Positions 1 through 64,000 of a DNA stretch of 64,000 nucleotides are shown piece by piece. The position numbers and the translations under genes are program-made. This stretch comes from Squalus acanthias. Its lineage: Eukaryota. Location: NCBI GenBank assembly GCA_030390025.1, contig CM059431.1:148182001-148246000 (forward strand), written 5' to 3'. Every line of letters begins with the position of its first letter. Positions within the stretch are counted from its first letter, which is position 1. The notes under the pieces are model-generated. The model was not told the origin of the DNA, did no database searches, and saw only the letters and a program-made list of their open reading frames with translations.

Positions 1-1960
1 TGCAGCCACTTGTTGTAAGACCCTGGTGCAGGCCATCTGGTCCAGGGGACTTGTCGTCTTTTAGTCCCATTATTTTACTGAGTGTGATAGTGATGTTCTT
101 CAGTTTCCCACTCCCTGTGGCCCCTTGATTATCCATTATTGGGATGTTGTTGGTGTATTCTACAGTGAAGGCAGATGCAATATATTTGTTCAGAGTCTCT
201 GCCATTTCACCGTTCCCCATTATTAATTCCCCAGTCTCATCCTCTAAGGGACCAACGTTTATTTTAGCTACCCTCTTCCTTTTTATATACCTGTAGAAGC
301 TCTTACTAACCGGTTAAATGATTCTTGCCTGCTTACTCTCATAATTCATCTTCTCTCTCTTTATTATTTTTTAAGTCATCCTTTGCTGGTTTTTAAAAAT
401 GTCCCAATCCTCTGGTCTCCTACCAATCTTGGCAACATTGTATGCCTTCATTTTGAATTTGATACCATCCTTTACTTCCTTAGTTAGCTACGGATGGTGC
501 TCCCTTCTGTTAAAATCTTTCTTTCTCCCTGGAATATATTTTTCTTTAGAGTTATGAAATATCACCTTAAATGTCCGCCACTGCATTTCAACTTTCTTAC
601 CCTGTAATTTGTTTTTCCAGTCCACTTTAGCCAGTTCTGCCCTCATGCCATTATAATTGACTTTGTTTAAGATCAGGACATTTGTTTGGGATACAACTTT
701 CTCACCCTGCAACTGAATTTGAAATTCATCCATGCTGTGATCACTCTTTCCTAGATGATCCTTTACTATGAGATCATTTATAAATTCTCTCGCATTACAT
801 AGTACCAGATCCAAGATAGCCTGCTCCCTGGTTGGTTCCATTACATACTGTTCTAGGAAAACATCCCGGATGCACTCTAATAACTCCTCCTCCAGGCTAC
901 CATGGCCAATTTGATGTGTCCAATCAATATGGAGATTAAAATCACCCATGATTATTACCGTACCACTTTTTTACAGGCCTCCATTATTTGTTGATTTATA
1001 CTCTGTCCAACAGCATTGCTACTGTTCGGGGGCCTTCAGACTACGCCCACCCCAGAGACTTTTTCCCCTTGTTATGTTTTACATCCACCCAAACCGATTC
1101 TACATCTTGGTCTTCTGAGCCAATATCACTTCTCACCAATTCACTGATCCCATCTTTTACCAACAATACCACCCCACCTCCCTTTCCTTTCTTTCTATCC
1201 TTCCGAATTATCATATACCCTGGAATATTCAGTTCCAAGCCCTGGTGGTCCTGCAACCATGTCTGTGTAATGGCAATCAGATCATACCCATGTGTATCTA
1301 TTTGTGCCGTCAACTCATTTATCTTGTTACGAATGCTGCGTGCATTCAGATATAGAGCTTTTATCTTTGTCTTTTTACCATTTTTCCTTGTTTTGGCCTT
1401 TTTTTCTGTTACACTCTTATTCTTAATCATTCAGTCCCTTCCTGTCATATTCTGGTTATTATTTCACCCGTCTCCAGCCTGCTCTATTGCTTTCTCATTT
1501 CTCATTGACATTTAATTTTCCTGCTCAAATGTATCCTCCCCAGTCCGGCCCCCACTATGTATTTTAAAGTCCTCTCTACAGCCTTAGTTTTTCGATTTGC
1601 CAGGACACTAGCCCCAGCATAATGCCAGTGAAGCCCGTCCAAACGGAATAGCTCCCTCTTATCCCAGTACTGGTGCCAGCGCCCCACAAATCGAAACCCA
1701 TTTCTCCCACACCAGTCTTTGAGCCACTCGTTCATTTATCTGATCTTATTTACCCGATGCAAATTCGCTCGAGGCTCAGGTAGTAATCCAGAGATTATTA
1801 CCTTTGTGGTTCTTCTTTTTAATTTAACCCCTCGCTGCTCATACTATCTCAGCAGAACCTCTTTCTTTGTCCTACCTATGTCATTGGTACCTCCGTGGAC
1901 CATGACAACTGGATCTTCCCCCTCCCACTCCAAGTTTCTCTCCAGCCCAGAGGAGATGTC
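1..1960 (-). mobile_element. Decayed CR1-clade LINE (older family): ORF1 esterase C-terminus, APE endonuclease and start of RT; runs off the window edge
   Basis: Fragmented minus-strand ORFs with LYLNARSIRNK, GDFNLHIDW, PTREQAILDLVL, SDH and RLDGLH motifs. Paralogous to 50810-52740 and 26580-28560. Confidence 0.9.
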
Positions 1961-1964
1961 ATAA

Positions 1965-2190
1965 CCTTGCTTATGATGTTTTATGAATGGTCATAATGAT
2001 TTATAAAGGGTTATGATGTTTTATTAATGGACATAATGATTTATAAAGGGTTGTAATGATTTATTAGCGGTCATTATGAGTTAGAAAGGTTTATATGTTT
2101 TGTTAATGGTCGTAATCATTTACAAAAGGTTATGGTGTTTAGTTAATAGCCATAATGATTTATAAAGTGTTATGATGTTTTGTTAATGGT
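1965..2190. repeat. AT-rich ~40-bp minisatellite (TTATGATGTTTTATTAATGGTCATAATGATTTATAAAGGG)
   Basis: About 5 degenerate tandem units. The same repeat occurs at 26400-26580, 32775-32910, 34795-34840, 47215-47255, 48165-48300 and 52750-52935. Confidence 0.85.
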
Positions 2191-2565
2191 CATTAATGCT
2201 CGCCCACGCTGCCCGCCCGTTCTCAGGGTAACCAGGCCTCCCGCTGCTGCCGCCACTCCGCGGCCTCGCTTCTGGGAAGGGGAAACCTCACTGGTGGCAA
2301 TCGACCCAGGGGGAAGCCCCCGATAGAGAGAGAGAGAGAGAGAGCGACAGACGCCATCTTTGTGCGGGGCGCCATTGCCGCCATCTTTGAACGGGGCCGG
2401 TCCCGCTTTTTTGCTCATTGAGCGGCGCCGCCATCATTGTCTAGGACAGGGTTGCCGCCATCTTAGTGCGGGCGGGAGTTCCGCTGCTTTAGGTTGCGCG
2501 TTTGGGGTCGGCCATCTTTGTCTAGGGCACTGCTGCCTTTCCAGAGGGGCCTGACAGATGGCCGC
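2190..2565. promoter_or_regulatory. GC/CpG-rich element with clustered YY1-like motifs (GCCGCCATCTT), copy 1
   Basis: Several CGCCATCTT/GCCATCTTTG motifs within ~200 bp. Paralogues at 26020-26400 (reverse) and 52940-53330. Confidence 0.5.
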
Positions 2566-2879
2566 GCCCAACGATCACTGCCCCCCCTCTCTCAGTGATG
2601 TCCCTCCCTGGGATGCTCAGCTCCAGGCTCTCTGTTGGATCAGTCTCGAGATATCAATTCCTGCTTCTGTCGTCCCAGTGTATTTAAATTAATCCACTTT
2701 CTTCCTGGAACAACTCTACTGTCCTTCCAACAAGTGGCTTTTGTTTGGCTGGCAACAGCTCAGCTCTGTGCTGTTAGTGGAGATAAAAAATCTGGTACCA
2801 CACTTAGTAATATCTGTCAAATGATCAGCAACAGCTCAAAGGGCCCACAGCGCACAGAATTTTACAGAACTAAGAGGGA

Positions 2880-5800
2880 AACACATCTCCCTCTGTCTAT
2901 AATCTGTTTCTCACTCCGTGATTGTCTGCTATCATCGATCTCCCCTCTGTCTCTGTCACACCCTCTCTCTCCCTGTCTATATCTAATAATATCACATCGC
3001 TCTATCTCCATCGATCTCTCCTCTGTCTCTGTCACTCCCTCTCTCTCCCTATCTATATCTAATTATATCACATCGCTCTCTCTCCATCGATCTCTCATCT
3101 ATGTCTGTCACCCCCTTTCTCTCTCCCATCTATATATCATAAGCTCCTCTCTATCTCCAACGTTCTCATCTCTATCTCCGTCACCACTCTCTCCCGATCG
3201 ATATGTAAAAATCTCTCGTCTGGCTCTCTCAATCTATCTCTCCTCTCTATTTCTGTGTCTCAGTCTCGACCTCAATCTCGGTCTTTGTCTCAATCACTCT
3301 CTCTCAGTCTCTCACAGTCTCTCTCTGTCACTCTCTGCCATTTTCTGTCTCTTTCAAACTCTCTGTCTCACTCTATCTCCGCCTCTCTCACTCACTCTCT
3401 GCCATTCTCAATCACTCTCTGTCTCTCTCACTCTATCTCCGTCTTTCTCACTCACTCTCTGCCATTCTCAATCACTCTCTGTCTCTCTCACTCTATCTCC
3501 GTCTTTCTCACTCACTCTCTGCCATTCTTACTCACTCTCTGTCTCTCTCACTCTATCTCCGTCTTTCTCACTCACTCTCTGCCATTCTTACTCACTCTCT
3601 GTCTCTCTCACTAACTCTATATGTCTCTCACTCAGGCTTTGTCTCTCTCACTCACTCTCTGTCTCTATCACTCACTCTCTGTCTCTCTCATTCACTCTCT
3701 GTCCCAGTCACACTCTGCCTCTCTCACTCACTCTTTTCCTCTCTAACACACTCACTGCCTATCTCACTCACTCTCTGTCTCTGTCAATCACTCTCCGCTT
3801 CTCTCATTCATACTCTGTCACTCTCTCTCAATCTCTGTCACTCTCAATCACTCACTGTCTCTATTACTCACTCTCTGCCTCTCTCATTCACTCTCTGTCC
3901 CACTCACTCTCTGCTTCTCTCACTCACTCTCTGCCTCTCTCACTCAATCTCTGTCTCTCTCACTCCCTCTCTGTTCTCTCAATCACTGTCTCTATTACTC
4001 ACTCTCTGCCTCTCTCATTCACTCTCTGTCCCACTCACTCTCTGCCTCTCTCACTCACTCTCTGCCTCTCTCACTCTATTTTGCCTCTCTCACTCACTCT
4101 CTGCCACTCTCACTCACTCTCTGTCTCACTCACTCGCTCTCTACCTCTCTCACTCAATCTCTGTCTCGCTCAGTCTCAGCTTATCTCACTCACTCTCTGC
4201 CTCTCTCACACACTGTCCTTCTCTTTCACTCACTCTTTTTCTCGCTCACGCACTCTCGGTCGCTTTCATGCACTCTCTTTCACTGTCACTCACTCTCTGT
4301 CTCTCTCACTGACTCTCTGCCTCTCCCACACACTGTCGTTCTCTTTCACTCACTCTCTGTCTCGCTCACGCACTCTCGGTCGCTTTCATGCAATCTCTTT
4401 CACTATCACTCATTCTCTGTCTCTCTCACTCACTCTCTACCTCCCTCACAAACTCTCTGTCTCTCGCACACACTGTCGTTCTCTTTCACTCACTCTCTGT
4501 CTCGCACACGCACTCTCTGTCTCGCTCTCGCATTCTCTTTCACTATCACTCACTCTCTGTCTCTCTCACTCAATCGCTGCCTCTCTCCCTCACTCTCTGT
4601 CTCTGTCACTCACTCTCCGTCTCGCTCTCTGTCTCTGTTGGTCTGTTTCACAGCCCTAAGTATCTGTTTATCACTCTCTCTCTGTCTTTATTTGTCTCTG
4701 CCTCTCACACTTTCACTGTTGTCTCCCTCTCTCTGCCTCTCTAGCTCTCACTGTCTCTCCCTCTCACTGTCTCTCTTTCTCACTGTCTCTCTCTCTCACT
4801 GTCTCGCTCTGCCACTCTCTCTTTCAGCCTGGCTCTCCCGCTGCCTTTCTCTCTGCGCCTCTCTCACTCGCTCACTGTCTCTATCACTCACTCTCTTTCT
4901 CTCTCATTCACTGTCTGTCCCACTCACTGTCTGCCTTTCTCACGCACTCTCTGTCTATCTCACTCACTCTCTACCACGCTCACTCACACTCATACTCTCA
5001 CTCACTCTCTGTCTCTCTCACTCACTCTCTACCACGCTCACTCACACTCATACTCTCACACACTCTCTGTCTCTCTCACACTCTCTTTCTCTCACATTCA
5101 CCATCTGTCCCACTCACTCTCTGCCTCTCTCACTCACTCTCTGACTCTCTCACTCACTCTCTGACTCTCTCACTCATTATTTTCCTCTCTAACTAACTCA
5201 CTGCCTATCTCACTCACTCTCTGCCTCTCTCACTCGCTCTTTGCCTCTCTCACTCACTCTCTGTCTCTCTCAATCACTCTCTGTTTCTCTCACTCGCTCT
5301 CTGTCTCTCTCACTCAATCTCTGTCTCGCTTATTCTCTGCCTGTCTCACTTAATCACTGTCTCTCTCACTCAATCTCTGTCTCGCTCATTCTCTGCCTTT
5401 CTCACTTAATCACTGTCTCTCTCACTCAATCTCTGTCTCTCTCACGCACTCTCTTACTCTCTCAATCAATCTCTGTCTCTCTCACTCATTCTTGCTCTCT
5501 CACTCACTTTCTGCCTCTCTCACTCAATCTCTGTCTCTCTCACTCAATCTCTGTCTCTCTCACGCACTCTCTTACTCTCTCAATCAATCTCAGTCCCTCT
5601 CACTTATTTTAGCTCTCTTACTCACTCTCTGTCTCTCTCACTCAATCTCTGTCTCGCTCACTCTCTGCCTGTCTCACTTAATCTCTGTCTCTCTCACTTA
5701 ATGTCTGTCTCTCTCACGCACTCTCTTACTCTCTCAATCAATCTCTGTCTCTCTCACTCATTCTAGCTCTCTCACTCACTGTCTGTCTCTCTCAATCACA

Positions 5801-8800
5801 CTCTGTCTCTCTCACTCACTCTCTGTGTCTCTCACTCAATCTCTGTCTCGCTCACTCAATCTCTGTCTCTCTCACGCATTCTCTTACTCTCTCAATCAAT
5901 CTCTGTCTCTCTCACTCATTCTAGCTCTCTCACTCACTCTCTGTCTCTCTCACTCAATCTCTGTCTCGCTCACTCTCTGCCTGTCTGACTTAATCTCTGT
6001 CTCTCTCACTTAATGTCTGTCTCTCTCACGCACTCTCTTACTCTCTCAATCAATCTCTGTCTCTCTCACTCATTCTAGCTCTCTCACTCACTGTCTGTCT
6101 CTCTCAATCACACTCTGTCACTCTCACTCACTCTCTGTGTCTCTCACTCAATCTCTGTCTCGCTCACTCAATCTCTGTCTCTCTCACGCATTCTCTTACT
6201 ATCTCAATCAATCTCTGTCTCTCTCACTCATTCTATCTCTCTCACTCACTCTGTGTCTCTCTCACTCACTCTCTGTCTCTCTCACTGAATCTCTGTCTCG
6301 CTCACTCTCTGCCTGTATCACTTAATCTCTGTCTCTCTCACTCAATTTCTGTCTCTCTCACGCACTCTTTTACTCTGTCAATCAATCTATGTCTCTCTCA
6401 CTCATTCTAGCTCTCTCACTCACTCTCTGTCTCTCTCACTCAATCTCTGTCTCGCTCACTCTCTGCCTGTCTCACTTAATCTCTGTCGCTCTCACGCACT
6501 TTCTTACTCTCTCAATCAATCTCTGTCTCTCTCACTCATTCTAGCTCTCTCACTCACTCTCTGTCTCTCTCACTCACACTCTGTCTCTCTCACTCAATCT
6601 CTGTCTCGCTCACTCTCTGCCTGTATCACTTAATCTCTGTCTCTCTCACTCAATCTCTGTCTCTCTCATGCACTCTCTTACTCTGTCAATCAATCTCTGT
6701 CTCTCTCACTCATTTTAGCTCTCTCACTCACTCTCTGTCTCTCTCACTCACTCTCTGTCTCTCTCACTCACTCTCAACACTCACACTCACTGTCTGTCGC
6801 TCTCACACACTGTCGTTCTCTTCCACACACTCTCTGTCTCGCTCACGCACTCTTGGTCTCTCTCCGTGCCTCTCTCACTCTCTCTTTGCCACTCTCACAC
6901 ACTCTCTGTCTCTCACACTCACTCTCTGTCTCTCTCACCCACTCTCTGCCTCTCTCACCCACTCTCGGTCTCTCTCACAAACGGTCCTTCTCTTTCACTC
7001 ACTCTGTCTCTCTATCTCTCTCACGCATTCTGTCTCTCTCAAGCAATCACTGCCTCTCTCACTCAATCTCTGCCACTCTCACTCACTCTCTGTCTTTTTT
7101 ACTCACTCTCTGCCTCTCTCACTCACTCTCAGTCTCTCTTACTCAATCTCTGCCTCTCTCACTCACTCTCTGTCTCTCTAACTCAATCTCTGCCTCACTA
7201 ACTCACTCTCTGTCTCTCTCTCACTGTCTCTCATTTTATCTATCTCGCTGTCTCTCTCTCTGCCTCTATCACTCACTTTCTGCCTCTCTCACTAGCTCTC
7301 TGCATCTCTCACTCAATCTCTGCCTCTCTCACTCAATCTATGTCTCTCTCAATTACTCTCTGTCTCTCTCACTCACTCTCTGTCTCTCTAACTCAATCTC
7401 TGTCTCTCTCACTCACTCACTGTCTCTCTCTTACTCTCTGTATCCATCATTCACTCTGTTTCTCTCATTCACTCACTGTCTCTCTCACTCACGCACTGTC
7501 TCTCTCACTCACTCTCTGTCTCTATTACTCACCCTTAGTCTCTCTCATTCACTCTCTGTCCCACTCACTCTCTGCCTCTTTCACTCACTCTTCGCCTCTC
7601 TCACTCACTCTCTGCCTATCTCACTCCCTCGCTGTCTCTCTCACACACTCTCATAGAAACATAGAAACATAGAAAATAGGTACAGGAGTAGACCATTCGG
7701 TCCTTCGAGCCTGCACCGCCATTCAATGCGTTCATGGCTGAACATGCTACCTCAGTACCCCATTCCTGCGTTCTCGCCATACCCCTTGATCCCCCTAGTT
7801 GTGAGTGTTATATCTAACTCCCTTTTGAATATATTTAGCGAACTGGCCTCAACAACCTTCTGTGGAAGAGAATTCCATAGATTCACCACTCTCTGGGTGA
7901 ATAAGTTCCTCCTCAGCTCAGTCTTAAATGGCTTCCCCTTAATCCTTAGACTGTGACCCCTGGTTCTAGTTTTCCCTAACATTGGGAACATTCTGCCCGC
8001 ATCTAATTTGTCTAAACCAGTCAGGATTTTAAATGTCTCTATAAGATCCCCCCTCATTCTTCTGAACTCCAGAGGATACAAGTTCAGTTGACCCAATCTT
8101 TCTTGATATGTCAGTCCGGCCATCCCAGGAATCAATCTAGTGAACCTTCGCTGCACTCCCTCAATAGCAAGAATGTCCTTCCTTAAGTTAGGAGACCAAA
8201 ACTGCGCACAATACTCCAGGTTTTGGCCTCACCAAGGCCCTGTACAACTGCAGCATCACCTCCCTACACCTTCACTCACTCTCTGTCTCGCTCATGATCT
8301 CTCGGTGTCTTTCATGCAGTCTCTTTCACTATCACTCACTCTCTGTTTCTTTCACGCAATCTCTGTCTCTCTCACTCATTTTCTGTCTCTCTCACTCACT
8401 CTCAACCACTCTCACTCACTCTCTGTCTCTCTCACACACTGTCGTTCTCTTTCACTCACTCTCTGTCACGCTCACTACTCTCAGTCTCTCTCACACACTC
8501 TCTTGCATTATCACTCACTCTCTGTGTCTCTCACTCAATCTCTGCCACTCTCCCTCACTCTCTGTCTCTGTCACTCACTCTCTGTCTCTCTCTCTCTATC
8601 TCTGTTGGTCTGTTTCACAGCCCAAAGTCTCTGGTTATCACTCTGTCTCTTTATTTTTCTCACTCTTTCCCGTTTGTCTCTCTCTATCTGTCTCCCTCTC
8701 TGTCTCTGTCTCACTCGCTCTGTCTCTCCCTCTCTCTCACACTTTCTCTCTCTCTCACTTTCTCCCTTTCTCACTGTCTCTCTATCTCTCACTGTGTCTC

Positions 8801-9165
8801 CCTGTATCACTCTCTGTGACTCTCTCTCTCTGCCTCTCTCTCTCTTTCTTCCTCTCTCTCACGCTGCCTCTTTCTGTGCATCCCTCACTCTCGCTTTGCC
8901 TCTCTCACTCAATCTCTGCCTCTCTCACTCACTCTCTGCCTATCTCACTCACTCTCTTCCTCTCTCACCCGCTCTTACTCTCTCACTCAATCCGTCTCTC
9001 GAACTCAATCTCTGTCTCTCTCACTAATTCTCTGCCTCTCGCACTCATTCTCTGTCTCTGTCACTCAATCTCTGTCTCACTCACTCAATCTCTGTCTCTC
9101 TCACTCATTCTGTCTCTCTCATTCACTCTCTGAGTCTCTCACGCACTCTCAGTCTCTCTTACTCA
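2880..9165. repeat. Long CT/CACT-rich low-complexity polypyrimidine tract with internal 60-bp and ~312-bp duplications
   Basis: (CTCTCTCACTCA)-like sequence. Near-identical 60-bp lines at 3361-3610 and repeated blocks 312 bp apart (5825 vs 6137). Confidence 0.95.
7653..8255 (-). mobile_element. 5'-truncated CR1 LINE 3' fragment inserted in the CT tract
   Basis: ORF 7752-8156 QRRFTRLIPG...RGDLIE...TRGHSL...FTQRVVNLWNSLP; (TTTCTATG)n tail at ~7653-7675. Confidence 0.92.
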
Positions 9166-9169
9166 CAGC

Positions 9170-10605
9170 CCCATCTACTCTAACCCCACCCAGTCCCTTC
9201 CACTGTAACCCCGCCCAGCCCCACCCACTCTAACCCCGCCCAGCCACTCCCACTCTAACCCCACCCAGTCCCTTCCTCTCTAATCCCTCCCAGCCCCTTC
9301 CACTCTAACCCCACTCAGCCCCTTCCACTCTAACCCAACCCAGTCCGTTCCACTGTAACCCCACCCAGCCCCTCCCACTCTAACCCCACCCAGCCCCTTC
9401 CACTCTAACCCCACCCAGCCCCTCCCACACTAACCCACCCAGCCCCTTCCACTCTAACCAAACACCGCCCCTTTCACTTTAAACAACACCCAGCCCCTCC
9501 AACTGTTACCAACCCAGCCCCTCCCAGTCTAACCCCACCCAACCCCTAACACTCTAACCCCGACCAGCCACTTCCACACTAACCCCGCCCAGCCCCTTTC
9601 AGCTCTAACCCCGCCCAGCCCATTCCACTATAACTCCGCCCAGCCTCACCCACTCTAACCCCACCCAGCAGCTTCCACTAGAACCCCGACCAGCCACTTC
9701 CACTCTAACCCCGCCCAGCCCCTTTCAGCTCTAACCCCGCCCAGCCCATTCCACTCTAACCCCACCCAGCCCATTCCACTATAACCCCGCCCAGCCCATT
9801 CCACTATAACCCCGCCCAGCCCATTCCACTATAACCCCGCCCAGCCCATTCCACTATAACCCCGCCCAGCCCCTCCCACTCTAACCCCACCCAGCCCCTT
9901 CCACTCTAACCCCGCCCAGCCCCTTCCACTCTAACCCCACCCAGCCCCTCCCACTCTAACGCTGCCCGGCCCCTTCCACTTTAACCCACCCAGCCCCTCC
10001 CAATCTAACTCCACCCAGCCCCTTCCACTCTATCCCCACCCAGCCACTCCCACTCTAACCCCGCCCAGCCCCTTCCACTTTAACCCACCCAGCCCGTCAC
10101 GCTCTCACCCCACCCAGCCCATTCAACGTTTCCCCCACCCAGCCACCCCCACTGTCCCACACCCAGCCCCTCCCATTCAAACACTATGCAAACCCTCCCA
10201 ATTTCCCCAACCAGCCCCTCCCACTCTCCCCCACCCAGCCCCTCCCACTCTAACGCTGCCCAGCCCCTTCCACTTTAACCCACCCAGCCCCTCCCAATCT
10301 AACTCCACCCAGCCCCTTCCACTCTATCCCCACCCAGCCACTCCCACTCTAACCCCGCCCAGCCCCTTCCACTTTAACCCACCCAGACCGTCACACTCAC
10401 ACCCCACCCAGCCCATTCAACGTTTCCCCCACCCAGCCACCCCCACTGTCCCACACCCAGCCCCTCCCATTCAAACACTTTGCAAACCCTCCCAATCTCC
10501 CCACCAAGGCCCTCCCACGCTCCCCCGCCCCTCCCACTCTCCCCCTCTCAGCCCCACCCACTTTTTCCCCACACTCAGCTCCTCCCACTCTCCCACACCC
10601 TGCCC
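9170..10605. repeat. ~25-bp C-rich minisatellite (CCACTCTAACCCCACCCAGCCCCTT) containing the telomeric hexamer TAACCC
   Basis: Dozens of tandem units. A more degenerate reverse-complement counterpart lies at 62815-64000. Confidence 0.9.
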
Positions 10606-11219
10606 ACACATGCTCTGACCCTCGTCAGTTAAGTTTCCAGGTCTTGAGCCATTATATCTGCACGGTCACTACAGCGGATTTAAAGTTAATCACTCTGATC
10701 CTCCACAGGGAATGATGTCGCTGGAACTACAGGTCTAAACAAACCTTCTACAGCAACAACCTTCTGAGTGTCAGCTGGCTAGCGATATTTCCATTGTTAA
10801 CACTCATTCACAAAGTAAACCGGTTTCGATATTCTTGCTGACCACAATCACTCCTAGATAGATCAGCCAGTTAGTCACAGTTAGTGTAGTTCCCGTCCCT
10901 TCACTTAAACTTATTGTGCAGCCTCCTGCCCCAAACTTCCCAGTTCACAACCTGATTGTGAGGTCTGATCTAACTGTGATGCGCAGTGTGAGGGTGAGGA
11001 AGGCTCTTTGATCTCACGGTTTGACCCGTCCAGCTAAAGGGGCCTCACTTTAATGAAACAATGTTTGGCAAAACCCTTGGGCTTCACTGAGGTTGCAGAT
11101 CCTTGATGTGCTAGAATACAACAAGAGGTTTCCATATGGCTACGACCCAGAGAAGAGGGTGTGTGGGTGATGTGCAGTGATGGGATTGTTTGCCTTCTTC
11201 CACTGATGTTAAGTAGTTG

Positions 11220-12075
11220 TCTACATTTACAGAAACAGGAGGAGGCCATTCAGCCCCTCCAGCCCGTTCCCAATTGAATTACATCATGACTGATCTGTAT
11301 CTTAACTCTGTATCCCTTAATAACCTGCCGAACATAAATCTATCACTCTAAGTTTTGAAATTTTCAATTAAGCCCCAGCTTCAACAGCATTTTAGAGGGA
11401 GACGGTTGCAAATTTCCACGACCCTTTGTTTAAAGAAGTGCTGCCTGGCATTACCCTTGAATTGCCGAGCTCTTTATTTAAGTTTATGTCCCCTTGTTCT
11501 GGACTCCCTCACCAGAGGAGATAGTTTCTCTATCTGACATATCAACTCCTTCAATTATCTTAAAAACCTCCAATAGATCACCCTTTATTTCCCTTCTATA
11601 TTCGAGATGATACAAGCCTAGTTCGTGCAATCTGTCCACATCATTTAACCCTCTAAGCCGTGGTATCATTCTGCCAAATCTATGCTGCACCCGCTCCGAT
11701 ACCAAAATATTCTTGCTGAGGTGAAGTGTCCAGAATTGAACGCAATACTCCAGATGGGGAGTAACCAGAGAGCAAAGAACTGTAAGGTAACTGCCAACCC
11801 TTTGTATTCCAGTCCCCTTGAAGTGAAGGCGAACATTTCATTCGCTTTTTAAATTATTATCTTATACCTCATCTCCTCTTTCCTGCACTATCCCCATATC
11901 CCTTTGATTCCCTTAATATTCAAAAATCTATCGATCTCTGTCTTGAATATACTCAACGACTGAGCCTCCACAGCCCTCTGGGGTAGAGAATTCCAAAGAT
12001 TCACCACCCTCTGAATGAAGAAATGTCTCCTCATCTCAGTCCTAAATGGCCGATCCCTTATTCTGAGACGGTGAC
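11220..12075 (-). mobile_element. Two adjacent decayed CR1-type 3' fragments
   Basis: ERVQHRFGRMIP...GDLLEVFKI (11484-11705) and RPFRTEMRRHFFIQRVVNLWNSLP (11888-12075). Mirrored at 61235-62190. Confidence 0.8.
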
Positions 12076-13046
12076 TCCCAAGTCTGTCTCTTTCTGTGTC
12101 TCCTGCTTTTGTCTCTCTCTCTCTTTCTCTGTCTTCCCCGCCTGTCGCCCCCACCTTGATCACCGTCTCTCTCTCATCCGTAGCCGAGCTGTCTGTCTCC
12201 CTGTCAGTCGGTCTCTCTCTTTGTCGCCCCATCTGTCTATCCTTCTCTGTGTCTACCCATCTGTCTCCCCGTCTGAATCACACTGTCTGTCTTTTTATCT
12301 GTCTCTCGCGTTTGTCTCTTTCTCTCTCTCCGTCTTCCCCGTCTGTCTCCCCTTCTCCCCGTTTGTCTCGCTCTCTGTCTGCCCCGCTGGTGTAACCCCA
12401 TCTATCTTCATCAATGTCTCTCCCTCCGTCCTTCAACCATCCCGGGTCTGTCTCTCGTACTTTCTGTCTCTCCCTCTGTGTCGTCTCCCCGTCTGTTCTC
12501 TATCTGTCTCTCCGCTATCTGTCTGCCCCATCTGTCTCTCTCTGTGTCACCCCGTCTGTCTCCCCCTCATCAGTCAACCCTGCTGGTCTGTCTTTCCTTC
12601 TCCCCCCCGCCCCCCCGCACCGTCTGTTTCCCCGTCTGTATAGCTCTAACGGTCTCAACCTGATCTGATCTCTTTCTTTCTTTCTTTCTCCCCGTCTGTC
12701 CCTCCTATCTCTCACGCTTTGTCTCCCTCCCGGCTGTCTTCCCTTCTGCCTCCTCCTGTCTGTCTCCCCCATCTGTCTCTCTCTGTTTCACACACATCTG
12801 TCTCCTCCCCATCTCTCTCCCCCTGTCTCTCTCTTACTCTCTGACGCCCTCACCGGTCCTCATCGTCTCCCTCCACCCCGTCAGTTTCCCCTGGTCTCTC
12901 TCTCTATCTCCACAGTCTGTCTCTCTCTCTCTCTCTCTCTCTGTCTTCACTATCTGTCACTTTTCCTCAGTCTTCACAGTCTGTCTCTCCACCAGCTGTC
13001 TCTCTCTGTCTCCCCCATTCTGTGTACTCCCTTTATCTCCATCAAT

Positions 13047-13166
13047 TGGCGGGGACGGGATACTGAATTGGAGGATCAGCCATGATCTCATTAAATAGTG
13101 GAGCAGGCTCGAAGGGCTGGATGGCCTACTCCTGCTCCTATCTTCTATGTATCTATGTATCTATGT
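13047..13166 (+). mobile_element. 120-bp 3'-tail-only insertion of the young CR1 family
   Basis: Matches the 3' end of the 16963-21861 element, ends in (CTATGTAT)n, is flanked by AAT/AAT and is absent at the paralogous site (~60255). Confidence 0.9.
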
Positions 13167-13739
13167 AATCTCTCTCCCCATCCTTATCCTGCCCCGCGTT
13201 CTGTCTCCCGCTCTCTCTGCCTCTCCAGCGTCGGTCTCCCCCCATCAGGCACCCCCGCTGGTCTGTCTCTCCTTCTGTCGCCCAAGCGTCAGTCTCCCCC
13301 GTCTCTATTCCCGTCTGTCTATCTTTGCTGTATCAAACCCGTCAGATCTCTTTCCTTCTACTTTAATCTCTCCTCTCACTCTCCCTTCCGTCTGTCTTAA
13401 TCTCTGTCTCCACCACCGTCTGTCGCTCTATGTGTCTCCCTGCATCTGTATCCCCGGTTTCTCACCCCCGTCTGTATCCCCCTACCAGCGTCCATCTCGC
13501 TCTCTCTGTCTCAATCCGTCTGTCGCAACACCATCTGTCTCTCTCGCTTTGTCTCCGCATCATCTGCCCGTCTGTTTCCTCGTCTGTCTCTCTCTCTCTC
13601 TCTCCCTCTCTCACTGTCTCCCTTCCCCGGTTGTCTCTCCATCTGACTCACTTGTTTTCTTCTCCTGTCTCCCCCATCGTCTGTCTCATCCGTCTGTCTC
13701 TCTCTCTCTGTCCAACTCCTGTCGGTCTTTCTATATGTC

Positions 13740-14070
13740 TTCTTTTCTTCTTAGGCAGTCCCTCGAAACCGAGGATGACTTGCTTCCACGTTAAAAATGA
13801 GTTTTCAGGTGACTGATGAGTCCATTCCGGGACCTACAGTCTCTGTCGCAGGTGGGGCAGACGATGGTTGAAGGGGCGGGTGGATGGTGTGTTTGGGTTG
13901 ACGTGTGCTCCTTGAGTTGCCTGCGCATGACTTCCGCTTGGTCCCGGAGAAGGGACTCGAGGTGTTCGTAGCATTCCCGGATGCTTCTCCTCCACTTTGT
14001 GCGGTCTTGGGCCAGGGATTCCCAGGTGTCAGTGGGAATGTTGCACTTTTTCAAGGAGGCTTTCAGGGTG
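13740..14070 (-). mobile_element. 5'-truncated RTE-clade LINE 3' end
   Basis: ORF 13791-14054 WESLAQDRTKWR...CPTCDRDCRSRNGLISHLKTH (C-terminal CCHH finger); AAG-type tail; 10-bp TSD TCTATATGTC at 13730-13739 and 14071-14080; empty site at ~59690. Confidence 0.85.
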
Positions 14071-14984
14071 TCTATATGTCATCCAGTGTCTGACTCCCCG
14101 CCGATCCTCCTGCACCCCACTCCCCGCCGCCGGTCTGTCGCTCTCTCTCTCTCTGTCTCCCCGCCATCTGTCTTGCTCTCTCTCTCTGTCCAACACCTGT
14201 CGGTCTTTCTTTTTGTCATCCAGCGCCGCTCCTCCTGCACCCCACTCCCCACCACCGGTCTGTCGCTTCCTCTCTCTGTCTCCACACCCAGCATCTGTCT
14301 CGCTCTCTCACTATTTCTCCCGGTCTGTCTCCAACAGTCTCTCCCCCTGTCCTTCTCCCGCTCCCGCTCTGTCTCTCGTGCTTCTCCCCTGTGTTGTTTC
14401 AAACAACCTTCTGTTGTCCACTTGAGCAGTACCGAATTAAGTCTTCTGGTTATATCATTTTATTCTTTAACTTCACATAAAAAGCAATTTGCAAGCAGAG
14501 TATAAACACAGATAGAGCACACGAACGTAGGCATGTATCCCTTCTCATGCTGCTTGAACAAAGAAAACAGCTTCTATTGATACACTATTCCCTTTATCAA
14601 ACTGGAAGCAGCCTTGCCTTATCTGGTAGTCTCCGGTCAAAAGCACCGTCCTTCAGCCAATGCACACAAGTTTACATTTCTAGTACAACAACATTCGGAG
14701 TTTACATTCAATGTACCGTCCTTCAATCGGCTTCTACTTCAACAACCTCTCGCAAAAATTGCAATGATGTGTGGTGGGGTATTTAAGTCTGACAATACTA
14801 TAAACATCCCAAGACCCGACTGCAATCTTCAACACTGGCTGTTGCTAAGTGAAGTCTGTATCTCTCTCTCTCTCTCTCTCTTTCTCTCCAATGATGCCAA
14901 CCACATTTTCCCATATTGAATGAACAAAACATGAACAACTTTCGGAAGCTGAATTAATCGAGGACCACATGCCAACTGATAGCT

Positions 14985-15260
14985 CATTCAAAGAGCCGGC
15001 ACAGGTTCGATGGGCCGAATGGCCTCCTTCTGTGCTCTATCATTCTATGATTTTCAGATCCGCCGAGCATCTACTCTGTCAAGCCCTGTAAGAATTTGAA
15101 ACGTTTCAGTGAGATCTCCTCTCATTCTTCAACATTCGAGGGAATATAGGCCGAGTCTACTCCATCTCTCCTCAAAGGACAATCCCCCCATCCCAGGAAC
15201 TAATCTAGTGATCCTTCGCTGCACTCCCGCGAAGGCAATTATGTATTTCCTTAGGTAAAG
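14985..15260. mobile_element. Small CR1/SINE tail (+) followed by an internal CR1 RT fragment (-)
   Basis: GATGGGCCGAATGGCCTCCTTCTGTG tail, then reverse complement of GAAGGATCACTAGATTAGTTCCTGGGATG. Mirrored at 58660-58925. Confidence 0.7.
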
Positions 15261-16019
15261 AGTCCTGTGTTAAGGGGCGGGGATTCCCTTTATGTTAGGG
15301 GCAACGGAAACGGTTCCTTAGATTCCCAGCTAAGGTACAGTGCAACGGAGATCTCTCTGCAGCGTACCTGACTCCTCACCGGGTGATTTTCATCCGTTCC
15401 CAGGTACGAGACATGCCGAAAGACCACCTCCCGTGAAAGTGACTCCCACTGAAGTTGAAAGATGAAAATGCGGAACAAGATAGGAAGAAAGAAATGGACA
15501 CAACCGGAAGATCAGGGCTTGTCAAGGGTGGGGTGGGGTGCGGTGGTTTGATGTTGGGGTGTAGTGGGTGCGGGTAGGGCTGCATTGGGTTGGGTGTAGG
15601 GGGTGCCGTGTGTGGGGTATGGGTGGGGAGCAGTGGAATGGAGTTGCAGTGGGAGGGGTGGAGTGGGGATTGGGCTGTGGTGTCAAAATCTTAACTTACA
15701 AACAACAGACAGTTAATCCTGGGAGGCAAGGTCAGACTGTGTGTCCTATGTGGGATGTTATGCATCATCTAATCTGACTAACTAAAAACGCTGTCTCAAA
15801 CTCTAATACAAGTTTGCGAGGAAATCGAAACTTGCGCAGGTCCAGTAAGACACAACCTATACATTAAACCCTTACATGTCTGCAGTAAAAACATACAATC
15901 AATTAAACACAGTATTATCCTGTCACAGCTTCATTCGCATAACCATAATTATTTTAGGCACCCTTAGATTCTAACAGCAGAATAACAATGCTGGACGATT
16001 TTGCTGTCCAACTCTGGCT

Positions 16020-16830
16020 TTGGAACTTCCTGCTCTGTGTGTGTATGTGGGGCTCAGTACCACACTGGTAGGGGCATCAGGCGAACTCATCAGAGGCCAT
16101 GGAGGCGCTGTGTGAGGGGCTCAGTACCACACCGGATGAAAGCAGACTAACACAGCTCAGGCTTCGGATGGAGCCTGGGCATTTCCTGCTCTGTCTGTGT
16201 GTGTGGGACTCAGTACCACACCGGGTATGAGATTAGATTCATTCAGCACAGGCCGGGGATGGAGCCTCGGCATTTCCTGCTCTGTCTGTGTGTGTGGGGC
16301 TCAGTACCACACCGGGTATGAGATTAGATTCATTCAGCACAGGCCGGGGATGGAGCCTGGGCATTTCCTGCTCTGTCTGTGTGTGTGGGGCTCAGTACCA
16401 CACCGGGTATGAGATTAGATTCATTCAGCACAGGCCGGGGATGGAGTCTGGGCGTTTCCTGATCTTTATGCATGTGAGTCTCAATACCACACCAGGTGTG
16501 AGATCAGCTCATTCAGCACAGGCCGAGGTTGGAGCCTCGGCCTTTCCTGCTCTGTGTGTGTGTGTGTGGTCTCAGTAACACACCGGGTGTGAGATCAGGC
16601 TAACTCAGCACAGGCCGGGGATGGAACCTGGGCCTTTCTTGCTCTGTGTGTGTGTGTGTGCTCAGTACCACACCGGGTGTGAGATCACGCTAACTCAGCA
16701 CAGGCCGAGGTTGGAGCCTGGGCCTTCAATGCTTTGTATGTGTGGGCTCATTTCCACACTGGGTGAGATCAGACTCACTCGGCACAGGCCGAGGATGGAG
16801 CCTGGGCCTTTCCTGCTACGTGTGGCTCAG
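16020..16830. repeat. ~91-bp tandem repeat (~9 units), possibly derived from a SINE head
   Basis: Unit GGGCTCAGTACCACACCGGGTATGAGATTAGATTCATTCAGCACAGGCCGGGGATGGAGCCTGGGC...; three near-identical units at ~16170-16450. Mirror at 57075-57895. Confidence 0.85.
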
Positions 16831-17062
16831 CTACTCACTGGATACTCAAACTGAGCCCGAATGGAATGAAATCTATACGTAGCAATGTATAAAATTCTGT
16901 TCAGAGAAGATGAAAACTCAGATACTTCAGATTGTGTTGCAGTGAATTGTTGTGGTGACAATACATAGATACATAGATACATAGAAGATAGGAGCAGGAG
17001 TAGGCCATCCGGCCCTTCGAGCCTGCTCCGCCATTTAATGAGATCATGGCTGATCCTCCAAT

Positions 17063-19930
17063 TCAGTATCCCGTCCCCGCCTTCTCTCCGTAACCCTTAA
17101 CCCCTTTTGCCTGTAGAAATACATCTAATTCCCTCTTAAATATATTTAATGAGCTGGCGTACACTGCCCTCTGTGGCAATGAGTTCCACAGGTTCACCAC
17201 CCTCTGAGTGAAGAAATTCCCCCTCATTTCTGTCCTAAATGGTTTAGCCCTTATCCTTAAATTATGTCCTCTAGTTCTGTTCTCACCCGCCAAGGGAAAC
17301 ATTCCTTCTGCATCTAGTCTGTCTAGACCTGTCAGAATTTTATACACTTCTATGAGGTCCCCTCTCAATCTTCTAAACTCCAGTGTGTACATCCCTAAAC
17401 TACATAGTCTCTCCTCATAGGTCAATCCCGCCATTCCTGGTATCAGCCTGGTGAATCTCCGCTGCACCCCCTCCATGGCAAGAACATCTTTCCTCAGATG
17501 AGGCGACCAAAACTGTACACAGTACTCGAGGTGTGGTCTCACCAGTGCCCTGTACAGCTGCAGCAAGGTATCCCTGTTCCTGTATTCCAACCCTTTTGCT
17601 ATGAAGGCCAGCATACCGTTTGCCTTCTTGATCGCCTGTTGCACCTGCATGCTCGCCTTCAGTGACTGGTGTACAAGAACACCCAGGTCTCTCTGTACTT
17701 CCCCCTCTCCCAATTTATTGCCATTTAAATAATAATTTGCCCTCCCGTTCCTGCACCCAAGGTGGATAACTTCGCACTTGTCCACATTATAGTGCATCTG
17801 CCATTTATCCGCCCAATCACCCAGTCTGTCCAAATCGCTCTGGAGCTTCCTGGTCTCCTCCTTTGAGCCCACCCCCCCTCCTAGTTTAGTGTCGTCTGCA
17901 AATTTGGAATTGCTGCATCCGACTCCCTGATCCAGGTCATTAATGTAAATTGTGAACAGCTGGGGACCCAGGACAGATCCCTGTGGTACCCCACTTGTTA
18001 CTGCCTGCCATTCAGAAAATGAGCCGTTTATTCCAACTCTCTGTTTTCTATCTGACAGCCAGTTCTCTATCCACGTCAATACTTTCCCCTTTATCCCATG
18101 AGCTTCAATTTTCCCTGCTAATCTTTTATGTGGGACCTTATCGAAGGCCTTTTGGAAGTCCAGGTACACCACATCTACTGGCTCTCCCCCATCTATTTTA
18201 CCAGTTACTCCCTCAAAAAATTCCAATAGATTAGTCAAGCACGATTTACCCTTTGTAAATCCATGTTGACTCTGTCCTATCCTGTCCCCATTTGCTAAGT
18301 GCTCCGCTATTTCATCCTTAATGATGGACTCCAGCATTTTGCCCACAACTGATGTAAGGCTTACAGGTCTGTAATTACCTGCTTTTTCCCTACCCCCCTT
18401 TTTGAATAGTGGGGTAACGTTAGCTACCCTCCAATCCATGGGCACTGTTCCCGAGTCTAATGAATTCTGAAAAATCATACTTAGTGCATCCGCTATCTCT
18501 AGGGCCACCTCCTTCAGCACCCTAGGATGCATGTTATCAGGCCCTGGGGATTTGTCCGCCTTCAATCCCTTTAGCTTCCTTAACACCATATCCTTAGAGA
18601 TATTGACTTGCGTCAGTTCCTCCTTTGCAAATGTCCCTATTTTTCCCGATATCCCAGGGAGGTTTTTTGTGTCTTCCTTCGTAAAGACTGACCCAAAGTA
18701 TGCATTTAGTTGGTCTGCCATTTCCTTATTTCCCGTTATATATTCCCCCGTATCTGACTGCAATGGGCCAACTTTGGTTTTCACCAGTCTTTTCCTCTTG
18801 ATATACTTATAAAAGCTTTTGGAGTTAGTTTTTATATTTTCCGCCAGCTTGCTTTCGTAAGCTATTTTGCCCCTCTTGATTAAGCCCTTTGTCCTCCTTT
18901 GCTCTATCTTAAACTGTTCCCAATCTTCCGCTCTGGCGCTTTTTTTGGCTATTTTATACGCCCTATCTTTGGATTTTATGCTGTCTCTAATTTCCCCTGT
19001 TATCCACGGTTGAGTCACCTTTTTAGATTTCCTTTTATGCCAGATTGGTATAAACAATTTTTGCAATTTTGTCTTTCTATCTTTAAATGCTTGCCATTGT
19101 TTATCTACCTCCAGTCCTCCCAGGAACGTTGTCCAATCAGACCTACTCAGTTCCCGTCTAATGGCATCATAATTCCCCTTGTTTAAATTCAGGACCTTAG
19201 TATCTGAGTCAATTTCTTCGCTCTCCATTTCGAGTGAGAAATCGATCATGTTATGATCGCTCTGACCCAAGGGTCCCCGTACAACAAGATTACTAATTAG
19301 TCCCTTCTCATTGCACAGTACCCAGTCCAATATAGCCTGTTCCCGAGTTGGTTCCTCGACATATTGATCCAGATAACCATCCCTTAAACACTCAAGGAAT
19401 TCCTCCTCCTCATTATTTTTACTGATTAGGCTATTCCAATCTATATGTAAGTTAAAGTCACCTATGATGACAGCTGTGCTCTTATTGCACGCTTCTCTAA
19501 TTTCCCTCGTGATGCCCTCCCCAACCTCTATTTTACTATTTGGAGGCCTATATACCACTCCTATTAATGTTTTTCGCCCCTCGCTATTTCTTAGCTCCAC
19601 CCATATAGATTCTGTATTAACTGAGTTAATATCCTTCCTTTCAATTGCATTTATCCCTTCTTTTACCAGCAATGCTACCCCTCCTCCCTTTCTTTTTTGT
19701 CGATCCTTCCTAAATACTGAATACCCCTGTATGTTAAGCTCCCAGCCCTGCTCACCCTGCAACCATGTTTCCGTAATCCCAATTAGATCATAATTATTAA
19801 CCTCTATTTCCACAGCTAATTCATCTACCTTGTTCCTGATGCTTCTCGCATTAAGGTATAAAACCCTCAGGCTTTTTTTATGCTCACATTTTTTATGAAT
19901 TAGTTTGGCCCTTTGTTTTTTGTTCCTCAC
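17063..19930 (-). CDS. CR1 ORF2: APE endonuclease + reverse transcriptase (true start uncertain; frame stays open upstream into the end of ORF1)
   Basis: 955-aa uninterrupted frame with YLNARS, ITETW, GDFN, SDH, NYRPVSLTS, QHGF, DFQKAFD, GVPQGSVLGP and FADD motifs. The track start at 19930 is GTG. Confidence 0.96.
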   Translation of the reverse strand: MRNKKQRAKLIHKKCEHKKSLRVLYLNARSIRNKVDELAVEIEVNNYDLIGITETWLQGEQGWELNIQGYSVFRKDRQKRKGGGVALLVKEGINAIERKDINSVNTESIWVELRNSEGRKTLIGVVYRPPNSKIEVGEGITREIREACNKSTAVIIGDFNLHIDWNSLISKNNEEEEFLECLRDGYLDQYVEEPTREQAILDWVLCNEKGLISNLVVRGPLGQSDHNMIDFSLEMESEEIDSDTKVLNLNKGNYDAIRRELSRSDWTTFLGGLEVDKQWQAFKDRKTKLQKLFIPIWHKRKSKKVTQPWITGEIRDSIKSKDRAYKIAKKSARAEDWEQFKIEQRRTKGLIKRGKIAYESKLAENIKTNSKSFYKYIKRKRLVKTKVGPLQSDTGEYITGNKEMADQLNAYFGSVFTKEDTKNLPGISGKIGTFAKEELTQVNISKDMVLRKLKGLKADKSPGPDNMHPRVLKEVALEIADALSMIFQNSLDSGTVPMDWRVANVTPLFKKGGREKAGNYRPVSLTSVVGKMLESIIKDEIAEHLANGDRIGQSQHGFTKGKSCLTNLLEFFEGVTGKIDGGEPVDVVYLDFQKAFDKVPHKRLAGKIEAHGIKGKVLTWIENWLSDRKQRVGINGSFSEWQAVTSGVPQGSVLGPQLFTIYINDLDQGVGCSNSKFADDTKLGGGVGSKEETRKLQSDLDRLGDWADKWQMHYNVDKCEVIHLGCRNGRANYYLNGNKLGEGEVQRDLGVLVHQSLKASMQVQQAIKKANGMLAFIAKGLEYRNRDTLLQLYRALVRPHLEYCVQFWSPHLRKDVLAMEGVQRRFTRLIPGMAGLTYEERLCSLGMYTLEFRRLRGDLIEVYKILTGLDRLDAEGMFPLAGENRTRGHNLRIRAKPFRTEMRGNFFTQRVVNLWNSLPQRAVYASSLNIFKRELDVFLQAKGVKGYGEKAGTGY

Positions 19931-20004
19931 CCTTTTACCATTTATTTCTGTCTGCCTTTCACTTTCCTCTATTTCACTACATAGGTTTCTAGCCCCCTGC
20001 CATA

Positions 20005-20952
20005 CTAGTTTAAATGCTCCCGAACTGCTTTATCAAAAATTACCCCGAGAACATCAGTTCCATCTTTGCACAGGTGTAGACCGTCCCTTTTGTATAGGTC
20101 ACACCTACCACAAAACTGGTTCCAATGACTCAAAAATTTAAAACCCTCCCTCTTACACCACTGCTCAAGCCACGTATTTAGCCTAACTATCCTGTTCTCT
20201 GTACTCTTACTAGCACGTGGCACTGGTAGTAATCCAGAGATTACTACCTTCGAGGTCCTACTTTTTAGCTTGGCTCCTAACTCCCTAAATTCTACTTGTA
20301 GGACCTCTTCCCTTTTTTTAGCTACGTCGTTGGTACCAACATGTATCACGACAACTGGCTGTTCCCCCTCCCCCTCCAGAATGTTCTGCACCCGCGCCGA
20401 GACATCCTTGACCCTTGCACCAGGGAGGCAACATACCATCCTGGAGTCTCGGTCGCGACCACAGAAACCCCTATCTATTCCCCTTACAATCGAATCCCCT
20501 ATTACTATAGCCCTGCCACTCTTTTTCCCTCCCTTCTTTGCAACAGAGCCAGTCATGGTGCCATGAGCCTGGCTGCTGGTGCCTTCCCCCGATGAGTCAT
20601 CCCCCCCGACAACAGCACCTAAGGCGGTGAACCTGTTGCTAAGGGAGACAACCCCAGGGGATTTCTGCACTACCTTCCTGCCCTTGCTCTGCCTTTTGGT
20701 CACCCATGTACTATCTACGCTGGCCTTAACCTGCGGTGTGACCAACTCACTAAATGTGTTATCCACAACCCTCTCAGAATCGTGGATGCTCCAAAGTGAG
20801 TCCATCCGCAGCTCAAGGGCCGTCATGCGGTCCCACATGAGCTGCAGCTGGACACACTTCCCGCACACATGGTTGTCAGGGACACAGGAAGCGTCCCTGA
20901 TTTCCCACATGTTACAGGAGGAGCATGACACAGGTCCGAGCTCTACTGCCAT
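20005..20952 (-). CDS. CR1 ORF1: N-terminal zinc finger/leucine zipper + SGNH/GDSL esterase-like domain
   Basis: GCCATGG start; CxxC...CxxC; GDSIVRG, PGA, HVGTND and DGLH blocks; 315 aa intact. Confidence 0.93.
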   Translation of the reverse strand: MAVELGPVSCSSCNMWEIRDASCVPDNHVCGKCVQLQLMWDRMTALELRMDSLWSIHDSERVVDNTFSELVTPQVKASVDSTWVTKRQSKGRKVVQKSPGVVSLSNRFTALGAVVGGDDSSGEGTSSQAHGTMTGSVAKKGGKKSGRAIVIGDSIVRGIDRGFCGRDRDSRMVCCLPGARVKDVSARVQNILEGEGEQPVVVIHVGTNDVAKKREEVLQVEFRELGAKLKSRTSKVVISGLLPVPRASKSTENRIVRLNTWLEQWCKREGFKFLSHWNQFCGRCDLYKRDGLHLCKDGTDVLGVIFDKAVREHLN

Positions 20953-21410
20953 GACTTAACCCTTATATTACTTTTTAATTTTCTAGTTTTAGTTTATTTA
21001 TTGACTTTTGTTTTCCCGAAGCTTACTTAGACCAATGTATACTGTACTCCTCTTATTCCTTTTTAAACTAACCAAATCCCACTAGTTTTAGTTTTACTTT
21101 CTAGGAAGGTTTGAGTAAAGTACTTACCAGTTAGTCTTACCTCCCTGGTCTTTCGCTGACTTCCCGGTCTTGTGTCCCCTTGGTCCTACGCCGACTTCCC
21201 GCTCCTCCCGGTTCCTGCCCTGCTGAAAAGAAACTGAGACCAAAAAATTTGTGACCTCTGTTTTTAGACTGCTAAAAGACTAGTAGGTTAGAGGAGGAGG
21301 GCGGGTGGGGATTCCTACTCTGTAGGAACTCGGGTTTAAGCCACCACCCTCCTTAAATGCTGTTCACCTGGGTGCTTCCCACCTGGTCCGCTTCCGGTCT
21401 CGTCTCTCCG

Positions 21411-21861
21411 GACACTGGCCTCTGCAAAAAAAAAGCCCGCGAAAGTGAGTTTAAATACTCACTGTGCTGCTGCTCTCTCCGCTCCCGACACTGGCCTCTG
21501 CAAAAAAAGCCCGCGGAAGTGAGTTTAAATACTCACTGTGCTGCTGCTCTCTCCGCTCCCGACACTGGCCTCTGCAAAAAAAAAGCCCGCGAAAGTGAGT
21601 TTAAATACTCACTGTGCTGCTGCTCTCTCCGCTCCCGACACTGGCCTCTGCAAAAAAAAGCCCGCGAAAGTGAGTTTAAATACTCACTGTGCTGCTGCTC
21701 TCTCCGCTCCCGACACTGGCCTCTGCAAAAAAAAAGCCCGCGAAAGTGAGTTTAAATACTCACTGTGCTGCTGCTCTCTCCGCTCCCGACACTGGCCTCT
21801 GCAAAAAAAGCCCGCGAAAGTGAGTTTAAATACTCACTGTGCTGCTGCTCTCTCCGCTCCC
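21411..21861 (-). repeat. Six tandem 74-76-bp monomers forming the 5' end of the CR1 element
   Basis: Units start at 21411, 21487, 21561, 21637, 21712 and 21788 and differ almost only in A-run length. They lie inside the flanking direct repeat. Confidence 0.92.
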
Positions 21862-21953
21862 GACAATGGTTCAATGAGTCTGTTTGTTCAGTGACTGTAA
21901 TTAATGTCAGTTACAGTGAGGCCTAATTATGTCACTCGGGGATTTTTCTCTGC

Positions 21954-21962
21954 TATAAATAA
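21954..21962 (+). promoter_or_regulatory. TATA box of the left GPCR gene
   Basis: TATAAATAA ~90 bp upstream of the ATG, conserved in the paralogue (56851-56859, minus). Confidence 0.65.
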
Positions 21963-22045
21963 GTAGACCCCTTCGCTGTGTGACCTCACACAATCAGCGC
22001 GCTGCCTCCCGCACAAACACCACCAGCCTCTTACAGAGGGAAGGC

Positions 22046-22157
22046 ATGGGTTCCATAAGCTCTATGGAAAGTGATCTTGAACTAGAGCGGATATTGGGAA
22101 TAGTTAATGATATACAACAGATTTTTTATCCGCTCCTCGCTGCTGTTGGTGTTCCCA
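22046..22157 (+). CDS. Orphan class A GPCR (GPR139/GPR142-like), copy A, coding exon 1
   Basis: MGSISSMESDLELERILGIVNDIQQIFYPLLAAVGVP followed by A|GTAAG donor (phase 1). Joins in frame to 24981. Confidence 0.82.
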
Positions 22158-22317
22158 GTAAGAACCTATTTCCAGTTATTAATTCTATAAACCATGTTAC
22201 ACTGTAATATTATTATTGCTTTTTACCGTGGTAAATTCAGTTGTTAATTGTATTCTCTGTTTCAAGTTGTTGAAACTTTGTTAAAGCATGGGCTGTTGAT
22301 TATAAAGACAGTCGCAT

Positions 22318-22720
22318 TTTCGCTGCTATTGATGTACCTTGTAAGACTCTGTATCCAACTATTAATTCTTTAAATCATGTTTAACTGTATTACTGTTCTT
22401 GTCAATTATCCCGCCCCCCCATCCCTCACTACTTTTGGTGTCCCTGGTAAGTCTCTATATCCAACTATTAATTCTGTAAATCATGTTTCACTGTATTACT
22501 GTTCTTGTCATTTATCTCTCCCCCCATCCCCTCACTACTTTTGGTGTTCCTGGTAAGTGACTGTATCCAAGTATTAATTCTGTTAATCATGTTTAACTGT
22601 ATTACTTTTCTTGTCATTTAACCCGACCCCATCCCCTCACTACTGTTGGTGTCCCTGTTAAGTCTCTGTATTCAACTATTAATTCTATAATCATGTTTAA
22701 CTGTATTTCTCTCCTTGTCA
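22318..22720 (+). repeat. Intronic ~110-bp tandem repeat copying the exon-1 end and splice donor (4 units)
   Basis: Units contain (T)TGGTGT(C/T)CCTG|GTAAG...ATTAATTCT...AATCATGTT, like 22140-22205. Confidence 0.8.
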
Positions 22721-22923
22721 TTCTCCATCCTATCCGCGCTGCTTTCGTCTATTGATTCTGAAAGTGATACAGTTTTACCAAGATTCAATCGTTCTATATT
22801 CAACTCAAGAAACGATATTGGACGATACTCTTTATTTAACGAATTTCATTCTGTTCTCTGCACTGCATATTTGTATCAGATCGGAAGAATGTTGTCTTGG
22901 TTGAGGCGACTTTTCACCAAATA

Positions 22924-23052
22924 GCGAAAGGTCATCAACCTGAAACGTTATTTCTCTCTCTCCACAGATGCTGCCTGACCTGCTGAGTATTGAAAAGGTT
23001 TTCTGTTCTTATTTCAGATTTCCAGCATCCGCAGTAATTTGCTTTTGTTTTC
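22924..23052 (+). mobile_element. Short interspersed repeat remnant, probably Penelope-like terminal sequence
   Basis: GAAAGGTCATCAACCTGAAACGTTA...CACAGATGCTGCCTGACCTGCTGAGT...CAGATTTCCAGCATC; recognised from memory as a common fish/shark repeat. Mirror at 55670-55805. Confidence 0.55.
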
Positions 23053-24246
23053 ACCTAATGCTCGGTATGGTTACTGAAAGAGTCACAGGAACAAATCCTG
23101 GCAGATCACACCCACATCTTTAAATGTCTGAAATATCCGCGAATCATTCAGTTCCAGCCAGCGTCTCCTTTCCCACCATCTCCAGCTCTGCATTAGTGGC
23201 TCTGCTTCTGATGGTTAGAATAGGATTACAAGGATAATTTACAGTCTCAAAAAACGTTCAGTCAGCCATATTTCAATAACTTTAATTCCAATCTTTGTTT
23301 TGAATTTACAATTGGAGCCCATGCCCACCTCTCACTAACAGTTCAGTGGATCTCTCTGTGAGACCCAGAGTGATTCTCTATTACCTCCTGCTGTACTGCA
23401 GAATAAACAATCCCAGCTGCTTGTAACTGAAGTACTGAGGGTAAGAAAATCCTTTCATATTTTCTCGTCTAATATTCCCGGCACAAATTGGAAACCAACA
23501 GGTGAAAAAGTACAAGGATAAATCTCTTCCATTTGTGTTCAGATACTTTACAAAAACAATCGGCGGCACTTTGCATGTTGGATAAGTCGCGTGATTATGA
23601 TGCCAACAAAATACATTTAGTCGGATATTCCCTGCTCCATGAATACCTTTTTATTTTAATAAAGAGTCCACTGTTTCTGTTTTTTGGAAAATCTTCCTTT
23701 CAATGAGCTACAATTTGTGTATTTCAACATAAATGCAGAAAACTCAATCTTCAAAAGATTTCTTGCAGCCCAGTTATCTTTATAACTGCAGTGAACTTGT
23801 ATTTATTATCTTAGCATTTGCATATTACAGCCGTACATTTTAAATACAATTGCTTGCAATCATTGCACGGCAAGATTGCAGTTTCTGCATTTTGCTGTTC
23901 CATTCATTTTCAGACATAAATATAAAGGATATTCTAACCAGGAGCAGGAATCCAAGTGGGATTTCCCATTCCCTAACATAACGGGCACTGAAGCGAATTG
24001 CACCGCTCCGAATGCTGACTGATCCCGGGACACGATGGCTTCCTGAGAGGTTCTGGTCCTTTGAGTCCCTGATACCTCTGGCGGAGCTTTTGTCTGCTGG
24101 GATAAAGGCAGATCTATCATTTAATCTCTCATTAATCAAACATCTGTTGCTTTCCTGTTGTATTTATCTCCGTTTCATTTATTGATTCAACAATTGATTC
24201 CCGATTATTCTTTCAATAAACCCTGTATTCAGCTCCACAGGTAATA

Positions 24247-24925
24247 GGGCCAGAAATTCGACACTTGCCGGGTGAGTACCCGCTGTGTACTCACCCGTAA
24301 GGCCACCTGAGGTGCCGGTTTCCTGCATGCACTGCGCATCTGCGGGAAACCGGAACTTCCGTTCCCCTGTTGGGAGGGGTTCAGAGGTGAACCTAGTGCG
24401 GTAGAGGCTGTGCGCACGCAGCGAACTTCAGTTCTTCTTCAGGTTTCTCCGGGAAGGTAAGTATGGAAGAAGCTCCGCTTTTAAAAAGGAGGTGCAAGAC
24501 CCGTTTTTAACAAGGTAAGTGATTCATTAATTACTATTTAATATTTTTTTCAACAGCTTTATCTTTGTTCGATACTTTAAAGAAAGGTAAGTTTATTTTT
24601 AGCACTGTTAAAAAGTATTTTATTTTTTTCTAAAATTTAAATTTTTGTTTAAAGTAGTTAATTTATTTAACTTATACTTGTTTAAAAATGTGATGGTTTT
24701 TAAAAAAAAAATATTTGTAGTTTTAGAGAAGTTCTGGAGCCGATTTGTATTCATAGATTTGACAGGTCTTAAATCTATGAATGAAAGATGGTCTGCTGCC
24801 ATTGGCTCTCCATGGCCCACGTGATTCCAGGGGACGCATCGCACGAACTGCGCCACCAAGATACACAAGCACTGCACGCCGGCACCTTGCACCCGCGGGA
24901 AACCAGGGAGCCTAATTTCTGGGCC
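24247..24925. mobile_element. MITE (non-autonomous DNA transposon) in the GPCR intron
   Basis: Imperfect TIRs GGGCCAGAAATT / AATTTCTGGGCC. A related copy lies in the opposite orientation at 37239-38004. Absent from the paralogous intron. Confidence 0.8.
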
Positions 24926-24980
24926 TGCTCTTGCTCCCAGCCTGATGTCTAACTTCCCTGTTTATTTATCTTCCTCACAG

Positions 24981-25882
24981 TGAACTTAGTGACGATTGTG
25001 ATCATGTCTCAGGGAAAGTGCGGTCTCTCCAAATGTGTCACTCGCTACCTGGTGGCCATGGCAGCGGCGGATCTACTGGTCATTATCATCGACCTGATAT
25101 TGAGGCAGATTCCGATTGTTTATTGGAGACAGTTTATTTTCCTGCGTTCCATCCGGGTGTGTAATATCCACGCCGTCCTGCTTTATGCAGCCACAGATTG
25201 TTCTGTCTGGTTCACCGTCACTTTCACCTTTGATCGATTTGTGGCCATTTGTCTCCAGAAGCTGAAAACTAAATATTGCACCAAGGAAACGGCGGCTGTG
25301 GTTCTGGGCACAGTGACTGTGCTGAGCTGTTTAAAGAACATCTTCTGGTATTTTCTGTTGACATATCGGTATCGGCTTCAGAACACCCCCTGGTTTTGTG
25401 AGGTAACATACACTGTTATGATTTCACGGGTCTGGGGAGCAATCGAGCTCGTTCATTATCTTCTCACCCCGGGCGTCCCATTTTTTGTGATTCTGCTGCT
25501 CAATGCTGCCACCGTCAGACACATTTTAGTGGCCAGCAGAGCCCGCAGGAGACTCCGGGGTCCCAACAGTTTGGAGAGTCCCAGAGACCCAGAGATGGAG
25601 AGCCCCAGGAATTCCATAATTTTACTGCTTGTTATCTCCGGCAATTTCATCCTGTTATGGGCAATGTTCATGGTGATTTATATATGGAACCGGTTGTGGT
25701 ATTCGGAGTATCATTCTGTATCTCTACCTCTTTATGTACAGAAAATAGCATTGATGCTGCAGCTGCTGAGTTGCTGCACAAACACTGGGATTTATGCCGT
25801 GACCCAGACTAAGTTCCGAGAGCAGTTGAAGAATGTGGGGAAATATCCCTTTAATCAGATTTTAAAATTCATTAAAGGATGA
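24981..25882 (+). CDS. Orphan class A GPCR (GPR139/GPR142-like), copy A, coding exon 2 (spliced CDS 1014 nt, 337 aa)
   Basis: Acceptor TCTTCCTCACAG|; TM1 Asn, MAAADLLV (TM2), C...FTFDRFVAIC (TM3), ECL2 WFC, TM5 P...LLN, TM7 NTGIY and helix 8 KFRE. Confidence 0.92.
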
Positions 25883-26019
25883 GAAGAAGCGGAGACTTTG
25901 CCGCCTGAGATTTCCCTGGGCCTGATATTTTGAGCGAGCCGCCAGTTATCTGGGGACATTAACACGCTCACTCACACACTGTCTGCGCTGGGCTCCCTGT
26001 GAGTGGCGGCCATCTGTCA

Positions 26020-26400
26020 GGGCCCTCTGGAGAGGCAGCAGTGCCCTAGAGAAAGATGGCCGACCTCAAACGCGCCCCCTAAAGCAGCGCAACACCCGCC
26101 CGCTCAATGATCGCGGCAACCCTGCCCTCGACAAAGATGGCGGCGCCGCTCAATGAGCAAAAAAGCGGGACCGGCCCCGTTCAAAGATGGCGGCAATGGC
26201 GCCCCGCACAAAGATGGCGTCTGTCTGTCTCTGTCTCTCTGTCTCTCTATCGGGGGCTTCCCCCTGGGTCGATTGCCACCATTGAGGTTTCCCCTTTCCC
26301 AGAAGCGAGGCCGCGGAGTGACGGCGGGAGGCCAGAGTCCGGAGGGCGGCAGCAGCGGGAGGCCTGGTTACCCTGGAAACGGGCGGGCGGCGAGGGGGAG
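26020..26400. promoter_or_regulatory. GC/CpG-rich element with clustered YY1-like motifs (AAGATGGCGGC), copy 2
   Basis: Four AAAGATGGC motifs between ~26052 and 26220, starting ~170 bp after the GPCR stop codon. Confidence 0.5.
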
Positions 26401-26579
26401 CATTAATGACCATTATGAAAACATCATTGTAATTCATTAAGACCATTAAGAAAACATTATAACTCTTTCTAACTCATAATGAGCACTAATAAAGCATAAT
26501 AAACCTTTATAAATCATGATGATCATTAATAAATCATTATAACCCTGTATAAATCATTTTGACCACTAATAAAACATAT

Positions 26580-29500
26580 AATGACATCTCCTCAGGACTC
26601 TAGCCCCAGCATGGTGCAAGTGAAGCCCGTCCAAACGGAACAGCTCCCTCTTATCCCAGTACTGGTGACAGTGCCCCACAAATCGGAACCCATTTCTCCC
26701 ACAACAGTCTTTGAGCCACTCGTTCATTTCTCTGATCTTATTTACCCTATGCAAATTCGCTCGCGGCTCAGGTAGTAATCCAAAGATTATTACCTTTGTG
26801 GTTCTGCTTTTTAATTTAACCCCTCGCTGCTCATACTCTCTCAGCAGAAACTCTTTCTTTGTCCTACCTATATCATTGGTACCTCCGTGGACCATGACAA
26901 CTGGATCTTCCCCCTCCCTCTGCAAGTTTCTCTCCAGCCCAGAGTCCTGGCAAATCGAATAACTGAGGCTGTACAGAGGGCTTTAAACTAAATAGTGGGG
27001 GGGAGGATCCAGATGAGCGGGAAAATAAAAAAGTCTATAAAAATGAGAAAGCAATAGAGCAGGCTGGAGATGGGTGAAATAATAACTAGAGTATGACAGG
27101 AAGGGACAGAATGATTAAAAATAAGAGTGTAACAGAAAAAAAGGCCTAAACATGGAAAAATGGTAAGAAGAGAAAGTTAAAAGCTCTATATCTGAATGCA
27201 TGCAGCATTCGTAACAAGATAAATGAGTTGACGGCACAAAAAGATATAAATGGGTATGATCTGATCGCCATTACAGAGAGGTGGTTGCAAGGCGACCAGG
27301 GCTGGGAACTGAATATTCCAGGGTATATGATAATTCAGAAGGATAGAAAGAAAGGAAAGGGAGGTGGGGTGACTTTGTTGGTAAAAGATGGGATCAGTGA
27401 ATTGGTGAGAAGTGATATTGGCTCAGAAGATCAAGATGTAGAATCGGTTTGGGTGGAGATAAAAAATAATATGGGGTAAAAGTCTCTGGGGGGGCGGAGG
27501 CGCGTAGTCTACAGGCCCCCGAAGAGTAGCAATGCTGTTGGACAGAGTATAAATCAACAAATAATGGAGGCCTGTAAAAAAGTGGTACGGTAATAATCAT
27601 GGGTGATTTTAATCTCCATATTGATTGGACAAATTAAATTAGCCATGGTAGCCTGGAGGAGGAGTTCATAGAGTGCATCCGGGATGTTTTCCTAGAACAG
27701 TATGTCATGGAACCAACCAGGGAGCAGGCTATCTTGGATCTGGTACTATGTAATGAGACAGAATTTATAAATGATCTCATAGTAAAGGATCATCTAGCAA
27801 AGAGTGATCATTGCATGGTTGAATTTCAAATTCAGCTGGAGGTTGAGAAAGTTGTATCCCAAACCAGTGTCCTGATCTTAAACAAAGGCAATTAAAATAG
27901 CATGAGGGCAGAACTGGCTAAAGTGGACTGGAAAAATAAATTACAGGGTAAGAAAGTTGAAATGCAGTGGCGGACATGTAAGGTGATATTTCATAACTCT
28001 CAAGAAAAATATATTCCAGGGAGAAAGAAAGATTTTAACAGAAGGGAGCACCATCAGTGGCTAACTAAGGAAGTATAGGATGGTATCAAATTGAAAACGA
28101 AGGCATACAATGTTGCCAAGATTGGTGGGAGACCAGAGGATTGGGACATTTTTAAAAACCAGCAATGGATGACTAAAAATATAATAAAGAGAGAGAAGAT
28201 GAATTATGAGAGTAAGCTGGCAAGAAACATTAAAACAGATAGTAAGAGCTTCTACAGGTATATAAAAAGGAAGAGGGTAGCTAAAGTAAATGTTGGTCGC
28301 TTAGAGGATGAGACTGGGGAATTAATAATGGGGAACGGAAAAATGGCAAGACTTTGAACAAATATTTTGCATCTGTCTTCACTGTAGAAGACACTAACAA
28401 CATCCCAATAATGGACAAACAAGGGGCCATAGGGAGGGGGCAACTAAAGACATTCACTATCACTAAGGAAATAGTACTTGGTAAAATAATGGGACTAAAA
28501 GACGACAAGTCCCCTGGACCAGATGGCCTGCATCCCAGGGTCTTAAAAGAAGTGGCTGCAGAGATAGTGGATGCATTGGTTGCAATATACCAAAATTCCT
28601 TGGACTCTGGAGAGGTCCCAGCGGAATGGAAAACCGCTAATGTAACACACCTATTTAAGAAAGGAGGGAGACAGAAAGCAGGAAACTATAGACTAGTTAG
28701 CCTAAAATCTGTCGTTGGGAAAATGCTGGAGACCTTCATGAAGGAAGCAGTAGCCGGGCATTTAGAAAAACATACTGCAGTCAAACAGAGTCAGCATGGT
28801 TTTAGGAAAAGGGAATCAAGTTTAACAGATTTGCTGGAGTTCTTTGAGGATGTAACAAGCAGGGTGGACAAGGGTGAGCCAGTGGATGTGGTGTATTTGG
28901 ATTTCCAGAAGGCATTCGATATGTGTCACATAAAAGGTTACTGCATCAGAGAAGAGGTCACGGAGTTGGGGGTAATATATTAGCATGGATAGAGATGGGC
29001 TACCTAACAGAAAGCAGAGAGTGGGGATAAATGGGTCATTTTCTGGTTGGCAAACGGTAACTAGTGGGATGCCACAAGGATAGGTGCTGCGGCCCCAACT
29101 ATTTACAATCTACAGTAATGACTTGGATGAAGGGATCGAGTGTAATGTAGCCAAATTTGCAGATGATACCAAGATGGGCGTGAAAGCAAGTTGTGCAGAG
29201 GACTCAAAGTATCTGCAAAGGCATATAAACAGATTAGGTGAGTGGGAAAACATTTCACAGATGGAGTATAATGTGGGAAAGTGCGGGGTTATCCACATTG
29301 GCAGGAAAAATAAAAAAGCAAACTATTATTTAAATGGAGAGAGATTACAAAATGCTACAGTTCCGAAGGACTTGGGGGTCCTTGTGCATGAAACACAAAA
29401 CGTTAGTATGCAGGTTCAGCAAGGGGGTTGGTGTATAATAGCAGGGAAGTCCTGCTACAACTGTACAAGGTATTGGTGAGACCACACATTGAGAACTGCG

Positions 29501-30070
29501 TACAGTTTTGGTCTCCTTATTTAAGGAAGGATATATTTGCATTGGAGGCAGTTCGGGGACGATTCACTAGGTTAATTCCAGAGATGAGGGTTTTGACATA
29601 TGAGGCAAGGTTGAGCAGGCTGGGCCTATAATCATTGGAATTTAGAAGAATGAGAGGTGATCTTATCGAAACATTTGATCTTATCGAAACATTTGAGATT
29701 CTGAGGGGGCTCGACAGGGTAGATGCAGAGAGGATGTTTCCCCCCATGGGAAAATCTAGAATTCGGGGGCACAGTCTCAGAATAAATGGTCGCCCTTTTA
29801 GAACTGAGATGAGGAGGAACTTCTTCTCTCAGAGGGTCGTAAATTTGTGGAATTCTCTGCCCCAGACAGCTGTGGAGGCTGGGTCATTAAACACATTTAA
29901 AGTGCAGATAGACACATGTTTGCCAGATAAGGGAGTGAAGGGTTATGGGGAGCGGGCTGGGAAGTGGCTTTGAGCCCCAGATGAGCCATGATCGTATTGA
30001 ATGTCTGAGGAGGCTCGTGGGGTCAAATGATCCATTCCTGCTCCTATTTCTTATGTTCTTATGTTCTTCT
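26580..30070 (+). mobile_element. Decayed CR1 LINE (older family), ORF1 C-terminus through 3' tail, with its ORF1 part locally inverted
   Basis: Frameshifted APE/RT fragments at 27228-29973, (TTCTTATG)n tail at ~30050-30068, esterase fragment on the minus strand at 26594-26943. Confidence 0.92.
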
Positions 30071-30074
30071 ACCC

Positions 30075-32772
30075 ATAGTCATACTTAGCACAAAGGAAGA
30101 TGGTTGTGGTGGTTGAAGGTCAATCATCACAACCCCAGGACATCGCTGTAGGAGTTCCTCAGGGCAGTATCTTAGGCACAACCATCTTCAGCTGCTTCAT
30201 CAATGACCTTCTGTAAGGGGTGACGTGTGGCTCTGTGCTTAGCCTGGGTGCTAGTGCGGGGTTAGGCCTTGTTGCCTGTTCTGGTCTCCAGCCAGCCTGG
30301 TAACACTAGACACCTGTGAGTGGTTCGACCCACTCGCCCTTACGGTTCTGCCACTGGACTAAAGTGCGAGAGCAATAATGCAGAGAAAACTCAGGTAGAC
30401 CCGGTTGAATAGTGCGAAATGTAAAATCGTTATTGCATATTATTCAAGATTACGAAATACATGTCATAAGCACAGATTAATGACAGTCCAAACTTACATA
30501 CATTTATGCAACTAGGTTTAGGGAAACGAGGAGCGCACGACACATTGTAAAAAGGGACACACGTTATAATTATCTTTAAAACTTAAACCCTCCCCTATCA
30601 ATACCTGTCCTAATCTAGATTTGTAGGATCGTGACTCATGCTCACCACCCGTGATAACTCGGAGAATTCCGAAACTCTGCTCGGATGTGTTTACCGCAGC
30701 ACCTGACTATCCACGTGTTGATCAGGGGTCTCTGTACCCCACTTGTTTACTCGCTTCTGCTCCGGCTAGCAGGCTGGACCGTCTGCTGTCATGAAGATCT
30801 GTGTTGACCTCGGAGTTCTGATACTTCTCAAAAAAAGTGTCTTCCTGTGTCCTACACCAGTTGTCGGTAGAACTCGAAGAATAGTCTTCTCGGGCCAGTT
30901 GTGGAGTAGCCGATAGAATACGAAAATGGTCCTTATATTTTTAGGCGCGGTCGGGGCTTACTGACCGCGGCGACACGTGTAGTCTTCTTCTCATCTCATG
31001 TCATCTCATCTCTTCTCGGGCCTTCGGTTCCAACACCGTTTACCGACTCCTCGGGATGGTGCGCTCACTTCCAGGCCTTCACAGCCCAGTTCTCCACAGA
31101 TCTTCGCGGCAAGCCACGAGGTTGATTCTAACGGATCAGAGTCCAGAGTCGTCAGGCAAGAGAATAAGAGTCCAGCAGCCTTCCAGCGAGTCAAAGCAGC
31201 AAGAGAAAGATGGACGGTTGTACTTTACAGTTATAGTGCTGTAATTCCCATTTTCCCACCCAATCTTAATGTCTATCTTTTGTCAGGTTTTGGCGCTCAA
31301 AACTTCTTGTATGGGGTGATCTCAGTCTTTAATGGCTTTCGGTGACACTTGTAACTGTCTGAGTACCCGTTAATATTTTTCCCATTGTGGAACCGGCTAG
31401 TAGTCTCCCTGGAGGGGTTTTGGGGCTTCCAAATGCTTGCTGTGAGTACCCGCGAACGTCTCTCTCATCGTAGAGCCGTGGGGATTTTGCATATTAATTT
31501 CTTTGGATGGGTCCTTGATCGCCCAGTGCAATAGCCCTTGTTTGCACCTGGAAGACCGATTCCAGTATTTATGTTTAAAATGCAAACCCATCGCGTCTTG
31601 TCATTATCTCAAATGTGCTGAGTCCTGTCCGATCTCGCTGAAATGTTTATTGAAACGCCATCTTGTCTGCCTACTGAAAGTCTAGAACTTTCTGCCACGA
31701 GGCGTGGCGGCCATTTTACAGGCTGTTTGTGTCCGTTTTGAAACCTGACAGCATTCTGCTGAAATAAAGCTGTTTATACGAAACTTTATGTCTCCTTCTT
31801 ATTATTATAAAATCGCGATGATTTTGCGAATTCTACACTTCCCTCCAACATAAGGTCAGAGATGGGAATGTTCGCTTTATACTGCAAAGTGTTCAGTGCT
31901 CTTCACAGCTCCTCAGATAATAAAGCAGTCCATGCCCGCATGCAACAAGATCTGGACGACGTTCAGTCTTGAGCTGATAATTGGCAGATAACATTCGACC
32001 CACAGAAGTGTCAGGCATAGACTAACTCCAACAAGCGAGAGTCTTACCACCGCTCCTTGACATTCAATGGCATTACCATCGGCGAATCTCCCACCATCAA
32101 CATGCTGGGGCTCAACATTGACCAGAAACTTAACTGGATCAGCCACCAGAATAATGTGGCAACAAGAGCAGGTCAGAGGCTGGGTATTCTGCGGCGAGTG
32201 TCTCACTTCCTGAATCCCCAAAGCTTTTCTACCATCCACAAGGCACAAGTTAGGAGTTTGAGGGAATACTATCCACTTGCCTGGATGAGTGCAACTCCAG
32301 CAACACTCAAGAAGCTCGGCACCATCCAGGACAAAGCAGCCCGCTTGATTGGCACCCCATCTACCACCTTAAACATTCATTCCCTCCACCACTGGCGTAC
32401 CGTGGCTGCAGTGTGTACCGTCTACAAGATGCACTGCAGCAACTCGCGAAGGCTTCTTCGGCGGCACCTAGCAGTCCTGCAACCTCCTCCACGTCGAAGG
32501 ACAAGGGCAGCAGGCTCATGGGAATTCCACCACCTGCAAGTTCCCCTCCAAGTCACACACCATCCTGATTTAGAATTATATCACCGATCTTTCATCATCG
32601 CTGTGTCAAAATCCTGGAACTCCCATCCTAACTACACTGAGAGAGTACCTTCACCACACAGGACTGCAGCGGTTCAAGAGGGCGGCTCACCACCACCTTC
32701 TCAAAGGCTGTCACGGATGGGCAACAAATGCTGGCATTGCCAGCGACACCCACATTCCATAAACGAATAAAA
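30075..32772 (+). mobile_element. 5'-truncated non-LTR retrotransposon of a second family (CR1/L2-type RT), interrupted by a solo LTR
   Basis: GVPQGSILG...FSCFINDL before the LTR and the RT C-terminal region after it (32057-32770). Uninterrupted mirror at 48300-49362. Confidence 0.85.
30212..31837 (-). mobile_element. Solo LTR (1626 bp)
   Basis: TGTA...TACA termini; 4-bp TSD CTTC at 30208-30211 and 31838-31841; empty site at ~49225; no coding capacity. Strand inferred from similarity to the 41504-42647 LTR. Confidence 0.88.
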
Positions 32773-32911
32773 TAAAATACATTATAACCCTTTATAAATC
32801 ACTATGACCATTACCAAATCTTCATAACAATTTATAAATCATTATGACCATTAATAAAACATTATAACCCTTTATAAATCATTATGACCATTAATAAAAC
32901 ATCATAACCCT

Positions 32912-33790
32912 TGGTCATACCTAGCAGAACGCAAGGTGGTTGTGGTGGTTGAATGTCAATCATCACAGCCCCAGGACTTCGCTGCAGGTTTTCCTCAGTG
33001 CAGTGTCCTGGGCCAAACCATCTTCAGCTGCTTCATCAATGACCTTTCCTCCAACATAAGGTCAGAAATGAGGATGTTCGCTGATGACTGCACAGTGTTC
33101 AGTGCCATTCACAACTCCTCAGATAATGAAGCAGTCCATGCCCGCATGCAACGGGACCTGGACGTCGTTCAGGCTTGGGCTGATAAGTGCCAGTTAACAT
33201 TTGCGCCACACAATTGCCAGGCAATGACTATCTCCATCAAGTGAGAGTCTAACCACCGCCCCTTGAAAGTGAATGGCATTACCATCGCCGAATACCCCAC
33301 CATCAACATCCTGCGCGTCACCATTTACCAGAAACGTAACTGGTGCAGCCACTTGAATACTGTGACATCATCCAGGACAAAGCAGCCCGCTTGATTGGCA
33401 CCCCACCTACCACCTTAAACATTCACTCCCTCCACTACCAGCGTAACATGGCTGCAGTGTGTACCATCTAGAAGATGCACTGCAGCAACTCGCCAAGGCT
33501 TCTTCGGCAGCGCCTCCCACCCGCAACCTCTTCCACCTAGAAGGACAAGGGCAGCAGGCGCATGGGAACACCACCACCTCCAAGTTCCCCTCCAAGTCAC
33601 ACACCATCCTGTCTTAGAATTATATCACCGGTCCTTCCTCATCACTTGGTCAAAATCGTGGAACTCCCTCCCTAACAGCACTGTGAGAGTCCCTTCACCA
33701 CACCGGACTGCAGCGACTCGCCACCACCTTCTCAAGGGCAATTAGGGATGGGCAACAAATGCTGGCCTTGCCAGCGACACCCATATTCCA
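32912..33790 (+). mobile_element. Second copy of the same truncated LINE, internally deleted
   Basis: Same 5' truncation point (GTCATACCTAGCA); GFPQCSVLG...MFADD. Mirror at 47265-48165. Confidence 0.82.
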
Positions 33791-33793
33791 TAA

Positions 33794-34776
33794 TTTACAT
33801 TAATGACCTGGATCAGGGAGTCGGATGCAGCATTTCCAAATTTGCAGACGACACTAAACTAGGAGGGGGGGTGGGCTCAGAGGAGGAGACCAGGAAGCTC
33901 CAGAGCGATTTGGACAGACTGGGTGATTGGGCGGATAAATGGCAGATGCACTATAATGTGGACAAGTGCGAAGTTATCCACCTTGGGTGCAGGAACGGGA
34001 GGGCAAATTATTATTTAAATGGCAATAAATTGGGAGAGGGGGAAGTACAGAGAGACCTGGGTGTTCTTGTACACCAGTCACTGAAGGCGAGCATGCAGGT
34101 GCAACAGGCGATCAAGAAGGCAAACGGTATGCTGGCCTTCATAGCAAAAGGGTTGGAATACAGGAACAGGGATACCTTGCTGCAGCTGTACAGGGCACTG
34201 GTGAGACCACACCTCGAGTACTGTGTACAGTTTTGGTCGCCTCATCTGAGGAAAGATGTTCTTGCCATGGAGGGGGTGCAGCGGCGATTCACCAGGCTGA
34301 TACCAGGAATGGCGGGATTGACCTATGAGGAGAGACTATGTAGTTTAGGGATGTACACACTGGAGTTTAGAAGATTGAGAGGGGACCTCATAGAAGTGTA
34401 TAAAATTCTGACAGGTCTAGACAGACTAGATGCAGAAGGAATGTTTCCCTTGGCGGGTGAGAACAGAACTAGAGGACATAATTTAAGGATAAGGGCTAAA
34501 CCATTTAGGACAGAAATGAGGGGGAATTTCTTCACTCAGAGGGTGGTGAACCTGTGGAACTCATTGCCACAGAGGGCAGTGTACGCCAGCTCATTAAATA
34601 TATTTAAGAGGGAATTAGATATATTTCTACAGGCAAAAGGGGTTAAGGGTTACGGAGAGAAGGCGGGGACGGGATACTGAATTGGAGGATCAGCCATGAT
34701 CTCATTAAATGGCGGAGCAGGCTCGAAGGGCTGGATGGCCTACTCCTGCTCCTATCTTCTATGTATGTATCTATGT
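33794..34776 (+). mobile_element. ~1-kb 5'-truncated copy of the young CR1 family
   Basis: Protein nearly identical to ORF2 of 17063-19930 (3 differences visible); ATAA/ATAA flanks; empty site at ~47272. Confidence 0.95.
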
Positions 34777-34844
34777 ATAAACGAATAAAATAAAATAATA
34801 CATTATAACCCTTTATAAATCATTATGACCATTATTAAATCATT

Positions 34845-36020
34845 TTTTATTCATTCTTGGAATGTGGATGTCGTTGGCAATGCCACCATTTATTGTCCAT
34901 CCATAATTGTCCTGGAGAAGGTGGTGGTGAGCCACCTTATACAACTGAGTGGCTTGCTAGGCCATTTTAGAGGGCAGCGAAGAGACAACGACATTGCTGT
35001 TGGTCTGGCGTCACATTGTGGACACAATGGGCTGGATTTTGATACTGGGGCGGGTTGGGGTCGTGTCATCCGCATTTCGTGTTATCCACCCGACTGCAAT
35101 TGGTTGTGGGAGATTGATGCAATTTTCACCTATTTGAGTTCAAGCATGTGGGAACCCATGAACCAATTAGTGTTTTCAGTCTGAAAGTCGCCTTTGATGA
35201 TGTCATCATTGCTGCTGCATTGAAGGTCAGAGACTGTCTGGCCTTTGCTGTGAGAGGACCTGGATGCAAAATGTGCAAGAGAGAGCGAGAGAGAGAGAGA
35301 GAGATAGAGAGATTGAGATTTGTTGCATCCAGGTCCTCTCATAGCAAAGGCCAGGCAGTCTCCGAAGACCTTCAATGCAGCAGCATCAGAGGCGACTATC
35401 AGACCTAATACTACGACTACATTCATCACATCTCCGGTGTAATAGTGGACCTGCAGCTCATAGTCAGCTATCCAAATGCGCTCCCGCCAGGTTTCACCAT
35501 CGTGGTTCAGAACAGGCGTGCTTCACGTAGATCAAGGGTTAAAATCAGAAAGGCCTTTCAAAATGGCATTATAGAGCCAATTTAGTGCTTGTTACGGGCC
35601 TTAACAGCCTATCCCGTCTCTTAAAGGCAGGATGGAGTCGGGACCATCAGACACGATTTAATGAAAATTGCGTGTAGGCGGGATGGAGGCGGACTTGTGC
35701 CCGCCCGCCAGTTTTCGCAATTTTAACACCCCCACCCCCCCCCCCCCCCACACACGCCACCAAACCCGCCTGCACGGGTCAATGAAAATCCAGCCCAATC
35801 TATAAGGACGGCAGATTTCATTCCCGAAAGGACAATAGTGAACCAGATGTGTTTTTACGACAATCCGGTAGTTTCATGGTCACCATTACTGATGCAATCT
35901 TTTTTCCAGATTTGTTTGATGAATTTAATTTAAATTCCCCAGCTGGTGGGATTTGAACTCAGGATTATTCGTCCCGGCGTCTTATTTACTTGTCCAGCAA
36001 CATAACCACTATGTAACTGT
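34845..36020 (-). mobile_element. tRNA-derived SINE sharing its 3' end with the second LINE family, interrupted by a MITE
   Basis: B-box-like GAGTTCAAATCCC on the minus strand (~35950) and 3' GATGGACAATAAATGGTGGCATTGCCAACGAC. Uninterrupted mirror at 46805-47205. Confidence 0.7.
35029..35796. mobile_element. MITE, PIF/Harbinger-like
   Basis: Perfect 12-bp TIR GGGCTGGATTTT / AAAATCCAGCCC; 3-bp TSD AAT; empty site at ~47022; internal long hairpin. Confidence 0.88.
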
Positions 36021-36479
36021 AGCCTTCAAATATATCGCTATTCCTTCATCGGGACTGTGTCAAAAGCCTGAAATTCCTTCCGTAACAGTAACACCTTCAC
36101 CACACGGACTGCAGCGGTTCACGATGAAGTCCCAGCATTTGCTCATGGGTAACTAGGGATGGGATTGTAAATCCGGTCTTGACAGCGTCACCCATATCCT
36201 GAGAACAAATAAATATAAATAATAAAATGGGATTAAAATCACTGATGTTGAAATTCACTGATTGAAACCAGGCGAGGCCTGTGATCAGAATGGATAGTCA
36301 TGGTCCGCCAAACAAATTGTCAACACAACTTGCCTCACCAATTCTATGGTTTTATGATTGATAATACTCACACTGTGCCAATTTCCCTAGCCTTTCAAAA
36401 GGTGCTTGATAAAGTACCACCTATTACCAAAGTTGAAGCCCTTGGGATTAAAGTGGCAGTGGCAACAGTGCGAGGTATA

Positions 36480-37060
36480 TCAGTATTACAGTGAGTGGTG
36501 TGGAGAGTAACAGTCCAGAGTATGGCATGTATCAGAGTGTTACAGTGAGGGGTGTGGGGTATATCAGAGTGTTAGAGTGAGGGGTGTGGGGTATATCAGA
36601 GTGTTACATTGAGTAGCGCGGGGTACATCAGAGTGTTACATTGAGGGGCTTTGGATATATCAGAAGATTTCAGTGACGGGTGTTGGGTATATCAGAGTGT
36701 TACATTGAGTAGTGTGGGGTATATCAGTGTGTTAGAGTGAGGGGTGTGGGTTATATCAGAGTGTTACATTGAGTAGTGTGGGGTATATCAGAGTGTTACA
36801 TTGAGGGGCTTGGGGTATTTCAGAGTATTTCAGTGAGGGGTGTGGGGTATATCAGAGTGCTACAGTAAGGGGTATATCAGGGAGTTACAGTGAGGGCTGT
36901 CGGGTATAGCGGTCTGGTAAAGTGAAGGGTGGGTTTGCTATAACAGAGTGTTATTGTCAGGGTAGTGGAATATATCAGAGTGTTACAGTAGAGGTGTGGG
37001 TTATATCTGAGTGTTACAGCGAGGGGTGTCCGGTATTTCAGTGTTATAGTGACGGATGCG
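36480..37060. repeat. 32-bp minisatellite (GTGTTACAGTGAGGGGTGTGGGGTATATCAGA)
   Basis: Tandem units that resume at 39875-40175; reverse complement at 45083-46345. Confidence 0.9.
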
Positions 37061-37238
37061 TGGTAGATTCCAACAAGAAGGAAGGGGAAGGGAAACAAAG
37101 CAAGGGCTCCTTGGATGATGAGGTAGATAGAGAAGATGATGAAACAAAAAAAAGAGGGTGCATGATGCATGTCAGGCGAATTCTTCAAGGGTTAACCATA
37201 TCAAATACAATAAGTTGAGATGATGATATAAATACAAT

Positions 37239-38004
37239 GGCCCAGAAATTCGGGTCGGAGGCTTCCCGCATGTGCAAGCATAGCTGGTGCACTTACATAG
37301 CGTGCCTGCTGCTGTGCTGTGGGCCCGCATGGGATTCCAATCCTGGGCCTCCTCCAGCTGCCGGTGTGCAGTGCTCACGTATCCCAACGACGAAGCCCGT
37401 TCGCAGCATCTCCTGGGATCACGTGGGCCATGGGGAGCCAATCGGAGCAGGGAATCTCCATTCATAGATTTGACAGGAAGACCTGACAAATCTATGAATA
37501 GAGATCGGCCCCAAAACCTAAGTAAAAGTTCAAATATATATATTTTTAAAAAATCACTTTTTTAAAATAACTATACATTAAATAAATTAACTACTTTAAA
37601 TAAAAATTTGAACTTTTGGAAACATTTATTAAAGTTTTTAACGGGGCTAAAAATAAACTTACCTTTCTTTAAAGTATTTAAAAATGATAAAACTGTGGAA
37701 AAATTGTTTCAATTTTACTTAATTCACCTCTTAACTTGTTAAAAGCAGGCCTTGCGCCTGCTTTTTCCACGCGCAGCTACTAGGGACTTACCCGCACGAG
37801 AAACCTGTAAAAAAAGACAAAGTTCGATGCGTACGCGCTGCCTCTCCGGCGCACGTGTTTGACGTGTGAAACCCTTCCTTCAAGGGAATGGAAGTTCCGG
37901 TTTCCCGCGTATGCGCATTGCATGCACAAAACCGTCACTTTCGTTGGCCTTACGGGTGTGTACACAATGCGTACTCACCCGTGGAGACGCGAAATATCTG
38001 GGCC
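37239..38004. mobile_element. MITE of the same family as 24247-24925
   Basis: GGCCCAGAAATT ... AATATCTGGGCC termini, AAT on both flanks, AT-rich core. Confidence 0.8.
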
Positions 38005-38009
38005 AATAA

Positions 38010-39875
38010 GTGAAGATGGAAATAAGATTGGCAAAGAGAGAATATGAGAGTAAATTGGCGATTAAAATAAAAGGGAACCCAAAAATCTTCTACTGGCATG
38101 TAAACAGTAAGCGGGTAATAAGAGGCGGGGTGGGGCCGATTAGGGACAAAGAACGTGATATATGCTTAGAGTTGAAGGGCAAGGCTAGAATACACAATGA
38201 CTACTTTGTATCGGTGTTTACTAATGTAGTGGATGCTGACAAAATATCGGTAGAAGTGGAAAAGGTAGAAGCAATGGAAGGGCTGATAATTGACAGACAG
38301 GATGTACTAGAAAGGCTGGGTATGCTTAGAGTTTATAAGTCGCCTGGTCCAGATGGCTTGCATCCCAGGTTACTAAGGGAATGGGGGGAGGAGCTTGCCA
38401 TAAATTGCCAATCTTCCCGAGATGCGGGGGAGGTGCCTGAGCATTGGAAACTGGCAAATGTGACACCATTGTTCAAGAAAGGGTGTAAGGACAATCCAAG
38501 TAACTACAGGCTGGTCAGTTTAACATCAGTGGTGGGTAATGTTTCAGAAACAATAGTCAAGGAAAAACTAATGTGTACTTGGCTAGGTTTAAGCTAATTA
38601 CGAAGACCCAACACGGATTTGTAAAAGACAGTTCGTGTTTGATTAATGCAATTGAATTTCTTGATGAAGTAACATGGAGGAATGATGAAGGGAATAAAAT
38701 GGATGTTGTCTACATGGATTTTAGGAAGGCGTTTGACAAAGTACCAGATAGTAGGCTCATTAACAAAATTGAGGCTCATGGAATAGGTGTGTCAGTGACA
38801 GATTGGATAAGGAATTGGCTTAAGGACAGAAAACAGCGAGTTGTGGTAAATGGCTGTTTTTCAGAATGGAGGATGGTAGACAGTGGTGTCCCCCAAGTGT
38901 CACTGCTGGGGCCACAGCTTTTTTGATACATATAAATTACTTGGATATTGGAATACAGAGTATAATTTCTAAATTTGCTGATGACATCAAACTTGGCAAA
39001 CAGTGAGGATGATACCAATCGATTGCAACAGGCCATAGAAAGGCTATCAGAATGGGCAGACAAGTGGCAGATGGAGTTTAATACAGAGAAAAATGAGGTG
39101 ATGCATTTTGGCAGAGGGAACAGGGAAAGGCAATATTCACATAATGGCATAGTTTTAATGAGTATGCAGGTACAGAGGGACCTGGGAGTTAATGAGCATA
39201 GGTCCCTGAAGGTGGCAGCAGATATTGAGAGAATGGTTAGCAAAGCATTTGGGAACTTGGGCTACATAAATAGAGGTATTGAGGAGAAAAGTAGAGAAGT
39301 TATGCTGAAACGTTATAAAGCGCTGGATAGGCCACAACTGGAGTATTGCATCCATTTATGGTCACCACCCTATAGGAAGGATGTGAAGCCCTTGAGAGGG
39401 CGCAGAGGAGATTTACCAGAATGGTTCCGGGGATATGGGATCTTAGCTACAAGGACAGGTTGGAGAAACTGAATTTATTGTCATTAGAGCAAAGGAGGTT
39501 GAGGGGTGATTTGTTAGATGTGTACAAGATTAGGACGGGTTTGGATAGGCTAGACAGAGAAATGCTGTTCCCACTAGTTGATGGTACAAGGACTATGGCA
39601 CGCAGATTCAAGGTTTTGGGCAAGAGATACAAACTGTTTTATGCAGCTAGTGGTGAAGACCTGGAACTCGCTGCTGACAGAAGTGGTGGAAGCAGAGACA
39701 CTCAATGTTTTCAAGGGGAGACTGGATAGGCACTTGAGGGAAATACATTTGCAGGGCTACGGGGATAGAGCGGGTGGATGGGGCTGACTGGATTGCTCTA
39801 CAGAGAGCCGGCACCGAGTCGATGGGCCGAATGGCCTCCTTCTGTGCCATTATGACACTATGACTCTATGACTCT
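38010..39875 (+). mobile_element. Decayed 5'-truncated CR1 LINE (third family)
   Basis: RT fragments KSPGPDGLHP, NYRLVSLTS, DFRKAFDKVP and GVPQ; (GACTCTAT)n tail. Confidence 0.9.
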
Positions 39876-40175
39876 ATATCAGTGTTACAGTGAGGGGTGT
39901 GGAGTATATCCGTGTTACAGTGAGGAGTGTGGCGTACATCAGTGTTACAGTGAGGAGTGTGGGCTACCGACGTCTGCTACAGTAAGGGATATGAGGTATA
40001 TCAGAGTGCTACAGTGATGGATGTGTGTTATTTCAGTTTTACAGTTTGGGTGTGTGGTATATCAGAGTGTTACATTTTGGATGTGGGGAATGTCATTGTG
40101 TGACCGTGAGAAGTCTAGGGGATATCAGAGTGATAAAGTGACTGGTGTGTGTTATATCAGATTGTTACAGTGAAG
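39875..40175. repeat. 32-bp minisatellite, continuation
   Basis: Same unit and orientation as 36480-37060. Confidence 0.8.
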
Positions 40176-40255
40176 GAAGTCCCTTTTTTTGTTTTACAAT
40201 AACACATCAGTATTAAGAGTCTGAACTATATAAAACGAAGGGATTATTCTGGCCA

Positions 40256-41503
40256 ATGATCGGGATTCTGCTATTCCACATCAGCCTATTCGGCATATGG
40301 GACAAACACTATTTTCCCTATAATATGTCGATTGCATTTGCCCTGGAGACACCACCGCGGGACGCCACTGGATATATTACCCTCCAGTACATCAATGGTG
40401 ATTGTGAAATCGCGTATTCAGTGACAGTATGGGTTACCACTGGTGAGGTCTAGGATGGTCGGGAGGGTAGGCATAAACTGCAAAGAACTCCCCAACTGGG
40501 CAAGGGAGTGGTTCTTACAAGCAGAACCAAGTGACCATTCAAGGTACTATCAGATAGGGAACCCTCGGGGGAATGGAGGAAGCTCGACCCAATCCCGAGC
40601 AGTGGGAGACACTCTGTTATGTTGCCCACAGTGGTGGCAGGAGCATGAGGGAATCTATGGATGCATAAATCCTTCGGGGACACAGAGCCGCTTTGTGGAG
40701 CTCCCGTCCACTGGATAGGCGGGAAAAGTATCCAAGCGAATGGAACAGATGACAGGGGTCCCGACCGATGGTTCGTGGACAGGGAGGGAAGGCCGTGTAG
40801 GGGTTCGAAGGGGTGCTCACATTATCATATGCAGGAATGTAAAAACAGAATAATACACACGGTGGAATTGAAATCCATCCTAAACTCCCCACCCCACCCG
40901 CACGAACAGATCACAACCGCGGGAAGAACAAAAGGAAACCCGGGCTGTCTGTCCCAAACACACCCCGGGACCGGCAAATAGGTTAGAGCTAATCCCAACT
41001 CGGATGATATTGTACCATGATGTGCATCATGAAGTGATACCTGTAATGTTAAATCTGACCGAGGTGGGACTGCCAAACTGGTGCAAACCAGAAACAGCGC
41101 TGTGATATGGGAGAATGATGCGGGAATTAATCGAGGGATTTTGGGAAAGGTCCAACACAACCCTGGCGGAATCGGAATTAGAGCCGTTATATCGCAAGGA
41201 CTCAGGGGATGGTAATGGATTTAACAATAACTTTGGGGAAAAGAGTACCGAGATCATTGAAGACAATTGTGTTGGTTACGGGGTTACAGGGGACCATATC
41301 AGAACACCACGGGGCCTGATAAATGATGCAGACATTGCTTTTAATACCGGGACCTCCCTCGTTAATAGCCTTGATTTGGCTCATTTGGATCAATCCGTAA
41401 AGGCAGTTAGAAATCGTTTAAGGGAAATTTTGAATAAAATGAATGGTCTGTAACAGTAGGAATTAAAGGAGGACCAAATTACGACCATTTATCGACAGGA
41501 TAT
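40256..41503 (+). pseudogene. Decayed env-like glycoprotein gene, N-terminal part
   Basis: Hydrophobic leader MIGILLFHISLFGIW, Cys/Trp-rich fragments, then RTPR|GLINDADIAFNTGTSLVNSLDLAHLDQSVKAVRNRLREIL (furin-like site and heptad repeat). Multiple frameshifts. Confidence 0.65.
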
Positions 41504-42647
41504 TGTATGGGGTAGTAATGGGGTCAGCCCTCGCCTTCTGACTCAGTGAGCGGTTCGACTCGCTCCCACGCCCCTGGTTCCTAGACTTTGGACTTATTTA
41601 GGGGTTGTGAACAAAAATGCACGAGACAACAGGTTGTGCTGCAAGAATTTTGACTTTATGAAAAGAAAAAGGTAACAAACTTAAAACACACTTAATACTT
41701 AAACACAGATTGGGGACCACACGGTACAGGTGAGGGCCAACAACAATATACCAAACAAAAATCTTATCCCTCCCAAAGATCCCACTATTTAGCTAGGTTT
41801 TTGGTTTCAGGAGATCAGGGATAATGCTCACCAACGATTCCTTGACAGGATTTTAGAGTCTTTTGATTGAAAGATTTCGTAAGGCCCTTGTTGCTGCGAG
41901 GTGTCCGATGATCACTGAGGCAGCCGCTCTGGTTTCTTCTTGTTTGATGGTCTGTTTGCTGGCCTTCCTCCTCGTGGCTTGCAGTGGTTTTGCTGGAGCA
42001 GGGAGAGAGCTGTGCCAGCGTTGTCAGCGAGTCCAAAAGAGAAAGAGTCTTGGGACAGGCTTCAATTATATTGTCTTTTTCCCGCCCAAAACCCCTTCTA
42101 AAACGGTTTCCGTTAGGTTGCAAATGAGCACTGTCAAGTCCATTGTCTAGTTTTGGGGGGCTTGCCAGTTCCGATGGCTTTAAGCTCAGTGTTAAACATG
42201 TCCTGATCGTTTTCCGATTTAACACAGCCTTATCTACGCGCCAAATCTCAACCCTATTGTCCTAGGTCTATTGGTGGGCTTTTAAATCTGTCCTGTGGAT
42301 ACCTGGTTGATGGGTTTTTGATGAAGTCCTAAATGTTTTATTGATTTCAAAAGAGGTCTTGGATTATTCATTTCGATGTGTTGTGAGGCTTTGGGGTTTT
42401 GTCTTTTCCTCCTTGATAGGAAGGCAGTGCAAACACACTGCAGACAGCTTACTACACTGACTGGACACGCCCCTCTGCAGCCTGTGTGTCTGTGAAAGGT
42501 GTCTTTCCCTACAGTAAGATTCCAAAAGTCATTTTCCTCAGGGTTTTCTTCTTGTGATCTTTAAAAATGTCCAAAATTAAGGGTTTTACTCAAATCACTT
42601 CACTTAGGATTCTGTTCGAGTTTCTGGGGGATTTTGCGAAGCCTATA
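41504..42647 (-). mobile_element. 3' LTR of an env-bearing LTR element
   Basis: TGTA...TATA termini; ends resemble the 30212-31837 LTR (TGTA.GGGG ... GATTTTGCGAA); polypurine tract AAAGTGGGGGA abuts it on the minus strand (42648-42658). Confidence 0.78.
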
Positions 42648-42927
42648 TCCCCCACTTTGATACTAAAGCTGAATTAGTGTAATTAACAGGTGACCAAAAT
42701 TTCTGATCCCCGAAAACCAACCTTCCCCTGTATTACCTAAACTAAAAACCCAAACATACATTCCCCTGTTAAAAGTGGTGTTTCAGGTACATACAGGTAA
42801 GAATCAATCTTTATTTCACATCCAAGCACGGAGAGGGTCCGACACCCCTGCACAGTTGGAAAACACATCATACCCATCATAAAAATGACACAACACACCT
42901 ACAATTTTTTTTATTAAAGTACAAAAT

Positions 42928-44390
42928 TCAAGGTTCGTTCCATCCCTGGCCATAGCCTTCATTTTGATGCTCTTCCCAAGTCCCTTCGTGTCTGGAACGG
43001 AGCTCCCGGTCCCTTCCCCTGCACTTTGTACACAGCAGGTAGAGATCTATCCCGAGCTGGCAGACCACCAAAAGATGGGAAGCCATCCTGATCCAGCAAG
43101 GCAATTCTATATTCTCGAAAATATCCCACCAGTGTGGAACTATTTTATCCAAAATCTCTGCCCCAATTTCAACTGTTTTCTGTTCCAGGGTGTAGAAATG
43201 TTTTTGTGAAATCTCGACAGCTTTAAGTAGGATGGTAAGATGTTCGGGTAGAGGGGGAATTTTATATCCAAAGTAAATCACATACTTTTGCAGGTTGGTG
43301 ATGTTTTCTGTTACAGTGAGGTGAACAGTGGAGGGTCACGAATGGGGACAATCCGTTCTTGGCCAATTAAACTTCTGCCTCTGGTTTAAAGCAGAAACTT
43401 CTGTCACTAACCGGACACCAGAAGTGTCCATGCTGGTAGTGGGACGCACCTGTGGTGACACAATATATCCCACCCCCTATATATGCTACCTGTGGGGAAA
43501 CATGGCCATGTGCCATCACCTCCATCGTACAGTTTATAGGTCGTGTGCCAGCAGCTTTAAACCCGCACTGTGGTTTAGAATAGGCGGTCAAGTGCTGGGG
43601 ACACAGTATTATGTGTGAACCCCGGCTCTGGCACCCGGAGAGGTCAATACCTGTCATGGCGTGCTCCCACTTTATGACATAAGGTGGGACCGCTTTAAAA
43701 CGGATGTGTGCACCCCCTTGAATGACTCCAATGTTCTCCACCCTGTATACCGGTACGGGTCGGGCTGTCCCACTCATGACCGGCATTCTCACTACTATCT
43801 CCATGATAGTGTGATTGGAATGCCCACAATCTATTGGGACAGGGTAGGCTTCAGAGGCTAGACGAAAGTGCCATGGGCTCAGCGAATTACTAAACGGGTG
43901 GAGGGCGGAGAGGTGCCGGTTGCTGATCCAGGAGGAGACTAAACCTTGCTTTAAATCCTCCAGGTTGCTACGGCCCTCGCCCAGCAACCATGCCCCGTAC
44001 AGCACACACACCTCATTCTGTGCAGCCTGATCCGATGCATTCCTATCCTCCCGTATGAGTGCATTTACTGTTTTGGCATGCCTTTCCAATTCTGCAATAA
44101 TTTCCTTTAAATGAACCGTCATAGCTTGGTCCTCATGTAGCACTGAGCCTACCAATGTGTTCCCATACTTCAGATCTTTCTTAACTGGGTTTTTAAACCA
44201 TTTATCTGTTTCTGTAATTCCATGTCATCCAGGCTATTTATTACAGAGGATCCTGTACTATAGGCAGTGAAAACATCATTCCAGGCACTCCTTCTTTGTC
44301 TACCCGTGCCCATAGGGTTCTCAGGGTGTATTCTTTTACAGGAACAGAGCAACGTCACCCTGTTAGGAATGGTATAGTATTATCCCTTTC
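42928..44390 (-). pseudogene. Decayed env-like fusion glycoprotein gene, cleavage site to TM/cytoplasmic tail
   Basis: Three frameshifted ORFs: RQRR|SAWNDVFTAYSTGSSVINSLD + heptad repeat; Cys-rich domain (43367-44155); HWWDIF + hydrophobic anchor (42928-43281). Lies upstream of the PPT and LTR. Confidence 0.75.
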
Positions 44391-44398
44391 TGCCCGAT

Positions 44399-45080
44399 AC
44401 TGATGATATAAAGCTTGGTGAGACAGTAATCTGTGAGGAGAACACAAAGAGTCTGTAAAGGGATATAGATAGACAAAGTGGTTGGCAGTAATTTGGCAGA
44501 TGGAGTATAATGTAGGGAATTGTGAGGTTATTCACTTTGGTAGGAAGAATACAAAAACAGTATTTATTTTAAATGGTGAGAAACTTTCAAATGTTGGTGT
44601 TCAGAGAGAATTGGGTTTCCTCGTGCAAGAAACACAGAAATTCAGCATGCAGGTACAGCAAGCAATAAGGAAGGCAAATGGCATGTTGTCCTTTATTGCA
44701 AGGGGGATGAAGTATCAGTGTAAGGAAGTCTTGCTACAATTGTACAGGGCCTTGGTGAGACCACACCTGGAGTACCGTGCACAGTTCTGGTCTCCTTATC
44801 TAAGGAAGAATATACTTGCCTTGGAGGCGGTGCAACGAAGGTTCACTAGATTGATTCCTGGGATGAGAGGGCTGTCCTATGATGGGAGATTGTGTAGAAT
44901 GTACCCATACTTTCCGGAGTTTAGAAGAATGAGAGGTGATCTCATTGAAACATACAAGATTCTGAAGGGGATTGACAGGGTAAATGCTGAGAGGTTGTTT
45001 CCCCTGGCTGGAGTATCTAGAACTAGGGGGCATATCTCCGGATATGAGGTCGGCCATTTAAGACTGAGATGAGGAGGAAT
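44399..45080 (+). mobile_element. CR1 RT C-terminal fragment truncated at both ends
   Basis: WQMEYNV...LVRPHLEY...RGDLIETYKI; stops abruptly at the minisatellite. Confidence 0.88.
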
Positions 45081-45082
45081 TG

Positions 45083-46345
45083 ATATACCCCACACCCCTC
45101 ACTGTAACACTCTGATATACCCCACTCCCCTCACTGTAACACTCTCATATACCCAACACCCTCACTCTAACATCTGATATACTCTACACCCCTAACTGAA
45201 TCACACTCTGATATTCTCCACACCCTTCAATGTAACACTGTGATATACCCCAAACCCCTCACTGTAACACCTTGATAGACCCCACATCTCTCACTTTAAC
45301 TCTCTCATATACCGCAAACCCCTCACTGTAACACTCTGATATAAAGGCCACACCCCTCACTGTAACACTCTCATATACACCACACACCTCACTGTAACAC
45401 TCAGATATACACCACACCCCTCACTGTAACACTCTGATATACACAACACCCCTCACTGTATCACTCTGCTGTACTCCATACCCCTCAATGTAACACTCTG
45501 ATATACCCCACACCTCTCACTTTAACTCTCCTATATACCGCAAACCCCTCACTGTAACACTCTGATATAAAAGCCACACCCTTCACTTCAACAATCTGAT
45601 ATAAGTCACACCCCTCACTGTAACACGCTGATTTACACCACGCCCCTCGCTGTAACACACTGATATACCCCACACCTATCACTGCAACAATCTGATATAC
45701 CCCACACCCCTCACTGTAACAAACTGATATACCCCACACCCATAACTGTAATCCTTTGATGTAACCCACACCTCACACTCTAAATCTCTGATATAACCCA
45801 AACCGCTCAGTTTAACAAACTGATACATGCCACACTCTGGACTATTACTCCTCACACAACTCTCATTATAATACGGATATAGCTACCTCAACTAACTGTA
45901 ACTCACCCATATATCCACCACCCCCCTCACTGGAACTCTCTGATACTCCCCACACCCCTCACTGCAACCCTCTGATACATGCCATACTCTGGACTGTTAC
46001 TCGCCACACCACTCACTGTAATACTGATATACCCCAAACCCCTCACTGTAGCACTCTGATATACCCCACATCCCTCACTGTAACAACTGATACATGCCCT
46101 GCTCTGGACTGTTACTCTCCACACCACTCACTGTAATACTGATATACCCCACATCCCTCACTGCAATCCTCAGATATACCCGAAACCCCTCACTCTAAGA
46201 TCTGATACATGCCATACTCTGGGCTGTTACTCTCCACACCAGTCACTGTAATACTGATATACCCCACACCCCTCACTGTAGCACTCTGATACATGCCATA
46301 CTCTGGACTGTTACTCTCCACATCCCTCACTGTAATACTGATATA
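45083..46345. repeat. 32-bp minisatellite, reverse orientation
   Basis: (CTGATATACCCCACACCCCTCACTGTAACACT)n. Confidence 0.9.
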
Positions 46346-46804
46346 CCTCGCACTTTTGCCATTGCCACTTTAATCCCATGGGATTCAACTTTGTTAATAT
46401 ATGGTACTTTATCAAGCACCTTTTGATAGGTTAGGGAAATTGGAAAAGTGTGAGTAGCATCATTCATAAAACCATAGAATTGGTGAGACAAGTTGTGTTG
46501 ACAATTTGTTTGGCGGACGATGACGACCCGCTCTGATCACAGGATTCGCCTGGTTTCAATCAGTGAATTTGAAAATCAGTGATTTTAATCCCATTTTATT
46601 ATTTATATTTATTTGCTCTGAGGATATGGGTGACGCTGTCAAGACCGGAATTACATTCCCATCCCTAGTTACCCATTGGCAAATGCTGGGCCTTCATCTT
46701 GAGCCGCTGCAGTCCGTGTGGTGAAGGTGTTACTGTTACGGAAGGAATTTCAGGCTTTTGACCCAGTCCCGATGAAGGTACGGCGATATATATGAAGGCT
46801 ACAG

Positions 46805-47205
46805 TTACATAGTGGTTATGTTGCTGAACAAGTAAATACGATGCCGGGACGAATAATCCTGAGTTGAAATCCCACCAGCTGGGGAATTTAAATACAATTC
46901 ATCAAACACATCTGGAAAAAAGATTGAGTCAGTAATGGTGACCATGAAACGACCGGATGGTCGTAAAAACACATCTGGTTCACTATTGTCCTTTACGGAA
47001 GGACATCTGCCGTCCTTATATATTTTGTCCGAAATGTGACTCCAGACCCACAGCAATGTCGTTGTCTCTTCGCTGCCCTCTGAAATTGCCAAGCAAGCCA
47101 CTCAGTTGTATAAGGTGGCTCAGCACCAACTTCTCCGCGACAATTATGGATGGACAATAAATGGTGGCCTTGCCAGCGACATCCACATCCGAAGAATGAA
47201 TTAAA
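46805..47205 (+). mobile_element. tRNA-derived SINE (uninterrupted paralogue)
   Basis: Mirror of 34845-36020 lacking the MITE. Confidence 0.7.
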
Positions 47206-47264
47206 AAAATATTTATTAGTGTTCATAATGATTTATAAAGGGTTATAATGTAATATTTTATTTT

Positions 47265-49362
47265 ATTCGTTTATGGAATATGGGCGTCGCTGGCAAGGCC
47301 AGCGTTTGTTGCCCATCCCTAATTGCCCTCGAGAAGGTGGTGGTGAGCCTACTTCTTGAATCGCTGCAATCCCTTGTAGTGAAGGTACTCCCACTGTGCT
47401 GTTAGGGAGGGAGTTCCAGGATTTTGACCAAGCGATGATGAAGGCTCGGTGATATAATTCTAAGACAGGAAGGTGTGTGACTTGGAGGGGAACCTTGTGG
47501 TGGTGGTGTTCCCATGCGGCTGCTGCCCTTGTCCTTCTAGGTGGAAGAGGTTGCGGGTGGGAGGCGCTGCCAAAGAAGCCTTGGAGAGTTGCTGAAGTGC
47601 ATCTTGTAGATGGTACACTCTGCAGCCACGGTACGCTAGTGATGGAGGGAGTGAATGTTTATGGTGGTAGGTGGGGTGCCAATCAAGCAGGCTGCTTTGT
47701 CCTGGATGGTGTCACAGTATTCAAGTGGCTGGACCAGTTACGTTTCTGGTCAATGGTGACCCGCAGAATGTTGATGATGGGGTATTCGGCGATGGTAATG
47801 CCAATGACTGTCAAGGGGCGGTGGTTAGATTCTCGCTTGTTGGAGATACTCATTGCTTGGCAATTGTGTGGTGCAAATGTTAACTGCCACCATTCAGCCC
47901 AAGCTTGAACGTCGTCCAGGTCCCGTTGCATGCGGGCATGGACTGCTTCATTATCTGAGGAGTTGTGAATGGCACTGAACACTGTGCTGTCATCAGCAAA
48001 CATCCCCATTTCTGACGTTATTTTGGAGAGAAGGTAATTGATGAAGCAGCTGAAGATGGTTTGGTCTCGGACACTGCCCTGAGGAACTCCTGCAGCGATG
48101 TCCTGGGGCTGTGATGATTGACCTGCAACCACCACAACCATCTTGCTTTGTGCTAGGTATGACTAAGGGTTTTGATGTTTTATTAATGGTCATAATGATT
48201 TATAAAGGGTTATAATGTTTTATTAATGGTCAGAATGATTTATAAAGTTTTATGAAGTTTTGTTAATGGTCATAGTGATTTATAAAGGGTTATAATGTAT
48301 TTTATTTTATTCGTTTATGCGATGTGGGTGTCGCTGGCAAGGCCAGCATTTATTGCCCATCCGTAACTGCCCTTGAGAAGGTGGTGGTGAGCTGCCTTCT
48401 TGAACCGCTGCAGTCCGTGTGGTGAAGGTATTCTCACAGAGCTGCTAGCTAGGGAGTTCCAAGATTTTGACCTAGCGATGATGAAGGATCGGTGATATAA
48501 TTCTAAATGAGGATGGTATGTGACTTGGCCGGTAAATTAGAGGTGGTGGTGTACCCATGCGCCTGCTGCCCTTGTCCTTCTCGGTGGAAAGGTTTGCAGG
48601 ACTGGGAGGTGCTGCCGAAGAAGCTTTGGCGAGTTGCTGCAGTAGATGGCAAACACTGCAGCCACGGTACGCCGGTGGTGGAGGGAGTGAATGTTTAAGG
48701 TTGTAGATGGGGTGCCAATAAAGCGAGCTGCTTTGTCCTGGATGGTGTCGAGCTTCTTGAGTGTTGTTGGAGTTGCACTCATCCAGGCAAGTGGAGAATA
48801 TTCCCTTAGACTCCTTAATTGTGCCTTATGGTTGGTAGAAAGTCTTTGGGGAGTCCGGAGGTGAGACAATCGCCACAGAATATCTAGCTTCTGACCTGCT
48901 CTTGTAGCCACAATATTCATGTGGCTGGTCCAGTTAAGTTTATGGTCAATGCTGAGCCCCAGGATGTTGATGGTGGGGGATTCGCCAATGGTAATCCCAT
49001 TGAATGTCAAGGAGCGGTGGTTAGAGTCTCGCTTGTTGGAGTTAGTCCATGCCTGACACTTCTGTGGGGCGAATGTTACCTGCCACTAATCAGCTCAAGC
49101 CTGAACGTCGTCCAGATCTTGTTGCATGCGGGCATGGACTACTTTATTATCTGAGGAGTTGTGAAGAGCACTGAACACTTTGCAGTATTCAGCGAGCATC
49201 CCCATTCCTGCCCTTTGTTGGAGGGAAGATCATTGATGAAGCAGCTGAAGATGGTTGTGCCTAGGACACTGCCCTGAGGAACACCTACAGCGATGTCCTG
49301 GGGTTGTGATGATTGACCTTCAACCACCACAACCATCTTCCTTTGTGCTAGGTATGACTATG
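47265..49362 (-). mobile_element. Two tandem truncated copies of the second LINE family separated by the 40-bp minisatellite
   Basis: ORFs 47683-48141, 48537-49010 and 49139-49336 (GVPQGSV, MFADD). Confidence 0.85.
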
Positions 49363-49367
49363 GGGTA

Positions 49368-52300
49368 TAAGAACATAAGAACATGAGAAATAGGATCAGG
49401 AATAGGACACTTGGCCCCTCGAGCCTGCTCCGACATTGAATAGGATCATGGCTGATCTAGGGCTCAAAGCCACTTCCCAGCCCGCTCCCCATAACCCTTC
49501 ACTCACTTATATTGCAAAAATGTGTCTATCAGCACTTTAAATGTATTTAATGACCCAGCGTCCACGGGTCTCTGGGGCAGAGAATTCCACAGATTTACGA
49601 CCCTCTGAGAGAAGAAGTTCCTCCTCATCTCAGTTCTGAAAGGGCGACCCTTTATTCTGAGACCGTGCCCCCGAATTCTAGATTTTCCCATGAGGGGAAA
49701 AATCCTTGCTGCATCTACCCTGTCGAGCCCCTCACAATCTCAAATGTTTCGATAAGATCACCTCTCATTCTTCAAAATTCCAAAGTGTATAGGCCCAGCC
49801 CGCTCAATCTTTCCTCATACGTCAAACCCCTCATCTCAGGAATTAACCTAGTGAATCATTTCTGAACTGCCTCCAATGCAATTATATCCCTCCTTAAATA
49901 AGGAGACCAAAACTGTACGCAGTTCTCAATGTGTGGTCTCACCAATACCTTGTACAGTTGTAGCAGGACTTCCCTGCTTTTATACTCCAACCCCCTTGAA
50001 ATGAAGGCCAACATTCCATTTGCCTTGGTATTACTTGCTGTACCTGCATGCTAACTTTTTGTGTTTCATGCACAAGGACCCCCAGGTCCCGTTGAAATGT
50101 ATCATTTTGTAATCTCTCTCCATTTAAATAATAGTTTGCTTTTTTATTTTTCCTGCCAAAGTGGATAACCTCGCACTTTCCCACATTGTACTCCAATTGC
50201 CAAATGTTTGCCCACTCACCTAGCCTGTTTATATCCCTTTGCAGATTCCTTCAGTCCCCTGCACAACTTGCTTTCCCACCCATCTTTGTATCATCTGCAA
50301 ATTTGGCAACATTACACTCGAACACTTCATCCAAGTCATTAATGTAGATTGTAAATAGTTCGGGCCGCAGCACCCATCCTTGTGGAACGCCACTATTTAC
50401 CGTTTGCAAACCAGAAAATGACCCATTTATCCCCATTCTCTGCTTTCTGTTCGTTAGCCATTTCTCTATCCATGCTAATATATTACCCCCAACTCCGTGA
50501 CCTCTTATCTTATGCAGTAACCTTTTATGTGACACCTGATCGAATGCCTTCTGGAAATCCAAATACACCAAAGCCACTGGCTCATCCTTGTCCACCCTGC
50601 TTGTTACATCCTCAAAGAACTCCAGCAAATTTGTTAAACTTGATTTCCTTTTCCTAAAATCATGCTGACTCTGTATGACTGCAGTATGTTTTTCTAAATG
50701 CCCGGCAACTGCTTCCTTAATGAAGGACTCCCGCATTTTCCCAACGACAGATGTTAGGCTAACTGTTCTATATTTTCCTGCTTTCTGTTTCCCAACTTCC
50801 TTAAATAGGGATGCAGGCCATCTGGTCCAGGGGACTTGCCGTCTTTTATTCCCATTATTTTGCTGAGTGTGATAGTGATTTTCTTCAGTTTCCCACTCCC
50901 TGTGGCCCCTTGATTATCCATTATTTGGATGTTGTTAGTGTCTTCTACAGAGAAGACAGATGCAAAATATTTGTTCAGAGACTCAGCCATTTCCCCGTTC
51001 CCCATTATTAATTCCCCAGTCTCATCCTCTAAGGGACCAACGTTTACTTGAGCTACCCTCTTCCTTTCTATATACCTGTGGAAGCTCTTACTATCTGTTT
51101 TAATGGTTCTTCCCAGATTACTCTCATAATTCATCTTCTCTCTCTTTCATGTTTTTTTAGTCATCCTCTGCTGCTTTTTAAAAGTTCCCAATCCTCTGGT
51201 CTCCCACCCATCTTGGCAACATTGTATGCCTTCGTTTCCTATTTGATACCATCCTTTACTTCCTTAGTTAGCCACGGATGGTGCACCCTTCTCTTAAAAT
51301 CTTTCTTTCTCCCTGGAATATATTTTTCTTTAGAGTTATGAAATATCACCTTAAATGTCCGCCACTGCATTTCAACTTTCTTACCCTGTAATTTGTTTTT
51401 CCTGTCTACTTTAGCCAGTTCTGCCCTCATGCCATTATAATTGCCTTTGTTTAAAATCAGGACACTGTTTTGGGATACTTCTTTCTCACCCTCCAACTGA
51501 ATTTGAAATTCAACCATACTATGATCACTCTTTCCTAGATGATCCTTTACTATGAGATCATTTATAAATTCTCTCTCATTACATAGTACCAGATCCAAGA
51601 TAGCCTGTTCCCTGTTTGGATCCATTACATACTGTTCTAGGAAAACATCCCGGATGCACTCTATGAACTCCTCCTCCAGGCTACCATGGCCAATTTGATG
51701 TGTCCGATCAATATGGAGATTAAAATCACCCATGATTATTACCGTACCACTTTTTTACAGGCCTCCATTATTTGTTGATTTATACTCTGTCCAACAGCAT
51801 TGCTACTCTTCGGGGGCCTTCAGACTACGCCGTCCCAGAGACTTTTTCCCCTTATTACTTTTTACCTCCATCAAAACCGATTCTACATCTTGATCTTCTG
51901 AGCCAATATCACTTCTCACCACTGCACTGATTCCATCTTTTACCAACAAAAGCACCCCACCTCCCTTTCCTTTATTTCTATCCTTCCGAATTATCACATA
52001 CCCTGGGAATATTCAGTTCCCAGCCCTGGTGGCCTTGCAACCACGTCTGTGTAATAGCGATCTGATCATACCCATTTGCATCTATTTGTGCCGTCCACTC
52101 ATTTATCTTGTTACGAATGCTGCGTGCATTCAGATTTCGAGCTTTTATCTTTGTATTTTTACCATTTTTCCTTGTTTTGGTCTTTTTTTCTGTTACACTC
52201 TTATTTTTAATCATTCAGTCCCTTCCTGTCATATTCTGGTTATTATTTCACACGTCTCCAGCCTGCTCTATTGCTTTCTCATTTCTCATTGACTTTTAAT

Positions 52301-52745
52301 TTTCCTGCTCATCTGGATCCTCCCCCGCCCCCCCCCCCACTTTTTAGTTTAAAGTCCTCTCTACAGCCTTAGTTATTCCATTTGCCAGGACTCTAGCCTC
52401 AGCATAATGCAAGTGAAGCCCGTCCAAACGGAATAGCTCCCTCTTATCCCAGTACTGGTGCCAGCGCCCCACAAATCGAAACCCATTTCTCCCACACCAG
52501 TCTTTGAGCCACTCGTTCATTTATCTGATCTTATTTACCCGATGCAAATTCGCTCGTGGCTCAGCTAGAAATCCAGAGATATTACCTTTGTGGTTCTGCT
52601 TTTTAATTTAACCCCTCGCTACACATACTCTCTCAGCAGAACCTCTTTCTTTGTCCTACCTATGTCATTGGTACCTCCGTGGACCATGATAACTGGATCT
52701 TCCCCCTCCTACTCCAAGTTTCTCTCCAGCCCAGAGGAGATGTCA
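49368..52745 (-). mobile_element. Decayed CR1 LINE (older family), paralogue of 26580-30070, ORF1 part not inverted
   Basis: APE/RT fragments at 49503-52214; tail at ~49368-49390; internal deletion at ~50810. Confidence 0.92.
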
Positions 52746-52939
52746 TAACCTTGGTTATGAAGTTTTATTAAATATCATAATGAATTATAAAGTGTTGTAA
52801 TGATTATCAGTGGTCATTATGAGTTAGTAAGGTTTATAATGTTTTCTTAATGATCTTAATGATTTACAAAAGGTTATGATGTTTAGTTAATAGCCATAAT
52901 GATTTATAAAGGGTTATGTTGTTTTGTTAATGGTCATTA

Positions 52940-53330
52940 ATGCTCGCCCTCGCCGCCCGCCCGTTCTCAGGGTAACCAGGCCTCCCGCTGCTGCCGACAT
53001 CCTGACTCTGGCCTTGCGCCGCCACTCGCTTCTGGGAAAGGAGAAACCTCAATTTTGGCAATCGACCCAGGGGGAAGCCCCCGATAGAGAGAGAGAGAGA
53101 GAGAGTGAGTGCGACAGACGCCATCTTTGTGCGGGGCGCCATTTGCACGATCTTTGAACGGGGCCTGTTCCGCGTTTTTGCTCATTGAGCGGCGCCGCCA
53201 TCTTTGTCTCGGGCAGGGCTGCCGCCATCTTCGTGCGGGCGGGAGTTGCGCTGCGTTAGGAGGCGCGTTTGGTGTCTGCCATCTTTGTCTCGGGCACTGC
53301 TGCCTTTCCAGAGGGGCCTGACAGATGGAC
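52940..53330. promoter_or_regulatory. GC/CpG-rich element with clustered YY1-like motifs, copy 3
   Basis: Repeated GCCGCCATCTT motifs. Confidence 0.5.
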
Positions 53331-53457
53331 GCGCCACTGACAAGGTGGCCAGTGGAGACAGTGTGTGAGTGAGTGTGTTAATGTCCCCAGATCACTGGCG
53401 GCTCACTCAAAGTATCAGGCCCAGGGAACTCTCAGGCTGCAATGTCTCCGCTTCTTC

Positions 53458-54359
53458 TCATCCTTTAATGAATTTTACAATTAGAGCAAAGGGATATTTC
53501 CCCACATTCTTCAACTGCTCTCTGAACTTAGTCTGGGTCACGGCATAAATCCCAGTGTTTGTGCAGCAACTCAGCAGCTGCGGCATCAATGCTATTTCCT
53601 GTACATAAAGAGGTAGAGATACAGAATGATACTCCGAATACCACAGCCGGTTCATTATATACATCACCATATACATTGCCCATAACAGGATGAAATTGCC
53701 GGAGATAACAAGCAGTAAAATGATGGATTTCCTGCGGCTCTCCATCTCTGGGTCTCTGGGACTCTCCCCACTGCTGGGACCCCGGAGTCTCCTGCGGGCT
53801 CTGCTGGCCACTAAAATGTGTCTGACGGTGACAGCATTGAGCAGCAGAATCACCACAAATGGGACCCCCGGGGTGAGAAGATATTGAACGAGCTCGATTG
53901 CTCCCCAGACCCGTGAAATCATAACAGTGTATGTTACCCCACAAAACCAGGGAGTATTCTGAAGCTCATACCGATCCGTCAACGAAAAATACCAGGCGAT
54001 GTTCTTTAAACAGCTCAGCACAGTCACTGTTCCCAGAACCACAGCCGCCGTTTTCTCGGTGCAATGTTTAGTTTTCAGCTTCTGGAGACAAATGGCCACA
54101 AATCGATCAAAGGTGAAAGTGACGGTGAACCAGACAGAACAGTCTGTGGCTGCATAAAGCAGGACGGCGTGGATATTACACACGCTTTTGGATCGTAGGA
54201 ATTGAAACTGTTCCCTATAAACAATCGGAATCTGCCTCAATATCAGGTCGAGGATAATGACCAGTAGATCCGCCGCTGCCATGGCCACCAGATAGCGAGT
54301 GACACATTTGGAGAGACCGCACTTTCCCCGAGACAGGATCACAATCGTCACTAAGTTCA
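53458..54359 (-). CDS. Orphan class A GPCR (GPR139/GPR142-like), copy B, coding exon 2
   Basis: Acceptor CCCTTCCTCACAG|; 902 nt; same 7TM motifs (DRF, NTGIY); open to TGA. Confidence 0.92.
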
Positions 54360-55994
54360 CTGTGAGGAAGGGAAATCAACAGGGAAATTATACATCAGGC
54401 TGCGAGCAAGAACAGCAGTTTGATGGAAATCGGGGAGAAATCTGCGAATCAATCGCGACATTAAATGATATAATCTAATTCTATTACCTGTGGAACTGAA
54501 TACAGGGTTTATTGTAAGAATAATCGGGAATAAATTGTTGAATCAATCAATGAAAAGGTGGTACATGCAACAGGAATGTAACCAATGTTTGATCAATGAG
54601 AGATGAAATGGTAGACCTGCCTTTAGCCCAGCGGTCAAAAGCTCCGCCCGAGGTACCAGGGACTAAAAGGACCAGAACCTCTCAGGAAGCCTTCGTGTCC
54701 CGGGATCAGTCAGCATTTGGAGAGCTACAATACGATTCAGTGCCCCTTGTGTTAGGGAGGAGGAAATCCGGCTTGGACTCATGCACCTGGTTGGAATATC
54801 CTTTATATTAGAGAACTGAAAATGAAAAGAACAGCAAAATACAGAAACTGCAATCTTGGCGTTCAATAATTACAGGCAATTGTATTTAAAATGTACGGCT
54901 GTAATATGCGAATGCTAAGATAATTAATAAAAGTGCACTGCAGTTATAAAGATAACCGGGCTGCAAGAAATCTTTTGAAGATTTAGTTTTCTACATTTAT
55001 GCTGAAATACACAATTTCTAGCTCATTGAAAGGAAGATTTTCCAAATAACATAAATAGTGGGAACTGAATTAAAAAAGATAGTTATTATGGACCAAGTAA
55101 TATCCGACTAAATGCATTTATTAGCATCATAATCAGGCGAATTATCCAACAGGCAAAATGCCGCCGAATGTATTTGTAAAGTATCTGAACACAAATGGAA
55201 TAGATTTATCCTTGTACTTTTTCACCTGTTGGTTTCCAACTTGTGCAGAGAATATTAGTCGAGAAAATATGAAAGGATTTTCTTACCCTCAGTACTTCAG
55301 TTACAATCAGCTGGGATTGATTATCCTGCAGTACAGCAGAAGGCAATAGAGAATCACTCTGGGTCTCACTGAGAGATCCACTGAACTGTGACAGACGGGC
55401 ATGGGATCCAATTGTAAATTCAAAACAAAGATTGGAAATAAACGCGTTGAAATATGTCTGAGTGAACGTTTTTGAGAATGTAAATTATCCTTGTAATCCT
55501 TTCTACCCATCAGAAGCAGTGCCACGAATGCAGAGCTGGAGATGGTGGGAAAGGAGACATTGACTGGAACTGAATGATTCGCGGATATTTAAGACATTTA
55601 AAGATGTGGGTGTGATCTGCCAGGATTTGTTCCTGTGACTCTGTGTCAGTAACCACGCCGAGCATTCAGTGAAAACAAAAGCAAATTACTGCGAATGTTG
55701 GAAATCTGAAATAAGCACAGAAAAAGTTTTCAATACTCAGCAGGTCAGGCAGCTTCTGTGGAGAGAGGGAGAGTTAACGTTTCAGGTCGATGATCTTTCG
55801 TCATTTGGTGAAAAGTCTCCTAAACCAAGACAACATTCATCGGATCTGTTACAAATGTTCAGTGCAGAGAACAGAATGAAATTCGTTAAATAAAGTGTGT
55901 CGTCTAATATAGTTTCTTGAGTTGAATATAGAACAATTGAATATTGGTAATACTGTAACACATTCAGAATCAATAGCCGAGAGCAGCGCGGATT

Positions 55995-56500
55995 GGATGG
56001 AGAATGACAAGGAGAGAAATACAGTAAAACATGATTTATGGAATGAATAGCTGGATACAGGCACTTACCAGGGACACCAACAGTAGCGAAGCGCAGGGGA
56101 ATCAGTGACAAGAACAGTAATACAGTGAAACATGATTTACAAAATTAATAGTTGAATACAGGCTCTTACCAGGGACACCAACAGTAGCGAAGCGCGGGGG
56201 AATCAGTGACAAGAATAGTAATACAGTGAAACATGATTTACAGAATTAATAGTTGGATACAGGGACTTTCCAGGAACACCAACAGTAGCGAAGCGCGGGG
56301 GAATCAGTGACAAGAATAGTAATACAGTGAAACATGATTTACAGAATTAATAGTTGGATATAGAGACTTACCAGGGACACCAAAATAGTGAGGGTTGGGG
56401 GGCGGGATAATTGACAAGACCATTAATACAGTTAAGCATGATTTACAGAATTATTAGTTGGATACAGAGACTTTCAAGGTACATCAATAGCAGCGAGAAT
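55995..56500 (-). repeat. Intronic exon-end/donor tandem repeat (5 units)
   Basis: CTTACCAGGGACACCAACAGTAGCG units on the plus strand at ~56065, 56165, 56265 and 56367, plus a diverged unit at ~56470. Confidence 0.8.
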
Positions 56501-56655
56501 GCGACTGTCTTTTTAAACAACTCTTGCTTTAACAAAGATGCAACAACTTGAAAGACAGAATTCAATTAATAACTGAATTTGCCACGGTAAACAGGAATTA
56601 TAATATTACAGTGTAACATGGTTTATAGAATTAAATACTGGACATAGATTCTTAC

Positions 56656-56767
56656 TAGGAACACCAACAGCAGCGAGGAGCGGATAGAAAATCTGTTGTA
56701 TATCATTAACTATTCTCATCATCCTCATCTGTTCAAGATAACTTTCGAAAGCGCTGCTGGAACCCAT
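56656..56767 (-). CDS. Orphan class A GPCR copy B, coding exon 1
   Basis: MGSSSAFESYLEQMRMMRIVNDIQQIFYPLLAAVGVP + A|GTAAG; 112 nt; in frame with exon 2 (337 aa total). Confidence 0.82.
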
Positions 56768-57074
56768 GCCTTCCCTCTGTAAGAGGCTGGTGGTCTTTGT
56801 GCGGGAGGCAGCGCGCTGATTGTGTGAGGTCACACAGCGAAGGGATCTCCTTATTTATAGAAGAGAAAAATCCTCGAGTGACATAATGAGGCCGAACTGT
56901 AACTGACATTAATTACAGTCACTGAACAAACAGACTCATTGAACCATTCTCACCACAGCAATTCACTGCCACACAATCTGAAGTAGCTGAGTGTTCATCT
57001 TCTCTGAACAGAATTTTATGCATTGCTAGAAATAGATTTCATTCCATTCGGGCTCAGTTTGAGTAACCAGTGAA

Positions 57075-57895
57075 TAGCTGAGCCACACGGAGCAGGAAAG
57101 GCCCAGGCTGCATCCCCGGCCTGTGCCGAAAAATTCAGATCTCACCTGGTGTGGTGCTGATCCCCACAAACACAAAGCATTGAAGGCCCAGGTTACAACC
57201 TCGGCCTGAACTGAGTTAGCCTGATCTCACACACGGTGTGGTACTGAGCCCACACACAAACACACACAAAGCATGGAAGGTCCAGGCTACAACGTCGGCC
57301 TGTGCTAAGTGAATCAAATCTGACACCCGGTGTGATACTGAGCCCCAGATACATAGAGCAAGAAAGGCACAGGCTCCAACCTCGGGCTGTGCTGAATGAG
57401 CTGATTTCACACCCGGTGTGGTACTGAGCTCCACACATACAGCGCAGGAAAGGCCTAGGCTCCATCCCCGGCCTGTGCTCAGTGACTCTAATCCCACACC
57501 CGGTTTGGTCCTGAGCCCCGCACACACAGACAGAGCAGGAAAGGCCCAGGCTCCATCCCCGGCATGTGGTAAGTGAATCTAATCCCACACCCGGTGTGTT
57601 CCTGAGCCCCACATACACAGACAGAGCAGGAAAGGAAAGGCTCCATCCCCGGTCTCTGCTGAGTGATCTGATCTCACACCCGGTGTAGTAACTAGCCCCA
57701 CAAACAGAGCAGGAAATGCCCAGGCTCCATCTCCGGCCTGAGCTGTGTTAGCCTGATGTCACCCAGTGTGATACTGAGCCCCTCACACAGTGCAGGAAAG
57801 GGCTAGGCTCCATCCATGGCGTCTGCTGAGTTAGCCTGATCCCGCACCCAGTGTGGTACTGAGACCCACATACACACACAGAGCAGGAAGTTCCA
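57075..57895. repeat. ~91-bp tandem repeat, mirror copy
   Basis: Reverse complement of 16020-16830, with more heterogeneous units. Confidence 0.8.
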
Positions 57896-60800
57896 AAGCC
57901 AGAGTTGGACAGCAAAATCGTCTGGCATTGTTATTCTGCTGTTAGAATCTAGGCGTGACTAAAATATTTATGGTTATGCGAATGAAGCTGTGACAGGATA
58001 ATACTGTGTTTAAATGCTGTATGTTTTTACTGCAGCCATGTAAGGGTTTAATGTACAGGTTGTGTCTTACTGGAACTGCGCAAGTTTCGATTTCCTCACA
58101 AACTTGTATTGGAGTTTGAGACAGCGATTTTAGTTAGTCAGATTAGATGATGCATAACATCCCACATAGGACACACAGCATGACCTTGCCTCTCAGGATT
58201 AGCTGTCTGTTGTTTGTAAGTTAGGATTTTGAAACCGCAGCCCAATCCCCACTCCACACCTCCCATTGCACCTCCATTCCACTGCTCCCCACCCATACCC
58301 CACACTCGGCATCCCCTACATCCCACCCAATGCAGCCCTACCCCCACCCACTGCAACCCTACCCCCAACCAACCGAACCCCACCCCACCCTTGACAAGCC
58401 CTGATCTTCCGGTTGTGTCCATTTATTTCTTCCTATCTTGCTCCGCATTTGCATCTTTCAGCTTCAGCGGGAGCCTCTTTAACGGGAAGTGGTCTTTCGC
58501 CATGAAAAGTACCTGGAACGGACGAAATTCACCCGGTGAGGAGTCAGGTACGCTACAGAGAGATCTCAGTTACACTCTACCTTAGCTGGGAGTCTAAGGA
58601 ACCGTTTTCGAGCCCCTAACATACAGGGAATCCCTTCCCCTTAACACAGGCATCTTTACCTAAGGAAATAAATAATTCCCTTCGAAGGAGTGCCGCGAAG
58701 GTTCACTAGATTGGTTCCTGGGATGGGGGGATTGTCCTTTGGGGACAGATTGAGCAGAGTCGGCCTATATTCCCTCGAATTTTGAAGAATGAGAGAAGCT
58801 CTCACTGAAACTTTTCAAATTCTTACAGGGCTTTACAGAGTAGATGCTCGGAAGATCTCAGAATCAAAGTATGATAGAGCACAGAAGGAGGCCATTCGGC
58901 CCATCTAACCTGTGCCGGCTCTTTGAAAGAGCTATCAGTTGGCATGTGGTCCTCGATTAATTCAGCTTCCGAAAGTTGTTCATGTTTAGTTCATTCAATA
59001 TGAGGAAAAGTGTTTGGCATCATTGGAGAAAGAGAGAGAGAGAGAGAGATACAGACTTCACTTAGCAACAGCCAGTGTTGAAGATTGCAGTCGGGTCTTG
59101 AGATGCTTATAGTATTGTCAGACTGTAAACATCCCACCACACACCATTGCAATTTTTAAGAGAGATTGTTGAAGTACAAGCCGATTGAAGGACGGTACAT
59201 TGAATGTAAACTCCGAATGTTGATGTATGAGAAAGGTGAACTTGTGTGCATCGGCTGAAGGATGGTGCTTTTGACTGGAGATTACCCGATCAGGCAAGGC
59301 TGCTTCCAGTTTGCTAAAGAGAATAGTGTATCAATAGAAGCTGATTTCCTTGTTCAAGCAGCAGGGACGCATGCCTACTTTCGCGTGCTCTATCTGTGAC
59401 TATACTCTGCTTGTAAATTGCTTTTTATGTGAAGTGAAAGAATAAAATGATATAACCAGAAGACTGAATTCGGTACTGCCCAAGTGGACAACAGAAGGTT
59501 GTTTAAAACAACACAGGGGAAACACAGCGAGAGACAGAGCGGGAGGGGGAGAAGGACAGGGGGAGAGACTGTTGGAGACAGACCGGGAGAGATAGAGAGC
59601 GAGACAGATGACGGGTGTGGAGACAGAGAGAGAGCGAGACAGACCGACTGCGGGGAGCGGGGTGCAGGAGTAACAGCGCTGGATCACACATAGAAAGACC
59701 GACAGGAGTTGGACAGAGAGAGAGCGAGACAGACGGAGGAGACAGACGGTGGGGGAGACAGGGGGAGACAACACGTCAGTCAGATGGAGAGACAACCAGG
59801 AAAGGGAGACAGCGAGAGAGAGAGGGAGAGAGAGAGACAGACGGAGGAGACAGACGGTCAGACTGATGCGCAGACAGAGTGAGAGAGACAGATTGTGTTG
59901 AGACAGATGGAATGAGACACAAAGAGCGAGATGGACGTTGGTAAGGGATACAGACGGGGCTGAAAAACGGGGGATACAGATGTAGGGAGACACATAGAGC
60001 GACAGACGGGGTGGAGACAGAGATTGAGACAGACGGAAGGGAGAGTGAGAGGAGAGACATTAGGTGAGAAGGAAAGAGATCAGACGGGTTTGAGACAGCA
60101 AAGATAGACAGACGGGGAGAGACACGGGGGAGACATACGGTGGGGCGCCAGAAGGAGAGACAAACCAGCAGGGGAGACTGATGGGGGAGACCGACGCTGG
60201 AGAGGCAGAGAGAGCGGGAGACAGAACCCGGGGCAGGATAAGGATGGGGAGAGAGATTGATGGAGATAAAGGGAGTACACAGAATGGGGGAGACAGAGAG
60301 AGACAGCTGGGGGAGAGACAGACTGTGAAGACAAAGGGAAAGTGACAGAATGTGCAGACAGAGAGAGAGAGAGACAGACTGTGGAGACAGATAGAGAGAG
60401 AGACCAGGGGTAACTAACGGGATGGAGACAGACGAGGAGGCCCGCTAAGGGAGTCAGAGAGTAAGAGAGAGACTGGGGGAGAGAGATGGGGAGAAGAAAG
60501 ATTGTGTGTGACACAGAGAAAGACAGATGGGGGAGACAGACAGGAGGAGGCAGGAGGGAAGACAGACGGAAGGGAGACAAAGCGTGAGAGAGAGGAGGGA
60601 CAGACGGGGAGAAAGAAAGAGATCAGATGGGGTTGAGACCGATAGAGATAGACAGAAGGGGAAACAGACGTTGGGGGGAGAGAAGGAAAGACAGACCAGC
60701 AGGTTAGACTGATGGGGGCAGACAGACGGGATGAGAAAGAGAGAGAGAGACAGATGGGGCAGACAGATGGCGGAGAGACAGATAGAGAACAGACGGGGTG

Positions 60801-62814
60801 ATGACACAAAGGGAGTGGCAGACGTGTTGAGACAGACGCGGGGGAGAGAGAAAGAGCGAGAGACAGACCCGGGTGGTTTAAGGACGGAGGGAGAGACATT
60901 GATGAAGATAGATGGGTTTACACAAACGGGGCAGACAGAGAGCGAGACAGACGGGGAGAAAGAGTGGGAGACAGACGGGGAAGACGGGGATAGAGAAAGA
61001 GAAAAAAACGAGAGACAGATAAAAAGACAGAATGGGTGATTCAGTCGGGGAGACAGATGGGGAGACACAGAGAAGGAGAGACAGATGGGGCGACAAAGAG
61101 AGAGACAGACTGACAGGGAGACAGACAGCTCGGCGGCGGATGGGGAGAGAGACGGGGATAAAGGTGGGGGAGACAGGCGCGGTAGACAGCGAGAGGGAGA
61201 GACAAAAGCAGCTGACACAGAAAGAGACAGACTAGGGATTCACCGTCTCAGAATAATGGATCGGCCATTTCGGAATGAGATGAGGAGAAATTTCTTCACA
61301 CAGAGGGTGGTGAATCTTTGGAATTATCTATCTAAGTGGGCTGTGGAGGCTCAGTCGTTGAGTATATTCAAGACAGAGATCGATATATTTTTGAATATTA
61401 GGGGTATCAAGGGATATGGGGATAGTGCAGGAAAGTGGAGAGGAGGTAGAATATCAGCCGTGATGTTATTGAATGGCGGAGCAGGCTCGAAGGGCCAAAT
61501 GACCAACTCCTGCTCCTATTTCTTATGTTCTTATGTTCTTATGAACAAGGGAGACAGGTGTGAGAAATAATTTAAAAAGGGAATGAAATGTTGGCCTTCA
61601 CCTCAAGGGGACTGGAATACCAAGGGTTGGCAGTTTCCTTACAGTTCTTTGGTCTCTGATTACTCCCCATCTGGAGCATTGCGTTCAATTCTGGACACTT
61701 CACCTCAGCAAGAATATATTGGTCTCGGAGCGGGTGCAGCGTAGATTTGGCAGAATGATACCACGGCTTAGAGGGTTAAATGATGAGGACAGATTGCACG
61801 GACTAGGCTTGTATTACCTCGAATATAGAAGTGGAATAAAGGGTGATCTAATGGAGGATTTGAAGATAATTAAAGGAGTTGATATGTTCGATAGAGAAAC
61901 TATCTCCTCTGGTGAGCGAGTCCAGAACAAGGGGGCATAGAGTTAAATATAGAGCTAGACAATTCAGGGGTAATGCTGGGCAGCATTTCTTCACACAAAG
62001 GGTAGTGGAAATTTGCAAGTTTCGCCCCCTAAAAAGTTGTTGAAGCTGGGGCTCAATTGAAAATGTCAAAACTTAGATTGTTAGATTTATGTTCGGCATG
62101 TTATTAAGGGTTATAGAGTTAATATACAGATCAGCCATGATGTAATTGAATTGGGAACTGTCTGGAGGGGCTGAATGGCCTTCTCCTGTTTCTGTAAATG
62201 TAGACAACTACTTAACATCAGAGGAGGAAGGCAAACAATCCCATCACTGCGCATCACCCACACACCATCTTCTCTGGGTGGTATCCACATGGAAACCTCT
62301 TATTGTATTCAAGCACATCAAGTGATTGCAACCTCAGTGAAGCCCAAGGGTTTTGCCAAACACTGTTTCATCAAAGTGAGGCCCCTTTAAGGGAACGGGT
62401 CAAACCGTGAGTTCAAAGAGCAAGCCTCACCGTCACACTGCGCATCACAGTGAGATCAGACGTCACAATCAGGTTGTAAACTGGGCAGTTTGAGGCAGGA
62501 GGCTGCACAACCAGTTTAAGTGAAGGGAAGGGAACGGCACTAACTGTGACTAACTGGCTGATCTATCTAGGAGTGATTGTGGTCAGTTGAATATCGAAAC
62601 CGGTTTACTTTGTGAAGGGTCTGTTAACAATGGAAATATCGCTAGCCAGCTGGCACTCAGAAGGTTGTTGCTGTAGCAGGTTTGTTTCGACCTGTAGTTC
62701 CAGCGACATCATTCCCTGTGGAGGATCAGAGTGATTAACTTTAAATCCGCTGTAGTGACCGTGCAGATATAATGGCATAAGACCTGGAAACTTAACTGAC
62801 GAGGGTCAGAGCAT

Positions 62815-64000
62815 GTGTGGGCAGGGTGTGGGAGAGTGGGAGGAGCTGAGTGTGGGGAAAAAGTGGGTGGGGCTGGGTGGGGGAGAGTGGGAGGGGCGGG
62901 GAGCGTGGGAGGGGATGATGGGCTTTGAGTGGAAGGGGCAGGTTGGTGTTAAGTGGGAGGGTCTAGGTGAGGGAGAGTGGGAGAGCCTGGGTGGGGAGAT
63001 TGGGGGAGTTTGGGTAGGGTTAGACTGGGGGGGCTGGGTGGGGGCAGAGTGGGATGGGTTAGGTGTAGGGAGAGTGTGACGGGCGAGGTGGATTAGAGTG
63101 GGAGGGACTTTGTGGGGAAGAGTGGGAGGGTTTGTGTGTGGTGGGAGGTCCTGGTTTGGGGAAGATTGGGAGGGGCTGTTTGGGGAAGAGTGGGAGCGGC
63201 TGGGTGGGGAAGCGTGGGAGAGGATGGGTGGGGTTAGAGTGGAAGGGCCTGCTGGTGCAGAATTGGGAGGGGCTGCGTGGGGTTAGATTGGAAGGTATTG
63301 TGTGGGGATGGAGTGGGAGGGGCTGGGTGGGGGTGAAGTGGGGGGCTGCGTGTGGGAGAGTGGGAAGGGCTGGGTGGTGAGAGTGGGAGGGGCTGGGTGT
63401 GGGGAGAGTGGGAAGGGCTGGGTGCTGAGAGTGGGAGTGGCTGGGTTTGGGGTTAAATTACGAGGGGCTGGGTATGGGGAGAGTGAGAGAGGCTAGTTGG
63501 TGTTAGAGTGGTATGTGATCGGTGGGGTAGAGTGGGAGGTGCTGTGTGGGAGGAGAGTGTTGTTGGATGGGTGGGGGCAGAATTGGAGGGGCAGGGTAAG
63601 TTCAGAATCGGAGGGGCTGGGTGGTGTTAGAGTGGTATAGGATGAGTGGGGGAGAGTGGGAGGTGCTGCGTGGGGGAGAGTGGGATGGGATGTGTGGGGG
63701 AGAGTGGAAGGGTCTGGGTCAAGGGAGAGTGGGAGGGGCTGGTTGGGGTAGAGTCTGAGGGTTGGGTGCGGGGAGTGTACGAAGAGCTGGGTGGGATTGA
63801 GTGGGAGGGGCTGGGTTTGGTTATGGTAGGAGGGATGGGTGGGATTAGAGTGAGAGCGGCAGCGTGTGGTTAGAGAGGGAGGTGCTGGGTGGGCTAGGAG
63901 TGGGAGGTCCTGGGTGGAGTTAGAGTGGGAGGGGCAACGTGTGTTTCTAGTGATAGGTTCTGTGCGGGTTTGGTGCGAGAGAGGCTGTTTGGTGTTGCAG
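62815..64000. repeat. Degenerate G-rich minisatellite (GGGGCTGGGTGGGGTTAGAGTGG-like)
   Basis: Mirror of 9170-10605. Confidence 0.8.

Follow-up and report, generated by a model that had tools for sequence, protein, structure and literature searches.

Two convergent open receptor genes of a GPR139-related shark family in an inverted duplication of Squalus acanthias

A 64-kb stretch of the Squalus acanthias genome (the window; all coordinates are positions within it) carries one receptor gene twice, in mirror image, and raises the question of what has kept both reading frames open and what kind of receptor they encode. Self-BLAST gave collinear minus-strand blocks running from ~9.2-9.5 kb/63.9 kb (outer) to ~37.1 kb/45.1-46 kb (inner), with the innermost satellite match of the mirror chain at 39874-40187. 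This agrees with the first-pass annotation, which had described a left arm of ~31 kb and a right arm of ~19 kb mirrored around a ~5 kb spacer. A 30-32-bp satellite harbours the inner ends of both arms. The layout is as follows (here and below, strand is given in brackets where assigned).

1-2568 (-): third, partial 3′-flank module lacking the receptor; GC-rich element, 40-bp AT-rich repeat, CR1 relic
9166-40187: left arm, ~31.0 kb with later insertions of ~12 kb counted in (self-BLAST, global alignment)
40188-45077: unduplicated spacer, ~4.9 kb (self-BLAST, satellite analysis)
45078-64000: right arm, ~18.9 kb, open at the window edge (self-BLAST, global alignment)

The arms differ in length because left-only insertions total ~12 kb, and since the right arm runs past the window end, the outer limit of the duplication lies outside view. 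The GPCR-less partial copy at 1-2568 had been omitted from the first-pass annotation.

Globally aligned, the arms are 87.3% identical over 18,260 columns (satellites counted), with a non-coding mismatch of 8.7% across 12,816 aligned bases. Segmental duplications are multi-kb and about 90% identical; the arms are multi-kb, non-allelic and oppositely oriented, and they include introns and flanks. They are an old, DNA-level inverted segmental duplication, in which the copied unit spans 19 kb or more and the receptor genes stand tail to tail. Eight arm-specific insertions lie in the left arm and none in the right (p=0.008), alongside one decayed element common to both:

13047-13166 (+): left-only young CR1 3′ end, 120 bp
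13700-14175: left-only insertion, 476 bp, with flanking duplication and an end that we take to be RTE-like
16963-21861 (-): left-only full-length CR1-type LINE with a 6-bp target duplication, ending 92 bp 5′ of the left TATA box; ORF1 (20005-20955, esterase-like) and ORF2 (17063-20029, endonuclease and RT) are both open
24248-24924: left-only MITE-like insertion bounded by terminal inverted repeats; it sits in the intron, 56 bp 5′ of the acceptor, where ~65 bp of the right intron are missing from the left
26941-30070 (+): left copy of a decayed CR1 relic common to both arms, mirrored at 49370-52394
30212-31837: left-only TG..CA element, solo-LTR-like, 4-bp target duplication
33794-34776 (+): left-only young CR1 copy, 5′-truncated, 6 mismatches in 992 columns
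35029-35796: left-only MITE-like insertion bounded by terminal inverted repeats and a 3-bp target duplication
37069-39873: left-only insertion of a MITE-like piece and a CR1 relic, interrupting the 32-bp satellite

A neutrally faster left arm was considered and rejected, the CR1 relic of the third copy being 7.1% diverged from that of the left arm and 6.8% from that of the right. That the arms are two haplotypes or a fold-back join, and thus an assembly artefact, is scarcely credible. Satellite at the inner ends and a repeat-rich region would suit such an error, but a fold-back join would give near 100% identity and haplotypes differ far less than 8.7%. The arms are instead set apart by that mismatch, by 73 indels and by the unique spacer, and the right-arm empty sites are clear at six of the eight insertions. 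Because of the non-coding difference and the one-sided insertions, a mis-assembled haplotype pair can be set aside and the duplication taken as real, as had been proposed.

Both receptor genes comprise a 112-nt coding exon 1, a phase-1 GT..AG intron and a 902-nt coding exon 2, and they are convergent. Each encodes 337 aa without an internal stop, and the two proteins are 88% identical.

16109-16817: 91-bp tandem array 5′ of the left gene, with the LINE now between array and gene
21862-22045 (+): left promoter and 5′ leader, TATAAATA at 21954 (+)
22046-22157 (+): left coding exon 1, 112 nt
22158-24980 (+): left intron, phase 1, GT..AG, 2823 nt
22329-22722 (+): tandem copies (~4 x 106 bp) of a unit holding the end of exon 1 with its splice donor, left intron
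24981-25882 (+): left coding exon 2 through TGA; Pfam 7tm_1, 68.8 bits
53458-54359 (-): right coding exon 2 through TGA; Pfam 7tm_1, 82.9 bits; GPCR fold in the AlphaFold model
54360-56655 (-): right intron, phase 1, GT..AG, 2296 nt
56005-56496 (-): tandem copies (~5 x 101 bp) of a unit holding the end of exon 1 with its splice donor, right intron
56656-56767 (-): right coding exon 1, 112 nt
56768-56951 (-): right promoter and 5′ leader, TATAAATA from 56859 (-)
57090-57889: 91-bp tandem array, ~230 bp 5′ of the right TATA box

The start ATG lies at 22046 (left) and 56767 (right), and the two promoter/leader segments differ by 9 mismatches in 184 positions, with no indels. The TATA box, ATG, phase-1 intron and full frame attributed to both convergent genes are thus present in each; tblastn found no further GPCR within the window. 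Contigs from three presumed-RNA runs and one DNA run were compared with the right gene. Most are 90-95% alike, as paralogues are, and many match the SINE that lies at about 55.6-55.9 kb. No contig spans the exon 1-exon 2 junction, and some extend from exon 2 into the intron.

Both genes encode class A (rhodopsin-like) GPCRs. Their Pfam 7tm_1 scores stand well above the curated cut-off of 30.5 bits. The right exon 2 model (which lacks the start of helix 1) has seven helices and helix 8 at a pLDDT of 84.7, and all 50 of the 50 Foldseek matches listed for it are class A GPCRs. With receptor positions assigned from motifs, the class A marks found are N1.50 (N39), D2.50 (D68), C3.25 (C98), the loop-2 cysteine (C177) and a D-R-aromatic motif (D122-R123-F124). 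The CWxP and NPxxY prolines are missing from both copies, which read LWAM in helix 6 and NTGIY in helix 7, and likewise from the shark family consensus. In sequence alignment, GPR139 keeps the CWxP proline and lacks that of NPxxY, so their absence is compatible with class A.

The closest kin of the pair among the matches listed are other shark genes. In the search of protein clusters, 2579 of 4042 candidates fell at E<=1e-10, which makes the family a very large one. All 120 matches listed are shark ‘probable G-protein coupled receptor 139’, an automatic NCBI/UniRef name met as a database label and not as a described family; 119 of the 120 are 72-78% identical over the full second exon, and none listed exceeds 78%. 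The two copies are sisters nested among such elasmobranch paralogues (Heptranchias, Heterodontus, Pristiophorus, Leucoraja), with a tree support of 0.997 and, in a second, quick tree scored by SH-aLRT only, of 100. The trees include 18-26 rows marked ‘rep’ and 7 marked ‘invert’, where ‘invertebrate’ is a guess from the look of the sequence. In many relatives the N-terminus is extended and repeats an N-x-T motif, a feature missing from both copies. The pair had been described as one cell of a lineage-expanded array evolving by birth and death. Membership of the family stands, by identity and nesting, and birth and death is a pattern that we infer.

Despite the label, the kinship with GPR139 is distant. 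Human GPR139 (PDB 7VUG-7VUJ, 9M42) is the best solved-structure match by sequence (E 7.6e-8, 35 bits) and the second-best fold match to the right-copy model (22% identity, TM 0.70). In the same library, proteins of the sister clades reach higher scores against GPR139 than the pair does (70 bits for P0244, 53 for P0247), and judged by similarity the pair are not orthologues of GPR139/GPR142. GPR139 is, moreover, one gene rather than a repertoire. Two vertebrate orphan clades and the invertebrate-looking proteins score 69-108 bits against the pair, in a library different from that of the GPR139 search. The P0244 type occurs in coelacanth, sharks, fishes, amphibians and reptiles and the P0247 type in amphibians and sturgeon, and the closest named bony-vertebrate relatives of the pair are a conserved amphibian/sturgeon orphan receptor. 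Moderate tree support places the shark family in an orphan lineage of its own, akin to the GPR139/142 group; conserved relatives occur in amphibians, in sturgeon and in further bony vertebrates.

Passages of two published papers describe non-mammalian GPR139/142-related orphans in coelacanth, gar and fishes, named ‘GPR210A/B’ (PMC6504862) and ‘NMOGPR’/‘Orphan 139-like’ (PMC5207463). In taxon range, the sister clades P0244 and P0247 fit this description. The available text of PMC6504862 has no occurrence of ‘elephant shark’ or ‘cartilaginous’, and the passages on GPR210 and NMOGPR mention no shark expansion. GPR165, a candidate for the identity of the family, was dropped, as PMC6504862 groups it with GPR83.

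Are both frames open by selection, as the first-pass annotation had concluded? Their retention exceeds chance when set against indels that arose after the duplication: 64 frameshifting indels occur in 12,816 non-coding bases and none in 1011 coding bases (P(0)=0.006). The simulated chance of no stop in the coding sequence is P=0.016-0.049. Under neutrality both frames would be open with a probability of about 1e-4 to 3e-4, a test that is inflated because the pair was noticed for being intact. The further argument from ruined neighbours is weaker than it was put: tblastn recovers the common CR1 relic in 6 pieces with 6 stops in one arm and in 7 pieces with 10 stops in the other, but such lesions can be older than the duplication, so broken relics alone are no proof of selection. 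Nor is the overall dN/dS of 0.78 significantly below 1 (Fisher p=0.33).

Constraint is concentrated in the intracellular half. With the halves split at the helix midpoints of the structure model, pN between the copies is 0.043 inside and 0.092 outside (p=0.008), the inner value being lower than that of the flanks (p=0.0006). Differences between the copies fall on only 5 of the 120 sites conserved in the family and on 26 of the 179 variable ones (p=0.004). The pN/pS ratio at family-conserved codons, 0.31, falls short of significance (p=0.06). The same polarity marks the shark family, with an entropy of 1.22 in the extracellular and 0.46 in the intracellular half (p=2e-11), and is absent from two sister clades (0.40/0.60 and 1.16/1.08).

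Synonymous divergence complicates this picture. Since pS also drops in the intracellular half, from 0.122 outside to 0.051 (p=0.04), dN/dS is about 0.8 in both halves. Gene conversion may therefore contribute, as synonymous divergence is low where amino acids are conserved. A stronger form of this explanation is that conversion among hundreds of paralogues is mainly what kept the frames open, so that one or both copies need not function. Besides the joint drop of synonymous and non-synonymous divergence, it draws on the clustering of coding differences (35 vs 22.5 expected, 0 of 10,000 shuffles; non-coding blocks clustered in 0 of 6), on 17 of 55 changed codons with two or three base differences, and on a ~113-140-nt contig over the third intracellular loop that is identical or nearly so in all three presumed-RNA runs, from two organisms. 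Yet the overall dS of 0.091 matches the flank divergence, the longest stretch of identity, 75 nt, is no longer than chance allows (P=0.22), and the pS contrast is built on 6.5 vs 15 synonymous differences. The first two points led us to reject whole-gene conversion between the arms; conversion as the main preservative we consider unlikely.

Another possibility is that both copies, or at least the left, were recently relaxed and are becoming pseudogenes, their open frames recording past selection. The dN/dS of 0.78 would fit, as would a left protein branch of 0.10, double the 0.05 of the right, the one-sided insertions, with the LINE close to the left TATA box and the MITE near the left acceptor, and two left-copy changes at the cytoplasmic start of helix 6: R246P, where 118 of 118 relatives have R, and K248N, where 117 of 118 have K. 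The right copy has its own oddity, L297P, with P in none of the 118. Against relaxation, derived changes number 13 left and 7 right (p=0.26), and the TATA box, splice sites and frame are all intact. The departures at conserved sites, 4 and 3 in the pair, fall inside the family range, 19 and 36 of the 118 relatives having as many or more. We hold this explanation to be quite unlikely. Still, with two near-invariant residues changed and a 4.9-kb LINE 92 bp from its TATA box, the verdict of selection on both copies may no longer hold for the left. Judged from sequence, the right copy is probably functional; the left may either still work or have just begun to die.

The best joint explanation, to which we assign a probability of about 0.7, is inverted duplication of a shark-family receptor, selection after duplication and a role in a repertoire. 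One gene became two when the unit was copied, after which selection, with or without conversion, would have purged frameshifts and stops. The G-protein-facing half would have been held near constant while the extracellular half diverged. The family would then most likely serve as a repertoire in which many receptors with differing pockets meet related ligands and feed one common G-protein pathway. Its kinship with peptide receptors suggests that the ligands are peptides or resemble amino acids. A hypervariable extracellular half is the pattern of a ligand-recognition repertoire under birth and death.

Clusters of odorant receptors (OR), TAAR, V1R, MRGPR and FPR are birth-and-death GPCR repertoires. 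The shark family resembles them as a large lineage-specific family with local duplication, a variable ligand half and a constant inner half, but it belongs to a different class A branch, and an intron interrupts its genes in the region of the first helix. A literature search, with most subscription journals outside its scope, listed no paper on the shark ‘GPR139-like’ expansion, and the files covered in the supplements of PMC13188829 (8), PMC8455134 (12 of 24) and PMC10115646 (all but one) held no match to it. According to the passages available, sharks have very few OR, ORA and TAAR genes, the catshark only a handful (PMC11979771), and the whale shark genome paper describes GPCRs as relatively scarce in cartilaginous fishes (PMC8455134).

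The duplication itself is an ordinary birth-and-death step. The pair offers a snapshot of it: siblings 9% apart, with the ligand side about twice as diverged as the signalling side, one of which may be dying. In databases the family counts distinct shark proteins by the thousand, filed under a misleading automatic name. More tentatively, and with rather more doubt than confidence, these genes might form an undescribed cartilaginous-fish-specific repertoire of hundreds per genome, a further chemosensory or immune sensor system in animals regarded as GPCR-poor. Its source would be an orphan peptide-type GPCR that is still a single conserved gene in amphibians, and its ligand side would have diversified by selection and patchwork conversion. 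If such a sensory or immune repertoire exists, how sharks detect chemicals with few classical receptors would become a directly testable question.

Self-BLAST of the window returned a collinear chain of minus-strand blocks running inward from ~9.2–9.5 kb/63.9 kb to ~37.1 kb/45.1–46 kb, with an extra satellite piece at 39874–40187. This bears out the mirrored arms of about 31 and 19 kb around a ~5-kb spacer described in the first-pass annotation: the left arm (9166..40187) measures ~31 kb, the right arm (45078..64000) ~19 kb before running off the window end, and the spacer is unique and 4.9 kb long. Aligned globally, the arms are 87.3% identical over 18,260 aligned columns. In 13 non-coding blocks (12,816 aligned bases), picked by hand with satellites mostly excluded, they mismatch at 8.7% and differ by 73 indels, 64 of which are not multiples of three. 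Given such divergence and a unique spacer, a fold-back or a mis-assembled haplotype pair, the latter raised by the annotation against its own reading, can be ruled out for practical purposes from the sequence. In the left arm, a 350-bp block at 26593–26944 lies in the opposite orientation to its counterparts in the right arm and in a third, partial and receptor-less copy of the unit at 1–2568.

Each arm carries one two-exon class A receptor gene, at 22046–25882 (+) in the left arm and 53458–56767 (–) in the right. As previously annotated, both retain a TATA box (TATAAATA, ~92 bp before the ATG), a phase-1 intron and a full frame of 337 amino acids. The intron is of the GT..AG type, coding exon 1 has 112 nt and exon 2 has 902 nt; neither frame has an internal stop, and the copies differ from each other at 73/1014 bases and 40/337 residues. 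The promoter block is slightly conserved between copies (9/184 mismatches, p = 0.04). Pfam 7tm_1 is the sole family match of the receptor proteins. An AlphaFold model covering right exon 2, built on a 58-sequence alignment, has a pLDDT of 84.7 with the expected helices present, and a Foldseek search with it finds class A receptors, chiefly those for peptides, GPR139 ranking second. The proteins carry the motifs DRF, LWAM and NTGIY and, like the family consensus, lack the prolines usually present in helices 6 and 7.

Selection on both receptors had been proposed from the broken TE relics nearby, an argument that is weak because relic lesions can predate the duplication; the proper control is the set of indels that arose between the arms. 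That measure predicts ~5 frameshifts for the 1011 coding bases, which have none (P = 0.006, or 0.015 when scaled to the 73 coding differences), while simulated substitutions left both frames stop-free in 1.6–4.9% of trials. The combined chance of frames without frameshift or stop is ~1e-4 to 3e-4, a figure that does not allow for the pair having been noticed for being intact. Constraint on the amino acids is partial: overall dN/dS is 0.78 (dS 0.091, dN 0.071; Fisher p = 0.33). With the receptor split at the helix midpoints of the AlphaFold model, pN between the copies is 0.043 in the inside (G-protein-facing) half versus 0.092 in the outside (ligand-facing) half (p = 0.008), the inside value lying below the flank rate (p = 0.0006), yet pS is likewise lower inside (0.051 versus 0.122, p = 0.04). 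Changes fall at 5/120 family-conserved versus 26/179 variable sites (p = 0.004), and coding differences are clustered along the gene, with clustering absent from all six non-coding controls. In our reading, purifying selection acts on the signalling half, and on the ligand half change is either free or favoured. Patchy gene conversion probably contributes to the inside/outside pattern; two sequences cannot tell selection from conversion.

Individual substitutions hint at decay in either copy. Two changes in the left protein, R246P and K248N, lie where helix 6 begins on the cytoplasmic side; R is found there in 118/118 and K in 117/118 relatives (118 of the 120 listed matches, two apparent fused gene models being excluded). 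The right protein has L297P in helix 7, with P in 0/118. The left branch is twice as long as the right in both trees, but the difference in derived changes (13 left, 7 right) is not significant. Departures at conserved sites number four in the left copy and three in the right; at least four are found in 19/118 relatives and at least three in 36/118, and the two copies are no outliers.

Insertions are unevenly distributed, with eight in the left arm (13044–39873) and none in the right (45078–61600; two-sided p = 0.008 if equally likely). Six have a clean empty site in the right arm and a flanking duplication in the left:

Left arm only: 120-bp CR1 end
Left arm only: 476-bp insertion
16963–21861, minus strand, left arm only: full-length 4.9-kb CR1
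Left arm only: TG..CA solo-LTR-like element
Left arm only: 1-kb CR1
Left arm only: MITE-like element

An intronic MITE insertion in the left arm was accompanied by ~65 bp of loss, and the last of the eight sits within satellite. Five stretches of at least 60 bp (62–166 bp) occur only in the right arm; four belong to tandem repeats, and the fifth is a CR1 tail that reads as a deletion in the left arm. On the CR1 relic, compared with the third copy, no substitution-rate asymmetry between arms was found. The full-length CR1 is young, with ORF1 and ORF2 both open, ~six 75–76-bp repeats at its 5′ end and two near-identical truncated copies close by, one of them the 1-kb CR1 (99% identity); it is oriented head to head with the promoter of the left receptor, ending 92 bp upstream of the TATA box.

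Further features of the window are as follows:

40217–41453, plus strand: short cysteine-/tryptophan-rich reading frames
42928–44224, minus strand: disrupted envelope-like gene within the spacer, split into two or more pieces (44224–43367 and 43335–42928)
25990–26420, 52928–53345 and 2184–2565: GC-rich element, four AAGATGGC words per copy
22329–22722 and 56005–56496: tandem 101–106-bp copies of the exon-1 end in the receptor introns, with GTAAG donor-like sites

The larger envelope-like piece matched clusters at 0.94–0.95, 28–44% of them with Baculo_F, a resemblance we treat as a lead of low recognition value; the pieces gave no Pfam match and no PDB sequence match. The 40217–41453 frames resemble fragments of a further decayed glycoprotein gene, and two tested pieces had no Pfam match. 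The GC-rich element, ~100 bp downstream of the receptor stop codon, is promoter-like, and its copies together hold 12 of the 13 AAGATGGC words in the window; the word matches the YY1 site. The third copy corresponds to the receptor 3′ flank module, ~7% from either arm, and joins unrelated sequence exactly at the start of this element; such a module may spread without the receptor. Transcripts spliced from the tandem exon-1-end copies would take in a stop located ~50 nt inside the left intron, and the GTAAG sites could accordingly serve as decoy donors.

Human GPR139 is the best solved-structure match of the receptors, yet at 35 bits, and two vertebrate clades are closer; by similarity the receptors are not GPR139. 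The P0247-type clade (21 matches) comprises amphibians and sturgeon, with 66–74% identity among amphibians; the P0244-type clade comprises coelacanth, sharks, fishes, amphibians and reptiles. No mammals occur among the named matches listed for either. Both are conserved non-mammalian orphan GPCRs labelled ‘probable GPR139’ in databases, and are mislabelled. Two P0244-type matches bear the name TMEM183A, which suggests that TMEM183A is a neighbouring gene. A quick IQ-TREE of 59 rows, without GPR139 itself, placed the shark family with unnamed divergent members (88) as sister to the amphibian/sturgeon clade (90), both supports below the tool threshold of 95, and the P0244 clade as next sister to that group (99). 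Published names for non-mammalian orphans in the GPR139 neighbourhood are GPR210A/B (PMC6504862) and NMOGPR and Orphan 139-like (PMC5207463); judged by taxon range, our two clades may correspond to some of them.

The first-pass annotation had also placed the pair in a lineage-expanded family evolving by birth and death. With right exon 2 as query, 2579 proteins (90% clustering) among 4042 candidates match at E ≤ 1e-10, and 115 proteins remain at E ≤ 1e-30 with 50% clustering. The best 120 of the 2579 matches are all shark proteins and carry the label ‘probable G-protein coupled receptor 139’ (own count: 51 Heterodontus, 48 Heptranchias and 21 Pristiophorus), 119 at 72–78% identity and one at 54%; Squalus acanthias is absent among these 120. 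A tree of 117 of them is made up largely of blocks specific to one species, with 35, 50 and 11 rows and supports of 0.91, 0.58 and 0.74, a structure that suggests ongoing turnover. In one run, DNA contigs span exon and intron in numerous divergent variants; they yield no copy number but fit a large set of intron-bearing copies that arose through DNA duplication. We found no published account of the shark expansion in the largely open-access literature searched. Published work stresses few olfactory receptors in sharks (PMC11979771) and few GPCRs in cartilaginous fishes (PMC8455134). The locus adds a new example of a known process, and databases already list its family under an automatic name.

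In an alignment of 118 shark paralogues, the extracellular half has a column entropy of 1.22, against 0.46 for the intracellular one (p = 2e-11); the corresponding values are 0.40 versus 0.60 in one sister clade (20 proteins) and 1.16 versus 1.08 in the other (46 proteins). Whereas the conserved single gene of a sister clade keeps its pocket, the expanded shark family varies the pocket and keeps the G-protein face, a pattern that, judged from sequence, is typical of a repertoire. Given its relatedness to GPR139 and to receptors for peptides, the family would most likely bind peptides or amino-acid-like molecules. As a guess at role, chemosensation and immune or barrier sensing are equally possible, and some other function is only slightly less so. 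As a repertoire, the shark family would let many ligands converge on one output.

Follow-up and report, generated by a model that had tools for sequence, protein, structure and literature searches.

The CR1 element and its ORF1-ORF2 junction

The window analysed here, a stretch of 64,000 nucleotides from Squalus acanthias, contained a full-length CR1 element on the minus strand. Canonical vertebrate CR1 elements are described as having an esterase ORF1, an ORF2 with APE and RT domains and a short-repeat tail (PMC13343379, PMC3905857), and all three were present in this copy. The C-terminal domain of ORF1 was an SGNH/GDSL esterase (Pfam PF13472), and a Cys motif and a coiled-coil-like stretch were recognised by eye at its N-terminus. 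The ORF2 frame, 988 codons from stop to stop, matched PF03372/PF14529 (APE) and PF00078 (RT), and the 3′ tail consisted of short, tandem (TCTATGTA)-type repeats and not of poly(A). Named ORF1 homologs came from sharks, rays and alligator, and the ORF1 end and the junction matched, by eye, published elasmobranch CR1 consensus sequence. Since all 150 scored matches to the ORF1 end were 99-100% identical, the CR1 family of the window is young. The features of the element, and of two further CR1 junctions in the window, were as follows.

16963..21861, minus strand: full-length CR1 LINE copy, both ORFs open
21867-21862 and 16962-16957: target-site duplication of 3-6 bp, on either side of the CR1 copy
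21405..21861, minus strand: 5′ UTR array of six tandem monomers, ~75 nt each
20005..20952, minus strand: ORF1, 315 aa, ATG at 20952, ending His-Leu-Asn-stop
20008..20014, minus strand: slippery heptamer U_UUA_AAC, formed by the last two ORF1 codons and the third base of the preceding codon
20005..20007, minus strand: ORF1 stop UAG, directly 3′ of the heptamer
19993..19997, minus strand: G-run starting 10 nt after the heptamer, a candidate stimulator
19871..20004, minus strand: linker rich in Lys, Arg and Glu, with −1 as its sole open frame and no in-frame ATG
17063..20029, minus strand: ORF2 frame (−1), APE endonuclease from 19870, then RT, stop at 17065-17063
26982..27005, plus strand: second, older CR1 junction, with heptamer, UAA and G-run at equal spacing
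52325..52353, minus strand: third, decayed CR1 junction, with heptamer, UAA and an expanded G-run

ORF1 ended in CAT TTA AAC TAG, as the initial annotation had read it, with the heptamer at 20014-20008 in the X_XXY_YYZ phase of ORF1. The same annotation had described a −1 frame running on into ORF2, a late first ATG and a GTG start, and each of these was found in place. The frame was open from 20029 to the stop at 17065-17063, its first ATG (19249-19247) lay at the SDHN motif, close to where the endonuclease domain ends, and the GTG was in the −1 frame 28 codons past the heptamer. An out-of-frame ATG was located 1 nt past the ORF1 stop, with only 4 codons open. Two older CR1 copies had been said to keep the heptamer and the stop, and they carried both (26982-26991, plus strand; 52353-52344, minus strand). 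The heptamer alone was frequent, with 25 occurrences in the window. The heptamer followed by UAR, 7 nt and GGGG occurred exactly three times, at the three CR1 junctions.

Some further observations concern copies and surroundings of the element. The 3′ end of the young element recurred almost unchanged in a 5′-truncated copy (33676-34590, plus strand), and sequence near-identical to positions 19700-21000 (0.79-0.96 of sampled words) was present in runs labelled as six organisms. Upstream of the second junction, the ORF1 part at 26700-26944 was inverted relative to other copies of its family; the inversion was also found in three loci (L020-L022) that are probably segmental duplicates. Elsewhere in the window, a 285-codon frame without a Pfam match (43367-44224, minus strand) was by eye like a retroviral envelope-type fragment. 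Two similar intronless frames of rhodopsin-family GPCRs were also present (24953-25882 and 53458-54375, both plus strand), the first of which matched 7tm_1.

No ATG was seen by eye in the 5′ UTR upstream of ORF1. The six-monomer array was similar to a monomer-type LINE promoter, and each monomer held a 6-bp hairpin around a TATA-like loop containing the heptamer's seven letters. A strong splice donor was located at 21128/21127 and an acceptor at 21220. The 92-nt stretch between acceptor and donor (21128-21219, minus strand) was matched exactly by one putative RNA contig, and another putative RNA contig ended exactly at the donor. These ends suggest that the CR1 5′ UTR is spliced to outside (host) sequence.

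Conservation of the heptamer, the stop and the G-run

ORF1 ends were located in 162 sequences (loci from the element's own genome, amniote-like loci from metagenomes, and the window) using an esterase HMM built without its last five columns. An end was parsed in 148 of them, and in 126 it consisted of the heptamer followed by UAA or UAG. Sequences without an ORF1 end (16 of the 162) were mostly truncated loci. The 22 parsed ends without the heptamer and UAR comprised four point variants at the right place, two frameshifted rows, 11 copies altered by a premature stop or indel but still showing the heptamer just downstream, and five rows, all of one copy type, disrupted by an inversion. Synonymous breakage of the heptamer, one of the refuting conditions set in the initial annotation, was absent in every family. 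The exact heptamer was carried by 102 of the 107 distinct intact-ended copies, those with a stop at the expected distance, and the exceptions were single decayed copies.

Codon choice was compared among 15 representatives, nine from the own genome and six bird-like, the latter assigned by eye against the duck protein P0123. They ranged from 18 to 85% identity in ORF1 and from 6 to 89% at fourfold sites; they were picked by us and are non-independent (three were 84-85% alike), and one (L013) is a damaged copy. The final ORF1 Leu was TTA in 15/15 (background 23/226) and the final Asn was AAC in 15/15 (background 41/84). The codon preceding them was always NNT, across seven different amino acids. 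Among 16 near-invariant ORF1 residues with a choice of codon, only this Leu and this Asn used a single codon, and the other 14 varied. When only the nine own-genome representatives were considered, a single codon was likewise used in 3 of 46 other conserved columns, and the codon contrast therefore rests on the deeper comparison. The ORF1 stop was UAA or UAG in all 15 representatives and UGA in none. Thus, the heptamer lay in the X_XXY_YYZ register of the upstream frame and was conserved beyond coding need, as it is at canonical −1 frameshift sites. AAT is expected to slip as well as AAC, so the fixation of AAC indicates that some further constraint acts.

A G-rich run had been remarked on in passing in the initial annotation. 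The run was present, and it proved to be more than that remark implied, namely a conserved element at a fixed position. In an ungapped profile, counted from the first base of the stop as 0, G was found at +10, +11, +12 and +13 in 15/15 representatives, at +14 in 14/15 and at +17 and +18 in 14/15, with A at +15 in 12/15. Four Gs at the exact spacing were present in 103 of the 107 distinct copies. The junction Phe, Lys and Gly were each encoded by a single codon (TTT, AAA and GGG, 9/9), whereas the near-invariant endonuclease residues that served as the ORF2 control all used at least two codons (25/25). In ORF2, +10 and +13 fall on the third bases of codons. Because the Gly there was GGG in 9/9 while the conserved endonuclease residues varied their codons, the constraint on the G-run acts on nucleotides. 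A second G-run, kept by most other families, was lost in the window family, which was still recently active.

Published consensuses were searched for the heptamer followed by UAR in the first 400 letters of each sequence in the PMC13343379 supplement; the query was the motif itself, so exceptions could not appear among the results. There were 20 matches, 17 of them at ORF1 ends by eye, in CR1s from alligator, crocodile, chimaera, coelacanth, bowfin, bullfrog and elasmobranchs. Four Gs at the exact spacing were found in 7 of these 17 junctions (two alligator, crocodile, chimaera, stingray, sawfish and catshark). The remaining ten, which lie in ragged consensus ends, lacked exact-spaced Gs. The heptamer, the stop and the G-run at a fixed distance are kept from sharks to birds and crocodiles.

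No strong stem-loop had been noted 3′ of the junction, and folding agreed with this (window z = +0.04 over 60 nt and +0.26 over 100 nt). No conserved downstream stem-loop was found among 16 folded sequences, and z dropped under −2 for one family at 60 nt and for L081 at 100 nt, but for no other. The folding applied is pseudoknot-blind, and the purine-rich downstream sequence leaves few pairing partners. The stable stem-loop that canonical signals carry 5-9 nt downstream was thus not seen, and a motif at a fixed spacing of ~10 nt, as in the PRRSV type, was. Two other forms of stimulator were considered and rejected. A G-quadruplex was predicted in only 4/16 sequences at 60 nt, and not in the window family. 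A long-range duplex partner for the G-run was not found either, as the best sites differed among the 15 sequences; one within the ORF1 codons for Cys-Leu-Pro-Gly came up among the top four partners in 7/15, weakly.

The ORF2 frame and the ends of related ORF1 proteins

From the junction to the first ATG or the endonuclease, the −1 frame held no stop in 401 codons and the other two frames held 21 and 48, in a count that covers 13 representatives chosen among copies with a readable −1 frame. The linker had eight different lengths, between 33 and 65 codons, with the phase kept in all. The −1 frame opened just 1-5 codons before the heptamer in 11/14 representatives, and an ATG upstream of the heptamer in this frame was absent in 14/14. 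Counting all copies, the frame was open to the endonuclease in 78 of 105, shifted by indels in 17, interrupted by stops in 2 and unparsed in 8. ORF2 therefore has the arrangement of a canonical frameshift product: it lies in −1, is open from the heptamer and lacks a shared start codon of its own.

The absence of an ORF2 AUG, which the initial annotation had stressed and whose breach it had set as another refuting condition, stood for the window family, in which none of the 28 copies with an open −1 frame (31 distinct copies examined) had an in-frame ATG before the endonuclease. It did not stand as a general rule. In-frame ATGs before the endonuclease were lacking in five of 14 representatives, the window's included, and the other nine, from sister families, had linker ATGs scattered at non-homologous places.

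The ends of ORF1 were also compared among more distant relatives. Out of 117 homologs, those of CR1 type with a normal-length C-terminus ended in LN without exception (40/40), and none of the L2-type proteins did (0/33). A wider protein set comprised 138 new 50%-cluster representatives, 90 of which had the catalytic motif no more than 75 residues from the end. Asn was the last residue in 59 of the 90, and 55 of these 59 ended in LN (43), GN (9) or KN (3). Each residue before LN, GN or KN permits the needed third base. The residue ahead of GN was Gln or Ser, that ahead of KN was Ser or Gly, and no LN followed a residue unable to end in T. The GN and KN proteins and one LN protein formed one supported clade (FastTree). 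The 31 proteins not ending in Asn came from an L2-like group, from one further subclade and from scattered rows. One CR1 ORF1 of shark or ray type (P0009) bears a bacterial name and is probably a contamination. The proteins with GN or KN endings were the following.

P0167, P0172, P0176, P0178, P0186, P0189, P0223, P0224, P0260, P0192, P0254, P0230: ORF1s ending Gln/Ser-Gly-Asn or Ser/Gly-Lys-Asn

These endings, known at the protein level only, fit swaps among U_UUA_AAC, G_GGA_AAC and A_AAA_AAC. All three belong to the four heptamers that PMC5009743 counts among the most shifty. The apparent swaps argue for slipperiness over a fixed binding site. DNA of the GN and KN relatives was not found in viral contigs or plasmids, and prokaryote genomes gave weak matches in bacterial records only. 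Teleost L2 junction DNA was not found in the first 400 letters per consensus of the PMC13343379 supplement. A naturally fused, functional ORF1-ORF2 homolog was sought without success, as there were ten long matches and the three inspected look like gene-model chimeras. P0035 was rejected as a functional fusion; it is a single ray copy whose ORF1 passes into the frame of ORF2 and stops afterwards.

The metagenome scan also recovered a distinct clade of LINEs with an esterase ORF1, supported at 100/100 in an endonuclease tree. From 59 of its loci, 33 ORF1 ends were parsed, and 24 of these, in four families (many loci, L095-L156), were UGA followed by C, mostly as CUA or CCA, and ORF2 was in frame 0 where intact. 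UGA-CUA was also found in two distant loci (L091:2733-2738 and L137:1326-1331). This is the Sindbis-type readthrough context (PMC13517186). The teleost L2 protein P0110 reads in frame through the usual ORF1 end via Trp-Leu, and many UGA-C loci also have a linker ATG. We regard the UGA-C junctions as candidates for stop-codon readthrough, which is a lead and not a result. A second recoding-type junction at the same place would fit selection for the fusion.

Expression of ORF2 and comparison with known systems

On the comparative evidence from sequence, we consider it likely that CR1 ORF2 is made by programmed −1 ribosomal frameshifting at U_UUA_AAC, yielding a 1296-aa esterase-endonuclease-RT fusion. 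A gag-pol-like fusion of this kind had been inferred in the initial annotation, and the codon fixation of the heptamer, the phase and the open −1 linker support it. Most ribosomes would terminate at the UAG and release abundant 315-aa ORF1p. A minority would pause while UUA occupies the P site and AAC the A site, and their Leu and Asn tRNAs would slip one base back in tandem. Decoding would then resume on the −1 codon 20008-20006 and proceed across the linker. The fusion (315 + 981 = 1296 aa) would be the minority form, in the manner of retroviral Gag and Gag-Pol. If frameshifting is accepted, we would put at slightly less than an even chance the further suggestion that the pause comes from the adjacent stop together with a putative factor on the G-run at the mRNA entry channel, and not from a pseudoknot. 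A host G-tract protein or ORF1p itself may be guessed as the binder.

A wider proposal is more speculative, and we hold it to be doubtful. It states that esterase-ORF1 LINEs as a group recode into a Gag-Pol-like ORF1-ORF2 fusion: vertebrate CR1 and its distant relatives would shift to −1 on slippery heptamers that can replace one another, and readthrough of UGA-C would serve in other clades. In this proposal the stimulator in vertebrate CR1s is the G-run at 10 nt and not an RNA fold, the run is bound by ORF1p or a host protein, and the signal is older than the split between sharks and bony vertebrates.

The alternative that survives best is termination-reinitiation in the style of L1 and SART1, with a restart just past the ORF1 UAR, at an AUG or at any codon, and with the heptamer and the G-run setting the termination context or holding the 40S. 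We judge it unlikely. It is the accepted model for L1 and SART1, whose RNAs are bicistronic and whose ORF2 depends on the translation of ORF1 (PMC2881922, PMC5972666). The missing AUG proves little here, because L1 ORF2 is itself thought to initiate independently of AUG (PMC5009743). Reinitiation right after the stop would also predict an open linker, and three of five bird-like loci (L080, L081 and L086) have an in-frame ATG 2 nt past the stop. In these bird-like families it is plausible that frameshifting and reinitiation operate side by side. An in-frame AUG beside or overlapping the ORF1 stop, as in SART1, was absent from the window family and from all shark representatives. A near-cognate start shared by the families was not found either: the +2 codon was ATG, TCG, TGG, AGT or TGT depending on the family, the first endonuclease Leu was encoded by five different codons, and no shared near-cognate start was found at the endonuclease. 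Reinitiation also leaves unexplained the exact X_XXY_YYZ pattern at synonymous sites in the seven bases 5′ of the stop, and the apparent swaps to GN and KN endings.

It is less probable still that the conserved stretch serves as an element of the DNA or RNA without a role in the change of frame, such as a TATA-like promoter, a weak poly(A) signal, or a packaging or ORF1p-binding site. TTTAAA is a minor variant of the poly(A) hexamer, which counts in favour of such an element. So does the recurrence of the heptamer's seven letters elsewhere: all six monomers of the 5′ UTR array contain them, as do the 5′ UTRs of two dogfish CR1 consensuses in the PMC13343379 supplement. Against it, an RNA initiated at this stretch would lack an in-frame AUG up to the end of the endonuclease in the same five of 14 representatives, a binding site is not expected to switch among LN, GN and KN endings, and such an element would not hold ORF2 in the −1 phase over eight linker lengths.

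In two studies, putative RNA runs, whose status as RNA is a guess, gave contigs that cover the element and run across its junction. The least credible reading, for which we see hardly any room, is that ORF2 comes from spliced, edited or polymerase-slipped RNA: the 5′ UTR has its strong donor and its acceptor, and two putative RNA contig pieces end exactly at that donor, but no joint, indel or changed letter was present at the junction in seven distinct putative RNA runs (contigs drop rare forms), no splice joint into ORF2 was seen in the putative RNA contigs, the UAA of most shark families leaves no AG at the stop, there is no polypyrimidine tract, and T3A3 is short for polymerase slippage.

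We found no literature on a CR1 frameshift in a search that had the founding CR1 papers and the Repbase notes outside its scope. A turtle CR1 paper reportedly describes overlapping ORFs and may already raise frameshifting, and the bare idea may thus already be in print. New beyond the initial annotation are the fixed 10-nt G-run, the LN, GN and KN endings and the UGA-C clade. CR1 frameshifting is unmentioned in the available portions of PMC13343379 (text and supplement), PMC4120745, PMC3905857, PMC11835228, PMC4255032, PMC6609765 and PMC5408684, and CR1 is not mentioned in those of PMC5009743. The translation of ORF2 is not a subject of PMC13343379 or PMC3905857.

In most vertebrates the dominant retrotransposons belong to the CR1 group (PMC13343379), and translation of a LINE ORF2 has been settled for only a few models, as reinitiation. 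If CR1 frameshifting is real, the fusion would tie the polymerase to a membrane-binding esterase, set the ratio of ORF1 to ORF2 products and build in cis preference. CR1 ORF2 would then be annotated with a wrong start, and engineered CR1 assays would need an intact junction. The whole signal is only 25 nt long. Should the G-run stimulate shifting without any structure, a cellular genome would hold a rare counterpart of protein-stimulated viral frameshifting.

Among retroelements, the closest parallels lie in other groups. ORF2 of Dictyostelium TRE5-A and TRE3-A is said in a review to require a −1 frameshift (PMC5911963), which is not stated in the available part of PMC5006619. These are APE-type non-LTR elements like CR1, but they belong to another clade and lack an esterase ORF1. 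In Penelope-like elements, ORF1 is drawn as separated by a frameshift and a pseudoknot (PMC8557442). In these elements a frameshift links an upstream ORF to RT, as is proposed for CR1, but they are GIY-YIG elements with a pseudoknot. The two ORFs are 63 nt apart in L1 and overlap as UAAUG in SART1, and the sources consulted for them describe no slippery heptamer for either.

The CR1 junction is like ORF1a/1b of coronaviruses and arteriviruses and like retroviral gag-pol in its heptamer and phase, with a structural ORF upstream and the polymerase in −1. PRRSV is among the viruses that use U_UUA_AAC (PMC13185607). It differs from the viral signals in belonging to a host-genome LINE, in the stop directly 3′ of the heptamer and in the lack of a detected stem-loop 5-9 nt downstream. 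In an umbravirus, a stop 3 nt past the shift site stimulates shifting (PMC5009743). The −2/−1 frameshift in PRRSV nsp2 depends on a C-rich motif that lies 10 nt past the shift site and is recognised by PCBP and nsp1beta (PMC13185607). CR1 has a different heptamer and a G-run in place of the C-rich motif. Nevertheless, the CR1 G-run and the nsp2 motif are both short and unstructured, and both lie exactly 10 nt past the shift site.
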